A stretch of 64,000 nt of DNA from Plasmodiophora brassicae (lineage: Eukaryota). Where the stretch lies: assembly GCA_036867785.1 (NCBI GenBank), contig CP145423.1, forward strand, positions 682,001 to 746,000. The letters are read 5' to 3'. Below, piece by piece: positions 1 to 64,000 of the stretch; within the stretch, counting starts at the first letter, position 1, and each line of letters begins with the position of its first letter. Below the pieces are notes generated by a model. It saw only the letters and a list, made by a program, of their open reading frames with translations. It was not told where the DNA came from and did no database searches. A program made the translations under genes and the position numbers.

Positions 1-123
1 GGCCTAAATGTCCGCTGAAGTGACCTCCCCACCAGTCATGAGAGCACCCATCATCGGTCATTTGGACATTGGTCGACGCTGTAGAGTATGCCTGGCACCC
101 GGTCGCGCGGGCGTCACATCGTT

Positions 124-1236
124 ATGTCAGACGACGAACCCCCTTCCTCCTCAAGCGAGCGAACGGTCTCACCAGAGTCGACGACCAGCAGGGGCGCTGT
201 CGAGTCGACGACCAGGAAGGTCTCTGCGGTGTTGGCGGCGAAGAAGGGCAGCGCCGCATCGACTTCGAAGAAGCGCGTCGTATCGAAGAAGACCGGTGCC
301 GTGGTGTTGAAGACAAAGAAGGGCGCCGCCGCATCGGCAGCATCGAAGCGCGCTGCATCGAGCAAGGAGGGTGTCGCTTCGGTCCCGGAGAAACCGAACG
401 GCCAAACTGACCCGATCGTCGAAAGTGGCTCCGATGACGAGCAAAGTGAGCAAGAAACCGATGATTTACGGTGGTGACGCTTGAGGTCGTATTTTCCAGC
501 ATTTGTTTTAACTTGGCGTGGCATAGGTCACCCTCGATAGGGCATCCTAATCATGTGGGAGTTCGCAAGGACAACACGTCTTATACGCAGTACCAGCGCG
601 CGTGTCCTATGCCTGAACTCCCGTCTGCCCTACAGGCGTATCTACCCACGACCTGGCACCGGGCACATGAAAAACAACAAAGAAAAGATCTCGTGGAGAA
701 GACGAAAGAGCTGTTTCATGGGTACGTCGCAGCGTCTTCACGCCAATGTCACTCTGAAGTCAGACCTGATTTGTATCTGATGCAGGCAATATAGCACGAA
801 TCAGGCTCTCCAGGCTGGCTCTGACAAAGCGAGGAATGTCGCGATTTACCAAGGGGTTTTAAACTTCTTCCGCAGTCAGGGCATTGCCGACAGTGACGCC
901 GTGCAATGGCCCTTCGACGAGACGAAGCGGAGTAAGTGCATGTACTGTCAGATCAACGACGTGTGCTTAATATGTGGTAATGTACCTGTAGTGATTAAGA
1001 ATTTTCTGGCCAACGCGAAGGCTGCCGCTGGCTTCAGCAGTAAGGAGCCAGGGGCAAAGCCTCGTTTTAAACGAGCGCCCAGCGGTATGATCACAGGAGA
1101 CGGGCCCGAATTCCGGTTCTTGGAGCGCTTGTGGTCCCGAATGGCAGACATTCCGGACTCCCATCCGGGATTGCAAAGCCAGGAAATGCTCGATCGGGCG
1201 ATTACAACGTTTCGAAATACGTTTCGGAATGCTTGA
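124..1236 (+). CDS. Spliced hypothetical protein gene; exons ~124-470 (or 473), 527-721, 786-931, 992-1236; Lys/Ser/Ala-rich N-terminus followed by an acidic patch
   Basis: Three short GT..AG introns (471/474-526, 722-785 GTACGT..TGCAG, 932-991 GTAAGT..TGTAG) join ORFs 88-477, 471-794 and 901-1236 in frame by my manual translation. No recognisable domain. Confidence 0.6.
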
Positions 1237-1268
1237 TCGATATAAAGCCGGCCACATTCTACGAGTAC

Positions 1269-1724
1269 GGATGCATGCAAACGGATGCAGGTAGCGCTGC
1301 AGGCGGATGCAGATAGGGCTGCAGGCGGATGCAGGTAGCGCTGCAGATGGATGCAGTTAGCGCTGCAGATGGATGCAGTTAGCGATGCAGACGGATGCAG
1401 GCTGTTGATGCAGACAGGATGCAGGTTGTTGATGCAGGCGGGATGCAGGTGGCGATGCAGGCGGGATGCAGGTGGCGATGCAGACGGCTGCAGGTGGTGA
1501 TGCAGACGGATGCAGGTGGTGATGCAGACGGATGCAGGTGGTGATGCAGACGGATGCAGGTGGCGATGCAGACGGCTGCAGGTGGAGATGCAGACGGCTG
1601 CAGGTGGCGATGCAGACGGCTGCAGGTGGCGATGCAGACGGCTGCAGGTGGCGATGCAGACGGCTGCAGGTGGCGATGCAGATGGATGCAGGTGGTGATG
1701 CAGGCGGATGCAGGTGGTGATGCA
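1269..1724. repeat. Minisatellite with a ~22-bp unit (GATGCAGACGGCTGCAGGTGGC) built from 11-bp subunits
   Basis: Direct reading of tandem GATGCAG/CTGCAG-containing units; these generate spurious repetitive ORFs. Confidence 0.95.
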
Positions 1725-2139
1725 AAAATGACTGCAGGGGTGCTGCATCCGCCTGCATCACCACCTGCAGTCATTTTTGCATCCGATTTGACGCCAGTGC
1801 TTCGACGTCGAATTGGCCTAGAACGTGATACAACGTGTTCCGCGGCTGTATGCTTACATACGGTTTTACAATCACGTCAAGTGTGACATGAACACGATCA
1901 TCTCCTTCGAGGATCTCATTGGCGGTTGTTCCACTATCCCCAGGTCCAGACGACGCCATCGCTGGTCGAACAGCTGGCAACCTGAGCGCGCTGATCGCAG
2001 GCTGACGTACGGAGTTTTGTGATGATCCGGAGCGATCCTGACCAGTCATCGCCAAAAAATGCCGTCGCGATACTTGGATCCACGGCTGTCAACTGACGCA
2101 GACAATTTCATTTTGGATGAAAACGACCAATAATGGAGT

Positions 2140-3004
2140 GAAGTGTATTGCGCTGTTCCGTCCATCTTGATACCGACAACGTCTCCATATCCTCGGTTCG
2201 TGAAGAACATGGCCGCGAGTGGCGCCCATGTCGCGAACGCGTCCTGCGTGCCGTCGAACTTCGGGAACTGCGGCCGACCGGCGTCTGCACGACCAGACGT
2301 GTTGACGATCGGTGCATGGAGCGGAGCGGTCGACGCGGTTGGCGATGCCGTTTGCGGTGGCGGCGGCGGCGTCGGCGTGTCGGGCTGAGCCATCTGCAGC
2401 TGCATCGACCGGATCATGGCGATCTTCCTGGGCCGGTCAAGGGCGGCCTTGGTCTCTGCCAACATGGTGTCGAGATCTTGATCGGTCATGTCCATGTAGT
2501 CGTCATCGGGTGTCAGCGCCGACTGGCCCTCGGCCATGACGCGGAGCGCAAGTGGTCAGCGCTTTCGACTGTTAATCTGTGAGAGACAATAACGAAGTGT
2601 ATTGCGTACCGTGCTACATGCGTGACACCGGCACGGTGGACGTTACAGTGGCGGGCATGCCGCCGGCGAGGTAACGGCGCCTGCCAACGATGTGGACTGT
2701 AGACCGGACCGCCAACTAGGCCACGAGAGCATCTCACCGACGGGAGTTCGAGCCTCCTCGAAGTCCGCCGTGGACGGAGAGTTTTGGGGAGGATGTGTAG
2801 ATAGTACGGACGCGCCAGGCACGAGAGCAGGTCTGCGAGTCGTCTACAACGGTAGGCGGCGGACATCGCTCGACATCGAGGGGCTTGAGCTTCCTCGGTG
2901 AGATGTTTTGTAGACCGGACCGCCAACTAGGGGAGTTTTGGAGTGCGCGGCGGCGTTGGCGTGCTGCAGGGATGTGCTGCTGGTCGTGGACAAGTTGTTC
3001 GACA
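2140..3004 (-). mobile_element. Truncated, diverged Ty1/Copia: 5' LTR 2578-3004 (interrupted at 2698-2931), PBS 2567-2577, gag N-terminus from 2537
   Basis: MAEGQ...AGRPQFPKFDGT...NRGYGDVVGI aligns with the Copia gag at 21173. It has the same GATTAACAGTC PBS, and the LTR resembles 50991-51179. Confidence 0.85.
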
Positions 3005-4013
3005 GATACGAGGATGATCATGATCATGGTCCTGAGCAATTGTGGGCCCGGTTCTCAAATCATTGGGACCATTGCAACTGGTGTTCATGCAAGTCATGGA
3101 ATCAGTCAACCTGGTTGTTATGCGATCATGCAACTACGGTGTATGGCGCTCCTCTGAGAGGCCATCACGTTATTCGATGTGTAGAGCGGGGCTCTATTTA
3201 TAGCGTCTCGTTCCCTACATCAACGTGCTGCCACCTGACGGTCCTGGAACTATAGCACGATGACGTGGCGAGGCTGACGTCGTCGTGACGATGCGATCGA
3301 TAAACGTGATTCTGTTTTCCGTGTCATCGTTTGACGTCAAGAGTCTGCAGACACTGGACTACAGATGGGTAGTCACACAGGTGGCCTCATCAATATCGTT
3401 GTGTCACGGGACATTCGGCAGCATCCGTTAAGTCACTCGTCACCGCAGATTTGACTCTGGTCAGGGCGTTCTGACTATCGAGACTCTGTTGCGCTGGGGG
3501 CCCACGCACCTGTGTCGGCCGCTGAGCTAGGTGAATGATATTTTTCGGGTGTATATGGACCGGGCTCCACCCATCTGGGTCGAGCGCCCCATCGCCGATG
3601 TCTTCGTCATTTCTATCTCCATCTCGGCTAGTTCATGACGGTGGCTGTGGCAAGGGTGTCCGTAAATGGATTTTCCACAATTTTTTCCCATGGGGTTACA
3701 AGGTGGTTTTTAGTGAGTATTGGGTGATTCCGAGTCTCACACTACCCTTCGCCGTCTTCTCTATCTTCGCCGGGCACGATGATGATGTACTGGTTCCGGG
3801 CACGAGTTCGGAGAAAGGCAGTGTAGAGCGTGGCTCTATTTTTAGCGTCTCGTGCCCGACCCCAAGTTGCCCCTGTCCTGAGGAAAAGGGGGTCCTGCTG
3901 TCCAGAGGAAAAGGGGGCCTGCAAGGATTTAGCTCCATTGTGATGGCAGGGCCGACGCCGTGGATGGGATGGATGATAAAGCTCATTGGGATATTGGCTC
4001 GAGACTGACTACA
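3005..4013 (+). mobile_element. Gypsy family A 3' UTR, polypurine tract (PPT) and 3' LTR (3822-4013, A1 type)
   Basis: Homologous to 40790-41385. PPT GGAGAAAGGCAG precedes TGTAGAGC...GACTACA, which is a near-identical inverted copy of 16694-16885. Confidence 0.85.
3180..3363 (+). mobile_element. Solo LTR, Gypsy family A (A2 type), 4-bp TSD GATG
   Basis: TG...CA termini; matches LTR 34625-34834 with an internal deletion; GATG at 3176-3179 and 3364-3367. Confidence 0.9.
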
Positions 4014-6151
4014 GTGCCAGTGCCTCCAGCGAGACACATGATGGCGATGATGGTCGAATGCGCTTGAGCTCCTCGTTGGCAATATCGAGCCGCTCTTGCA
4101 GCGGTCGTACTATGCTTGCGTAGCCAGGTACATGGGTACGCATCCAGTTGGCCGCCCACAGAAACTGCTGCAGGTCCTTAGCGGTCTTCGGGCGTGGCAT
4201 GCTGGTCAGCGCCTCGATCCGTTTTGGATCATGCTGAACCCCATCTCGCGAGTATATCCTGCCGCACCACTTCAACTCGCGAGCGAACAACGTGCACTTG
4301 TTCGGGTTCAGCTTCAGGTTGCGCTCGCGACACCGCTCCAGCACCCGTGTCAGTTGATGAAGAAGATCTTCCTCCGACTTCGCGAATCCAAGTATGTCGT
4401 CAATCCAGATGAGCAAATTCTCCTTCATGTCGTCGAAGATAGCTGCCATTCGGGCATGGAACTGAACCGCCGAATTCATTCCTCCTTGAATGCTCCTCGT
4501 AGGCGTGAATACAGCGTCGTCCGTCATGAAGCTGAAGATTTCCTGACACTCCTTGGCCAAAGGCATCAGCCAGAAGCCCTTGAAAGCGTCAATCGTGAAG
4601 AAACAGGTCATGCCGGAGAGCTTGCGCGTAACAGACTCAACATTCGGCATCGGCCATGCTGTGGGAACACACCGTGCGTTCACCTGACGAAGGTCGACAC
4701 ATAGACGATAGCCATCGCCTTTGGGTTTCTTGACGACTAGGACTGGACTTGCCCATCGCGAGTTCATGTTCATGTAGACAAGACCGTTCTCCTTCAGCAT
4801 ACAGATCATGTCGTCTAGGAACTCCTTCTGCTTTGGATTGTAGAACCGAGGCTTGCACCGGTACGGAGTAGCGTCCTGCTTGAGTTGTGTTACCATCGGT
4901 TCGACATCGACAGGCTTATCTTGACCCAGACGCGTGCGGAATTCGTTCAGATGTCGTCGCAAGATCAGTCGTAGCTTAGCAACTCCTTGACGAGACATGC
5001 CGTTGAGACGTGCTTATTGTACCATCCGGTTACAGGAAGCTTCGATCTCGTGAGCATAGATCGGTCCCAAGTCAACTTCACTTGATGATGGTTCCATAGA
5101 GTCCAACTCTGGTACTGGGTAGTGATCTCCTCGTAACGATGCCATTCTCGCGGCAATTCGCCTCACGGTCTCGATACAATCGACATCGACTGCGGCACAT
5201 CCTGAGAGCGTATCCATCTCGGTGCATCCTGACGCGATGATGTTCTCGAGTTGCTGACGCGGATTGATGCCGAGAGTCGATAGCAGATTGTCACCGAACA
5301 AGATCACAGGAATCGTATCGCAGACGTAGTAGGTCACATGATACAGCGTCAAATTGCCAACTTCGGTCTCCAGGATCGTGACTGGAACTTGCACCGTTCG
5401 CGTTATCGTTCCGATAACTTTGCCTTCTGCTGAGGTGACGTCTCGTTGCTGAACGTCGCGGAATGTTGCCTCTTTCAACTGGACAGCGATGTGGCCAGGC
5501 ATGTTGCCCCCACGGCAGCCGGAATCCAACTCGTACGGAACACGTATGCCTTCCAGCACTACGCGTTGAAGATCATCGGCAGTCTCAGCTTATCCCCGGA
5601 TAGACTGAATGTGGTCCCTCATAGTCAGCAGACTGGTGTCCATCGACAGCTCATTCGCAATTTCGGCCTCAATGTCCTCACTCGTCAGGCCATGACTCAC
5701 GGGAAGCTTCTTGATGCGCGTTTCGGTCCATCCTTCCAGGTTGTCATCTGTCATCAGGTCGACATTGTTCAGGAACAGGTGTGACGTCCCAACGGTGATG
5801 GTATATCAGCCGTGTAGTATAATCGTCTGTCCCCGACCTGCAGCTCCCACGGACGCCGTGCGGACTCCGTGCGCACTCCGTGCATGTCCGTCATTCTTAG
5901 GGCGGCCTAGCCGGATCACAGCTATTCTTGTCTTATAGCTTGGAGCCGGCACATTCCCCTCCTTCAAAGAAATGCTCCTCCTTGCAGGTGTCTTCAGTGG
6001 TGGTGTATCCTAATCATGTCTTCTCCTTAATATAGTCTAATTAACATAATTAAGTCTCAATCTTCGTAGAACACAGTTTTGGCTTCTGTCGTCACATGGC
6101 CGTCGGCATTAAAATAACCCAGCGCGCATCCGGGAAAAAAGCATGACTAGC

Positions 6152-9100
6152 CTACTGGACTCCTTCCGCCTTAAGTAACTCCTTAACCTCATCAGCAAGG
6201 TGATGTTTCTCCTTCCTCATCCTGGCGGCATGGGCCTTCACCAGCTTCGGTACATCCATCGCCAACCTGCAGATTGGCTCCCATGAATCCTCCGCTTCAG
6301 AGAAACCCTTCCATCCGATCAACAATTCCAATTCCCCTGTCTCCGGACTGTGCCTGCAGTCCTTGAAGACTTCAATGGCGAAACGCTCATTGTCATAATC
6401 CATCTGTCGCTTCAGTTCCTCAGTGGCATTCACTTTGCCATGTTCATAGAGGCGAACGCGGTCCCCGTGAACGGTTCGAGTGTCCGTCTCATTGAACATA
6501 TTCCTCACCTCGTAGGTGTAGTTCTCGTGGCTATCAGTTATTTGATATAGGCCCCGCCACTTCATAAAGAGCTTCTTGCCCGGAACCTTACCCGGTTCAG
6601 GCAATCCGATGAGTACATAGTCACCGATCTGAAAGTTCGGTGCAGTTGCTCGTCGGTACGCGTCGCTCCTCTTCCTGTGTACGGCTCGGATTTTCTTCGA
6701 TTGCTGCACTGCTCCCTTGTGCATTTCATTCAGCGACGTCTGCAATTGCATGACTAGCTCCTGAATATGCTCCTTTGAGAGTGTAGCTTCCCCATACTTC
6801 TCATCCCCTGGCCTCTTGAACACTTGCTTCAGCGGGTTGTCTGGTGGACGTCCCATCATCACTGTCACTGGCGCATTCCCGTTGGTACGCGCCTGCGACC
6901 TGTGATTGATCGTGTGTTCAATGTTGTGGTTCAACCATGGCCAATCGTATTTGTCCCACTGCAATTCAGACAGAAGTGCTCTGACTAGTTGCAAGTAGTT
7001 CCTGTTGATCACCTCAATTGATCCATTACTGTAATGCCCATAGGCAACAGTCGGGTGATGAGCAAATCCACATCGACGCGCCAGTTCCTTCACAACGTTT
7101 GCCAGAAAGCAAGACGCCATGTCTGACACCATCAACCCAAACGTTCCGAAGATAGCCCTCCATTCGAGCAGTGCCTCTACAGTGGTTTCCGCATTGGGTG
7201 TATGGTCAGGAGTAATCTTGACCATGCCAGACAGATCATCCCTGATTATCAGGTTCCATTGCAGATCATGTCTTCCGCCCTTCTGAGCCGCCATCATGTA
7301 TAGCCAATCCAAGTGAATCACCTGATTCGGCCTAACACCATGAACAGCTGTTCCCAATGGCCTGGGAATCCTAACCCCGCCCCTTGTCGGTAGACAGTTC
7401 AAACACGCGTTGCAGAACGTCCTCATGTCCTCATCGCAGTGTGCCCAATGGCAGAACTCCCCCAACTTCCTCAACGAGGCCTTCAGTCCTAGATGCCCAC
7501 TGTTTCCGCCCGCATGAGCAATAGCGCATAGCTGCAGCTTCAGCTCGTTGCATTCGTCTGGTATGATCACCTGTCCCTTCCCTGTGACGAAGAGATCATC
7601 ACCATTCTTCGGTCGTTTCGTTCCTCTGAGCCATTTCCTCTGAGCCTTACGGATTTCGTCCACGGTCGGCCATTGGAATTCCTTCCTTTGTAACGGCCGT
7701 ACCCGATATCCGTCCTCAATTTGAAGCGTTATCCTCCTGATCGTGCGTACCTCTAGGTGCTGGTCATCAGGCCCACCGTCCGGTGCACCCCACCGCGTCA
7801 TAAGATCCGACCACACATTGTCCTCCCCCGCAATGTGTTCAATGACGTAGTTGACCCTCTGTATGTCCAGTGCCCATCGTTGCAGTTTCTGCGCCGTTGG
7901 CTTTGACACGTCCGTTGGTGAGAATATCCTCACGAGATTCCTATGATCGGTAAACAAACGAAACTGCTCGTTGGTTGTAACGAGATAGTCCAGTTTGTCA
8001 ATCCCATCCTTGATCGCGAACCCTTCCTTCTCCACCGTGGACCAGTTCCGCTCTGGGCCCGCGAACTTGTGTCCGACGAAACCCAGCGGTTCATGTCGCT
8101 GCCCATGCACTGGTTTACCCAAGTCCTCAGGCGGAATCTGTGTGACTACCGCCGCGCTGTTAACCTCATTTGCATCTGAGAATAGGCATTGGATCCGGTC
8201 CTTTCGCGGGTACGCTAGTTGGACCGTGTCCGCCACTGCCATCTTCAGTTTCTCGAATGCCAGCGCATGTTCGGGTGACCATCCATATTTGCACAATCGC
8301 ACCCTCCTGGCAATGGCTTTCGTCCTGCCAGGTTGGTCCTTCATTGCATCCTCGTATATCCTCTGTAACAGGTGTACCTTCCTGTTGTACTCAGGGATGG
8401 ACCTACTCATCCACTGAGTTGCCATAAGGAATTGTTGCAAGTCCCTTGCCGTTCTCGGCTGTGGTATCGCCATTAAAGCCTCAATCCTAGCAGGATCGTG
8501 CCTTACCCCTTCTGGCGTGAATATCCTTCCACAGAACCGAACCTCTGTTGTGAAGAGCTCACACTTCTCCACGTTGAACTTGATGCTGTGCCGTTCGGCT
8601 AGCATCAGAGTCCGTTCCAACGTTCGGAACCAATCATCCTCCCTTTGGGCATGCCCCATTAGATCATCGATCCATATGATTAGTTTGTGGAACATAAGTT
8701 CCCCGAACACCTCAAACATCCTCCCTTGATACTGAGGGGCGGAGTTCATTCCCCCCTGCATCGACCTCGTTGGCTTATACACCCCCTTATCTGTCATGAA
8801 GGAGAAGATCTCCTGACACGCTTCATCCAGCGGCATCATCCAGAAGCCTTTGAACGCGTCTAGCTTAAACCAGAACCTCGAGCCTGCCAGGTTCCTCAGT
8901 ATCGCCTCCTGATGTGGCATAGGCCACGCCACGGCGACACATTTGGCATTAACAGCTCTGAGATCAACACAGAACCGCTTTCCGCCCCCTGGCTTCGTCA
9001 CCACCACCACCGGTGAAGCCCACTTCGCGTTGTAGTTTTCAACGACTAGGCCATACTTCTTCAATTGGGCGACGAATTCCTCCATGAAAGCACTGTCCTC

Positions 9101-10249
9101 CATACTGTACTTTCTGGCTCGGCACCTGTAAGGTTCCGCATCCGGTTTCAGCTCCGTGACAAATGGTGTAACCCTGGCTGGACCATCAGGTCCAATGCTC
9201 ATACGCCAAACGTCCCTATATCTTCTGACGAGTTTCCGAAGCGATTTCCCCATCGCTTGCGGTAGGCCATTCCTCAATGCGCGCTCGACCATCCCGTCCA
9301 TCTCCCTTTCCAGGGAGTCTGTGGAATCGGTTCCGATCCTCACATCCTCTGTTTCCTCTTCCTCCCCTTCCCAGAGAGGTGGCATCTCGTTTGCCATATT
9401 GTGCACTTCATCCATGACGTCATTCCCCTTCTTCGGCGTGCTCTTAATGAGTACGTCCAGGGCCTTCTTTGGGCGGATACCCAAGTCGTCCAACAGCCTC
9501 TCCCCTAGGATTATTTCCTTTTCAGGAATGTCCCATACAAGGCATCGGCGCCGGCGAGTGATCAGTTCGCCTGCCGTCGTCGTCAGTCCCAGATCCAGTA
9601 TCATCACATGGTAGGCTGTGTGCTTCGTTTCTCTGTCTACCAGACAGAACGTTTCCGGCTTCTGGAGGTTCTCCATTGTTAACAATGGGTCCCGCTCCAT
9701 TAGCTCGCGCGCTATGGTCAATGGCATCAGAACGTCAACCGATGTCGCTCCACTGTCCAGAACCCCAACGTAGTCTTCCTCATGTCCGTTTACACGAACG
9801 ACTACTTGGTCCCCTGTCCTCTGCGCCCCCTCCGACACTCTTCCTACCACTGGAAGCCATGGGTACTCTGACAAGTCGTCATCTTTATCAGATTTGGCCT
9901 TACGGGGTCCATCCCTTCCCGTTGGCCCCTTGCGGCGATCCTTCAGCAGGTCTGCGACCTGCTTCTTGGTAGGCTTCTTCGGGCAACGAAACGCTGGATG
10001 TCCAACCTCGTCACAGTTGAAACATCGCAGGTCCTTCCGGTGTCGTTTCGTGTCCCGGCCTCCATCGCCTCCCTCATCCGTCTGCGCCCCTCGCTTCCTC
10101 GGGGTGGGTTTGACCTTTCCCTTCCCCTTGCCATCCTCACGTCCCGGCTCCATGTACAACATCGTCTCCTCATACGATGCAGCTCGTTCCTTCAGCACCC
10201 GATAGAATTCCAAAGGGTCCTTCTGGAGATCGGTCTGGCGCTTCATGAC
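6152..10249 (-). CDS. pol: Element E gag-pol, C-terminal part: CCHC knuckle, LDSG protease, WIDD RT, RNase H, HHCC/DDE integrase, chromodomain
   Basis: CFNCDEVGHPAFRC, VLDSGAT, IIWIDDLMG, FTDHRNL, LIGWKGFSEAEDSWEP. It continues in frame from the gag part at 16160-15591. Confidence 0.9.
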   Translation of the reverse strand, partial: VMKRQTDLQKDPLEFYRVLKERAASYEETMLYMEPGREDGKGKGKVKPTPRKRGAQTDEGGDGGRDTKRHRKDLRCFNCDEVGHPAFRCPKKPTKKQVADLLKDRRKGPTGRDGPRKAKSDKDDDLSEYPWLPVVGRVSEGAQRTGDQVVVRVNGHEEDYVGVLDSGATSVDVLMPLTIARELMERDPLLTMENLQKPETFCLVDRETKHTAYHVMILDLGLTTTAGELITRRRRCLVWDIPEKEIILGERLLDDLGIRPKKALDVLIKSTPKKGNDVMDEVHNMANEMPPLWEGEEEETEDVRIGTDSTDSLEREMDGMVERALRNGLPQAMGKSLRKLVRRYRDVWRMSIGPDGPARVTPFVTELKPDAEPYRCRARKYSMEDSAFMEEFVAQLKKYGLVVENYNAKWASPVVVVTKPGGGKRFCVDLRAVNAKCVAVAWPMPHQEAILRNLAGSRFWFKLDAFKGFWMMPLDEACQEIFSFMTDKGVYKPTRSMQGGMNSAPQYQGRMFEVFGELMFHKLIIWIDDLMGHAQREDDWFRTLERTLMLAERHSIKFNVEKCELFTTEVRFCGRIFTPEGVRHDPARIEALMAIPQPRTARDLQQFLMATQWMSRSIPEYNRKVHLLQRIYEDAMKDQPGRTKAIARRVRLCKYGWSPEHALAFEKLKMAVADTVQLAYPRKDRIQCLFSDANEVNSAAVVTQIPPEDLGKPVHGQRHEPLGFVGHKFAGPERNWSTVEKEGFAIKDGIDKLDYLVTTNEQFRLFTDHRNLVRIFSPTDVSKPTAQKLQRWALDIQRVNYVIEHIAGEDNVWSDLMTRWGAPDGGPDDQHLEVRTIRRITLQIEDGYRVRPLQRKEFQWPTVDEIRKAQRKWLRGTKRPKNGDDLFVTGKGQVIIPDECNELKLQLCAIAHAGGNSGHLGLKASLRKLGEFCHWAHCDEDMRTFCNACLNCLPTRGGVRIPRPLGTAVHGVRPNQVIHLDWLYMMAAQKGGRHDLQWNLIIRDDLSGMVKITPDHTPNAETTVEALLEWRAIFGTFGLMVSDMASCFLANVVKELARRCGFAHHPTVAYGHYSNGSIEVINRNYLQLVRALLSELQWDKYDWPWLNHNIEHTINHRSQARTNGNAPVTVMMGRPPDNPLKQVFKRPGDEKYGEATLSKEHIQELVMQLQTSLNEMHKGAVQQSKKIRAVHRKRSDAYRRATAPNFQIGDYVLIGLPEPGKVPGKKLFMKWRGLYQITDSHENYTYEVRNMFNETDTRTVHGDRVRLYEHGKVNATEELKRQMDYDNERFAIEVFKDCRHSPETGELELLIGWKGFSEAEDSWEPICRLAMDVPKLVKAHAARMRKEKHHLADEVKELLKAEGVQ

Positions 10250-13200
10250 TGTGCTAACGCCGCCGCTGCCCACTACGGGGGCGGTCGGTCGCAAGAGTCG
10301 GCGCCTGGTGATATAACGAACTGATGTATTTGGACAGGATCGTCACAGCAAGGGCCGCTGCGGGGTCGAGTACGGTCATGATCATGTGACCGGGTGGCAG
10401 CAGCATCTGAGCAGCATCATCTGAGTACTGGTACTCTGGATGAACACTCCCCGTGTTAGAAATCTGCTAACAGTCGTGAGCAGAGCGGGTCTCCTTCGGC
10501 TTGTCGTTCGAGGAAGGCCCTGACGATATCAGGAACATCGGCCGCCATGACCGAGTAAGGTTCCCATGAATTGTCGGTGGCATCGAATCCGATCCAGTTG
10601 ATCAGTAGTTCAGTGTCACCTGACGTAGAATTGACTCGAATGTCCTCGACTGCGTTGACTTGGTAAGCCACGCCGGTGAGCGCGATGTTGTGCTTCAGGG
10701 AAGAGGTGACATTCAAGTGCGCATCTGCATAGAACATTAAGCGCTGGGCGTGTACATCTGAGATATGATCAGTCAAGAGATCTCGAACTCGATACACCCA
10801 GTCGTTGATGGTGTCGATAATCTGGGCAGGTCCAGTCCAGTTGTACTCGGACTTGGAGTGCTTGCCATGGTTGGCCACGAGAACATAGTCGCCCGTCGTG
10901 AAGTTGATCTCGCGAACATTGCGTCGGCGACGCCGGGCGCGTTGCTTGAGATCACGTAGATGGGTGCGTGTACGTGCCACTTCTTTGTGCATGTCCTCGA
11001 GAGAATCGATAAGTTCCGTCGTCATTTCCTTGAGACGGTCAGGGGTCAACGGTACGTCGATAACCGCGTCGATGCGTTTGTTGAAGATAATCGAGATAGG
11101 TGTCGAGGGTGGCAAACCCGTAAACATCGTGACAGGCGCGTAGCCCACACTTGATCGAACAGTGTGATTTACCGTCATGTTGATCAGCGGAAGGACATAC
11201 GGCCAATCCTGGAATGGAAGATTTAGCTCGGAGAGGAGGGACTTCAGCAGAAAGAGAAGCCGCTTGTTGACAACCTCAACCGTGCCGTTCGCCCAAGGTG
11301 TGTAGGCAGTTGTGAAATGATGGTTGCAGTGTAACCGGCTATTAAGCTCGGCGATAACCGCGTTTTTGAAGTGTGTGCCGCGGTCAGAGACATGTTGGAA
11401 AACAATGCCGAAACGTTTGAACCAATCCAGAAGAGATTCGGCGACAACGCTGTGATCCGCGAATTGACAAGGAATTAACTCGACGAATGCCGTGGCGTCG
11501 TCCTTCAGAACCAGAACATAACGAAGTTGATGAGAATCGCCTGGACGAGGTTTGGATAAGAACAGAAAGTCATAGTGGATGACCTTATTGGGCTTGTCCG
11601 CATGCATAGCCGTGCCAAAAGGTCGGGGAATCATCGAATCTTTGTTGCGTAGGCAGTGTAAGCATTTGTCCACAAATGCACGAACAAAGGAATCCAGATC
11701 AGGCCACCAGAAGAGTTGTGCGATGCTCGAAATAGTCGATGCAGCAGGTTGATGACCAGACAGTCCCATATGTGAAATCACTGCGATGCGTAGCTGCAGT
11801 GCATGTGATGGTACCCAGAGTTGATTGTCTGGAGTACGCCAGCCAGATTCCGGGCTAAGGTGGAGAGACATGTCCCCTTCGAGTTGGAGAATATCGGAAA
11901 CGGCAGATAGGTCGTGTTGGCGAATGTAGTCGGTCTGAGCGTTACTAATCTCGTCGACAGACGGCCAGATAAACTCATCGGTCATCTTGTAATCGTCGAA
12001 GTCAAGATTAATTGCCATATGACGAATAGAACGGAACGATGGAGGGGAAAATGAGGAGAGTGGTTGCAGGGCGACGCCCCACCGCGTGGCGAGGTCGGCC
12101 CAAACGTTGTCCTCCCCAGCAATGTGCTCAATGTGAAAATCTAGGTCGATAATCTGAAGTCGCCAGCGCTCCAAGCGATCGCCGGTCGTCCGACTAATTC
12201 GTGCAACCGAGGCTGGGTTCAGAATGAAAACCAAATTACGGTGGTCTGTGAAGATTCGAAGTGCCAGCTTTGACATAGAGATGAAGTGTCTGAGGCGATA
12301 GCAGCCTTCAATGATGGCGTAGGCCTCCTTCTCAATGGTCGCCCACTTCAATTGAGAACCACGGAATGTCCCCGAGATGAACGACAAAGGTTCGTGGTGT
12401 TGCTCACCGTACGGGAGATCAATATCTTCCGGAGGGATCTGCGACAGGAAAACAGACCAGAAACGGTCACTCGCATCCGGAAAGAGACACATGATCCATT
12501 CGTCCTTGGGGTGCGCCAGCGTCATGGCCTCCGATAGTCGATGCTTCAGAGAATTGAAACTGGTGAGATGGTCAGTGGTCCAGCCGATGTCGGCTAAACG
12601 AACTCGACGTAGGTGTGATTTCTTCAGACTGCTGACAGAACGAGAAGCGGACAGAAGTAGATCCTGTAGCGGATGAACATGTGCCGCGAATTGAGGGATA
12701 ACAGAACGGACCCAATTGAGGCCCGAGAGGAACTGTTGGAGATCAGCAGCCGTGATAGGAGTTGATAGATCGTGCAAGGCGTTGAGATACGAGCGATCGA
12801 ACGACACTCCATCAGCGGATATAACGCGACCGCACCATGTCACTGAAGTGAGATATAACTGGCAGCGATCAGGGTTGAGTTTAACTCCAAACTCGTCGAA
12901 AGCGTTGAGAAGAGATTCGAGTGTGTCCATGTAGGCTCCGAATCCAGATACGTAGCCGAGGATATCGTCGATCCAGAGTAGGGCGCAGATATATAGAAGT
13001 TTCCCCAACACCTGTTGCATTCCCGCCTGGAACGCAAACACGCAATCAGCGATTCCCTGGATGATGCGCCTGGGTGTAAACGTGGCGATGTGCGTCATGA
13101 ACGAGCAGGCCTCCTGCGAATCAGGGTGCAACGGAAATTGCCAATAGCCTTTAAAGGCATCGAACAGCATGAAGATGGTCGCGGAACGTAGGTAGGTCAG

Positions 13201-15585
13201 GATGATGTCGATGTGAGGCATCGGCCATGCAATGCGTTCGGTCTGTTTGTTGACGGCTTCATTGATGTCGACGGTCAGCCGATGGCCGCGAACCTCCGTG
13301 TCCTTCTTGTCGACGACCAGACACGGCGACGCGTACCTGCTGTGCGGATTGCGGTACACAAAATCGTTTTCCGCCAAGGTTCCTACGTGATCATCCATGA
13401 ATTTTTGATGTTCGAGGGTATACCTTCGTGTTCGGCAACGAACAGGACGAGCATCTGCTTTGAAGTGTAGTTTCAGTGGACTTACTTTCGCAGGTGGATC
13501 ACGGCCAAGCTTCGTTCGCCATATGTCTTTGTGTCGATTGACAGTTGTGCGTAGACGCGGGACTTGATCGTTAGGGAAACCGGAGTCAGTTGCACGTTGT
13601 ATCATCCGGTCTATTGCCCTGTCCACGTCTGTATCGGAGTGTTCTCCGATTTCGACATCATAGTCGTCACCCGGATCATTGGTGTCCAATTGGGGCTCAT
13701 GATCGCGAGTTGTTCCACTTACCTCCGGGTGTCTTACCGCTCTCATCGTGATCCCTTGACCACCTGGGGCGTGACGTTCCGGGGTCGGATCCGCTTCGAT
13801 GATGATAGGACCATTTGCCTCGATTAACATCTCCTTCAGTTGTGTAGCTGGATTGATACCCAACGCGTCCAGTTCCGGGGCTCCTAAAAGGACAATGTCA
13901 TCAGATAGGTCTTCGCGACATACGTTGATTTCCCGCCCGCGTAGATGTGCAGGTTTGCCATGCGAAGGTGGGACAATGGTGATGTCCACGATCGCTGTGG
14001 CGACAATTGTTGTCGTAGCCCCGATCGTTGCAAGTTTCGCCTCCGTTGGATGGTCGAACACTTTGACTGGGACATGCTGGATGGCTTGAATCCGTAGCAG
14101 TTGCGATTGCGAAATGACGGTCTTCGTCGCACCACTATCGGCTTCGAATGGAAGGTCGAGCGAGTTCTGGAAGCGAAGTCTCATAGGGGACGGTGTTGAC
14201 GGCGACGGCGGGCCCATGCGCTTTGCCGTGTCTGCGTTGCCCTTACTCTCCTCCTTCTCTTTGCGCTCTTTCTGGAACTTTTCAATGGCAGCTTTGCGTT
14301 CTCCTTGAGTTGCCTTCGGGCACACTTGGACCCAGTGCTGCTCCTTGCAGATTAGGCAACCTGCCTTTGGAGGATCCTTACCTTCGAAACGTTTTCGGAT
14401 GTGCTCGGGGATGTCCCTCGATTCGTCTTTCGTTTGCGATGTGGACGATTGAGCTGTCTTCAGTCCGATCGGATTTGTCGGATGCTTGCCGCCATTCCTA
14501 TTCGGAGCAACAACGTCCTTACCTTTCTTACCTGCAGGTGGGGACATGGTCTGCGCTGGAGACTTCTTCTTCTCAGCTTGCAGCCGGAAGTGTTTGTCCT
14601 GCTCTTTGGCAAGACGGTCGACGAGGTCGAAGAATTTGAGCTCGTCCTTCTCAGCGTCCCTGCACCCTCCGAACTCGATCGCGCGTTCGACTAGAACCGC
14701 AAGGTCAGTGGGACGGATACCTCCGCGTAATACCTTGATCTTGCGCTTGGTTCCTTTCGTTCCTTTGGCGTATGTGTCTTGTAGCCCATAGTCGTCGATT
14801 AGCTCATCGAACTTGGCGAAGAAAGACGTGACACGTTCCTCAATACTCTTGATTGACAGGTTCATGACCACTGTCTTCGTGAGAAGCGCCTTGATGTCTG
14901 TCGAACTCTCGACATCAGCCTCCCTGCGTTGGACTGACCTCAAGTAGCTCATGATGTCGCCATCCGTGATCGTGCTGGCGGGTTGACGTAGGCGATATTT
15001 CGACATCCCTCTGAGGACGTCCTCGGTAATGCATGACTTCACCGTTGGCGGATGAATATCCTCCTTGTAGATCAGTCGGCGCTCGTTAACGATCTCGACG
15101 TGTTTCCTATATTTCTTGAGGAAATCGTTAATTCCGTCCTTGGCCGTAAGGCTCAGGGTACGTAGGATGGGCGGTTTCAAAGGCATAAAGATCGGGCTCT
15201 TACCGTGCAGGTTTGTTGACTGAAGCCCTCGATCGATTTCGTCATCTGTCGACGATTCATGCTCCTTGGCCTCGGCGTCGGAGTTGGTCCTGGCGTCGTC
15301 CTCCATCTGTAGACGAACGGGCGCTCTGCGGCCACCTCCTGCCATTAAGTGAGTTCGTTTGCTTGGGGCTCTTTGCGCAAGAAGCTTCTGTGCTAACGCC
15401 GCCGCTGCCCACTACGGGGGCGGTCGGTCGCAAGAGTCGGCGCCTGGTGATATAACGAACTGATGTATTTGGACAGGATCGTCACAGCAAGGGCCGCTGC
15501 GGGGTCGAGTACGGTCATGATCATGTGACCGGGTGGCAGCAGCATCTGAGCAGCATCATCTGAGTACTGGTACTCTGGATGAACA
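10250..15585 (-). mobile_element. Intact Gypsy family D, identical 197-bp LTRs (10250-10446, 15389-15585), TSD ATGAC
   Basis: LTRs read identical; TG..CA ends; ATGAC at 10245-10249 and 15586-15590; PPT-like GGGGAG before the 3' LTR. Confidence 0.97.
10456..15345 (-). CDS. gag-pol: Uninterrupted 1629-aa Gag-Pol polyprotein with chromodomain
   Basis: CLICKEQHWVQVC knuckle, ADSGA protease, LLWIDDILG RT, FTDHRNL RNase H, H..H..CLHC plus DDE integrase, LINWIGFDATDNSWEP chromodomain. Confidence 0.95.
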   Translation of the reverse strand: MAGGGRRAPVRLQMEDDARTNSDAEAKEHESSTDDEIDRGLQSTNLHGKSPIFMPLKPPILRTLSLTAKDGINDFLKKYRKHVEIVNERRLIYKEDIHPPTVKSCITEDVLRGMSKYRLRQPASTITDGDIMSYLRSVQRREADVESSTDIKALLTKTVVMNLSIKSIEERVTSFFAKFDELIDDYGLQDTYAKGTKGTKRKIKVLRGGIRPTDLAVLVERAIEFGGCRDAEKDELKFFDLVDRLAKEQDKHFRLQAEKKKSPAQTMSPPAGKKGKDVVAPNRNGGKHPTNPIGLKTAQSSTSQTKDESRDIPEHIRKRFEGKDPPKAGCLICKEQHWVQVCPKATQGERKAAIEKFQKERKEKEESKGNADTAKRMGPPSPSTPSPMRLRFQNSLDLPFEADSGATKTVISQSQLLRIQAIQHVPVKVFDHPTEAKLATIGATTTIVATAIVDITIVPPSHGKPAHLRGREINVCREDLSDDIVLLGAPELDALGINPATQLKEMLIEANGPIIIEADPTPERHAPGGQGITMRAVRHPEVSGTTRDHEPQLDTNDPGDDYDVEIGEHSDTDVDRAIDRMIQRATDSGFPNDQVPRLRTTVNRHKDIWRTKLGRDPPAKVSPLKLHFKADARPVRCRTRRYTLEHQKFMDDHVGTLAENDFVYRNPHSRYASPCLVVDKKDTEVRGHRLTVDINEAVNKQTERIAWPMPHIDIILTYLRSATIFMLFDAFKGYWQFPLHPDSQEACSFMTHIATFTPRRIIQGIADCVFAFQAGMQQVLGKLLYICALLWIDDILGYVSGFGAYMDTLESLLNAFDEFGVKLNPDRCQLYLTSVTWCGRVISADGVSFDRSYLNALHDLSTPITAADLQQFLSGLNWVRSVIPQFAAHVHPLQDLLLSASRSVSSLKKSHLRRVRLADIGWTTDHLTSFNSLKHRLSEAMTLAHPKDEWIMCLFPDASDRFWSVFLSQIPPEDIDLPYGEQHHEPLSFISGTFRGSQLKWATIEKEAYAIIEGCYRLRHFISMSKLALRIFTDHRNLVFILNPASVARISRTTGDRLERWRLQIIDLDFHIEHIAGEDNVWADLATRWGVALQPLSSFSPPSFRSIRHMAINLDFDDYKMTDEFIWPSVDEISNAQTDYIRQHDLSAVSDILQLEGDMSLHLSPESGWRTPDNQLWVPSHALQLRIAVISHMGLSGHQPAASTISSIAQLFWWPDLDSFVRAFVDKCLHCLRNKDSMIPRPFGTAMHADKPNKVIHYDFLFLSKPRPGDSHQLRYVLVLKDDATAFVELIPCQFADHSVVAESLLDWFKRFGIVFQHVSDRGTHFKNAVIAELNSRLHCNHHFTTAYTPWANGTVEVVNKRLLFLLKSLLSELNLPFQDWPYVLPLINMTVNHTVRSSVGYAPVTMFTGLPPSTPISIIFNKRIDAVIDVPLTPDRLKEMTTELIDSLEDMHKEVARTRTHLRDLKQRARRRRRNVREINFTTGDYVLVANHGKHSKSEYNWTGPAQIIDTINDWVYRVRDLLTDHISDVHAQRLMFYADAHLNVTSSLKHNIALTGVAYQVNAVEDIRVNSTSGDTELLINWIGFDATDNSWEPYSVMAADVPDIVRAFLERQAEGDPLCSRLLADF

Positions 15586-15590
15586 ATGAC

Positions 15591-16160
15591 GAGGGTCCGC
15601 ATGAGCGCTTGTAAACCGGATGGGCGCACAGCACCCAGTAGGTACTTGACCAGGTTCTTCCGTCCCTCGCGGGACGTGAAGAGGTCCTGCCACCCGTTGC
15701 GCGCGACCAATTCCTCGTACTGCTGCACGAGGTTCACGACCCTTGCCGCTGGTGTGGTGATGGTCAGCTTCATCGCCAGCTTCCGCATCTCCCGGTCGAT
15801 GTTCGCGTCCGTCGAGCGATCCTGCTCCAGATGCCTCTTCATCCAGTCCATCAGGTCGCTCTCCGTCACCCCCTCGGCGTCCTTGCCGAGTTCCCACTTG
15901 CAGATCGCCCTGAGCAGACCGGGGTCGATCATACTCCTCACTGACCGCGGGATCTGGCCCTTGGCGTTCGGATCGTCCCGGAAGTGATTCCGATACGTCT
16001 TCAGCTCGGCCATGAACGTCGTGACGGCCTTGCGGTCCATGCTCTTCAAGGTCGGCGCCTTGTTCATCTGCAGGACGATCGTTGAGCCTTGCACGCTCTG
16101 TCCTTGTTGTCGATCATCGACGTCATCTTCCAGCAGCATCTCCTGCGCGGTGGCCACCAT
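15591..16160 (-). CDS. gag: Element E gag, N-terminal part
   Basis: Near-identical to 62060-62630. It joins 10249 in frame (…RTLVMKRQTD…) once D is removed. Confidence 0.85.
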
Positions 16161-17149
16161 CGCGTCCTTCTTTGAAACCTTCCCCGAAAGGATGTTCAAG
16201 AGATCTCTGTGACGTCCCAACGGTGATGGTATATCAGCCGTGTAGTATAATCGTCTGTCCCCGACCTGCAGCTCCCACGGACGCCGTGCGGACTCCGTGC
16301 GCACTCCGTGCATGTCCGTCATTCTTAGGGCGGCCTAGCCGGATCACAGCTATTCTTGTCTTATAGCTTGGAGCCGGCACACAGGTGATTCAAAGCAATG
16401 CATGTCAGCTGCGGCGTCGTAAAACAGAACCGAATCGCTTGAGGCTTGACCCTCGCGGCTTCCGTGCGGTTGCCCTCACGGTCAATGACAACTGCACAAT
16501 AGCGATCATACTGCTCTTTCAGCTTCAAGATCGACGTGGAGTCCAACTTCGCGACCCGTGGCAGGATGCTGACATCCGCGTCCTTGACACCAATATGCTC
16601 GTCCGTGCTGGACGTCGTCTCCGATGCCATGGCGCAGCGTCTCGAACGTGGTGCGGACGAAGTCAGACGTGTGGGATCAGACAGAGTGCGCACTGTAGTC
16701 AGTCTCGAGCCAATATCCCAATGAGCTTTATCATCCATCCCATCCACGGCGTCGGCCCTGCCATCACAGTGGAGCTAAATCCTTGCAGGCCCCCTTTTCC
16801 TCTGGACAGCAGGACCCCCTTTTCCTCAGGACAGCGGCAACTTGGGGTCGGGCACGAGACGCTAAAAATAGAGCCCCGCTCTACAGACGAAATCTTTGCA
16901 TAGCGGGGACATAATTTTTGCATGACGGGGAACAAATTGAACGATGACGATTTGTCTGTCTGAAACCGATAGCTGGAGCGTTAGGTGCGTGCGCGTGGCG
17001 GCGACGCAGCGCACAGTGCCATGGGCGCCCGCCGCGTCCCGCAGAACGCACATGTGCGTCGAAGAACTGCTCGACGATGTCTTTAGTCAGTCGTGAACAA
17101 CCAAACACATCACGAAGATGCTGGCAGCGGCTCGTGTAAACTCCTCATA

Positions 17150-17500
17150 AAACTGGGGCAGATAATAAATCATCCACTTCCAAAGATCCCGTCGGACACA
17201 TCCGCTCCTCGTCTCCATGGTGTGCACACTCGTAGGTACGGTACAACCTTTGGGTGAAGACAAGTCGCCGGTCCTTGCAATACGGTAGGAATTCCCTCAT
17301 GTGGTCGTACGTCTGACGGATATCGTCTGTCGTTACTCGCCGGCCGGCCACGAGCAGAACCGTCGCGGGATTGCGATACCCCGTTCAAATGACGGGAGAC
17401 CGTTGACTGAGCACAGCCAACCTCGCGTGCGATCTCCACCTGCGAACGATTGCCGTCAAGAGCATGCATAAGACGATCTTCGCCTTCGTCGATATGTGGC
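17150..17500 (-). pseudogene. Probable Tc1/mariner-type transposase N-terminal HTH fragment
   Basis: GNRSQVEIAREVGCAQSTVSRHL...RGRP(frameshift)RVTT resembles the paired-like HTH plus GRPR motif. No DDE domain or terminal inverted repeat could be confirmed. Confidence 0.55.
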
Positions 17501-20315
17501 TTCCGCGGGAGAAGAGACTACGAAATCGCTCTGGAACAGATTCCACAGCGACTTCGTCGGCCGACAGTCGGGCAGTACTTCGACCCGGCTAGGTGCTGTA
17601 CAATATCTATCTTCCAGAAACGGCATTGGCCATGCAGTTGCCTCACCCATGGCATTGACCTCTCGTAAGTCAACACACATTCTCCATCCTCTGTTGCCAG
17701 GCTTTCGTACAACTGTGACGTCCTTAAAGCTTCGAGACGTTCGCGGTGAGAAGCTAACTGAGCTCCCTGGCTGTCTGCTGATAGCCTCTCAGTCTATGAC
17801 GTCAACTGTCTCTCTCTGGTGACTATTGTCAGTCTGGTTTATTTCGGGCCGTCTGGCCTCACGCCCTCCACTGTGTCTCCGGAGTCCGCGACGGGCTCCG
17901 GAAGTCCGCGGTCTATTCTTGGAAGCACACGACTGGTCTGACGGGAACTGCGCATGTCCGGCAAGTGATCGGCGGTCTCGGCGGCCGTGCCAGGACAGGG
18001 GGTGATGACCGTGAACAACATCATAGGTGCTGCTATGCTGTACATATGATACACTCCCCTCCTCAAAATAACGTCCCTCTTCGTGCTGTGACCTTGGAGC
18101 TGGCATGAATGGCATCTTGTCATACGGAATAAACGTCTGTTGCATTGTTTCTGTTATGGGTGAACATTTGGAGAAAAATTATGTGGGAATCATTCTTCCG
18201 TAGGTTATGTTTTCCCCAGTCCGTCACACACTCTTTTGGGCGGCGGACCTCGACGTCGCCGTGATGTCGATCGGCCCTGAGACCATGACTCCTGTCAAGG
18301 TACTGCGAGGCTTGCCTTCTGGCTCACTCGCTAAACCCACTAAAACCCATCTTGTTCAGTGACCATAACTGTGCGATGTCTAGTTGCGACGTCGCCTCTT
18401 GGTCGAGGCGCTTGCCTGACCTGGCGTCTTTCGCTTGACTGATTTCTTTGGGACCTTCGTCTTCTGCAATGGCTCTGGCAGCATTTTCTGTACCTCTTCT
18501 GCCAATGCATGACTACTGTGTCCATTGATGAATTCTTGCACCATCTTGGGCTGATCTTCAATGATGACACTTGCTGGTTCCCATGTGGATTCTTCATCAC
18601 TGAAACCACGCCATCGTATCCGTAATTCTATGGTCTGATCACGATTCTTGCGTGCATCCATTATTTCTTGGATTTCCCATGTGGCGTTATCATGGGCTAT
18701 TTGTTCTTTGAGTTCCTCTGTGATGTTGTGCTTCTGATCGCAGTAGAATTGGAGTCTACTCCCGTGTACAATGTGATGGTCGCCATTCACTAGATCTTCG
18801 ACCTCGAAGATGTAGTTTGAGTGAACGTCTGTGACACGGTATGGCCCTCGCCATTTCAGAAATAGTTTCTCTCCAGCTCTGAGCGTTTCTGCTCGCAGAA
18901 CAAAATCTCCTTGATAGACATTCGGTGGCTTCCGATTTCCCCTTTTCTCGCCGTTGCGCTCTCTGGCGCGCGCTGAGATCTGCTACTTCTTTGTGCATCT
19001 CATTCATCGCGGCTATAAGCTTATCGGTGAGAGCTTGGATTCTCTCAGAAGTGAGTTGGGTAACACTGACTTGTGTTTCCCTTGTAGGGTTCATGCATAC
19101 TGCTTCTAGTGGGTCATCATCTGGTTCCAGCCCACTATGAACCTGCACAGGCGCTCGCCCTCCCAGTCTCTGCTGTGGCCGATGGTTGAGCACGTGCTCT
19201 ACCACCTTGAGCAGCCATGGCCATTCTTCCTTCTGCCATCTTAGGTCGGAACAAATGGCGCGGAAGAGTGCCAACACATGCTTGTTGACGACTGCAACTG
19301 TGTCGTTGGGATAATGTATGTACGCCGTTGTCCAATGTTGCTTAACATTGCAAAGCTTATTATACTCCCTTGTAACCTCAGACATGAAATATGATGCCTG
19401 GTCGGAGACAATGAATTCTGGTGTTCCCGACTTGGATCTCCACTCCATCAGTGCCTGTACCGTTGTCAAACTGTCTGGTACGACTGTTGGCACGAGGTGT
19501 ACAAGTCCCGAGAGGTCATCTCGAAGTACGAGAATCCATTTGAAATCATGTCCAGCCTCTTCCATTGACGGCATCATGTACAGGTAGTCCATGTGGAGTA
19601 CCTGTCCACGTCTGGTTGCATGGCACGCGTGACCTAATGGTCTGGGACACACCTCTCCACCTCTTGTGGGTCTACAGTGTAGGCAGCCTGTGGCTATGCG
19701 CTTAATGTCCTCTGATATGCCGTTCCAGATAAACTTCTTCCTTAGAAGTTGCGTCATGTCATTGATGCTGCGATGCGCGAAGCCTGCAGCGTGCGCAATG
19801 ACTGTTAGCCTGACCCTGAGCTCCACATCTTCTGATGGGATGACTATTTGGCCTCTGCTATTAACTAGCAGGCCTGCGTCGTTCTTCCTCAGGTTATTCT
19901 GCTTGTCGTTCGTCATGAACCTTAATTGCCTCTCTCTGATTTCTTCCTCAGTTGGCCAGACAAGCTTCTCGTCTAACATGGGTTGGACTCGGAATTTGTC
20001 AGCGAGTTGCCCCCAGCGGTTGTGGATTTCCGGATAACTCACTTGATCCTCATTCTCCCGCCCACTATTGTTGGGTACACCGTGTTCATGGATTTCCGGA
20101 TAACTCACTTGATCCTCATTCCCCATTTCCCCATTCGAAGCTTCCGGATCACTGGCGCGATCCTCATCACTACGAATTCGAAGTATTCGGAAAACGTTTG
20201 TGGCGTCCTCGTACTTACCTGCCCGGTGTCGATTTGGGTTTCCAACTCAGCATCTCTTCTGAGACCACTGTCCACTCCCCATCGTGTTTGCAAATCCGTC
20301 CACACATTCTTCTCC

Positions 20316-20385
20316 TGTAGACCGGACCGCCAACTAGGCCACGAGAGCAGCTGCTCTCGTGGCCTAGTTGGCGGTCCGGTCTACA
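20316..20385. mobile_element. 70-bp perfect palindromic insertion, TGT..ACA ends, 4-bp TSD CTCC
   Basis: 35-bp arm plus its exact reverse complement. Removing it restores IEHIPGE|KNVWTDLQTRWG. Confidence 0.9.
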
Positions 20386-20945
20386 CTCCCCAGGAATATG
20401 TTCGATCGTGAACGTGTACTTCCTCAGCTTCATTCCCCAGCGTTCCAACCGCTCTGCTGCTGGTTGTGTACATTTCTGTGGGTTATATATGTGCATGAGG
20501 TTCCTGTGGTCGGTGTACAGTCTGAATGGTTTTCCCGTTTGTAGGAGATAGTCCAGTTTTTCTACCACGTCCAACAGGGCACTGGCTTCTTTGTCTGGCG
20601 TAGACCAGTTCAATTCTGAGCCTGTGAATTTGTGTCCTGTGAATCCTAGTGGTTGGTGGTTGGCTTCCCACACTGGTTTGTCCTTATCTTCCAATGGGAT
20701 TTGCGTTACCATTCCCGCTCTGTGGAACTTGCTGGCGTCTGCAAACACGCACTGTATCATATCCTTTCTTGGATACGCCAGCTGAGTGTTTCTCCCAATC
20801 AATTCCTTCAGCTCTTCGAATGCCTTAGCATGCAGATCATTCCAGCCATGCCTCTTCAGTCTTATTCCTCCAGCGACGGATTTGGTCCTTCTTGGCTGAT
20901 CCTTCATGGATTTCTCATAGATGTCTTGCAGGGGTAGGACAATCC

Positions 20946-23900
20946 TGTCGAACAACGTATCCACTACGACCAGCAGCACATGCCTGCAGCACGTGAACGC
21001 CGTCACGCACTCCGCGACTCCGTGCCCGCCGGCGTTGGCAACCGTTACACCGTCGGCGACTACGTCGCCACTGTAAAGTCCGCCGCACACGCCGTACGTA
21101 ATACATCCACTTCATTATTGTCCTTCTCAGATTAACAGTCGTATAGGCGCAGGCGCTGAGCCTCTACTCGCCATGGCCGAGCGCCAGGCGACGCCTAACA
21201 CGGATGACGACCCGCTGCGTCATCTGTCGCTCGAGGAGATCGACACCCGAATTGCCGAAGCGGAGGCAACGATCGCTAGGCAGGAGAAGATCGACCGTCT
21301 CCGTGTCCTGCAGCAGCAGCTGGCGCGTCCGACCAGCTGTCCATCGACCCCGGCCATGCCGATCATCGCCGAGGCGCACAGCCGAAGCGACGCAGGCCGA
21401 CTGCCCATGCCCAAGTTCGACGGTACTCCCGACTCGTTCACGTCCTGGGTTCAGACAGCTGCACTCTGGTTTCGCAATCGTGGGTACGCGGACGTCATCG
21501 GGATCAACGAAGATGGCTCGCCGACTGCGACAACCGGTACGGCACACGACCCAGCTCTCGAGGCAGCCGCGCGCGAGATTCTACTCGTCCACATGCTGGA
21601 CCACAAGATCGCGTCCGCATTGTCTTTGTTTCAGGCAGGCTCGGCTGCCAAGTGCTGGCGCGTGCTGTTCCAGGCGTACAGCCCGTCGTCGCTGGCATCG
21701 GTCGTGCGCGCCGTCCGCGACCTCGTCACGGTCCAGCACATGCCCGGCGAGTCGGTCGCCACGTACGCCGCCCGAGTTCAAGCAGCGGCTCATCGCGTCC
21801 GGTCGACGGTACCGACCGAGATGCTGTCCCTCACCGACGCATTGGTCGCCGTCCTCATCTTGGCCAACGCATCATCCGATCTCGACGCCGTCGTCGCTGG
21901 CCTGCACAATCGTGCTCTGGACACGCTGCCCAGTGTCTCCGAGGTCGTCGGGTCGTTGACAAGCGAGGAGATCAGGGTCCAAGACGTGCGGGACCGACAC
22001 GACGCGTTCCAAACGGCCAACCGCTCCAGTTGCGCCACATCGACGCGTCCCCGTGGACCACGACGCAACGAGTCCTGCGTCTTCCATCCCGGATCCAAGC
22101 ACACTAACGGCGAATGCACGCTGCAACGACACATCTGGTACCGCGACAGCAACGCGAAAAGCAATACATCCTCACCAACGTCCAACGAGTATCCAACGTC
22201 TGGCGCTCATCCGATCGATCCGGCGCCCGAGCCGATGCGTGCTTTGTCGGCACGCCACGCCATCGACGTGTACGCGAACTCAGTAGGCCTACTGGACTCA
22301 GCGTGTTCCACGACGATGACGCCCCTGCGCCGACATCTCAGCTGCTATCGCCAAGGCACCGGACCGGAAGTTGAGCTAGCCGATCTGTCGCGTACGACCA
22401 CTTCCGGTCGAGGCGTGACGTCATTCGGCATGGATGTCCAGGCGACGAGTATCGATTCGCTGCACGTTCCCCGACTTGGCCAAGCGCTAGTATCAGTTGG
22501 CCAGCTCACCAGATCAGGTCACAAGATCGTGTTCGACGGCGATACCGCGAAGATCTACTCGGGGGCCAACTGGACGGCGCCCGTCGGTCAGCCAGTGGCC
22601 GTCAGTCAACGAGGACACGATAACCTGTACCGGATTCCATTATCCGCTCCAACCTCCGCGCCCGGCACACTTCACTCTGCCCGAGTCTGCTCCTTGATCG
22701 CATCCAGCGTCTCATGCCGCGTCGCTAAGGTCACCGCCGCAGCTCCAGCTGTCTGGCACGCTCGAACCGGCCACCTGGGTTACGGCAACCTGCGCATCCT
22801 GCACAAACGTTGTCGTGGCATGAAGTTCGACGGGCCAATCCCGAGGCCGCAAGATCGATGTCCATGCGCTGCATGTTTACTCGCCAAGGGCAAACGGTCA
22901 TCATTCCCTCCCAGTACGTCGCGCGCGCGTCGTGTTGGCGATCTCGTCCATAGCGATCTGTCCGGACGGTGGCCTGTCGTCGGTGTCGGCGGCTTTGAGT
23001 ACTACCAGACCATGCTGGACGATTCCTCTCGGTACCTGTCCGTCTATCTGCTACGTCGCAAATCGGAGGCGCTCGACGTCATCAAGCACTATGACGCGCG
23101 TCTTCGCAACCAGGAAGGACGTGGTATCCGGACGTTCCAGACCGACGGTGGCGGCGAGTACAACTCCAAGGCGTGCGTCCTGTTCTACAACGAGTCCGGC
23201 ATCCTGCACCGCAAATCTGTCCCGTACACGCCCGAGCAGAACGGCCGCGCTGAAAGCGTCAACCACACGCTCTGCGGTATCGAAAGCTCAATCCGGTGCC
23301 ACTCTCGCATGCCTGACTCCACGTGGCCCTGGTCGCTGTCCTACTCTGCGATACTGTACAACATCCACCCCAGATCAGTCCTTCCCGGGCGTCGCACATC
23401 GTTCGAGGCTGCTCGTCGCGCCCTACCTAACATCTCGGCCCTTCGTGTCTACGGTTGCGATGCCTATGCCATGCGACCGCATCCAGCCACGAAGAAGCCG
23501 AGCAAGTTGGAGCCTCGTCGTGTTCGCGCTGTGTTTATCGGTTTCACGCCCGGCATGAAGGCTTGGCGGTTCTACGACGTGGACCGGGAAGACACGTTCG
23601 AGAGCACGACTGCCGAGTTCCTGGAGACCTCGTTCACATTCGGCTTTGGAAGATCCAGCCCTGCTAGTTCATCATCAGCGCCACCGTCCAGTCCCGAGTC
23701 GAGCTCTGCGCCGAACGTTGACACGATCGTCCCGACGCCCGTCTCTTCCGACGCCGTCATGGCACCTCTACCATCGACGTCAGCATCCTCTCTCGCAGCA
23801 TCCCCTCCCGAGCCTCCGTCACCTGCCGCTGCGTCATCGCCTTCCGAGATCGTCCGACCGTCGCGCTCACCGTCTCCTGATGACGTATCCACCGACGAAG

Positions 23901-25458
23901 ATGATGATGACGCTGAAGATGATCCCGACTACGAAGGTTCGGCGTCCAGCAACGACTCTCCCAACGAAGCTGCCGACCCCGACGTCCACGACAATTCCGA
24001 TGCTGCTGATATCGTTGACCACAATGTCATCGACGTGCCACGCCCTCGCCGATCGAATCGTCGTCGTCAACCGCCTGGTGAATGGTGGAAGGCGCCGGAG
24101 GCGGCCAATCGTTCGTCGACACGGTGGTCCTCGACGGTCGACGCCTGGTTCCAGAATCCGACCCTAACGTTCCCGACACAGCGCCCTCCTCGTCGCTCCC
24201 GCCGACTGATCCGGCATTGGCAGCAGGTTGAGGAGCGCCGTCTGATCGATCAGGCCATCAGGTCCAACCGTCCGACATGTCGCGGCGCAGCTGCCAAGGC
24301 ATGTCGAGCCAAGGTATCCGCCCCGATCGACCCAGCCCGTCTACCACGACCCGACCTGTCGAAGCTGAAAGCGACCGACATTCCCGTACCCAACTCAATG
24401 GCCGATGCCCTCTCATCACCTTTCGCTGGCCACTGGTGGGACGCCGCCGTCACCCAGATGGCAACACTGGACGCCAAGGACACGTTCGGCCCGCTAATCG
24501 ACCTGCCGAAAAGTAAGATCGCTGTTGGCGCCAAGTGGGTGTTCCGAGTGAAGTCCTCGCTCAGTGGCAACGGTGGCATCCGCAAGTTCACCGCCCGACT
24601 CTGTGCTCAGGGCTTCCGACAACGCCCCGGCATCGACTTCGACGATACGTTCGCGCCGACCGCCCGTGCCACTGCGTTCCTCGTTATCCTAGCGCTCGCG
24701 GCGCAGCACGGCCTGCATCTTCGCCAGGTCGACTGGGTGGCCGCATACCTGAACGCCGACATGCTCCATGATGTTTACATTCGTCAGCCGGATGGCTTCA
24801 CCGATCATCACGTCCCGTACCGAGTTCGTCAACTGCAAAAGGCCCTTTATGGAACGAAACAAGGCGCCGAACGTTGGTACAAGACGCTTCGGGAGATGCT
24901 GTTATCACTCGGATTCGAATCGATCATCGCGGACCCCTGCGTCTTCCGGTACGATCGCGATGGAAAGTTCATGATCATGTCGGTGCACACCGACGACGGT
25001 CTGCTGGCGTACAATGACGTCCCGTTCGCGGAATCCGTTCTCGAGAAGCTCTCCACGATGGCCGAGATCACCGATCAAGGTGAACCGTCGACCCTGCTTG
25101 GCATGCGCATCCGACGCGAACCTGGCACCGGCGCCATCACCCTTGACCAAGCCGAGTACATCGAGAAGGTGTTGAGCGACTTCAACATGTCGCATTGTCA
25201 TCCGGTCGACACGCCGCACCAGCCTGGCGTTCACCTATCAACGACAATGAGTCCACAAAGCGACCTCGACCGTGACGAAATGGCGACCAAGCCGTACCTC
25301 AAACTTATTGGCTGCCTGACATGGCTCGCCCATCGATGCCGTCCCGACATCGCGTACATAACGAATGTACTGGCCCAATTCTCCTCGAATCCCGGCATCC
25401 AGCATTGGCGTGCGGGGCAACGCGTTCTTAAGTACCTCGCCGGCACCATGACGCACGG
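20946..25458 (+). mobile_element. Ty1/Copia subfamily 1, 3'-truncated; 5' LTR 20946-21129, PBS 21130-21143
   Basis: LTR matches 41455-41638. RNase H and the 3' LTR are deleted. The host rejoins as PEYS|RIVLP. Confidence 0.92.
21173..25458 (+). CDS. gag-pol: Copia gag-protease-integrase-RT polyprotein (truncated before RNase H)
   Basis: LLDSACS protease, WHARTGH..CAAC, VHSDL/TDGGGEY/PEQNGRAE integrase, KFTARLCAQGF, LQKALYGTKQ, VHTDD RT, in Copia domain order. Confidence 0.92.
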
Positions 25459-28400
25459 GACTGTATTCCGGAATTGATTTACTCATCCACTGCACTGCAT
25501 ATAGGAATTGCTGCAGATCTCTGGCAGTTTTGGGACACTGCATCTGCTGGAGCATTCTGATTCGTTCTGGATCGTGGGATACCCCTTCTGGCGTGAAAAT
25601 GCGTCCAGCGAATTTCACCTTCCTCAAGAAGAAGTCACATTTATCCAGGTTGAACTTCAGATTGTGTTTCTCTGCCAACCGCAATGTGTAATCTAACACC
25701 CTGAACCATTCTTGTTCAGTTGTGGCATGCCCCAGAATGTCGTCTATCCAGATGATGAGTGCCTTCATCAGTAATTCACCGAATATTTCTGCCATCCTGG
25801 CCTGAAACTGTGGCGATGAATTCAATCCTCCTTGGATTGTTCTGGTTGGTGTGAATACTCCTCTGTCCGTTGCGAACGAGAACATTTCCTGACATTCTTT
25901 TGCTAGCGGCATAAGCCAAAAGCCCTTAAATGCATCCAAAGAGAACCAGTACTTGGACCCTGCCAAGTGTTGTACAATGGCTTCCAGGAATGGCATTGGC
26001 CATGCAGTTGCTTCACACCACTTGTTGACCTCTCTTAGATCAACGCACATTCTCCATCCTCTGTTGCCGGGTTTTCGAACAACCACCACTGGTGAGGCCC
26101 ACTCACTATTGTGGTTTTCGTACACTAACCCATATTTCTTCAACAGTGATACGAACTGTGCCAGGAACTCACTTTGTTCCTTGCTGTACCTCCGCGCCTT
26201 ACACCGATACGGTCGGGCTCCCTGCCTCAACCGTGTTCGACAAGGTGTGACCTTGACTGGCGGATCTGGTCCCAGCTTCGTTCTCCAGACATTCCATCTC
26301 TTGAAGGCCAACCTTCGGAGTCTTCTCTTCCACTTGCGTGGCAACCCCTGTTTCATTGCTCGAGCGATTGCGTTGTCTATGCCTTCTCGAATGTCCTTTG
26401 GGACGTCTTCGCCAATTGCGACATCGTCCTCTTCCTGATCCAATATGTACTCATCGCCGTCACCGCATGACGAGTCTCGATTCATACTTGCAATCAGGTA
26501 TTCTAACGCCGTTCTCGGGTCTATCCCTAGTTCTTCTAGGAGGTCTTGACCCAAGTAGATTTCCTTCACGTACTCCATGTCCCATACGAGACATGTGTGC
26601 TTGCGGATCTGCAGCTCCCCAGCACGCGTATGTAAGAGGATGTCCACTTGGATCTCGTGGGTGGCCTGTCCCACTGCTTCCTTACTATCCGCCAGAATCA
26701 ACTTCACTGGTTTCTCCAGTGCTGTCATTTTGGTGTTTGGATGCATCCTGCATAACCTCTTGGCTATTGCCATTGGTATCAGTGTTCTGATGGCTGGCCG
26801 CGGCTCATCCAGCGCTGATAGCGTGACATTGATCTGGTTGTTGGCGCCCTGTGCATATCCAGCCTCAATGTCTGCTGCAAGTTGTCTTAACTTACAGACT
26901 TGGGAGTTCAATGTGCTCGTGCCTCTATCTGCGTTTGCAGCTTGCTCGCCCCTCACCTGTTGCATGCTAGGTTGTGGGTGTTCGGCGGCTTCTTCTGCAT
27001 CCCCAGCGCACTCGCGACTCCATTCCCCTCTGCCTTCCATTGGTTGTTCACCCGTGTATGGCGCACTGTCAATGTAGCCGGCATTCTTCTGGGATTTATT
27101 CGAGCGCTTTGATTTCATCTTCTCGAAGGTTTTGGTCTTCTGTTCTTCAGTTGCCTTCGAGCAGTCTCTCAGCGTGTGCGGACCGCTGCAGAACCAGCAC
27201 TTCGGTTTGCGTTCTGCATCGTCCGACTTTTGCCTCTTCTGGTCGGCACGTCCTTCCGGATCTTCCGTGTTGGCACTGCCGTCGTTCTTCAGACGTCTCT
27301 TGCCTCCGCTCCCTTTTTTGAGCGGCGGGACCGTATCGTCCTTCTTGAACGGTTTGGTCTTGTTCGCCTCCTTGGCAGCCACCATCTGCTGATAGTGCCG
27401 TACCTCGTCGAACATAATGGCTTTCTCCTCAATGAGCTTGAGCAGGCTGCGTGTATCAGTCCTAAGCTCCTTCATGGAGGTTTCTGACAGTTCGGTGACG
27501 GCCGCCCTAAGCTCATCTGGCCATATGCCGCGAAGCAGCAATTTGGCCTTGAGCTTCTGGCCCTGTACACCTTCGAACATGTTCTGGCAGGCGTGCTCTT
27601 TCACCAGTCTTGCGAACTGGGCTCCGTAGTCGGCCACTCGTGCTGCCGCCGCCGGGATGCTCTTCTTCATCCGCATGTCCCGGAACGTGTCGACGAACTT
27701 GGCACCCCTCTTGGGTGTTGCGGTCGTCATTCTCCGTTCCAGCAGGCCTAGCAACACGTCGTCCGGGATGTCATCAGTCGTGTAGACTTTGTCGATTTCG
27801 TCCAGCGTCATGAGTGAAGCCAGTAGGTGCTCGTCCACCATTGTTCGGACTCTGGCCTCGACATCGTGTAATCCGGTATAGCTTATACTGGGCAAACCAC
27901 TTCACCAGTGCAGCTTGTCCTGCCGACGTGAGTTTCGGTTTCCGGTTGTCCTCATCCTTCTGAACGAGGTTCCTCAGGCGGACCATCTCGGTCCTCGTGG
28001 ACGCGCTCTTCTGTGTCTGCGGCTTCAATGGTGGTTGCGGGCTGTTGTCTTGCGACTCGATTTCCTCCACCATTGTCACCGCCTCCTCGCGCTGCATCCA
28101 TCCCAGGTCGGCTTCCATCTTGTCAGACGTTCTCCTCTGGTGCGTTGTGGATTGTTCTCGTGTTCAGATGCTAGCCTCATGTTTGTGCTATTGCAGAATG
28201 AACACTCCGTTTCCACTTCCGCGATCCTGAGGCTGCGTCACGCCGTTTTGCCTGGAACGTGATTCACGGGCGTCTCTCTTCTTGGTTCAGCCGGTAGTGA
28301 TCACTGTGACGTCCTTCAAGCTTCGAGACGTTCGCGGTGAGAAGCTAACTGAGCTCCCTGGCTGTCTGCTGATAGCCTCTCAGTCTATGACGTCAACTGT

Positions 28401-28612
28401 CTCTCTCTGGTGACTATTGTCAGTCTGGTTTATTTCGGGCCGTCTGGCCTCACTGTGACGACAGAGCAAGATGTGTCAACCACACGGATTGACCGACTGA
28501 GGTCGGTCCAACGCCGTGGACGTTTATTGTAGTAGTGCGCTGCGGAGGAGCCCAATTAGGTGCCGGCTGAGTCGCCAAGACAGCGACTCGACCGTGACAT
28601 AATAGTCCCCTT

Positions 28613-31600
28613 TTACGGGCGTCGAAGACGGGGTCCGGGCTTGTCTGGGTACCGAGCGTGGAATGCCGCGAGCAGGCGATCGAATCCGCCGGTGCCCTGC
28701 AAGTTGGAGGCGGGTTCCCAGGTGCGCTCGGATGCAGGGTAGCCTTCCCAGTCGATATAATACTGCAGCTTACCAGCACGATATCGAGAGTCCAGGACCT
28801 CCTTCACGATGAACAGCGGTTGGTCGTCGTCGTCGAGCAGAATCGGGGGTGGCGGAGGCTGCACACGATGGGGTATCACGTTCGGGACGTACGGTTCCAG
28901 TTGGGATGCGTGGAAGACGTTGTGGATGCGGAAGGATGCCGGGAGCAGGAGTTCGTAGGCGACCGGATTAACGATGCGACTAACTTCGAAAGGCCCGAGC
29001 ATTTGGACATCCAGCTTACCGCATGGCCGGCCAGTCGCAATTGCCCCTCGACGGAGCATGACCAACTCCCCGATCTTGAAGTCGGGATGAGGTCGGCGTT
29101 TCCGATCCGCAGCTCGTTTCATGGTGCTGACAGCACGATGCAGTTGGCGGTGTAGGTAACGGCGAATGGCCGTCAAGTTCTCCACGCGTTCATCGGCAGA
29201 GGGATTGGAGCTACCGTGTTTGCAAGGACGAGGGTCGCGTAGCTGAGGGTGGTAGCCGTAGTTCGCGAAGAAGGGAGACATTCCAGTGGACGAATGGTCG
29301 ACGTTATTGTAAGAGAATTCGGCCAGCGGCAATAAGGGCTCCCAGTCGTCTTGCAGGTAGCACACATAACAGCGAAGGTATTGCTCTAATATCTGGTTGA
29401 CGCGCTCGGTCTGGCCATCAGATTCGGGATGGCGGGATGATGACAGATGGCGTTCAACGCCGAGACGGCATAGGAGGTGCTTCCAGAACAACGATACGAA
29501 CTGGGGTCCGCGATCCGAGACAATGTCGTCGGGCAGGCCATGCAGACGGAACACGTTCTGAAGAAACAGATCGGCAAGCTGATCCGCGGAAATGGATTCT
29601 CGACACGCCACAAAGTGGGCCATCTTCGAATAACGGTCGACCACGACCAGTACAGAGTCATAGCCACGGGAGGAGGGGAGCTTGACGATAAAGTCCATTG
29701 AGATGGAGGACCAGAGAGCGGTTGGAATTGGTAGCGGAAGTAGCAGGCCGGATGGTCGATGGCGAGGAGGTTTGACGCGGCGACACGTGTCACAGGTCGC
29801 CACGTAACCCTTGATGAACGAGGACATCTTGGGCCACCAGAACTCGCGCTTGACGAGCTGCAATGTCTTGCGAACCCCAAAATGACCGGCGGTAACGTTG
29901 TCGTGAAGGCTGTGCAGAACTTCCAGCTTGCGGGCCTCACCAGCGACGACGAGAGCGGTTCCGTTGTATAAGAGACCATCGGCAACGCGGAAACGTCGTC
30001 CACGAGGCCCGTCCAGCGATAATAACGTTTTCTGGACGAAGGGGTCATCGGCTTGTTCGCGACGAATACGTTCGACAAGGGAGATGCCTGATGTACCGGT
30101 CTGGAGAAAGAGAATAGCTGGGTCCGGGCGGAAGAAGCGATGCGGTGGAAGCAGCTGTTGAGACATTGCTAGAATTTCTTCGTCGCCAGGCGAAGGTTGG
30201 TATTCCGGACGACGAGTGAGGGCGTCCGGCTTCCCATGAAGTCGCCCCGGACGATGATGAATCACGAAATCGAATTCGCTAAGCAGTTGAGACCAGCGAA
30301 CCTGACGTCTGTTTAACTTGTGGGTAGACATGAAGTGGACGAGGTTACGATGGTCGCTATGCACGACCGTTTGGTGCTGATCTGAGTCGAGGAACTGCCG
30401 CCACTTAGTGAACGCTTCCACAACCGCCAGGAGTTCCTTGTCGTAAATGGGATAGCTAATCTCGGCAGCAATCAGCTTCCGCGAGAAGTAGGCGATCGGG
30501 TGCAACTCCCCATCTGCGCCGCCCTTTTGCGAAAGGACCATAGCGATGGCAAAGTCTGAGGCGTCGGTCTCGACATCACACGGTTGATGAGGATCGAAAT
30601 GGCCCAAGACAGGTGCCGATGTGAACCCAACTTTCAGAGAGCCGAATGCAGCTTGAGCGTCAGCATCCCAGATAAAGGCGACACCGTCACGCGTCAGGTT
30701 TGTGAGTGGTAGAGCAATTTCCGCGAAGTGAGGAATAAATTTGCGATAAAAATTGGCGAATCCCAAGAATACTTGGAGACCATGGATATCTCGTGGCGGT
30801 TGCCAAGACAGGATAGTGTCGATACGGGCAGGGTCGAGGCGCAGTCCGTCTCGAGAAACGAGGTAGCCGAGAAACTCGACCTCCTTGGCGCCGAAAACAC
30901 ACTTCTCCATATTAGCGGTAAGACTGCTAGCCCGAAGTCGTTCCAGGACGAGGCGCACATGGTGTTCGTGGTCGGCGACGTTCGCAGAAAAAATAAGGAT
31001 GTCGTCCAGATATACGACAACGAACTGGTCGAGGTAATCCTTGAACATATCATTCATGAACGACTGGAACGAAGCCGGTGCGTTTGCGAGGCCAAACGGC
31101 ATAACCAAATATTCGAAGAGTCCATACGGGGTGCGAAACGCCGTCTTCCACTCGTCCCCTTCGCGGATACGAATTTGATTATACGCGCTGCGCAGGTCGA
31201 TTTTCGTGAAGATCGTGGCCCGACTAAGGTTGGCAAGAAGTTGGTCAATAAGAGGCAGTGGATACCGGTTCTTGATCGTGGCAGAATTTAGGCCGCGATA
31301 ATCGACACAAAGTCGCAGCGAGCCGTCTTTCTTGCGTACAAACAGAATGGGCGCACCGGCCGAAGAACGGGAAGGACGAATGAAATTCGACTTTAAATTG
31401 GCTTCCAGATACTGCTTGAGGGCCACCTGCTCTCGTTGGGAAAGACCATATAACCGACAAAATGGTGGCTCCTTGCCGGGCTTAAGATCGATGGGGCAAT
31501 CGGAAGCGCGGTGAGGAGGCAGGCACGCCGGGCTGCCAGTGGCGAACACGTCCGAGAACTCGCGATAGGCGTCAGGAAGCGCAGGCCCGGAGACTGAGTC

Positions 31601-32869
31601 CGAGTCGAGTTCGGTCCAAGTATAATGCAGAAGGTAACAAGCTGCGTCGTCAACGATAGCATCCAGAAACGGCTCAGCGCTGATGAACGCAATCGAGGTT
31701 GATGACCCCGGGTCACCGTCTGGTGAGACCAGGGGCGTAAGGAAGGACTCGTCGGCGGCGTTCGAGATCAGGGGCTCCGCAGAGGCGCCGGAAGGGAGCC
31801 GCGTGAATGGAAGATAAGTCCACCCAAGGACCCAGGCCAGGGCGACCAAGGATGCAGTCATCAAAAGATTAATAATGTGGCGACCACGAAGCCCGCCAGA
31901 GGGGCGAGGCGGCGAGAGGCGTTGTCCCGCCCCTCGACGGACGGGTCCACGGTGCCGGACGCACGACGGCTCGGGGCCCGAGGGGAACGATGATAACGGA
32001 TCGTTGTGGCACGCTGCCACAGTAGCAGCGGCAGCGACCTCGGAGAGGCAGGCATGCGCGAGGGCGGGAGAGCTAGAGCTGTCGACAACAGCAGCAGGCG
32101 GTTCACTGTGACCGGCGGCCACCGTATCAGTGACAGCGACCTCCGAGAGGCAATCGGGAGCGATGACGGAAGCGCTAGAGCTATCGACGCCCGCAGCCGG
32201 GACGGTCCCGAACTCGGAGTAATCGTCGTCGTCCTCGTCGTCAGAAGCCAACTCAGGGAGGGCAATTACCTCCACCTCGGCTACCTCAGATGCTGAGGCA
32301 GTCGGCAATGTTTCGACTGATGCCGCCGAATCAACTGCATGCGTAGACGCAGGGAGGTCTCCTGCCGGGATGGAGATCCCCGCGATGCGAGGGCCGCGAT
32401 GCTGGAGACGGTGGCTCCGCCAATCGATGTCAGGGTTTGTATCCGCCAACCACGGCAGGCCGAGGATGACAGGATGCTGCGGCGAATGGATCATGTTCAG
32501 GACGACGTCACTGTCGAAACATTCGTCGACGGTGATTCGTAGCGGGGCGGTTTCCTGAGTAATTGGGGCCAGATGACGGCCGTCAATGACGCGAACCGGA
32601 ATAGCACGCGATTTGGCGCGAACAGGCACTTCGTGATGACGACAGAACGACCAGTCGATAAAATTGGACGTCGCGCCACAGTCTAACAAGGCGAGCGTAC
32701 TGACGCGACGTGAGCCGATAACGAGACAGACCGGTACCAATAGATGTGGTATAGATGTAGCCGACGTAAAGAATAAATCCGTAACATGAAGAAAGTCGGG
32801 TTCGGAACCAAAAGAAATGTTTACTGGGCGACTGGGGAACCCGTTCACAGACGCCCGGGCACATTTCCC
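28613..32869 (-). CDS. pol: T1 pol (protease, spacer, YLDD RT, RNase H, integrase, chromodomain), expressed by predicted -1 frameshift
   Basis: LLDCGATSNF, VVYLDDILIF, ETDASDFA, SDRGPQF, DGQTERVNQ, YYIDWEGYPASERTWEP. Confidence 0.93.
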   Translation of the reverse strand, partial: GKCARASVNGFPSRPVNISFGSEPDFLHVTDLFFTSATSIPHLLVPVCLVIGSRRVSTLALLDCGATSNFIDWSFCRHHEVPVRAKSRAIPVRVIDGRHLAPITQETAPLRITVDECFDSDVVLNMIHSPQHPVILGLPWLADTNPDIDWRSHRLQHRGPRIAGISIPAGDLPASTHAVDSAASVETLPTASASEVAEVEVIALPELASDDEDDDDYSEFGTVPAAGVDSSSASVIAPDCLSEVAVTDTVAAGHSEPPAAVVDSSSSPALAHACLSEVAAAATVAACHNDPLSSFPSGPEPSCVRHRGPVRRGAGQRLSPPRPSGGLRGRHIINLLMTASLVALAWVLGWTYLPFTRLPSGASAEPLISNAADESFLTPLVSPDGDPGSSTSIAFISAEPFLDAIVDDAACYLLHYTWTELDSDSVSGPALPDAYREFSDVFATGSPACLPPHRASDCPIDLKPGKEPPFCRLYGLSQREQVALKQYLEANLKSNFIRPSRSSAGAPILFVRKKDGSLRLCVDYRGLNSATIKNRYPLPLIDQLLANLSRATIFTKIDLRSAYNQIRIREGDEWKTAFRTPYGLFEYLVMPFGLANAPASFQSFMNDMFKDYLDQFVVVYLDDILIFSANVADHEHHVRLVLERLRASSLTANMEKCVFGAKEVEFLGYLVSRDGLRLDPARIDTILSWQPPRDIHGLQVFLGFANFYRKFIPHFAEIALPLTNLTRDGVAFIWDADAQAAFGSLKVGFTSAPVLGHFDPHQPCDVETDASDFAIAMVLSQKGGADGELHPIAYFSRKLIAAEISYPIYDKELLAVVEAFTKWRQFLDSDQHQTVVHSDHRNLVHFMSTHKLNRRQVRWSQLLSEFDFVIHHRPGRLHGKPDALTRRPEYQPSPGDEEILAMSQQLLPPHRFFRPDPAILFLQTGTSGISLVERIRREQADDPFVQKTLLSLDGPRGRRFRVADGLLYNGTALVVAGEARKLEVLHSLHDNVTAGHFGVRKTLQLVKREFWWPKMSSFIKGYVATCDTCRRVKPPRHRPSGLLLPLPIPTALWSSISMDFIVKLPSSRGYDSVLVVVDRYSKMAHFVACRESISADQLADLFLQNVFRLHGLPDDIVSDRGPQFVSLFWKHLLCRLGVERHLSSSRHPESDGQTERVNQILEQYLRCYVCYLQDDWEPLLPLAEFSYNNVDHSSTGMSPFFANYGYHPQLRDPRPCKHGSSNPSADERVENLTAIRRYLHRQLHRAVSTMKRAADRKRRPHPDFKIGELVMLRRGAIATGRPCGKLDVQMLGPFEVSRIVNPVAYELLLPASFRIHNVFHASQLEPYVPNVIPHRVQPPPPPILLDDDDQPLFIVKEVLDSRYRAGKLQYYIDWEGYPASERTWEPASNLQGTGGFDRLLAAFHARYPDKPGPRLRRP

Positions 32870-33942
32870 GGGGGACCAGCCTGCGGGACGCTGGCGCTGG
32901 GTGGGGGCGACGGAGGACCAGCAGCGGCAGGCCGCTCGGGGCACAGCGCGGAGCGGTGACCAACCTTGTGACAGTGCTGGCACGGAGGTCGCTTGGGGCA
33001 GGACGCAATGAAATGTCCAGCCTCGCGACAATAGTGGCAGACCAAGGGTTGCGCCCCTCCGACCTCGATAGCGTTGACAGCGGCGATCGGATACTTCGGT
33101 TCGAGATGGATCGCCATCTCGAACATCTTGTCGTACTCGGTGTAGTTGTAAATGAAGAGGGCATCAGAAAGTGCAGGGTGCAAGGACATGCGGAACTTTT
33201 CCGCCAAACGGGACGGACTCAGCCTATACAAGGGGTCGAGTTGTTGAACCTTCTTGTACAAGCGCTGGAACTCCCGCGCATGGTGAACCACACTGGAAGT
33301 CTGCTTCAAATTGTCAAAATCGGCTTCGACCCGCTTTAACGACGGCTCCGGAAAATCATGAAGCAGGGCGGATGCCACGTCCGCCATTGACGCGTCCTCG
33401 GAAAGGTCAAGATAAGTCTCCAAGGCGTATCCTTTCAAGGCCGTCGTCAAGATGCATTGCACAGCGTCGGAAAGCGGACTGGTAGACGTTAACGGCGTCT
33501 GGGTGATCCGCGCGAAAGCGGTCAACCAACGCATCGTCGACAGACCGTCCGCCCCCGAAAATCGCGGGATATCGTGGGACTGGACAACAATAGGCGGCGG
33601 CGGCGGCGGGGACACGGGATGCTGCGTCGACGGGGCGACAGAATTCGGCAGAGACGAAGCCACACAAGCGTGGAGAGGCAATAGGGAAGGCACAGCGCTG
33701 ATGACCGGGGGATCCGACGAGTCGTTGCGCACTTCGGGAGACGAGACAGCTGGCGCTGCGGGGGGGCTGGCCCTAGGCAGCGAGCCATGCGCGAATTTCA
33801 ACTGGGCTAAGAGGTCGAGGATCTCCGCCTTCAGGTCGCGCAGCTCGATAGCGCCAGCAACATCCGCCGCAGCTGCAACATCCGGATTCGCGGACGATGG
33901 CGGGTCCGACAACGCCGGAATCAACCCATCACCTCCCGCCAT
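32845..33942 (-). CDS. gag: T1 gag, 365 aa, two CCHC knuckles
   Basis: IPRFSG motif, CHYCREAGHFIASC and CQHCHKVGHRSALC. Confidence 0.92.
   Translation of the reverse strand: MAGGDGLIPALSDPPSSANPDVAAAADVAGAIELRDLKAEILDLLAQLKFAHGSLPRASPPAAPAVSSPEVRNDSSDPPVISAVPSLLPLHACVASSLPNSVAPSTQHPVSPPPPPPIVVQSHDIPRFSGADGLSTMRWLTAFARITQTPLTSTSPLSDAVQCILTTALKGYALETYLDLSEDASMADVASALLHDFPEPSLKRVEADFDNLKQTSSVVHHAREFQRLYKKVQQLDPLYRLSPSRLAEKFRMSLHPALSDALFIYNYTEYDKMFEMAIHLEPKYPIAAVNAIEVGGAQPLVCHYCREAGHFIASCPKRPPCQHCHKVGHRSALCPERPAAAGPPSPPPSASVPQAGPPGNVPGRL
32863..32869 (-). promoter_or_regulatory. -1 ribosomal frameshift slippery heptamer G GGA AAT
   Basis: The gag frame reads PGNV and the -1 frame reads GKCARASVNG into pol. 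GC-rich pairing potential lies immediately downstream. Confidence 0.75.
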
Positions 33943-33957
33943 AGCTGCGATGATACA

Positions 33958-34078
33958 GGGCCGAGACGAGACGAGACGATAGTCGATACGGGCCGAGACG
34001 AGACGAGACGATAGTCGATACGGGCCGAGACGAGACGAGACGATAGTCGATACGGGCCGAGACGAGACGAGACGATAC
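33958..34078. repeat. Tandem ~32-bp repeat (GGGCCGAGACGAGACGAGACGATAGTCGATAC) in the T1 5' UTR
   Basis: Three to four copies read directly. Confidence 0.9.
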
Positions 34079-34909
34079 GCGTACGACCGAAGAGTAGTCG
34101 GTCAAAATGTGACGACAGAGCAAGATGTGTCAACCACACGGATTGACCGACTGAGGTCGGTCCAACGCCGTGGACGTTTATTGTAGTAGTGCGCTGCGGA
34201 GGAGCCCAATTAGGTGCCGGCTGAGTCGCCAAGACAGCGACTCGACCGTGACACTCACGCCCTCCACTGTGTCTCCGGAGTCCGCGACGGGCTCCGGAAG
34301 TCCGCGGTCTATTCTTGGAAGCACACGACTGGTCTGACGGGAACTGCGCATGTCCGGCAAGCGATCGGCGGTCTCGGCGGCCGTGCCATGACAGGGGGTG
34401 ATGACCGTGAACAACATCATAGGTGCTGCTATGCTGTACATATGATACAACAACCACAACAGGCGATGCCCATTCTGCGTTGGGGTCCTCGTAGATAAGC
34501 CCATGTCTCTCCAACAGAGTCACGAACTGCTGTAGGAACTCGCTATGTTCCTTGCTGTACCGCCTCGCCTTACATCGCACTTTGTGAGCGTTGGCCTTCA
34601 GCTTCGTCCTGAAAGGCGCCACCGTGTAGAGCGGGGCTCTATTTATAGCGTCTCGTTCCCTACATCAACGTGCTGCCACCTGACGGTCCTGGACTATATT
34701 TAGACAAACTGCGTGCCCCGATTTAGCACGATGACGTGGCGAGGCTGACGTCGTCGTAACGATGCGATCGATAAACGTCATTCTGTTTTCCGTGTCATCG
34801 TTTGACGTCAAGAGTCTGCAGACACAGGACTACAGTGCGCACTACGTCCAACCACACGTACACGTTACACGTTAACGGGCGGCGGAGCGTCGCAACTGTT
34901 TACAACGTC

Positions 34910-37900
34910 ATGGCATCTCAGTCGCAAGGCGCGAACGTTGGCGGTTTCAAGAGCTCGGCTAACCTCAGCATTCTTCCGCACGCGACGAAGCTGGATTCTA
35001 CGTCGATCCTGAAGTTGCAGGAGCGGTATGATCGCTACTGTGCTGTCGTGACTGACCGCGAAGGACAACGACCCGAGGAAGCTAGGATCAAGCCGCAAGC
35101 AATCCGCTTCTGCTTCACGACGCCACAGCTGACGTCCATTGCACTGAACCACATTTTCCTTCGCAGCGTCGACATGCTGACTGATGAGGAACTCGAAGGG
35201 TGGATCGTCGGCCAGATCAAGAGTCTTCCGGCCAGCCATGGGCTCACGACGCAGGACATCGAGGTCAAGATTTCCAAAGAGCTGTCGATGGACGTGAGCC
35301 TCCCTACGTTGAAGGATCAAGTGCAGTCCATTTTGGATCGGATGACGGAGATCCAGTGGAAGCGCGGATGGCTTCACCTACGCGACACGACCGGTGGACG
35401 TCGAGCACTTGGCCGATTGTTGGTGGACACACTCCAGCCATGGCCATTACGGGACCATGTGCGGCAATGGGTGAAAGACGATAAGTCCAACCGGGAGGGT
35501 GACTTAAAGGGCATCATGAAGCACGCCTTGGAATGGGTCCGATACAAGGTCTTCGTGCAAGGCTCCGCGCAGATCGCGGGAGTGTCGAACAAGACCTGTG
35601 CCGAACTACGCCTTAGTGACAAGAGTCACAAATACCAGGTGACGGTGACATCTGGCGGTCGACGCGTCGCGCAGCATCGCCCGCCACCCTCGAACCGACC
35701 GACCCGTCCGAAGCCCGCTACGGTTCTCGGCACGCAGCCGAACGCTACGAAAGTGGAGGCTCGAGATCCTGAAGCACAAGCGAACGGGAATGCGACAAAG
35801 CGACCGAGGGACGACGACCCTGAGAAGAAGAACGCCGGCAAGATCACTTGCTGGAATTGCGGCGGCGACCACGGGTTGCGAGTCTGCCCAACGAAACCAT
35901 CGAAGGAGCGCTGCATCGAGCGCCTTCGTGCCAATCGCCCTATAAAGGTCCAGAAGACTGACGGGTACACTTGGACTGAGGACGATCTGCAACGGGTAGT
36001 GCTGGAAGGCATGCGCGTTCCCTACGAACTGGATTCGGGCTGTCGTGGTGGAAATATCATACCTGGCCATATCGCTGACCAGTTGAATGATGCCACATTT
36101 CGCGACGTCCAGCCACGAGACATCACTTCCGCAGAGGTCAAGGTCATCGGGACGATCACGAGAATGGTACAAGTTCCAGTCACGACTCTGGATACCGAGG
36201 TTGGCAACCTTAAGCTGTACCATGTGACGTACTACGTCTGCGACACGATTCCAGTGATCCTGTTCGGTGACAATCTTCTATCTGCGCTTGGCATCAACCC
36301 GCATAAGCAGCTGGAGAAGATCATCGCATCAGGATGTACCGAGATGGACACGCTGTCAGGATGTGCGGCAGTCGACGTCGATTCAATCGAGACTGTGCGG
36401 CGCATTGCTGCTAGAATGGCAACGCTTGGAAGTGACTACTTTCAAGCTCCTCAGGAACCAGACTCCGCTGAACCATCTTCAAGTGAAGTCGACCTGGGAC
36501 CAATCAACGTGCACGAGATTGAAACGTCGTGCAATCGAATGGTGCATCAAGCACGCCTGAACGGAATGTCCCGACATGGAGTTGCTCGACTACGTCTGAT
36601 ATTGCGTCGACACCTGAACGAATTCCGTACGCGGCTGGGGCAAGATAAGCCTGTCGATGTCGAACCGATGGTAACGCAGCTGAAGCCGGATGTCTCGCCT
36701 TTAAGAACGACAATAACGAAGTGATTTATTCCGACCGACACCGGCGCGAGACGGCGGCGACGTAACGCTACGTAACAGGGGCTTGCCAAGCCGTTACCGA
36801 CAACTGCGTCAGTGGCGCGGCCTCTGCCGTGGACGTTACGCAGTCGCGCACATTCACGGCGTCACCGTGTGCCGGTGGTACGACATGGTCCTTGACACGC
36901 CCCCTCCAACGGCACGCGGTTGCATGCGGAAGACGGTCGAACGGACGTGTCCCGGCTCGACCGTTGGCTCTGGATCATGGACAACACGGCCTTGCACGTG
37001 CACATATGTCTTGGCTCGTTGACGCGGCACGAGACGGATCGTGGCGTAGCTAGAGATGACATGGACGGCGCGATTTGCTGAGGCTGCTGTCGACGACGAC
37101 AACGCAGGGCACCGGGTCAGGCTCAGGACGACACCGACGCTGAGCGCGCCGGCGGACAACGTTATCTTGAAAGGCGAGTGTGGCAAGCGATTGAGGCCCG
37201 TACGACTGGCGTACGCCTGGCGCTTACGTCCCGGTACTGGTTCTGGATCCCCGTAGGACGACCTGCCTTGCTAGCGCGATCTGCCTTGGCTCTCTGGCGC
37301 GTGGCGCGGACTCGAGCGGGCGATCGTGGCGCGTTGTGCAGAAGCAGGGTCAGGGTAGAGACGCAGTGACCCGGGACTGGCACTGGATGGCACCGGCGCG
37401 CGGGGCGCCGGTGGGCTCGCCGCCTCGAAGCGCGTAGAACGCGTACGACTGTTAATCTAAGAACGACAATAACGAAGTGATTTATTCCGACCGACACCGG
37501 CGCGAGACGGCGGCGACGTAACGCTACGTAACAGGGGCTTGCCAAGCCGTTACCGACAACTGCGTCAGTGGCGCGGCCTCTGCCGTGGACGTTACGCAGT
37601 CGCGCACATTCACGGCGTCACCGTGTGCCGGTGGTACGACATGGTCCTTGACAGCCTTACCGGTGCAAGCCGCGGTTCTGCAACCCGAAGCAGAAGGAAT
37701 TCCTTGACGATATGGTCAAAATGCTCAAGGAGAACGGTCTCATCTACATGAACATGAACTCTCGTTGGGCAAGTCCAGTCTTAGTCGTCAAGAAACCGAA
37801 GGGCGACGGCTACCGCCTATGTGTCGACCTACGCCCGGTCAACGCGCGGTGTGTCCCCACCGCCTGGCCGATGCCTAACGTGGAGGCGGTCACGCGCAAG

Positions 37901-40707
37901 CTTGCTGGCATGACATGCTTCTTCACGATCGACGCGTTCAAAGGCTTCTGGCTAATGCCTTTGGCGAAGAAATGCCAAGAAATGTTCAGCTTCATGACTG
38001 ACGACGCTGTCTATACGCCTACGAGGAGTATTCAAGGAGGCATGAACTCGGCAATTCAATTTCATGCTCGGATGGCAGCGATCTTCGACGACATGAAGGA
38101 CAATCTGCTGATATGGATCGACGACCTCCTTGGATTCGCAAAGTCAGAGGATGACCTGCTACATCAGCTGACGCGGGTTCTTGAGAGATGTCGTGAACGC
38201 AATGTGAAACTGAATCCGGACAAGTGCACGTTATTCGCTCGTGAATTGAAATGGTGCGGGCGAATCTACTCACGTGATGGTGTACGACACGACCCAGAAC
38301 GTATCGAAGCGCTTACGACCATGTCGCGTCCGCGAACTGTCAAGGAGTTGCAGCAGTTCCTGTGGGCGGCCAACTGGATGCGTACTCACATACCCGGCTA
38401 TCCATGTATTATCCGCCCACTACAAGACATCATCGATCGGGCCAACGACGAGTTGAAGCGTATTCGATCCGCAACGCCATCATCGATCACACTTGACGTG
38501 TTGGGTTGGAGTGACCAGCACAACAAGTCATTTACGGACATACGGTTCGCCCTGATTCAACACGTTCAGCTGGCCTACCCGAAGTCGAACTACCAGACAT
38601 GCCTGTTCACCGACGCAAGTGAAACGGCATGGGCAGCTGTCATCACGCAGATCCCGCTGGAGGATATCGACCTGCCTGTTTGCGATCAACGTCACGAACC
38701 TCTCGCGTTCTACGGCAAACGCTTCGCTGGTTCCGAACTACGATGGTCTACGCCGGAGAAGGAGGCGGCCGCGATCATCTACGCTACGGAACGCGGGGAC
38801 TTCCTGCTTCAGACATCACGAGAGTTCCTAATCTATACCGATCATCGCAATCTGACGTTCATTTTCAGTCAGGACTCCGAAATGAAGAAGCACACCGCCC
38901 AGAAGCTGGAACGTTGGGCGTTGCACCTGCAGGAGTTCCGCTATCAGACGAAGAGCATCGCCGGAGAGGACAACGTATGGGCTGACCTGCTGACAAGATG
39001 GGGCGCCGGTCGTATCGCCTTGTCATGTCATGTCGAGCAGCACGCATCATGGAGCTAGACGACTTGCGTGTCACTCCTCGGCAGCATCCTGAGTTTAGCT
39101 GGCCGACGGAGACGGAGATTCGCGATGCACAACGACTACTGTCACGGGACGAGAAGATTGACAATGGCGTCTACTTCGACGAAGTTGATTGTTTGTGGAA
39201 GAACGAGGACAAAGCAGTTCTCATCCCATGCCATTTGGACTGCAAGAGTCTACGACTACGGATCTTGATTATTGGTCATTGCGCAAGCGCTGGTCATCGT
39301 GCGTACGACGTAACCAAGCAGATGATCATGGAGCGCTTTGTCTGGACGAAGATCAGTCAGGACATTCAAGCGATGTGCCAGCAATGCCTGCATTGCATTA
39401 CGACACGCGGTGGTAAGAAAGTTCCTCGACCACTCGGTGAAGCGTTGCATGGCCACAAGCCGTTCGACGTGCTCACCATGGAATACCTCTACGTGGAGCC
39501 TGTCAGGGGCACGGACCACCAGTACAAGTACATCCTGCTCCTGAAGGACGACTTCAGCGGCTACGTACGCCTGATCCCATCAGCTGAGGCGACAAGTCGT
39601 GTTGCTACGGAAGCTCTGAATCAGTGGATTGCTGATTTCGCGACGCCTGAGTACCTGGTCACGGACGGTGGTTCACACTTCACGGCGGAAATCATGGGGG
39701 AGCTTACCAGGTTACGAGATGTTCAGCATCACATCACGACTGCATACTGTCCATGGGCCAATGGCACGGTGGAGCGCGCAAACCGCACTGTGCTCAACGT
39801 CATGCGTTCGATCCTGAACGAGGCCCAGATTACGACGCACAACTGGCCGTACTTATGTCCAGTCGTTCAGCACGTCATTAATCACACGCCAAGTCGACGT
39901 CTCAACGGTTACGCGCCGATCACGGTCGTCACGGGGCGTTCGCCCGAAAGCCCGCTGGACCAGATCTGGGATCCGAAGGAGAGACAATGGCGACGCATAC
40001 CACCTGAAGGATTTGCCAAGTATGTGCCGATGTTGCAAGAGGTCCTCGACGAGATTCACAAGGCTGTTGATGAACCAAAGGCACAACGGCATGCGTCTAA
40101 TGTGCGACAACAGCGACGACGCCTGAACAAGAGCCACTACGAATCGTTCATCGTGGGCGACTACGTGCTCAACGCAAAGCCGGTACCGGGTCCTGCTCAG
40201 AAATTGATAGCCCAGTGGCGAGGCCCATATCGTGTTGTCAAGATGATCAACGATCAAGTGTACGAACTGGAAGACCCGCTCACTGAACGACACTTCAACG
40301 CACACTCACAACGAATTCGACGATACGCTGACGCCGATCTGAACAGGACCGTCGATCTCAAGCGTCATCTCCAGCACGCTGATAACCAGCTGTTGGTGGA
40401 CGATCTACTGGACTGTCGAGTGGATCGAGAAACGCAAGAACTTCAGATCAAGGTTCTATGGTCTGGATTCGACGAGGCGGAAGCAACGTGGGAACCTGCT
40501 CGTGTCATCTACGAAGATGTTCCCGAACTTGTACAAAAGCTTATACGACGTCTCGGGGATGATCATCCGCAAGTGGAGGCGTTACGAGAAATGGCGCCGA
40601 TGCAAAAGCGTACGAATACGGGAAAGCGACAAACGCAACGGAAGCGACGAACAAAACATTTGGTATGGGTGCAAGGTATCCATGATGTACGGTTGTTGGG
40701 TTCATAG
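34910..40707 (+). pseudogene. gag-pol: A2 gag-pol with chromodomain; interrupted by a TRIM and a frameshift near 39030
   Basis: CWNCGGDHGLRVC, ELDSG, LIWIDDLLG, YTDHRNL, CQQCLHC, VLWSGFDEAEATWEP. Confidence 0.9.
36702..37653 (-). mobile_element. Non-autonomous TRIM (952 bp), 196-bp LTRs 36702-36897 and 37458-37653, TSD GCCTT
   Basis: Copia-type PBS and PPT (GGAGGGGGCG), no retroelement ORF. The host rejoins as PDVSP|YRCKPR. Confidence 0.95.
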
Positions 40708-43700
40708 GAATCAACCATCGTATACGCTTCCTACGTTGCGTCGGGACCTAATCACGGACGACGCCACCGTATCGGTTCATGGTGAACGTTACGAAGATGA
40801 TCTAGATCATGGTCTTCTATAGCTGAGGACCGGGTACTCAAAACGTTGGGACTCGCTTCACTGATTTTCATGGACGTCATGGGATCAGTTAACCTGGTTG
40901 TCATGGACGTCATGCAACTATGGTTTATGGCACTCCTATGAGAGGCCAATACGTTCCTCGATGGGTCATGACGGTGACTTCATCGATACCTTACGATCAC
41001 GAGGCAGTCGGCAGCGTCTGTTAGGTTCCTCTTCACCGCAGTTGACTCTGGTCAGGGCGTACTGGCTATCGAGACTCTGTTGCGCTGGGGGTCCACCTAT
41101 GTGGGTCGGCCGCTGAGCTAGGTGAATGATACTTTTCAGATGTATATGGACCGGGCTCCACCTATGTGGGTCGAGCGCACCATCGCTGATGTCTTCGTTG
41201 CACCGATGGTGTTTGGCGGCAAGGGTGTCCGTAAATGGATTTTCCACCGATTTTCCCCATGGGGTTACAACGTGGTTTTTAGTGAGTATTGGGTGATTCC
41301 GAGTCTCACACTACCTTCTGTCAACTTCACCATCTACGTACTACGTGCTCACGATGATTCCGGTCACGAGTTTGGAGAAAGGCAGTGTAGAGCGGAGCTC
41401 TATTTATAGCGTCTCGTTCCCTACATCAACGTGCTGCCACCTGACGGTCCTGGATGTCGAACAACGTATCCACTACGACCAGCAGCACATGCCTGCAGCA
41501 CGTGAACGCCGTCACGCACTCCGCGACTCCGTGCCCGCCGGCGTTGGCAACCGTTACACCGTCGGCGACTACGTCGCCACTGTAACGTCCGCCGCACACG
41601 CCGTACGTAATACATCCACTCCATTATTGTCTTTCTCAGATTAACAGTCGTATAGGCGCAGGCGCTGAGCCTCTACTCGCCATGGCCGAGCGCCAGGCGA
41701 CGCCTAACACGGATGACGACCCGCTGCGTCATCTGTCGCTCGAAGAGATCGACACCCGAATTGCCGAAGCGGAGGCAACGATCGCCAGGCAGGAGATGAT
41801 CGACCGTCTCCGTGTCCTGCAGCAGCAGCTGGCGCGTCCGACCAGCTGTCCATCGACCCCGGCCATGCCGATCATCGCTGAGGCGCACAGCCGAAGCGAC
41901 GCAGGCCGACTGCCCATGCCCAAGTTCGACGGTACTCCCGACTCGTTCACGTCCTGGGTTCAGACAGCTGCACTCTGGTTTCGCAATCGTGGGTACGCGG
42001 ACGTCATCGGGATCAACGAAGATGGCTCGCCGAATGCGACAACCGGTACGGCACACGACCCAGCTCTCGAGGCAGCCGCGCGCGAGATTCTACTCGTCCA
42101 CATGCTGGACCACAAGATCGCGTCCGCGTTGTCTTTGTTTCAGGCAGGCTCGGCTGCCAAGTGCTGGCGCGTGCTGTTCCAGGCGTACAGCCCGTCGTCG
42201 CTGGCATCGGTCGTGCGCGCCGTCCGCGACCTCGTCACGGTCCAGCACATGCCCGGCGAGTCGGTCGCCACGTACGCCGCCCGAGTTCAAGCAGCGGTTC
42301 ATCGCGTCCGGTCGACGGTACCGACCGAGATGCTGTCCCTCACCGACGCATTGGTCGCCGTCCTCATCTTGGCCAACGCATCATCCGATCTCGACGCCGT
42401 CGTCGCTGGCCTGCACAATCGTGCTCTGGACACGCTGCCCAGTGTCTCCGAGGTCGTCGGGTCGTTGACAAGCGAGGAGATCAGGGTCCGGTGCCCATGC
42501 GAAGCCTGCCTCCTCGTCAAAGGTAAGCGTTCCTCATTTCCTCCGAGTAAGTCGCGGGCACTTCGTGTCGGCGATCTCGTGCACAGCGACTTATCCGGAC
42601 GGTGGCCTGTCGTCGGTGTCGGCGGCTTTGAGTACTACCAGACCATGCTGGACGATTCCTCTCGGTACCTGTCCGTCTATCTGCTACGTCGCAAATCGGA
42701 GGCGCTCGACGTCATCAAGCACTATGACGCGCGTCTTCGCAACCAGGAAGGACGTGGTATCCGGACGTTCCAGACTGACGGTGGCGGCGAGTACAACTCC
42801 AAGGCGTGCGTCCTGTTCTACAACGAGTCCGGCATCCTGCACCGCAAATATGTCCCGTACACGCCCGAGCAGAACGGCCGCGCTGAAAGCGTCAACTACA
42901 CGCTCTGCGGTATCGAAAGCTCAATCCGGTGCCACTCTCGCATGCCTGACTCCACGTGGCCCTGGTCGCTGTCCTACTCTGCGATACTGTACAACATCCA
43001 CCCGAGATCAGTCCTTCCCGGGCGTCGCACATCGTTCGAGGCTGCTCGTCGCGCCCTACCTAACATCTCGGCCCTTCGTGTCTACGGTTGCGATGCCTAT
43101 GCCATGCGACCACATCCAGCCACGAAGAAGCCGAGCAAGTTGGAGCCTCGTCGTGTTCGCGCTGTGTTCATCGGTTTCACGCCCGGCATGAAGGCTTGGC
43201 GGTTCTACGACGTGGACCGGGAAGACACGTTCGAGAGCACGACTGCCGAGTTCCTGGAGACCTCGTTCACATTCGGCTTTGGAAGATCCAGCCCTGCTAG
43301 TTCATCATCAGCGCCACCGTCCAGTCCCGAGTTGAGCTCTGCGCCGAACGTTGACACGATCGTCCCGACGCCCGTCTCTTCCGACGCCGTCATGGCACCT
43401 CTACCATCGACGTCAGCATCCCCTCTCGCAGCTGTCAAGGACCATGTCGTACCACCGGCACACGGTGACGCCGTGACTGTGCGCGACTGCGTAACGTCCA
43501 CGGCAGAGGCTCCGCCACTGACGCCGTTGTCGGTAACGGCTTGGCAAGCCCCTGTTACACAGCGTTACGTCGCCACCGTCTCGCGTCGATGTCGGTCGGA
43601 ATAAATCACTTCGTTATCGTCTTCCTCAGATTAACAGTCCTACGCGCTCTACGCGCTTCGAGGCGGCGAGCCCGCCGGCGCCCCGCGCGCCGGTGCCATC

Positions 43701-43711
43701 CAGTGCCAGTC

Positions 43712-46700
43712 CTCGTACACGATCGTCGGACCGGGACGCGGGAAGCCTATCTCGTCCAGGAACGTTCGGATCCAGGCAAGCTGCCGGGTAGCGGCGCACA
43801 ACGATTTAATCTCGGCATGCGTTGATGATAAACTGACCTTAACGGCGCCTAGGTCCTGGCGTCGTGACTGCCAATGAACGGGGCCGCTGGCCATCAGAAT
43901 GACATGGCCGGAGCGGGACCGGCGTGTATCCGGATCGGAGGCCCAGTCAGCATCGGCGTATGCGAGCAAGAGATCCTGCGGTTGACGCTCGTAACGAATG
44001 CCGCGCGTCGTCGTACCCGTGAGGTACTTCAGAACACGTTGGCCCGCGCGCCAGTGAGAGATGCCGGGGTTTGACGAGAACTGGGCCAGCACGTTCGTTA
44101 TGTACGCGATGTCAGGACGGCAGCGATGGGCGAGCCATGTCAGACATCCGATGAGCTTCAGGTATGGTTTGTTCTAATGAAGACGATAACGAAGTGATTT
44201 ATTCCGACCGACATCGGCGCGAGACGGCGGCGACGTAACGCTGTGTAACAGGGGCTTGCCAAGCCGATACCGACAACGGCGTCAGTGGCGGAGCCTCTGC
44301 CGTGGACGTTACGCAGTCGCGCACAGTCACGGCGTCACCGTGTGCCGGTGGTACGACATGATCCTCGACACGCCCCCTCCAACGGCACGCGGTTGCATGC
44401 GGAAGACGGTCGAACGGATGTGTCCCGGCTGGACCTTTGACTCTGGATCATGAACAACACGACCTTGCTCGTGCTCGTATGTCTTGGCTTGTTGACGCGA
44501 CACGAGACGGATCGTGGCGTAGCTAGAGCTGACATGTATGGCGCGATATGCTGGGGCGGAGTCGTCAATGACGACACAGAGAGGAGGACCTGGCTCGGGA
44601 CGACACCGACGCCGAAGGCGCCGGCGGACAACGTTATATCGAGAAGAGGTTGAGGCAAGCGATTGAGGCCCGTACGACCGGCGTACGCCTGGCGCTTACG
44701 TTCCGGTACTGGTTCTGGATTCCCGTAATGACGGCCTGCCTTGCTTGCGCGATCTGCCTCGGCTCTCTGGCGCGTGGCGCGACTGGAGTGGGCGTTCGTG
44801 GCGCGTTGTGCAGAAGCAGGGTCAGGGCAGAGACGCGGTGACGCGGGACTGGCACTGGATGGCACCGGCGCGCGGGGCGCCGGCGGGCTCGCCGCCTCGA
44901 AGCGCGTAGAACGCGTACGACTGTTAATCTAATGAAGACGATAACGAAGTGATTTATTCCGACCGACATCGGCGCGAGACGGCGGCGACGTAACGCTGTG
45001 TAACAGGGGCTTGCCAAGCCGTTACCGACAACGGCGTCAGTGGCGGAGCCTCTGCCGAGGACGTTACGCAGTCGCGCACAGTCACGGCGTCACCGTGTGC
45101 CGGTGGTACGACATGATCCTCGACATGTTCGCCATTTCGTCCCGTTCGATGTCCGATTGGGGACTCATCGACTTGGTCAGATGAACGCCGGGTTGGTGCG
45201 GCGTGTCGACCGGATGACAATTGGACATGTTGAAGTCGTCGAGTACCTTCTCAATGTACTCAGCTTGATCGAGTGTGATGGCGCCTGTGTCAGGGTCGCG
45301 TCGGATCCGCATGCCGAGTAATGTCGATGGTTCACCTTGATCGGTGATCTCGGCCATGGCAGAGAGCTGGACGAGAAGCGATTCTGCGAACACGACGTCG
45401 TTGTACGCCAGCAGGCCGTCGTCGGTGTGCACAGACATGACCTTGAACTTGCCATCGCGGTTGTACCTGAAGACGCACGGGTCCGTGATGATCGTTTCGA
45501 AACCGAGCGAGAGCAGCATATCGCGGAGCGTTTGTACCAACGTTCGGCGCCTTGTTTTGTACCATAAAGAGCCTTCTTGAGTTGACGAACTCGATACGGG
45601 ACATGGTGGTCAGTAAAGCCGTCCGGCTGGCGGATGTAGACATCGTGGAGCATGTCGGCGTTCAGATATGCGGCTACCCAGTCGACCTGTCGAAGATGCA
45701 GGTTGTGCTGAGCTGCGAGCGCTAGAATCACGAGGAACGCGGTGGCACGGGCGGTCGGCGCGAAGGTGTCGTCGAAGTCGATGCCGGGGCGCTGTCTGAA
45801 CCCTTGAGCGCAGAGACGAGCGCTGAACTTACGGATGCCACCGTCGCCACTGAGCGAAGACTTGACCCGGAACACCCACTTGGCGCCAACAGCGATCTTA
45901 CCTTTCGGCAGGTCGATGAGCGGGCCGAACGTGTCCTTGGAGTCCAGCGTTGCCATCTGGGTGAGGGCAGCGTCCCACCAGTGGCCGGCGAACGACGATG
46001 AAAGGGCCTCGGCCATCGTATTACGAACAGGAACATCGATCGCTTTCAGACTCGAGAGATCGGGTCGTGGTAGAGCTGCTGGGTCGATTGGCGCCTGTAT
46101 CTTAACGCGGCAGGCGGAGACAATGCCACCACCACCGGCCGGTCGATGGGAGCGGATGGCCTCGGGGATGAGCCGGCGTTCTTCGACCTGTTGCCAGTGG
46201 TGAATCTGGCGGCGTGATGGGCGTGGCGGACGTTGAATTGGGGCTGTCAGCACTGGGTGCTGGAACCAGGCGTCCACCGTTGACGCCCACCGGGTGGAGG
46301 ACCGGTTTGCCTTCGCGGGACCCTTCCACCATTCGCCCGGTGGTTGACGATGACGTGTAGATCGACGAGGATGCGGCATGTCCAGAACATCGTCGTCGGC
46401 GACGACATCAGCCGCAATATCCATGTCAGCAGGAGAATCAGCACCATCGTTGGCGGACGGCTGAGCGGCGTCAATATCCATGTCAGCAGGAGAATCAGCA
46501 CCAGCGTCGTTGCCGGCCTCCTGATGGTCCTTAACGTCGGCATCAACGATGCTGGATGCACGGTTGCCGTCGTGGTTATCAGCGTCGACAGCAGCGTCGT
46601 TATTAGAATGACCGACGTGGCCGGCGAGATCAGGCAGGGGAGCATGATGGGTATGCGCAGATGGTTGAAGACGATCAGATGACGGAGACTACACGACATT
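43712..46700 (-). pseudogene. pol: Copia subfamily 3 pol fragment (linker, RT, start of RNase H)
   Basis: ORFs 45177-46481, 45082-45540 and 43649-44092 are homologous to, but diverged from, 48401-50494. Confidence 0.88.
44175..45125 (-). mobile_element. TRIM copy, LTRs 44175-44370 and 44930-45125, TSD TGTTC
   Basis: Same structure as 36702-37653; TGTTC on both flanks. Confidence 0.95.
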
Positions 46701-47207
46701 TGTAGTCCCGTGTCTGCAGACTCTTGACGGCACGTAATGACATAGAAACAGAATGACGTTTATCGATCGCATCGTCACGACGACGTCAGCCTCGCCACGT
46801 CATCGTGCTAAATCGGGGCACGCAGTTTGTCTAAATATAGTCCAGGACCGTCAGGTCAGGTGGCAGCACGTTGATGTAGGGAACGAGACGCTATAAATAG
46901 AGCCCCGCTCTACACTGCCTTTCTCCAAACTCGTGACCGGAATCATCGGTGAGCACGTAGTACGTAGATGGTGAAGTTGACAGAAGGTAGTGTGAGACTC
47001 GGAATCACCCAATACTCACTAAAAACCACCTTGTAACCCCATGGGAAAAATCGGTGGAAAATCCATTTACGGACACCCTTGCCACCAAACACCATCGGTG
47101 CAACGAAGACATAAGCGATGGTGCGCTCGACCCACATAGGTGGAGCCCGGTCCATATACATCTGGAAAGTATCATTCACCTAACTCAGCGGCCGACCCAC
47201 ATAGGTG
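46701..47207 (-). mobile_element. Gypsy A-family 3' LTR (46701-46914), PPT and part of the 3' UTR
   Basis: Reverse complement of 41095-41454 and 34625-34834. Confidence 0.88.
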
Positions 47208-50200
47208 TGTCGAGGATCATGTCGTACCACCGGCACACGGTGACACCGTGACAGTGCGCGACTGCGTAACGTCCTCGGCAGAGGCTCCGCCACTGACGCC
47301 GTTGTCGGTAACGGCTTGGCAAGCCCCTGTTACACAGCGTTACATCGCCACCGTCTCGCGCCGATGTCGGTCGGAATAAATCACTTCGTTATCGTCTTCA
47401 TCAGATTAACAGTCGTAAGCGTTCTGCGCGCTTCGAGGCGGTGAGCCCACCGGCGCCCCGCGCGCCGGTGCCATCCAGTGCCAGTCCCGCGTCACTGCGT
47501 CTCTGCCCTGACCCTGCTTCTGCACAACGCGCCACGAACGCCCGCTCGAGTCCGCGCCACGCGCAAGAGAGTCCAGGCAGATCGCGCCAGCAAGGCAGGC
47601 CGTCATTAAGGGGAAATCCAGAACCAGTACCGGGACGTAAGCGCCAGGCGTACGCCGGTCGTACGGGCCTCAATCGCTCGCCTCAATCGCTTCGCAAGAT
47701 AGCGTTGTCCGTCGGCGCAATCCGCGTCGACGTCGTTATAAGCCAGATCCAACACCCTGCGTGTCATCGTCGACCCCGCCTCAGCAAATTGCGCCATTCA
47801 TGTCACCTCTAGCTACGCCACGATCCGTCTCGTGCCGCGTCAACGAGCCAAGGCATACGAGCACGTGCAAGGCCGTGTTGTTCATGATCCAGAGTCAAAG
47901 GTCCAGCCGGGACACATCCGTTCGACCGTCTTCCGCATGCAACCGCGTGCCGTTGGAGGGGGCGTGTCAAGGACCATGTCGTACCACCGGCACACGGTGA
48001 CGCCGTGACTGTGCGCGACTGCGTAACGTCCACGGCAGAGGCTCCGCCACTGACGCCGTTGTCGGTAACGGCTTGGCAAGCCCCTGTTACACAGCGTTAC
48101 GTCGCCACCGTCTCGCGTCGATGTCGGTCGGAATAAATCACTTCGTTATCGTCTTCCTCAGCAGCATCCCCTCCCGAGCCTCCGTCACCTGCCGCTGCGT
48201 CATCGCCTTCCGAGGTCGTCCGACCGTCGCGCTCACCGTCTCCTGATGAGGTATCCACCGACGAAGATGATGATGACGCTGAAGATGATCCCGACTACGA
48301 AGGTTCGGCGTCCAGCAACGACTCTCCCAACGAAGCTGCCGATCCCGACGTCCACGACAATTCCGATGCTGCTGATATCGTCGACCACAATGTCATCGAC
48401 GTGCCACGCCCTCGCCGATCGAATCGTCGTCGTCAACCGCCTGGTGAATGGTGGAAGGCGCCGGAGGCGGCCAATCGTTCGTCGACACGGTGGTCCTCGA
48501 CGGTCGACGCCTGGTTCCAGAATCCGACCCTAACGTCCCCGACACAGCGCCCTCCTCGTCGCTCCCGCCGACTGATCCGGCATTGGCAGCAGGTTGAGGA
48601 GCGCCGTCTGATCGATCAGGCCATCAGGTCCAACCGTCCGACATGTCGCGGCGCCGCTGCCAAGGCATGTCGAGCCAAGGTATCCGCCCCGATCGACCCA
48701 GCCCGTCTACCACGACCCGACCTGTCGAAGCTGAAAGCGACCGACATTCCCGTACCCAACTCAATGGCCGATGCCCTCTCATCACCTTTCGCTGGCCACT
48801 GGTGGGACGCCGCCGTCACCCAGATGGCAACACTGGACGCCAAGGACACGTTCGGCCCGCTAATCGACCTGCCGAAAAGTAAGATCGCTGTTGGCGCCAA
48901 GTGGGTGTTCCGAGTGAAGTCCTCGCTCAGTGGCAACGGTGGCATCCGCAAGTTCACCGCCCGACTCTGTGCTCAGGGCTTCCGACAACGCCCCGGCATC
49001 GACTTCGACGATACGTTCGCGCCGACCGCCCGTGCCACTGCGTTCCTCGTTATCCTAGCGCTCGCGGCGCAGCACGGCCTGCATCTTCGCCAGGTCGACT
49101 GGGTGGCCGCATACCTGAACGCCGACATGCTCCATGATGTTTACATTCGTCAGCCGGATGGCTTCACCGATCATCACGTCCCGTACCGAGTTCGTCAACT
49201 GCAAAAGGCCCTTTATGGAACGAAACAAGGCGCCGAACGTTGGTACAAGACGCTTCGGGAGATGCTGTTATCACTCGGATTCGAATCGATCATCGCGGAC
49301 CCCTGCGTCTTCCGGTACGATCGCGATGGAAAGTTCATGATCATGTCGGTGCACACCGACGACGGTCTGCTGGCGTACAATGACGTCCCGTTCGCGGAAT
49401 CCGTTCTCGAGAAGCTCTCCACGATGGCCGAGATCACCGATCAAGGTGAACCGTCGACCCTGCTTGGCATGCGCATCCGACGCGAACCTGGCACCGGCGC
49501 CATCACCCTTGACCAAGCCGAGTACATCGAGAAGGTGTTGAGCGACTTCAACATGTCGCATTGTCATCCGGTCGACACGCCGCATCAGCCTGGCGTTCAC
49601 CTATCAACGACAATGAGTCCACAAAGCGACCTCGACCGCGACGAAATGGCGACCAAGCCGTACCTCAAACTTATTGGCTGCCTGACATGGCTCGCCCATC
49701 GATGCCGTCCCGACATCGCGTACATAACGAATGTACTGGCCCAATTCTCCTCGAATCCCGGCATCCAGCATTGGCGTGCGGGGCAACGCGTTCTTAAGTA
49801 CCTCGCCGGCACCATGACGCACGGCATCCGATACGAACGCCAGCCCGAAGATCGTCTGATCGCATACGCCGACGCTGATTGGGCATCCGGCCCTGACACG
49901 CGACGGTCGCGCTCCGGCCACATCATCCTGCTGGCTGGCGGCCCCGTGCACTGGCAGTCACGTCGCCAAGACCTGGGCGCAGTCAAAGTTAGCTTATCGT
50001 CCACACATGCAGAGATCAAGTCGCTGTGTGCTGTTACCCGCCAACTGGCCTGGATCCGGTCATTCCTGACCGAAATCGGCTTCGCACGCTCCAGTCCGAC
50101 GATCGTATACGAGGACAATCAAGGCGCGAAGGCCTGGTCTGGCTATCGTCGGATGGATGATCGCACGAAGGACATCGAGGTGCAGTTTCACTACACCCGG

Positions 50201-50990
50201 GAGGCCGTCGAGGCCAGTTTGATCGTGGTCCACAAGTGCCCGTCCGCCGAGATGGCTGCAGACTACCTCACGAAGCCCGCTCTCAGCACCTCGTATCATG
50301 CGAACCTGCTCCTGGCCGGCATCATCGACACAAGTCCCAGGCCGTGTGCTGCTGGAGGGGGCGTGTCGAACAACGTATCCACTACGACCAGCAGCACATG
50401 CCTGCAGCACGTGAACGCCGTCACGCACTCCGCGACTCCGTGCCCGCCGGCGTTGGCAACCGTTACACCGTCGGCGACTACGTCGCCACTGTAACGTCCG
50501 CCGCACACGCCGTACGTAATACATCCACTCCATTATTGTCTTACAAACTGCGTGCCCCGATTTAGCACGATGACGTGGCGAGGCTGACGTCGTCGTGACG
50601 ATGCGATCGATAAACGTCATTCTGTTTTCCGTGTCATCGTTTGACGTCAAGAGTCTGCAGACACTGGACTACAACCGTCGCCGGCGGGTCGGGTCCCAGC
50701 TTAGTTCGAAATACGTTCCAATACCTGAAGGCTAGCTTCGTGAGCTTTCTTCTCCACCATCGTGGAAGCCCGTTGCTGATGGATCGGCCGATCGCTTCTC
50801 TGATGCCTTCACGTATGTCCTCTGGAATGATGTCTCCTATTTCAACATCGTCGTACATCTGATCATCAGTTAGCGATTCGTTGTCGCTGGTTGCTTGCTG
50901 ATTCGCGATCAGATGCTCCAGAGCTGAGGCTGGATCTATTCCAAGGTCCTCAAGCAAATCGAGACCCAAGTAGATATGTTCTGCCGGCAC

Positions 50991-53900
50991 TAAGGAAGAC
51001 AATAGCGAAGTGACGTGTATTACGTACGGCGTTTGCGCAACGGCACGGTGGACGTTACAGTGGCGACGTAGTCGCCGACGACGTAACGGCTGCCAACGGC
51101 GGCGAGCGCGGAGTTTCGGAGTGCGTGACGGCGTGCTGCAGGCATGTGCTGCTGGTTGTACTGGACATGTTGTTTGACACGCCCCCTCCAGCAGCACACG
51201 CCCTGGTACCGGTGTCGATGATGCCGGCCAGGATCAGGTTCGCGTGATAAGAAGTGCTGAGGGCGGGCTTCGTCAGGTAGTCGGCGGCCATCTCGGCGGA
51301 CGGGCACTTGTGGACCATAATCAGACCGGCCTCGACGGCCTCTCTGGTGTAGTGGAACTGGACCTCGATATCCTTCGTTCGATCGTCCATCCGACGGTAG
51401 CCAGACCAGGCCTTCGCGCCTTGGTTGTCTTCGTGTACGATCGTCGGGCCGGGACGCGGGAAGCCGATCTCCGCCAGGAACGACCGGATCCAGGCCAGCT
51501 GACGGGTAACAGCGCAGAGCGATTTGATCTCAGCGTGTGTTGACGACAGACTAACCTTAACGGCGCCTAGGTCCTGGCGTCGCGACTGCCAGTGCACGGG
51601 ACCGCCGGCCAGCAGAATGATATGACCGGAACGGGAACGTCGCGTGTCCGGATCCGAGGCCCAGTCGGCATCGGCGTAAGCGACCAGGCGATCCTCGAGT
51701 TGCCGTTCGTATCGAATGCCGTGCGTCTTCGTGCCGGCGAGGTACTTGAGGACGCGTTGCCCCGCACGCCAATGCTGTATACCAGGATTCGACGAGAACT
51801 GGGCCAGCACGTTGGTGATATACGCGATGTCGGGACGGCACCGATGGGCGAGCCATGTCAGACATCCGATCAGCTTCAGGTAAGGCTTGTTCGTCATTTC
51901 GTCCCGTTCGATGTCCGTCTGTGGACTCATCGATTTCGTCAGGTGAACGCCAGGTTGATGTGGCGTGTCGACCGGGTGACAATGTGACATGTTGAAGTCG
52001 CTCAACACCTTGTCGATGTACTCGGCCTGGTCGAGCATGATGGCGCCGGTGGCAGGTTCGCGACGGATGCGCATGCCGAGCAGCGTCGATGGTTCGCCCT
52101 GATCCGTGATCTCGGCCATCGTGGCGAGCTTCTCGAGGACGGCCTCTGCGAAATCGACGTCGTTGTACGCCAGCAGGCCGTCATCGGTGTGCACCGACAT
52201 GACCATGAACTTGCCATCGCGATCATATCGAAGACGCACGGGTCCGCGATGATCGGTTCGAAGCCCAGGGACAGCAGCATCGAGCGAAGCGTCTTGTACC
52301 ACCGTTCGGCACCTTGCTTCGTACCGTATAGGGCCTTGCGTAGTTGGCGAACGCGATATGGGACGTTGTTATCAGTAAACCCATCGGGCTGGCGCATGTA
52401 GACGTCGTGGAGCATATCGGCGTTGAGGTAGGCGGCCACCCAATCAACCTGTCGAAGATGCAGCCCGTGTTGGGCTGCGAGCGCAAGGATGATGAGGAAT
52501 GCGGTGGCGCGAGCTGTCGGTGCGAATGTGTCGTCAAAGTCAATGCCGGGGCGCTGTCGGAAGCCCTGAGCGCAGAGACGAGCGCTGAACTTACGGATGC
52601 CACCGTCGCCACTGAGCGCTGACTTGACCCGGAACACCCACTTGGACCCGACAGCGATCTTACCTTTGGGGAGATCAACGAGCGGGCCGAATGTGTCCTT
52701 GGAATCGAGCGTCCCCATCTGCGAGACGGCGGCGTCCCACCAGTGGCCGGCGAACGGCGATGACAATGCCTCGGCCATCGAGTCGGGTACAGGGATGTCG
52801 GTCGCTTTAAGGCTCGACAGGTCCGGTCGCGGTAGACGGGCTGGATCGATCGGCGCGGGTACTCTAGCACGACATGCCTTGGCGGCGGCGCCGCGAGCGG
52901 GATTGCGGTTGGACCGTATGGCTTGATCGATCAGACGTCGCTCCTCGACCTGTTGCCAATGGCGGATTTGTCGGCGTGATTGACGAGGAGGGCGCTGCGT
53001 GATGAAGACGATAACGAAGTGATTTATTCCACTGACATCGGCGCGAGACGATGGCGACGTAACGCAGTGTAACAGGGCTTGCCAAAGCCGTTACCTGCAA
53101 CGGCGACGGTGGCGGAGCCTCTGTTGTGGACGTGACACAGCCGCGCACAGTCACAGCGTCATCGTGTGCCGGTGGTAGGACATGGTCCTCGACACTGCGT
53201 CGGTGGCGTTAGGGTCGGACTCTGGAACCAGGCGTCGACTGTCGAGGACCACCGTGTTGACGAACGATTGGCCGCCTCCGGCGCCTTCCACCATTCACCC
53301 GGCGGTTGACGACGACGACTCGATCGGCGGGGACGTGGCACTTCGATGGCATTGGGATCAACATCAGCTTCGGCGGCATTATCGTGGACGACGGGATCGG
53401 CAGCTTCGTTGGGAGAGTCGTTGCTGGACGCCGAATCTTCGTAGTCGGGATCATCTTCAGCGTCATCATCGTCTTCGTCGGTGGATACGTCGTCTATGCG
53501 GGCATTCAGAACGTCGGCTGACCGAGAAATGTGGCAGGCGCCGTCAGGCGCACGGGCGTCCGCGTTCTGGGACGCAGGGTCAGGAGACGGTGAACGTGAC
53601 GGTCGGACAATCTCGGAAGGCGATGACGCAGCGGGAAGTGAAGGAGGCTCGGGAGGGGCTGTTGCGATAGAGGATGCTAACGTCGATGGTAGAGGTGCCA
53701 TGATGGCGTCGGAAGAGATGGGCGTCGGGACGATCGTGTCAACGTTCGGCGCAGGGCTCGACTCGGGACTGGATGGTGGCGCTGATGATGAACTGGCCGA
53801 GGCCGATCTTCCAAAACCGAATGTGAACGAGTTCTCCAGGAATTCGGCAGTCGTGCTCTCGAACGTGTCTTCGCGGTCCACGTCGTAGAACCGCCACGCC

Positions 53901-56526
53901 TTCATGCCGGGCGTGAAACCGATGAACACAGCGCGAACACGACGAGGCTCCAACTTGCTCGGCTTCTTCGTGGCTGGATGTGGTCGCATGGCATAGGCAT
54001 CGCAACCGTAGACACGAAGGGCCGAGATGTTAGGTAGGGCGCGACGAGCTGCCTCGAACGATGTGCGACGTCCGGGAAGGACGGATCTCGGGTGGATGTT
54101 GTACAGGACGGCAGAGTAGGACAGCGGCCAGGGCCACGTGGAGTCGGGCATGTGGGCATGACACCGGATCGATAGCTCGATGCAACAGAGCGTGTAATTG
54201 ACGCTCTCGGCGCGGCCTATCTGTTCCGGTGTGTACGGGACCGACTTGCGGTGCAGGATGCCGGACGTGCTGTAGAACAGGACGCATGCCTTCGAGTTGA
54301 ACTCGCCGCCACCGTCGGTCTGGAAGTCCCCGATACCTCGCCCTTCCTGATTGCGAAGGCGCGCGTCGTAGTTCTTAATGACATCGAGGGCGTCCGATTT
54401 GCGGCGAAGCAGGTAGACCGTCAGGTAGCGCGTGGAGTCGTCCAGCATCGTCTGGTAGTACTCGAAGCCGCCAATGCCGAAAACGGGCCACCGACCGGAT
54501 AAGTCGCTGTGCACGAGATCGCCGACACGAAGTGCCCGCGACTTACTCGGAGGAAATGAGGAACGCTTACCTTTGACGAGGAGGCAGGCTTCGCATGGGC
54601 ACCGGTCCGAACGCTTGGGAATGGGGCCGTCGAATTTCATGCCACGACAGCGGTTCCGCAGGATGTTCAGATTGCCATAGCCGAGATGGCCGGTTCGTGC
54701 GTGCCACAGATCGGGAGATGCAACGGTGACCTTTTCGGCGCGACAGGCGATGTCGGATACGATCAGGGAACAGGCTGGTACAGTCGGTTGCGTGTTGTTG
54801 GTGGATGGAGCTGATAGTGCGATCCGGTACAGGTTGTCTTGTCCACGGGTGCTGATCGCCACTGGCTGCCCGGTGGGTGCCGTCCAGCTGTCCTTCGAGT
54901 AGATGGTCGCGGTGGCGCCGTCGAATACGATCTTGTGGCCTGATCGGGTGAGTTGTCCGACTGAAACAAGCGCTTGACCAAGTCGTGGGACGTGCAGTGA
55001 GTCGATACTCATCGCCTGGGCATCCTTGCCGAATGACATCACGCCCCGACCGGACGTAGTCGTTCGCGACAAATCAGCTAGTTCGACTTCTGGTCCAGAG
55101 ACGCGTCGATAACGGCTGAGATGCTGGCGCAGGGGTGTCATCGTTGTGGAACAGGCCGAGTCCAATAGTCCCATTGAGCTCGCGCTCGCGTCGATGGAGT
55201 GGCGTGCCGACAATGCACGCGTTGGCTCGGATGCCGGATCTGTCGGGAGAGCGCCAGACGATGGATACTCGTGGGACGTTGGTGACGATGTATTGCTGTT
55301 GTTGTTGTTGTTGTTGTCTCGATGCCAGATGTGCCGCTGCAGGCTGCATTCGCCATTCGTATGCTTCGATCCCGGATGAAAGACGCAGGACTCGTTACGT
55401 CGAGGTCCACGGGTACGTGTCGACGTATTGCAGCTGGATCGGTTGGCCGTCTGGAACGATTCTTGTCGGTCCCGCACGTCTCGGATGCGAATCTCTTCGC
55501 TCGTCAGTGACGCAACGACCTCGGAGACACTGGGCAGCGTGTCCAGTGCACGGTTGTGCAGGCCGGCGACGACCGCGTCCAGGTCGGATGATGCATTGGC
55601 CAGAATGAGGACGGCAACCAGAGCGTCAGTAAGGGACAGCATTTCGGTCGGTACCGTTGCGCGGACGCGATGAGCTGCTGCTTGAACTCTGGCCGCGTAA
55701 GTGGCGACTGATTCGCCGGGCGTGTGCTGGATCGTGACGAGGTCGCGGATGGCGCGCACGACCGATGCCAGCGACGACGGGCTGTACGCCTGGAACAGCA
55801 CGCGCCAGCACTTGGCAGCCGATCCTGCTTGAAACAAGGACAACGCAGACGCGATCTTGTGATCCAGCATGTGGACGAGTAGAATCTCGCGCGCGGCCGC
55901 CTCCAGAGCTGGGTCGTCCGTCGTACCGGTTGTAGCGGTCGGCGAGCCATCTTCGTTGATCCCGATGACGTTCGCGTATCCACGGTTGCGGAGCCAGAGG
56001 GCCGCGGTCTGAATCCAGGACGTGAACGAGTCTGGCGTTCCATCGAACTTGGGCAGCGGTAGCCGACCTGCGTCGCTTCGGGTGTGCGCCTCGGCGACCA
56101 TCGGCACGGACGGGATCGGTGGACAGCTGGGCGGGCGCGCCAGCTGCTGCTGCAGGATTCGAAGACGGTCGATCTTCTCCTGCCTTGCGACCTTTGCCTC
56201 CGCTTCGGCTAGACGGATGTCGATCTCGTCGATCGTCAGGTGATTCAACGGGTCGTCATCCGCGTTCGGCGTCGGCGTCGCCTGGCGCTCGGCCATGACG
56301 AGTAGAGGTAAAGCGCCTGCGCCTACGACTGTTAATCTAAGGAAGACAATAGCGAAGTGAAGTGTATTACGTACGGCGTTTGCGCAACGGCACGGTGGAC
56401 GTTACAGTGGCGACGTAGTCGCCGACGACGTAACGGCTGCCAACGGCGGCGAGCGCGGAGTTTCGGAGTGCGTGACGGCGTGCTGCAGGCATGTGCTGCT
56501 GGGTGTACTGGACATGTTGTTTGACA
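50991..56526 (-). mobile_element. Full-length Copia subfamily 2; 189-bp LTRs 50991-51179 and 56338-56526; TSD GGCAC; ORF from 56296 disrupted by a solo LTR and a frameshift near 52230
   Basis: GGCAC at 50986-50990 and 56527-56531. All Copia domains are present, and I see two differences between the LTRs. Confidence 0.95.
53001..53194 (-). mobile_element. Solo LTR of the TRIM family (diverged), TSD CTGCG
   Basis: Similar to 44175-44370; CTGCG on both flanks. Confidence 0.9.
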
Positions 56527-57490
56527 GGCACATCCCATACAAGACAGGTGTGCTTAGGAATCTGCAACTTCCCAGCACGTGTCTGCAGCGACAAGTCCAC
56601 TTTGATTTCGTGGGTGGCTTTCCCAATTGCTTGCTCACTGTCGGCTAGAATCAGTGTCACTGGTGCTTCCAATTCTCTCATGTCTGTGTTTGGATCCAAT
56701 TCGACAATTCGCATGGCCATCGACATCGGCATCAGCGTGCGCTCAGCTCCACTGTCAAGGATGCCCGGCCACTTGCCGCCTGTTTTTCCTACGCCAACTA
56801 CAATCTGATTGTCGCCATGACGTTCAGCGCTACTTTCTAATCGGGTGTCTACTTTCGACACTCGCATGTAGCCGCCACCCTGTGGTTTATTGCTGCTGGG
56901 GCGCGCCTCCTTGCGCGCTTCGCGCGTCTCCCGCAGCTTCTTGACGATGCGCTCCTTCTGGTCGTCTGAGGCTTTGGGACACTGTGTGAGACGGTGTTCC
57001 CCCTTGCAGAACCAGCATTGGGGCACTTCACCTTCCTCTTTGCCACGCTTCAGCTTCTTGAGGGCTTGTTCCTCCGCCGGCGTGGGCTGCTCCTTCTCCT
57101 TCCTCTTCTTGGGGATGGTGAGGGCGCTGCGTGGCGCGATCGCAGGCTGTCGCGACGCACCATCGAGACGGGACATGCTCTGAGCACGCCGCACCTCGTC
57201 GAAAGCAATAGCTTTCTCCTCAAGACGCTTGAAGAACGCGTCCGGATCCGACTTGAGGTGCTTTTCAGTCGTTTCCAGCAGCTCCTTCATGCGCGTCTTG
57301 AGCTCAGGTGTCACGACTGAGTCGTGTTGGCGACTCAGCCGGCACCAAATTGGGCTCCTTCGTAGCGCACTAGGTACAATAAACGTCCACGGCGCGGACC
57401 GACCTCAGTCGGTCAATCCGTGTGGTTGACACATCTTGCTCTGTCGTCACATTTTGACCGACTAACCTTCTGTCGTCGTCTTGTCTCGAC

Positions 57491-57680
57491 TCGTATCGTA
57501 TTGTGCCGTATCGTATCGTATTGTGCCGTATCGTATCGTATTGTGCCGTATCGTATCGTATTGTGCCGTATCGTATCGTATCGTATCGTATTGTGCCGTA
57601 TCGTATCGTTTTGTGCCGTATCGTATCGTATTGTGCCGTATCGTACCGTGCCGTACCGTTTCTATCGTTCGTATTGTATT
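57491..57680. repeat. Tandem 20-bp repeat (TATCGTATCGTATTGTGCCG) built from pentamers, in the T2 5' UTR
   Basis: Direct reading. Confidence 0.92.
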
Positions 57681-57686
57681 GCATTC

Positions 57687-60239
57687 ATGGCAGGAGGCGA
57701 TGGGCCGATTCCGTCATGGGCGGACGACGTCCCATCGTCCGCGAATCCGGATGTTGCGGGTGTGTCGGATTTTGCTCTCGGTCCCCTGTCGCAGCTGCAC
57801 TTCGCGCGGGGTGTTCTGCCACTGGCGAATCATCTCCCTGCACGACCGCTCACCCCGCCTTCGCTCAATAGTACCGCTGCCGATTGGCCCGACGACTCTC
57901 TGTCCTCTTCGGACCGTCACTCACCGCCTGCCTTATCGTCCCTACACGTTTCTGCCGCCTCGACGTCTCTGCAGGACCCCGGCGGCGCGCCTCGGAATGA
58001 CCCCGTCTCCTCGACGTCGCAGCATATTGGCCTTTCGTCCGTTGGGGCTCGAGTGCCGGCGCCACGGGTGTCTCCGGGCCCACCCTTCATGTCTATTGTT
58101 GTCCAGTCACAAGACATTCCGCGTTTTTCGGGAAGCGATGGTCTGTCGACGACGCGCTGGTTGACTGCGTTCTCTCGGATCACCCAGACGTCGTTAACGT
58201 CTACAAGTCCTCTATCCGGCGATGTGCAATGTGTCTTAACGACAGCCTTGCAAGGTCAGGCCCTTGAGACTTACCTCGACTTGCCTGCGGACGCGTCTAT
58301 GGCGGACGTAGCGTCCGTCCTGCTCCATGACTTCCCGGGCCCTTCGTTCAAGCAGGTTGAAGCGAAGTTTGACAACCTGAAGCAGACTGCAGGTGTCGCT
58401 CACCACGCACTGGCATTCCAACGCTTGTACAAGGACCTTCAACGACTTGACCCATTGTACAGACTCAATCCGGCCCGCTTGGCGGAAAAGTTCCGCCTCT
58501 CGTTGAACCCTGCGCTCTCCGAAGCGCTGTTCTTCTACAACTTCAGAGACTACGACAAAATTCTCGAGATGGCGGCTCATCTTGAGTCGAAATACCCAAT
58601 CGCCGCCATCAACGCTGGCGGTGATGCAAGGACACAACCCCTGGCTTGCCACTATTGTCGCGAAGTTGGGCATTTTATTGCGTCCTGCCCGAAGAGGCCA
58701 CCGTGCCCGCACTGTCGTAAGGTTGGCCACCGCTCATCGCTGTGTCCCGAGCGGTCCGGCAACCCTCTCCACGTCACTGATCTGTTCCTTATGACGTCTC
58801 CCTCAATACCGCATCTGTTGGTATCTGTATGCCTCGTTATCGGCTCACGCCGTGTCAACACTTTCGCCCTGTTAGACTGTGGAGCGACTTCCAACTTCAT
58901 CGACTGGTCGTTCTGTCGTCACCACGAAATACCGGTTCGCTCTAAATCGCGTGCCATTCCTGTTCGCGTCATCGACGGGCGACACCTGTCTCCAGTAACT
59001 CAGGAAACCGTCCCGCTACGTGCTACCGTCGACGGATGTTTCGACAGCGACGTCGTCCTGAACATGATCCACTCGCCTCAACACCCTGTCATTCTTGGGC
59101 TGCCTTGGTTGGCGGATACAAACCCAGATATCGATTGGCGTCAGCGCCGCCTACAGCGCCGCGGAGATACCCTCGTGGGGATGTCACGCCGTACAGGAGA
59201 CGTCCATGAGTCTGGGTCCTTCGTCTCTTCGGCGGGACCATTTGCAACAGTAAAGCGCTGGGATAGTCTCTCAGCTGGGGTCTCACCTCCTGCACGAAGC
59301 GTTCCTGCGCCTGCATCTGCCATCCCTTCAGCTGAATCACTTGAAACGTTGCCGCTTACATCCGTGTTTGTCGACGGCAAGCTGGCTTCCGTAGCTAACG
59401 ACGACCACCCGGAGTGCCACATTGCCATTGCTGCGATCGACGACAGGCCGAGCCCTTCCGCTTTCGATTATGGTAGCATCCCGGGGGTCGCCGCCTTCAA
59501 TGATACTGTTGCCCCCAGCCGCACCGATCTCTTATCATTGCCCCGTTCAGGCTCCGAGTCCACGCCCCTTATGTCCTCCTTCCGGAACTGGGGCCCCGTT
59601 CGACGAGGGGTGAGACGGCCTCTCCCGCCGCCCCCGCCGCCTCCCTCCAATGATGGCTTCCGAGACGGCCACAGCCTCAATCTTCTGATGTTCGCAACCT
59701 TTGTCGCCCTGACCTGGATCCTAGTTGGGTGGCCGTACTTTCCAATAGCACAGCTGTGTACGAGCGCCTCTGCGGAGCCCCCGCCCTTGAATTCGCGCGC
59801 CGAGTCCTTCTTTGCACCTTTTGCTACGCTAGAGGATGACCAGGCCTCATCAACCTCGATCGCGTTTCTCAACCCCGATCTCATGTTCCTGGACGCCGCC
59901 GCACGTGCGTTTGCCCACAAGCTACATCGACGACAGATTCGTTCACTCCAATTCCTTAGCGAAATTGATTTCGTTCATTGGACACCTGACGCCCTGACTC
60001 GTCGACTGGAGTACAGACTGTCGCCTAATGATGAAGCAGTTCTTGCTAGGCCACACCAAATGCTTCCACCCAGACAAGCCCGCAGCCTTTTCCCGGTGCG
60101 GCTAAAAGGGGACTATTATGTCACGACTGAGTCGTGTTGGCGACTCAGCCGGCACCAAATTGGGCTCCTTCGTAGCGCACTAGGTACAATAAACGTCCAC
60201 GGCGCGGACCGACCTCAGTCGGTCAATCCGTGTGGTTGA
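57687..60239 (+). CDS. Fused Gag-protease-spacer ORF (~850 aa) ending in the 3' LTR
   Basis: MAGGDG start as in T1 gag, two CCHC knuckles, LLDCGATSNF in the same frame, and an RNase H remnant HKLHRRQIR..PDALTRR. Confidence 0.75.
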   Translation: MAGGDGPIPSWADDVPSSANPDVAGVSDFALGPLSQLHFARGVLPLANHLPARPLTPPSLNSTAADWPDDSLSSSDRHSPPALSSLHVSAASTSLQDPGGAPRNDPVSSTSQHIGLSSVGARVPAPRVSPGPPFMSIVVQSQDIPRFSGSDGLSTTRWLTAFSRITQTSLTSTSPLSGDVQCVLTTALQGQALETYLDLPADASMADVASVLLHDFPGPSFKQVEAKFDNLKQTAGVAHHALAFQRLYKDLQRLDPLYRLNPARLAEKFRLSLNPALSEALFFYNFRDYDKILEMAAHLESKYPIAAINAGGDARTQPLACHYCREVGHFIASCPKRPPCPHCRKVGHRSSLCPERSGNPLHVTDLFLMTSPSIPHLLVSVCLVIGSRRVNTFALLDCGATSNFIDWSFCRHHEIPVRSKSRAIPVRVIDGRHLSPVTQETVPLRATVDGCFDSDVVLNMIHSPQHPVILGLPWLADTNPDIDWRQRRLQRRGDTLVGMSRRTGDVHESGSFVSSAGPFATVKRWDSLSAGVSPPARSVPAPASAIPSAESLETLPLTSVFVDGKLASVANDDHPECHIAIAAIDDRPSPSAFDYGSIPGVAAFNDTVAPSRTDLLSLPRSGSESTPLMSSFRNWGPVRRGVRRPLPPPPPPPSNDGFRDGHSLNLLMFATFVALTWILVGWPYFPIAQLCTSASAEPPPLNSRAESFFAPFATLEDDQASSTSIAFLNPDLMFLDAAARAFAHKLHRRQIRSLQFLSEIDFVHWTPDALTRRLEYRLSPNDEAVLARPHQMLPPRQARSLFPVRLKGDYYVTTESCWRLSRHQIGLLRSALGTINVHGADRPQSVNPCG

Positions 60240-61028
60240 CACATCTTGCTCTGTCGTCACATCAGGGGTAGATTCCCTGCATGAGGATGTCGACCTTCTT
60301 CTTCAGGCCCTTCTCCCCCGAGAAGATCTCCCCGAGGTTACCGTCCTTGACGATCTTCACCAGCTGCCGACCATAATCGAGCACCCGCGCCTGGATGCTC
60401 TTGTTCATGCGCAGAGAGTCGAAGTAGGTCCAGTATGATCCGCTTTGAGCAGGCGCCTGGGCCATCTGCCAGCCACGTAGCATTCGCTCGATAACGTCAT
60501 CGGGAACGTCTTCCGAGGTCCAGTGAGGTTCACCCGCGCTGCGTAGGAGAACTGGTAGCAGATCCTCGTCGATCATTTCCCGAAGCGGTGCACGACTCCG
60601 GAGTACGCCCAATCTGTTCAGGTACTCGGTGTGTCGCTTCAGAGCATCAAACCACTTATTGATGCTCTTATCATCACACAGCCTGAGTTCAGGGGCCTTG
60701 GCCGCCTTGTCCACCTTGGCTATGCTGGCGATGCGGGCTGCGTCGACAGCGCTGTTGCCGTCTGGCAGTCCCGACTGTTCACCCGGGTATTCGTAGACCG
60801 ACTGGTCTTCGTCACCGCTCTCGACCACCGGCTGCAGCGCGTCTAGCCGCGCTGTAACCTCAGTCAAGTCCTCGTCGATCATCGATACCGATTCGCGCGC
60901 CGTCCCTGCAGCCATCGACGGTCGTACGTGACTACAGTGATCACTGTGTCGTATTCCGGCTAGTCCGGGAGTCCGAGCCAGCCTTGTCTATGGCATGAGC
61001 CCTAATACATGCCACACGAGGCCCCCAG

Positions 61029-61835
61029 ATGGTGTCCAAATTCTGGAAACGGTTGTTGCAGCGGTTGCAGATTGCGCGCAAGCTGACGTCCGGATACCAT
61101 GTGCACAGACGAACGGCCAGGCGGAGCGGGTTAACCAGGTACTGGAGCATTATATCCGGACGTTCACGTCATACCAACAGGACGACTGGCCGGACCTGTT
61201 GCCGATCGCCGAGTTTTCGTATAATGATACTGAACATTCAGCGACCAAGATGACACCGTTCTTTGCGAACTACGGGTATCACCCCAGGTTCTCACAGTTA
61301 TCGGTGCCAGGCGTACCCTGTCAACAGCCAGCTGCAGACGACCGAGCCGAACAATTACAACGAATTCGTGAACTGCTGAAGCGCAACCTCGCCAAATCGA
61401 TCGAGTACATGAAGTGCCAAGCTGACAAGCGTCGCGCACCACCCCAGCCTACGCCGTAGGCGATCGGGTCATGGTGCGCCGGGACCACTGGCCGAGCCGT
61501 CGACCTTCGCGCAAGTACGACGATCGCATGATCGGGCCGTTCGAGATCACCGCCATTATCAACCCTGTCGCCGTTCGCGTAGCCTTACCCGCAGCATGCC
61601 GCATTCACAACGCGTTCCATGTCTCCCAGCTGGCACCCTACCGAGATAATGACATCCCGGGACGTCGCCAGTCACCTCCTGCGGCCATCTACATCGACGA
61701 CGAAGACGAACCGCTATACGTGGTCAAGGACATTCTGGACTCCCGCCTCTACCGCCGACAGTTGCAGTACTTGGTTGATTGGGAGGGCTACCCGGCCACG
61801 GAGCGGTCATGGGAGCCTGCTCGAGATCTAGGGGT
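61029..61835 (+). pseudogene. pol: Integrase C-terminus plus chromodomain fragment of another Tf1-like chromovirus
   Basis: QTNGQAERVNQVLEHY, GPFEI, YLVDWEGYPATERSWEP; frameshifted. Confidence 0.85.
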
Positions 61836-64000
61836 TGTGCCGGCTCCAAGCTATAAGACAAGAATAGCTGTGATCCGGCTAGGCCGCCCTAAGAATGACG
61901 GACATGCACGGAGTGCGCACGGAGTCCGCACGGCGTCCGTGGGAGCTGCAGGTCGAGGACACAGACGATTATACTACACGGCTGATATACCATCACCGTT
62001 GGGACGTCACAGAGATCTCTTGAACATCCTTTCGGGGAAGGTTTCAAAGAAGGACGCGATGGTGGCCACCGCGCAGGAGATGCTGATGGAAGACGACGTC
62101 GATGATCGACAACAAGGACAGAGCGTGCAAGGCTCAACGATCGTCCTGCAGATGAACAAGGCGCCGACCTTGAAAAGCATGGACCGCAAGGCCGTCACGA
62201 CGTTCATGGCCGAGCTGAAGACGTATCGGAATCACTTCCGGGACGATCCGAACGCCAAGGGCCAGATCCCGCGGTCAGTGAGGAGTATGATCGACCCCGG
62301 TCTGCTCAGGGCGATCTGCAAGTGGGAACTCGGCAAGGACGCCGAGGGGGTGACGGAGAGCGACCTGATGGACTGGATGAAGAGGCATCTGGAGCAGGAT
62401 CGCTCGACGGACGCGAACATCGACCGGGAGATGCGGAAGCTGGCGATGAAGCTGACCATCACCACACCGGCGGCAAGGGTCGTGAACCTCGTGCAGCAGT
62501 ACGAGGAATTGGTCGCGCGCAACGGGTGGCAGGACCTCTTCACGTCCCGGGAGGGACGGAAGAACCTGGTCAAGTACCTACTGGGTGCTGTGCGCCCATC
62601 CGGCTTGCAAGCGCTCATGCGGACCCTCGTCATGAAGCGCCAGACCGATCTCCAGAAGGACCCTTTGGAATTCTATCGGGTGCTGAAGGAACGGGCTGCA
62701 TCGTATGAGGAGACGATGTTGTACATGGAGCCGGGACGTGAGGATGGCAAGGGGAAGGGAAAGGCCAAACCCACCCCGAAGAAGCGAGGGGCGCGATGGA
62801 GGCCGGGACACGAAACGACACCGGAAGGACCTGCGATGCTTCAACTGTGAGGAGGTTGGACATCCAGCGTTTCGTTGCCCGAAGAAGCCTACCAAGAAGC
62901 AGGTCGCAGACCTGCTGAAGGATCGCCGCAAGGTGCCAACGGGAAGGGATGGACCCCGTAAGGCCAAATCTGATAAAGATGACGACCTGTCAGAGTACCC
63001 ATGGCTTCCAGTGGTAGGAAGGGTGTCGGAGGAGGCGCGGAGGACAGGGGACCAAATAGTCGTCCGTGTAAACGGACATGAGGAAGACTACGTTGGGATC
63101 CTGGACAGTGGAGCGACATCGGTGGACGTTCTGATGCCATTGACCATAGCGCGCGAGCTGATGGAACGGGACCCATTGTTAACAATGGAGAACCTCCAGA
63201 AGCCGGAAACGTTCTGTCTGGTAGACAGAGAAACGAAGCACACAGCCTACCATGTGATGATACTGGATCTGGGACTGACGACGACGGCAGGCGAACTGAT
63301 CACTCGCCGGCGCCGATGCCTTGTATGGGATATTCCTGAAAAGGAAATCATCCTAGGGGAGAGGCTGTTGGACGACTTGGGTATCCACCCAAAGAAGGCC
63401 CTGGACGTACTCATTTAGAGCACTCCGAAGAAGGGGAATGACGTCATGGATGAAGTGCACGATATGGCAAACGAGGTGCCACCTCTCTGGGAAGGGGAGG
63501 AAGAGGAAACAGAGGATGTGAGGATCGGAACCGATTCCACAGACTCCCTGGAAAGGGAGATGGACGGGATGGTCGAGCGCGCATTGAGGAATGGCCTACC
63601 GCAAGCGATGGTGAAATCGCTTCGGAAACTCGTCAGAAGATATAGGGACGTTTGGCGTATGAGCATCGGACCTGATGGTCCAGCCAGGGTTACACCATTT
63701 GTCACGGAGCTGAAACCGGATGCGGAACCTTACAGGTGCCGAGCCAGAAAGTACAGTATGGAGGACAGTGCTTTCATGGAGGAATTCGTCGCCCAATTGA
63801 AGAAGTATGGCATCGTTTTTGAAAAGTACAACGCGAAGTGGGCTTCACCGGTGGTGGTGGTGACGAAGCCAGGGGGCGGTAAGCGGTTCTGTGTTGATCT
63901 CAGAGCTGTTAATGCCAAATGTGTCGCCGTGGCGTGGCCAATGCCACATCAGGAGGCGATACTGAGGAACCTGGCAGGCTCGAGGTTCTGGTTTAAGCTA
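61836..64000 (+). mobile_element. Second Gypsy E copy: 5' LTR 61836-62011, gag/protease/RT start with frameshifts; continues beyond the window
   Basis: Near-identical to the reverse complement of 16381-15591 and 10249-8860; frameshifts near 62795 and 63415. Confidence 0.92.

Follow-up and report, generated by a model that had tools for sequence, protein, structure and literature searches.

Introduction

Priming of reverse transcription from an internal, anticodon-loop site of a tRNA has been published for copia and Ty5, which use tRNA-iMet, and for Candida families, which use tRNA-Arg(UCU) or iMet (available text of PMC4139406 and PMC10886601); the original prediction on the present DNA, which had named iMet for copia and Ty5 and tRNA-Arg(UCU) for the Candida analogue, agrees with these sources. 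As far as the accessible parts of the literature go, anticodon-arm priming is limited to Copia lineages, among which the tRNA has changed several times (PMC6317226, PMC10886601, PMC4139406, PMC5445492), with printed examples for iMet, Arg, Ile, Lys, and Tyr and, apparently, for Asn-GTT in rust fungi. In Drosophila copia and yeast Ty5, the primer binding site (PBS) lies directly beside the 5' LTR, lacks an initial TGG, and pairs with an anticodon stem-loop and not with the tRNA 3' end, implying a 3'-truncated primer (PMC10886601, citing Kikuchi 1986 and Ke 1999; PMC6317226; both in their available text). The plant elements Osser, Bryco, and Gymco-II are described with a half tRNA-Met, Bianca with a half tRNA-Ile, and the fungal FunCo1 with an internal tRNA-Lys site, half-molecule priming being confined to Ty1/copia and characteristic of the lineage (PMC6317226, PMC5445492, accessible text). 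In rust fungi, an autonomous Copia and a small non-autonomous LTR partner, Helenus, have in common a PBS for the anticodon loop and target duplications of 5 bp, and their primer tRNA has switched several times; the available text of PMC10886601 gives both 'tRNA-Asp' and 'tRNA-Asn-GTT' for seemingly one class.

Here we describe an 11–17-nt block which, judged from its letters and position, is probably a minus-strand PBS that pairs with the anticodon arm of tRNA-Asn(GUU), in a Ty1/copia lineage of Plasmodiophora brassicae and in a TRIM that is likely to depend on it. An anticodon-arm Asn primer site was found in the searched literature only in PMC10886601, a search made largely below full-text level returned no paper on primer sites of P. 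brassicae retroelements, and no retrotransposon paper was among the matches to the motif strings.

Results

Copia elements in the window

The window, that is, the whole 64,000-nt stretch analysed, contains the following copia features:
2046-2537, minus strand: old copia gag remnant frame, 163 aa, next to its primer site
2567..2577, minus strand: putative PBS core of the old copia, 11-mer, 13th base unlike the other families
2578..3004, minus strand: LTR of the old copia, a degenerate member of the lineage; 427 bp, including an internal duplication
20946..21129, plus strand: copia A 5' LTR, 184 bp, TGTC...CTCA; element cut off near 25458
21130..21143, plus strand: copia A putative PBS, 14-mer GATTAACAGTCGTA, by motif match
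21173..25477, plus strand: 1434-aa open frame of copia A (gag-PR-IN-RT); an NCBI protein named from Plasmodiophora brassicae matches it at 100% identity
41455..41638, plus strand: copia B 5' LTR, followed by the 14-mer putative PBS (41639-41652)
50364..50542, plus strand: copia B 3' LTR, 179/179 identical to the 5' LTR, last 5 bp absent
50991..56526, minus strand: copia C, complete; LTRs 56338-56526 and 50991-51179, 187/189 identical; 5-bp target duplication GTGCC; polypurine tract (PPT) GGAGGGGGCG
56324..56337, minus strand: copia C putative PBS, 14-mer, by motif match

The copia polyprotein carries Retrotran_gag_2 (residues 133-271), rve (590-687), and RVT_2 (1108-1349), with integrase before RT, and its nearest relatives from outside P. 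brassicae are plant copia proteins of 31-35% identity. By domain order, LTRs, 5-bp target duplication, PBS, and PPT, these elements are Ty1/copia LTR retrotransposons. The body of copia B is interrupted at 43433-48165 by a TRIM composite, and its PPT, again GGAGGGGGCG, lies at 50354-50363, 5' of the 3' LTR; the frame of copia C is split by a solo TRIM LTR (~53000-53195).

TRIM elements

The non-coding elements and their putative primer sites are as follows:
36702..37653, minus strand: TRIM T1, 952 bp; LTRs 37458-37653 and 36702-36897, 196/196 identical; target duplication AAGGC; PPT 36898-36907
37441..37457, minus strand: T1 putative PBS, 17-mer GATTAACAGTCGTACGC
44175..45125, minus strand: TRIM T2, 951 bp; LTRs 194/196 identical; target duplication GAACA; within another copia fragment
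44913..44929, minus strand: T2 putative PBS, 17-mer
43433..48160, plus strand: composite TRIM in copia B; outer LTRs 43433-43628 and 47965-48160, 196/196 identical; target duplication GCAGC
43629..43645, plus strand: putative PBS of the first unit of the composite, 17-mer with a change at the 12th base
47404..47420, plus strand: putative PBS after the middle LTR of the composite, 17-mer with a change at the 15th base

The middle LTR of the composite lies at 47208-47403; other insertions disrupt the first internal part of the composite at 43712. With lengths below about 1 kb, 196-bp LTRs, a PBS, a PPT, and no coding capacity, these are TRIM elements; a coding TRIM was considered and rejected, T1 and T3 having stops in all three sense frames and the copies having no frame in common. 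Four elements in the window show 5-bp target duplications, and every 3' LTR is preceded by the same PPT. The LTR pairs, identical at 196/196, 194/196, 196/196, 187/189, and 179/179 positions, together with the target duplications, show that the elements are real and recently mobile. Known TRIMs resemble them in size (~950 bp), 196-bp LTRs, PBS, PPT, 5-bp duplication, and the tandem LTR-internal-LTR-internal-LTR form; in contrast to known TRIMs, the likely autonomous partner is present here in the same window and shares only the two cis-acting ends, namely the U5 end with the PBS and the PPT with the LTR start.

Position of the motif

The 11-mer GATTAACAGTC occurs eight times exactly in the 64,000-nt window (plus-strand starts 21130, 41639, 43629, and 47404; minus strand 2567-2577, 37447-37457, 44919-44929, and 56327-56337), against a mean of 0.71 and a maximum of 4 in 100 shuffles, and has no further match at one mismatch; at two mismatches, 15 were found against 12.5 expected, the seven extra matches being at chance level and inside other elements. 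As had been noted from the sequence, the motif directly adjoins the 5' LTR at these sites: in all eight copies it begins at the first base 3' of the LTR end (..TCA, ..TTA, ..ACA). All eight start with GAT and none with TGG, so that none matches the CCA 3' end of a tRNA. The extension to the 17-mer GATTAACAGTCGTACGC in two TRIMs, also noted before, is located at 37441-37457 and 44913-44929, and the two other TRIM junctions each differ from it by one base.

The conserved U5 end of the lineage occurs 14 times in the window; the motif follows at all eight occurrences that are 5' LTR-internal junctions and at none of the six 3' or solo LTR ends. A fifteenth U5-end match, at 11514 with three mismatches, is unrelated. 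Motif carriers are four copia copies and four junctions of the 952-bp non-coding TRIM, all of one related lineage with about four families (copia A/B; copia C; the old copia at 2567; the TRIM), and since the eight sites descend from this one lineage, their number is not independent support.

Match to the anticodon arm of tRNA-Asn(GUU)

The complement of the motif has the geometry of an anticodon stem, with GA before and TC after a loop that contains a pyrimidine at position 32, T at 33, and a purine at 37. The 15-mer TACGACTGTTAATCG lies inside a tRNA at 76 of the 119 metagenome loci among the matches listed, 75 of these 76 being called tRNA-Asn(gtt) and one receiving an intron-bearing call; in 28 metagenome tRNA-Asn among the matches listed, positions 24-40 (gcgtacga...) complement the TRIM 17-mer exactly. 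Because the metagenome set was picked by the pattern itself, it speaks for the existence of such tRNAs and not for their frequency. In 84 neighbouring non-Asn tRNAs used as a control, the longest stretch in common with the site is 7 nt. By letter-for-letter comparison, real tRNA-Asn(GTT) genes carry the exact complement of the site as their anticodon arm (positions 24/27-40). The proposal of an anticodon stem-loop carrying GTT is thereby borne out by exact matches to metagenome tRNA-Asn(GTT) arms, and that of a lineage primed by tRNA-Asn stands as regards PBS position, conservation, the non-TGG start, and the fit to the tRNA-Asn(GTT) arm.

Predicted priming mechanism

In the predicted mechanism, the block would serve as the minus-strand PBS of one Ty1/copia lineage of Plasmodiophora brassicae, whose machinery the non-autonomous TRIM would borrow. 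The 14-mer would pair with positions 27-40 of cytoplasmic tRNA-Asn(GUU), which span the 7-nt loop, the anticodon-stem strand 5' of it, and the two bases that open the 3' strand; the TRIM site would lengthen the pairing to positions 24-26, predicted to read GCG. Since the base next to U5 would pair with position 40, the priming 3'-OH would have to be at C40, and the primer would therefore be nucleotides 1-40 of tRNA-Asn, truncated on the 3' side by a cut within the anticodon stem that would resemble those of tRNA-iMet in copia and Ty5. We infer that the host's own tRNA-Asn carries the matching arm and is cut after position 40. In the published small-RNA work on P. brassicae (PMC13547706), which used libraries of 50-nt single-end reads, those from tRNAs were removed ahead of the analysis.

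A more specific proposal, which we put forward tentatively and hold to be slightly less likely than not, is that P. brassicae is the first rhizarian with half-tRNA priming, that tRNA-Asn(1-40) primes an active pair of autonomous copia and TRIM, and that the site stops at 14 nt because position 26 bears a modification that permits neither copying nor pairing. In that case, the 5' tRNA-Asn fragments of the clubroot pathogen would govern how mobile the elements are from which its variable, LTR-rich regions are built.

Host-side tRNA

Neither ARAGORN (tRNA) nor Rfam (any family at gathering score) gave a match in the 64-kb window. Contigs of four runs were compared with a metagenomic tRNA-Asn (L111:75-148) at 80% likeness. 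The run X16, which holds 92% of the sampled words of copia, yielded a 154-nt contig identical at 40/47 positions to tRNA-Asn positions 17-62 across the arm, the places of the seven differences not being located. This contig is a eukaryote-type tRNA gene whose loose ends pair over 7 bp as an acceptor stem, with a T-run behind it, and the 5' strand of its D-stem predicts C at position 23, which corresponds to the 18th base of the TRIM site. In the runs X3, X15, and X19, where the element is also present, no contig fell on the tRNA reference, which is not proof of absence. The 5' end of the X16 contig is seen in none of the 76 tRNA-Asn genes among the matches listed, so that the host's own gene is not among them; it is either beyond the matches listed or different in the arm.

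These data bear on the foremost alternative, an unlikely one in our judgement, that the PBS is real and the host tRNA-Asn stem differs, with imperfect pairing or another small RNA as the primer. A G–C pair at 31-39, as in some eukaryotes, would break the core match. The sole host-side tRNA contig, unlike all 76 listed tRNA-Asn genes in its 5' part and without counterpart in the other three runs, leaves room for such a difference: stem pairing dictates that three of its seven differences from the reference lie outside the arm, and the other four could fall within it. On the other hand, the letters of the site are self-consistent with a stem and keep the canonical loop positions, the anticodon that they contain is the sole Asn anticodon in common use, the block is intact in elements with identical LTRs, and the control tRNAs share at most 7 nt with it. 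Pairing with the tRNA-Asn(GUU) arm is the probable reading.

Conservation of the block

The LTRs of different families are identical at only 77/189 to 106/188 positions (41-56%), except for copia A versus copia C (153/177). Across the families, AGATTAACAGTC forms 12 invariant columns, the most conserved and the only long invariant stretch of the LTR-leader region, the next longest run being four columns. The 14-mer GATTAACAGTCGTA is common to six of the eight copies, the other two deviating at base 12 (43629) and base 13 (2567). The block stops exactly at 14 nt, its 15th base being T, G, C, or A, and this end coincides with the boundary between the anticodon stem and tRNA position 26.

Such identity might also reflect another cis function near U5 (packaging, dimerisation, or a translation signal) or mere descent, the likeness to an anticodon arm being coincidental. 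All carriers are related and the upstream U5 end CACTTCGTTATTGTC is conserved too, so that descent accounts for part of the identity; nevertheless, we regard this explanation as improbable, since no other invariant run exceeds four columns, the block occupies the exact PBS position and is missing at 3' LTR ends, no other PBS candidate was found between the LTR and the gag start (~30 nt downstream), and anticodon-arm geometry would arise by chance in about one in 250 11-mers (our own estimate, not computed). Still more remote, and rejected here, is self-priming of the Tf1 type, in which the 5' end of the transcript would fold back onto the site and be cut to form the primer: it is known in LTR elements (PMC6317226 and PMC5445492, accessible text) and a neighbouring gypsy family in the window has a 10-nt complement in its LTR, but the window holds no complement of the 11-mer at up to one mismatch besides the sites, those at two mismatches are at chance level and in other elements, and in none of the eight copies does the LTR of the element itself contain an exact complement of the 20 post-LTR nt longer than 6 nt, some copies having none.

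Discussion

The probable tRNA-Asn site of Plasmodiophora is an addition to known anticodon-arm priming and a rarer version of it. Where copia and Ty5 use iMet, the tRNA here is probably Asn(GUU); the host is a rhizarian, and the implied 3' end is position 40, the likeness drawn here being one of priming site. The primer of Drosophila copia has its 3' end at position 39.

The tRNA had been called an uncommon primer, which is fair, although it is not unprecedented, tRNA-Asn-GTT having been chosen once in the rust-fungus Helenus/Copia elements (PMC10886601, available text). The present pair resembles those elements by description, in the combination of an autonomous and a small non-autonomous element set out above; in contrast, the LTRs of Helenus carry a tRNA-like Pol III part, whereas no Rfam match was obtained in the Plasmodiophora window, and its host is a fungus (same source and scope). 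The half-tRNA Copia elements of plants and FunCo1 differ in that none is described with Asn in the accessible text, the plant survey listing tRNA-Asn only as a 3'-end primer, for 2% of elements. As for viral contigs, the pattern of LTR end plus 14-mer gave at least 115 loci, with no copia homologue (tblastn) and no tRNA among those listed, and a stricter 17-nt pattern gave four loci with no copia homologue; these were rejected as copia relatives, being chance matches in phage-like DNA.

The assignment offers a precise annotation for the start of reverse transcription as it may take place in those copia and TRIM families that are currently mobile in the clubroot pathogen. The few anticodon-arm priming systems on record would gain a tRNA and a eukaryotic supergroup, which would support the view that Copia lineages switch the primer tRNA and keep the geometry of the cut. 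The 14-mer beside the LTR end can also serve as a signature to find and classify these families and their non-coding parasites, which are overlooked by protein-based repeat annotation; assemblies of P. brassicae have a repeat fraction of 11-14%, with LTR elements dominant (preprint 10.64898/2026.10.14.759018, available text).

The Candida families show the same geometry, and several families in one genome share the site, as here (PMC4139406, accessible text), the tRNA being Arg(UCU) there and Asn here. The Candida string GATTAGAAGTC, which the original prediction quoted as the analogue, is indeed complementary to a tRNA-Arg(UCU) arm; the evidence is a human Arg-UCU probe (PMC8062790), not Candida letters. 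As quoted, it differs from the Plasmodiophora site only at the three anticodon positions.

The site and its carrier elements

The 64-kb window from Plasmodiophora brassicae, a rhizarian plant pathogen, consists of LTR retrotransposons nested in one another, among which Pfam recognized Ty1/copia polyprotein domains (Retrotran_gag_2, rve, and RVT_2) and several Ty3/gypsy elements with a chromodomain; neither tRNA genes nor Rfam families were found within it. One copia frame of 1434 aa matches, at 100% identity, a protein listed by NCBI under the name Plasmodiophora brassicae. The carriers of the 11-mer GATTAACAGTC, a putative minus-strand primer binding site, were resolved by self-comparison of the window and boundary checks.

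Copia polyproteins (Pfam) and carriers of the site
21173-25477, plus: copia polyprotein
41682-43604 and 48764-50494, plus: copia polyprotein in two parts
53159-56296, minus: copia polyprotein
45177-46481, minus: copia polyprotein
20946-21129, plus: copia A, 5' LTR; truncated near 25458
41455-41638 and 50364-50542, plus: copia B, LTRs; 179/179 identical, 3' LTR 5 bp short
56338-56526 and 50991-51179, minus: copia C, LTRs; 187/189 identical, target duplication GTGCC
2578-3004, minus: old copia remnant, LTR of 427 bp
36702-37653, minus: TRIM T1; LTRs 196/196 identical, duplication AAGGC
44175-45125, minus: TRIM T2; LTRs 194/196 identical, duplication GAACA
43433-48160, plus: composite TRIM; outer LTRs 196/196 identical, GCAGC flanks, additional middle LTR

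The polypurine tract GGAGGGGGCG lies directly 5' of all 3' LTRs, and the TRIM interior contains no frame common to the copies. All TRIM copies are located within other retroelements; the composite (43433-48160) has a tandem LTR-internal-LTR-internal-LTR form, and a solo TRIM LTR at about 53000-53195 interrupts the copia C frame. The LTRs end in ..TCA in copia A, copia B, and the composite TRIM (ends 21129, 41638, 43628, and 47403, plus) and in ..TTA in copia C, T1, and T2 (ends 56338, 37458, and 44930, minus), so that the TG...CA rule is broken in copies having near-identical LTRs and target duplications.

The 11-mer has eight exact matches in the window (shuffle mean, 0.71) and no further copies at one mismatch; the positions in the original prediction, including those of the two TRIM 17-mers (37441-37457 and 44913-44929, minus), were all correct. 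Among 14 occurrences of the lineage's conserved U5 end, the motif begins immediately past the LTR in 8/8 at 5' LTR-to-internal junctions and in 0/6 at 3' or solo LTR ends, which places it outside the LTR, exactly at the position expected of a minus-strand primer binding site. The eight copies are not eight independent events, since the carriers are related. Nevertheless aligned here together, the eight 5' LTRs and leaders have AGATTAACAGTC as an invariant run of 12 columns, the second longest run being 4 columns, with 77/309 columns invariant overall; LTR identity between families ranges from 77/189 to 106/188, being closer only for copia A versus C (153/177). TRIM and copia resemble each other in two regions, one made up of the last ~40 nt of U5 with the adjoining site and the other of the polypurine tract with the first LTR bases; no similarity is detectable outside these regions, which are exactly the cis-acting ends required of a non-autonomous element. 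A search of viral contigs for more elements with the LTR-site junction gave, among the matches listed, chance matches only.

That the block is kept for a different cis function is formally conceivable, but the ~30 nt from the LTR to the gag start are without any other primer site. Tf1-type self-priming was rejected: the site has no complement in the window at up to one mismatch, those at two mismatches are at chance level and located elsewhere, and in 8/8 copies the own LTR contains an exact complement of at most 6 nt or none at all.

Complementarity to the tRNA-Asn anticodon arm

The complement of the 11-mer comprises two stem bases, a 7-nt loop (pyrimidine-32, T33, GTT, and purine-37), and two more stem bases able to pair with the first two. 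The 14-nt GATTAACAGTCGTA, common to 6/8 copies, supplies the remainder of the 5' stem strand, and the 15th base varies (T, G, C, or A). Metagenome contigs were scanned with the 15-mer predicted by continuation of the stem, giving at least 119 loci; among the matches listed, it lies inside an ARAGORN tRNA in 76/119, a set chosen by the pattern itself and thus saying nothing on the frequency of such arms, and 43/119 have no ARAGORN tRNA call. ARAGORN called 75 of these 76 tRNA-Asn(gtt) and the remaining one, with an intron-like insert, otherwise. The TRIM 17-mer has its exact complement (gcgtacga..., tRNA positions 24-40) in 28/76 among the matches listed, and the other tRNAs on the same loci (n = 84, likewise among those listed) have at most 7 nt in common with the 15-mer. 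The scan shows that tRNA-Asn arms fitting the site are real and specific to Asn.

For the host tRNA, contigs of four of the sequencing runs containing the copia element were aligned to one metagenomic tRNA-Asn at 80% likeness. Three of the four yielded no contig matching this reference, which is no proof of absence. The fourth (X16; 17 Mb of contigs, holding 92% of the element's sampled words) yielded one 154-nt contig whose aligned part spans tRNA positions 17-62 and differs at 7/47. The ends left unaligned pair into a perfect 7-bp acceptor stem (one G-T pair), followed by a discriminator base and, a few bases further, a T run; judged from these features, the contig is a eukaryote-type tRNA gene with CCA not encoded. 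Stem pairing with the unaligned ends assigns three of the seven differences to parts other than the anticodon arm (D stem, one; T stem, two), and the other four could lie in loops or in the anticodon arm. From the D-stem strand in the loose end, position 23 is predicted to be C, equal to the 18th base of the TRIM site, a small independent point that would favor pairing with the host tRNA-Asn. Counting against the tRNA-Asn reading, the 5' part of the contig occurs in 0/76 metagenome tRNA-Asn genes among the matches listed; the host gene is thus absent among them, and either these matches are incomplete (at least 119 loci) or the host arm differs.

Comparison with known systems

Published accounts describe Candida albicans families whose sites are homologous to interior parts of tRNA-Arg(UCU) and tRNA-iMet (PMC4139406), a primer region internal to tRNA-Lys in the fungal FunCo1 (PMC5445492), and anticodon loops of several tRNAs as primers in rust-fungus Copia and Helenus families (PMC10886601, in whose text tRNA-Asn-GTT is chosen once), the last compared with the present site by text description. 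The Candida string given in the original prediction can pair with a tRNA-Arg(UCU) arm, as a human probe in PMC8062790 shows; in the letters of the prediction, that string differs from the present block at the three anticodon positions only. In plants, according to PMC6317226, half-tRNA primers (half tRNA-Met and half tRNA-Ile) are confined to Copia lineages, and tRNA-Asn appears only among 3'-end primers. In our literature search, no paper dealt with the primer sites of P. brassicae retroelements, and no anticodon-arm Asn site came up besides that in PMC10886601. Anticodon-arm priming itself is known; the putative P. brassicae case would extend it in both tRNA and host group.

Predicted priming mechanism

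The proposal that these elements have a putative tRNA-Asn anticodon-arm primer is well supported by the anatomy of the site and by real tRNA-Asn genes. The U5-adjacent base would pair with tRNA position 40, and the priming 3'-OH would therefore have to be at C40; the primer would be a 5' fragment of tRNA-Asn (1-40), with the cut located in the 3' strand of the anticodon stem. Dimethylation, frequent at position 26 of eukaryotic tRNAs, prevents both pairing and copying, and the common site may stop at 14 nt for this reason. The element's own RNase H might cut the tRNA once annealed, as in self-priming elements.

Neighboring gypsy elements and repeats

Gypsy elements
10249-15585, minus: G1, nested inside G2
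5780-16381, minus: G2, containing G1
28454-28599 and 34108-34253, minus: G3, LTRs
57309-57452 and 60119-60262, plus: G5, related to G3, LTRs

G1 and G2 have no TGG-type primer site past the 5' LTR (15346-15387 and 16166-16207, minus) and no complement of 6 nt or longer in the own LTR; their nesting and LTR pairs, each 100% identical (198 bp and 174 bp), point to very recent successive insertions. In G3 and G5, the 20 nt past the 5' LTR have a 10-nt exact complement ~100 nt into the own LTR (LTR and following nucleotides, 34088-34253, minus; 57309-57471, plus), making both candidates for Tf1-type self-priming. G5 (57309-60262, plus) is a short gypsy derivative with 144-bp LTRs 100% identical and a sole frame of 850 aa encoding a zinc knuckle and protease only, and resembles a deletion derivative that transposed recently. 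A 22-bp tandem repeat array (1239-1768, 16 register copies) lies downstream of the gag remnant of the old copia. A ~130-bp repeat has four copies (50543-50673, 34704-34834, 46700-46830, and 3233-3363), the first starting exactly at the 5-bp-short end of the copia B 3' LTR.

Follow-up and report, generated by a model that had tools for sequence, protein, structure and literature searches.

A perfect palindrome at the primer position of mostly protist Gypsy chromoviruses suggests possible mutual priming by two RNA copies

LTR retrotransposons and palindromic sites in the window

The stretch of the Plasmodiophora brassicae genome analysed here (contig CP145423.1, positions 682,001 to 746,000; hereafter the window, 64,000 nt) holds nested LTR retrotransposons of five families, named A to E, together with two further elements, G1 and G2, that serve as controls. 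The delimited elements are the following:

5780-16381, minus strand: E1, with LTRs at 5780-5953 and 16208-16381, a 4-bp target-site duplication and D nested within
10250-15585, minus strand: D, an intact W-type chromovirus with identical 197-nt LTRs (10250-10446 and 15389-15585) and the target-site duplication GTCAT
17714-34449, minus strand: B, with the target-site duplication GTTGT and its 5' LTR split by G1
28454-34253, minus strand: G1, a YLDD chromovirus and control with a Tf1-type self-primer, in which LTR nucleotides 102-111 (34143-34152) pair with 34096-34105
57309-60262, plus strand: G2, an internally deleted relative of G1 with the same 10-bp self-primer pairing and the target-site duplication TCAGG

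D contains one ORF of 1629 aa (10456-15345), E2 continues past the end of the window, and A, which has a 4-bp target-site duplication and a Copia element nested within it, ends at 50673. The reverse transcriptase motif WIDD is present in A, B, D and E, and the Pfam domains follow the Gypsy order RVT_1, RT_RNaseH, Integrase_H2C2, rve, Chromo. Specifically, D and E1 show the chromovirus arrangement (PR-RT-RH-IN and a C-terminal chromodomain), and their relatives carry PF00385. In C, gag lies to the left of the palindrome and a putative short LTR to its right, the orientation being assigned from gag homology; neither a second copy of this LTR nor a reverse transcriptase was found for C within the window. 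A search of viral contigs returned no relatives.

Seven perfect palindromes, distributed over the five families, lie at the positions given by the original prediction:

15380-15389, minus strand: palindrome of D, AGAAGCTTCT, with base 15389 as the final A of the 5' LTR
16199-16208, minus strand: palindrome of E1, AGAGATCTCT
16685-16694, minus strand: palindrome of A', AGTGCGCACT, with the 5' LTR at 16694-16885 (joint span 16685-16885)
28296-28305, minus strand: palindrome of B, AGTGATCACT
34834-34843, plus strand: palindrome of A, AGTGCGCACT, with the 5' LTR at 34625-34834 (joint span 34625-34843)
60936-60945, minus strand: core of the palindrome of C, AGTGATCACT, which extends to 14 bp at 60934-60947
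62011-62020, plus strand: palindrome of E2, AGAGATCTCT, with the 5' LTR at 61836-62011 (joint span 61836-62020)

Since D, E1, A', B and C are minus-strand elements, the location after the 5' LTR holds in the orientation of the element. Four different palindromes are thus found among the five families; A and A' are two diverged subfamilies with an identical palindrome and differing flanks. In D, the 10-mer and its 8-mer core are each found a single time, and the same is true of E1. Rfam gave no matches in the whole window or at 15200-16950, and the sites hold no known ribozyme or RNA family.

D looks recently active: its LTRs are identical, its ORF is intact, several insertion sites are seen across sequencing runs, and its palindromic site is spanned by an RNA contig. 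It is also small enough for a heterologous assay. The bridging contig, from an RNA library, covers 15272-15450, and DNA carry-over is possible. The RNA-library contig over D reaches LTR nucleotide 136, so the start of the transcript is not fixed by it.

The placement of the palindromes relative to the LTR is exact. In A, B, D and E, where LTR pairs and target-site duplications set the limits, the LTR ends at CA and that terminal A is the first base of the palindrome, which bears out the register originally proposed. The LTR limits of D and E are confirmed from other copies, because assemblies of further public runs diverge at 15389 and 15585 for D and at 16208 and 16381 for E. All 24 public runs are represented by contigs; placing those of four runs on the window revealed no joints, starts or ends, and the parts of the window that they leave uncovered carry no evidential weight. 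The palindrome of A' is also in register with the LTR end, defined here via a related LTR copy. Minus-strand synthesis must begin at the LTR end.

Relatives beyond the window and the lack of a conventional primer site

Palindromic sites are not confined to the window. Altogether, 35 sites were gathered, which represent 28 distinct palindromes with lengths of 10-16 nt and include those of related Y-type chromoviruses from metagenome contigs in addition to W-type elements. This count is partly circular, as is the covariation described below, because many metagenome sites were chosen as palindromes upstream of gag. The restriction to WIDD-type elements in the original prediction holds for A, B, D and E and is nevertheless too narrow, since relatives with YIDD, YLDD and YVDD share the palindrome. 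In a tree built on reverse transcriptase, RNase H and integrase, a single branch parts the palindrome-bearing elements from those of tRNA type and Tf1 type, with G1 and G2 on the other side of it; the palindrome lineage includes elements of oomycetes and of the clubroot pathogen and many environmental contigs. The unbiased sites are the LTR-paired ones only, and among the four LTR-paired loci the register is exact in three (L006, L014, L033) and offset by 1 in the fourth (L016).

That the pattern arose by chance or from the selection of sites is scarcely credible. Palindromes of at least 10 nt are indeed common, at 0.0015-0.0017 per nt (106 in the 64,000 nt of the window, or 0.0017 per position), so that about 0.6 are expected per 400 nt; yet the exact position is matched in the five LTR-defined families of the window, for which the odds by chance are about 1e-14. 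Moreover, a strict automatic screen detected a site at 17 of the 46 loci that fall on the palindrome side of the tree and at none of the 31 control-clade loci (Fisher p 4e-5).

Priming of LTR elements is regarded as settled, with tRNA 3' ends, tRNA halves and the Tf1 self-primer as the accepted routes, and none of these appears to fit the palindrome lineage. In A, A', B, D and E, the 18 nt that follow the LTR contain no TGG, whereas the control-clade loci L055 and L061 do carry TGG-type sites. In the same five W-type families, no Watson-Crick run of at least 7 nt connects the LTR to the site, and the best duplex between them does not surpass that of shuffled sequences (z +0.4 to +1.5), while the scan recovers the 10-bp self-primer of G1 and G2 (z -2.8 and -2.9). 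Both absences, of a tRNA-3'-end site and of a Tf1-type complement, had been claimed from the sequence before this analysis and stand. No tRNA genes were detected in the window or in 87 loci.

A rather unlikely alternative is that the palindrome is only a dimer-linkage, packaging or reverse-transcriptase-loading signal, and that the primer is an internal fragment of a host tRNA, another small RNA, a protein or de novo synthesis. Dimer sites of retroviruses and Ty1 are palindromes as well, which favours such a signal; nonetheless, a site for dimerisation alone has no need to start at the last base of U5, as it does in A, A', B, D, E and three of the four LTR-paired loci, and no space is left for a second, separate site in L006, L033 and L047, where an ATG follows the palindrome by 11-14 nt. 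As for the primer, half-tRNAs are known to serve in Copia lineages (PMC6317226). A host primer would require four host RNAs in P. brassicae, each ending in a different perfect palindrome, and with four palindromes in this host alone and 28 among all hosts, a single host RNA primer is unlikely.

Pairing properties and a candidate route of self-priming

The sites vary as paired sequences. In the alignment, whose metagenome rows were picked as palindromes, 97% of cells are paired, compared with 67% after shuffling, and in 4 of the 5 palindrome pairs both members vary; the original reading of the changes as compensatory is supported. The outer A...T pair is invariant (35/35 sites). A C precedes 32 of the 35 sites, and the matching G follows only 11 of them, near chance, indicating that pairing is selected only up to the terminal A of the LTR.

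The central 4 nt are self-complementary at every site, and palindromes of 10-12 nt have a hairpin dG of 0.0; a two-strand duplex is favoured because the centre always pairs with itself and the 10-mer is unable to form a hairpin. Counted from the terminal A, the 28 distinct palindromes become longer as GC falls (rho -0.67, p 1e-4), a trend that emerged only with this way of counting and is not significant for maximal palindromes (rho -0.22, p 0.33). Longer AT-rich palindromes are expected if duplex stability is under selection. A constant duplex energy is ruled out, since dG spans -4.4 to -16.9 kcal/mol; among the duplexes built of A and T alone, some are weak (-4.4 and -5.0 kcal/mol). In homodimer folds of 90-nt contexts, the whole palindrome takes part in pairing in 4 of 6 cases, although such folds do not discriminate. 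The palindrome occupies the position of the primer-binding site, with no flanking stem evident around it.

Self-priming in cis, of the kind put forward for the Conserved Hairpin Site of GalEa elements, would have the palindrome pair with a complementary downstream segment or fold on itself, with the 3' end supplied by cleavage of the same RNA. In the GalEa layout, the CHSeq2 arm located 12-41 bp downstream can pair with the palindrome; in addition, maximal palindromes of 14-20 nt form weak hairpins (-0.5 to -3.7 kcal/mol), and a bulged near-copy of the B palindrome is visible by eye downstream in B. Conversely, an ungapped search for a downstream arm gave 0 of 21 sites better than shuffles at p<0.05 (lowest p 0.066), the shorter palindromes lack hairpin stability, a loop would not require a self-complementary centre, and the ATG at about 11-15 nt in several elements argues further against pairing in cis, which is therefore improbable.

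A role at the DNA level is quite improbable, too. The palindrome would then help in plus-strand transfer or be bound symmetrically by a protein dimer, for instance of integrase or a host factor, in agreement with the perfect dyad symmetry typical of sites for dimeric DNA-binding proteins and with the constant outer A...T pair. However, the inner sequence is free to vary over the 28 distinct palindromes, unlike the target of one conserved protein, the increase in length with falling GC points to pairing energy, and the 3' LTR end, where integrase acts, is without the site.

The presence of a palindrome at the position of the tRNA primer suggests instead, on sequence grounds, that two RNA copies prime each other. 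The palindrome may well be the primer-binding site itself, in a proposal that we regard as evenly poised: it would pair sense-to-sense with a second genomic RNA and be cut as in Tf1 to provide the primer. Being self-complementary, the palindrome would find a match in the particle solely in the same site on the second genome. Specifically, two genomes would anneal sense-to-sense in an RNA duplex of 10-16 bp whose end coincides with the terminal A of U5; the RNase H of the element would cleave one of the two strands where the duplex stops on its 3' side, as the Tf1 enzyme does on an 11-bp RNA duplex; and the new 3'-OH would be extended along U5-R of the partner to give minus-strand strong-stop DNA. 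The same duplex could double as the dimer linkage. For Tf1, the RNase H is reported to cut such a duplex between bases 11 and 12 (PMC7175516). Since a cut 3' of the site removes the primer-binding site of that genome, either an asymmetric cut or a sacrificed genome would be required.

As a candidate mechanism, intermolecular self-priming of this kind fits the anatomy of the elements. A broader claim, put forward more tentatively, is that a large and mostly protist lineage of chromoviruses and, convergently, the fungal GalEa Copia elements could start reverse transcription by self-priming in trans, with co-packaged genomes annealed and one of them cut. If this is true, self-contained priming would have a third form, one that merges dimerisation and priming into a single step and could by itself renew the palindrome.

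Comparison with known priming and dimerisation systems

Retroviral and Ty1 dimer-initiation sites resemble the palindromes described here as self-complementary sequences of the 5' leader that pair two genomes, but they lie apart from the tRNA primer-binding site, often in a hairpin loop, whereas the palindrome is located at the primer-binding site and abuts U5. Tf1 and sushi elements, the type to which G1 and G2 belong, share the chromovirus lineage, an RNA-RNA duplex of 10-11 bp at the primer-binding site beside U5 (10 bp in G1 and G2, at the same place as the palindrome) and the independence from a host primer. The difference is in the partner strand: Tf1 draws it from the 5' terminus of the RNA that carries the site, within the LTR, and a complement of this sort is absent in A, A', B, D and E. 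The Skipper chromoviruses of Dictyostelium are also without TGG or an LTR complement, and novel priming is suspected for them, with a polypyrimidine tract, not a palindrome, in the place of the primer-binding site (PMC5006619).

A literature search, with subscription journals mostly outside its coverage, brought up no description of such palindromes in Gypsy elements. The layout, which the original prediction regarded as undescribed, had in fact been reported for the GalEa Copia elements of fungi as the 'Conserved Hairpin Site' (Donnart et al. 2017, PMC5445492); what stands is that the elements here are Gypsy and showed no second hairpin arm in the ungapped search. According to the authors of that paper, no known model accounts for the layout. 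GalEa elements have no tRNA primer-binding site, LTRs of the form TG..CA, 5-bp target-site duplications, no LTR complement and, directly after the 5' LTR, a conserved sequence (CHSeq1) that forms a 10-bp palindrome when the terminal A of the LTR is counted in, a feature that the elements of the window display. Conversely, GalEa elements are fungal Copia, whereas those described here are Gypsy chromoviruses of a rhizarian and of uncultured protists; GalEa elements have a CHSeq2 arm with a conserved A/A mismatch, none of which was found here by the ungapped search, and two main sequences, versus 28 of 10-16 nt here. LTR annotation tools that require a tRNA primer-binding site would miss or misclassify palindrome-bearing elements. 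The recurrence of a GalEa-like layout in an unrelated superfamily, in 28 covarying versions, makes the start of reverse transcription without any of the established primers a general problem rather than a curiosity.

Palindromes at the LTR edge

The palindromes that follow the 5' LTRs of Gypsy elements in the window are real, and the observation is broader than first stated. Nested LTR retrotransposons are stacked throughout the window.

Elements of the window and their coordinates
D, 10250-15585, minus strand: intact Gypsy element with identical 197-nt LTRs and the target-site duplication GTCAT
E1, 5780-16381, minus strand: E copy, host of the nested D
E2, start at 61836: E copy
A, 34625-50673, plus strand: Gypsy element
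A', 5' LTR at 16694-16885, minus strand: diverged A subfamily
B, 17714-34449, minus strand: Gypsy element
C, minus strand: Gypsy element with gag left of 60934
G1, 28454-34253: YLDD chromovirus, control
G2, 57309-60262: deleted relative of G1, control; 2954-bp copy with an internal deletion, identical LTRs and the target-site duplication TCAGG
Three Copia elements, 20946-25458, 41455-50542 and 50990-56529: further controls
Several 955-bp miniature Copia derivatives, 36702-37656, 44173-45125 and 47204-48161

The RT of A, B, D, and E carries WIDD, and the 1629-aa ORF of D, which encodes RT, RNase H, integrase, and a chromodomain, is 100% identical to an NCBI protein assigned to Plasmodiophora brassicae. 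All seven palindromes listed originally are present at the stated coordinates, and LTR pairs and target-site duplications place their first base at the final A of the LTR's CA in A, B, D, and E; the LTR of C has no second copy in the window. For D and E, other copies confirm where the LTRs end, as contigs of other public runs branch at 15389/15585 (D) and 16208/16381 (E). Perfect palindromes of at least 10 nt number 106 in 64 kb (0.0017 per position), and the chance of finding them at this exact position in five families is about 1e-14. A and A' share an identical 10-mer despite differing flanks on both sides, and in D and in E1 the 10-mer and its 8-mer core each occur once.

The pol of B holds a 70-bp perfect palindrome (20316-20385) with TG..CA ends and CTCC flanking both sides. 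Each half matches the terminal 33 nt of an LTR-like end also present in full at 2698-2730 and over 23 nt at 2909-2931; the whole resembles a strong-stop DNA of about 35 nt that was copied by snap-back and then integrated. Elsewhere, a 22-bp unit repeated in tandem at least about 16 times (1239-1768) lies within a 266-aa minus-strand ORF, for which no Pfam match was found.

Distribution and sequence pattern

W[ILV]DD characterises a large group to which oomycetes and numerous environmental contigs belong; of the 108 motif hits in the 120 best relatives, 90 are of this form. Loci were collected from a metagenome scan (80) and from prokaryote assemblies (7), the latter mostly eukaryotic contigs binned into MAGs; L081-L086 are eukaryotic Gypsy contigs filed within bacterial metagenome-assembled genomes, a placement that points to contamination during binning. 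Three loci with both LTRs (L006, L014, L033) each carry a 12-nt palindrome starting at the last LTR base, and in the LTR-paired L016 a 10-nt palindrome is offset one base further on. The LTR of this W-type element, a chromovirus with a WIDD-like RT motif, spans just 59-60 nt (1-60 and 6327-6386), leaving very little space for U3, R, and U5. Many other contigs, including some assembled in circular permutation, show C and then a palindrome, which lies upstream of the gag ATG by anything from a few nt to about 130 nt. The collection comprises 35 sites and 28 distinct palindromes (10 nt, n=12; 12 nt, n=12; 14 nt, n=2; 16 nt, n=2), pooled counts that are partly circular because contigs lacking an LTR pair contributed sites picked as palindromes; the unbiased core consists of the five window LTRs with defined ends (A, A', B, D, E) and the four LTR-paired loci.

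The original label, WIDD-type, covers too little, as several palindrome elements have YIDD, YLDD, or YVDD, making the trait independent of the W. In a quick maximum-likelihood tree of RT-RNase H-integrase (73 rows), one branch (SH-aLRT 99) splits palindrome rows from tRNA-type and Tf1-type rows. A strict automatic screen required a C followed by a perfect palindrome of at least 10 nt that begins with A and, within 130 nt, the ATG opening an ORF of at least 150 aa. It hit 17 of 46 palindrome-side loci, fragments without a 5' end included, against 0 of 31 control-clade loci (Fisher p 4e-5; three unplaced loci excluded, one of which, L078, has a 14-nt site).

C precedes the palindrome in 32/35 sites, but its mirror G comes after it in only 11/35, so pairing selection ends at the last U5 base. 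The centre is self-complementary in every site, and palindromes of 10-12 nt cannot fold on themselves. Covariation, also stated originally, is seen in four of five pairs, in pooled sites partly selected as palindromes. Palindromes lengthen with lower GC (rho -0.67, p 1e-4) when counted from the terminal A, a counting adopted after maximal palindromes had given no significant trend. By eye, an AAAGAGC motif lies 8-15 nt past the palindrome in D (within 15345-15379), L001 (within 150-195), and L004 (within 120-160); in the latter two contigs a 7-bp stem carries the motif in its loop, and the sequence of the stem arms is not the same in L001 and L004.

Primer types and a candidate mechanism

Primer sites of the tRNA-3'-end and Tf1 types are absent next to the W-type LTRs examined, as first stated: none of the five (A, A', B, D, E) is followed by TGG, and a scan of each LTR against the 30 nt following it gave no Watson-Crick run of at least 7 nt. 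Duplex energies are no better than those of shuffled LTRs (z +0.4 to +1.5), and no Rfam matches were found at palindrome sites. In G1 and G2 the same scan returns a 10-bp match, 2 nt after the CA, pairing +3 to +12 with LTR nt 102-111 and 99-108, respectively (-16.5 kcal/mol; z -2.8 and -2.9 versus shuffled LTRs); one host thus has a Tf1-type self-primer alongside the palindrome type. The Copia elements and their 955-bp miniatures, whose LTRs do not end in CA, have the common post-LTR motif ATTAACAGTCGTA, which lacks TGG and may be a half-tRNA type site.

Minus-strand synthesis begins at the U5 end, so the simplest reading of a conserved pairing element that stops exactly at this point is a primer-binding site; a palindrome being its own complement, it would be expected to pair with its counterpart on another copy of the genomic RNA. 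The self-priming originally proposed is plausible as a hypothesis. Two genomic RNAs would pair through the palindrome, and one strand would then be cut by RNase H at the edge of the duplex, by analogy with Tf1, whose RNase H is reported to cleave an RNA duplex of 11 bp between bases 11 and 12 (PMC7175516). Such a cut would create a 3'-OH facing the final A of U5. As the progeny site would be rebuilt from template and primer copy alike, altering one half would yield mirrored mismatches, whose repair could quickly give compensated palindromes. A difficulty of this scheme is that a genome, once cut, no longer has its site, which would call for an asymmetric cut or the sacrifice of one of the two genomes. 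It is about an even call whether the palindrome is a primer-binding site that pairs with a second genomic RNA and is cut as in Tf1.

Comparison with known elements

The palindrome layout is already known from Copia, where it is unexplained, so the claim that it was undescribed survives only for Gypsy elements, for which a literature search found no published account. Fungal GalEa Copia elements have no PBS and carry a 9-bp sequence that becomes a palindrome when the 5' LTR's final A is counted, together with a second arm located 12-41 bp downstream. This layout was named the Conserved Hairpin Site, a term that occurs in just two papers of the literature collection searched, and its authors state that no known model fits (Donnart et al. 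2017, PMC5445492). Other non-canonical cases are the pyrimidine tract of Skipper (PMC5006619) and the unexplained site of the Selaginella Tcn1 element (PMC2864245). GalEa differs in its downstream arm, none being found in the Gypsy palindrome elements by ungapped search (0/21 sites beat shuffles at p<0.05), and it resembles the Gypsy elements of the window in having no PBS and a palindrome that includes the final A of the LTR.
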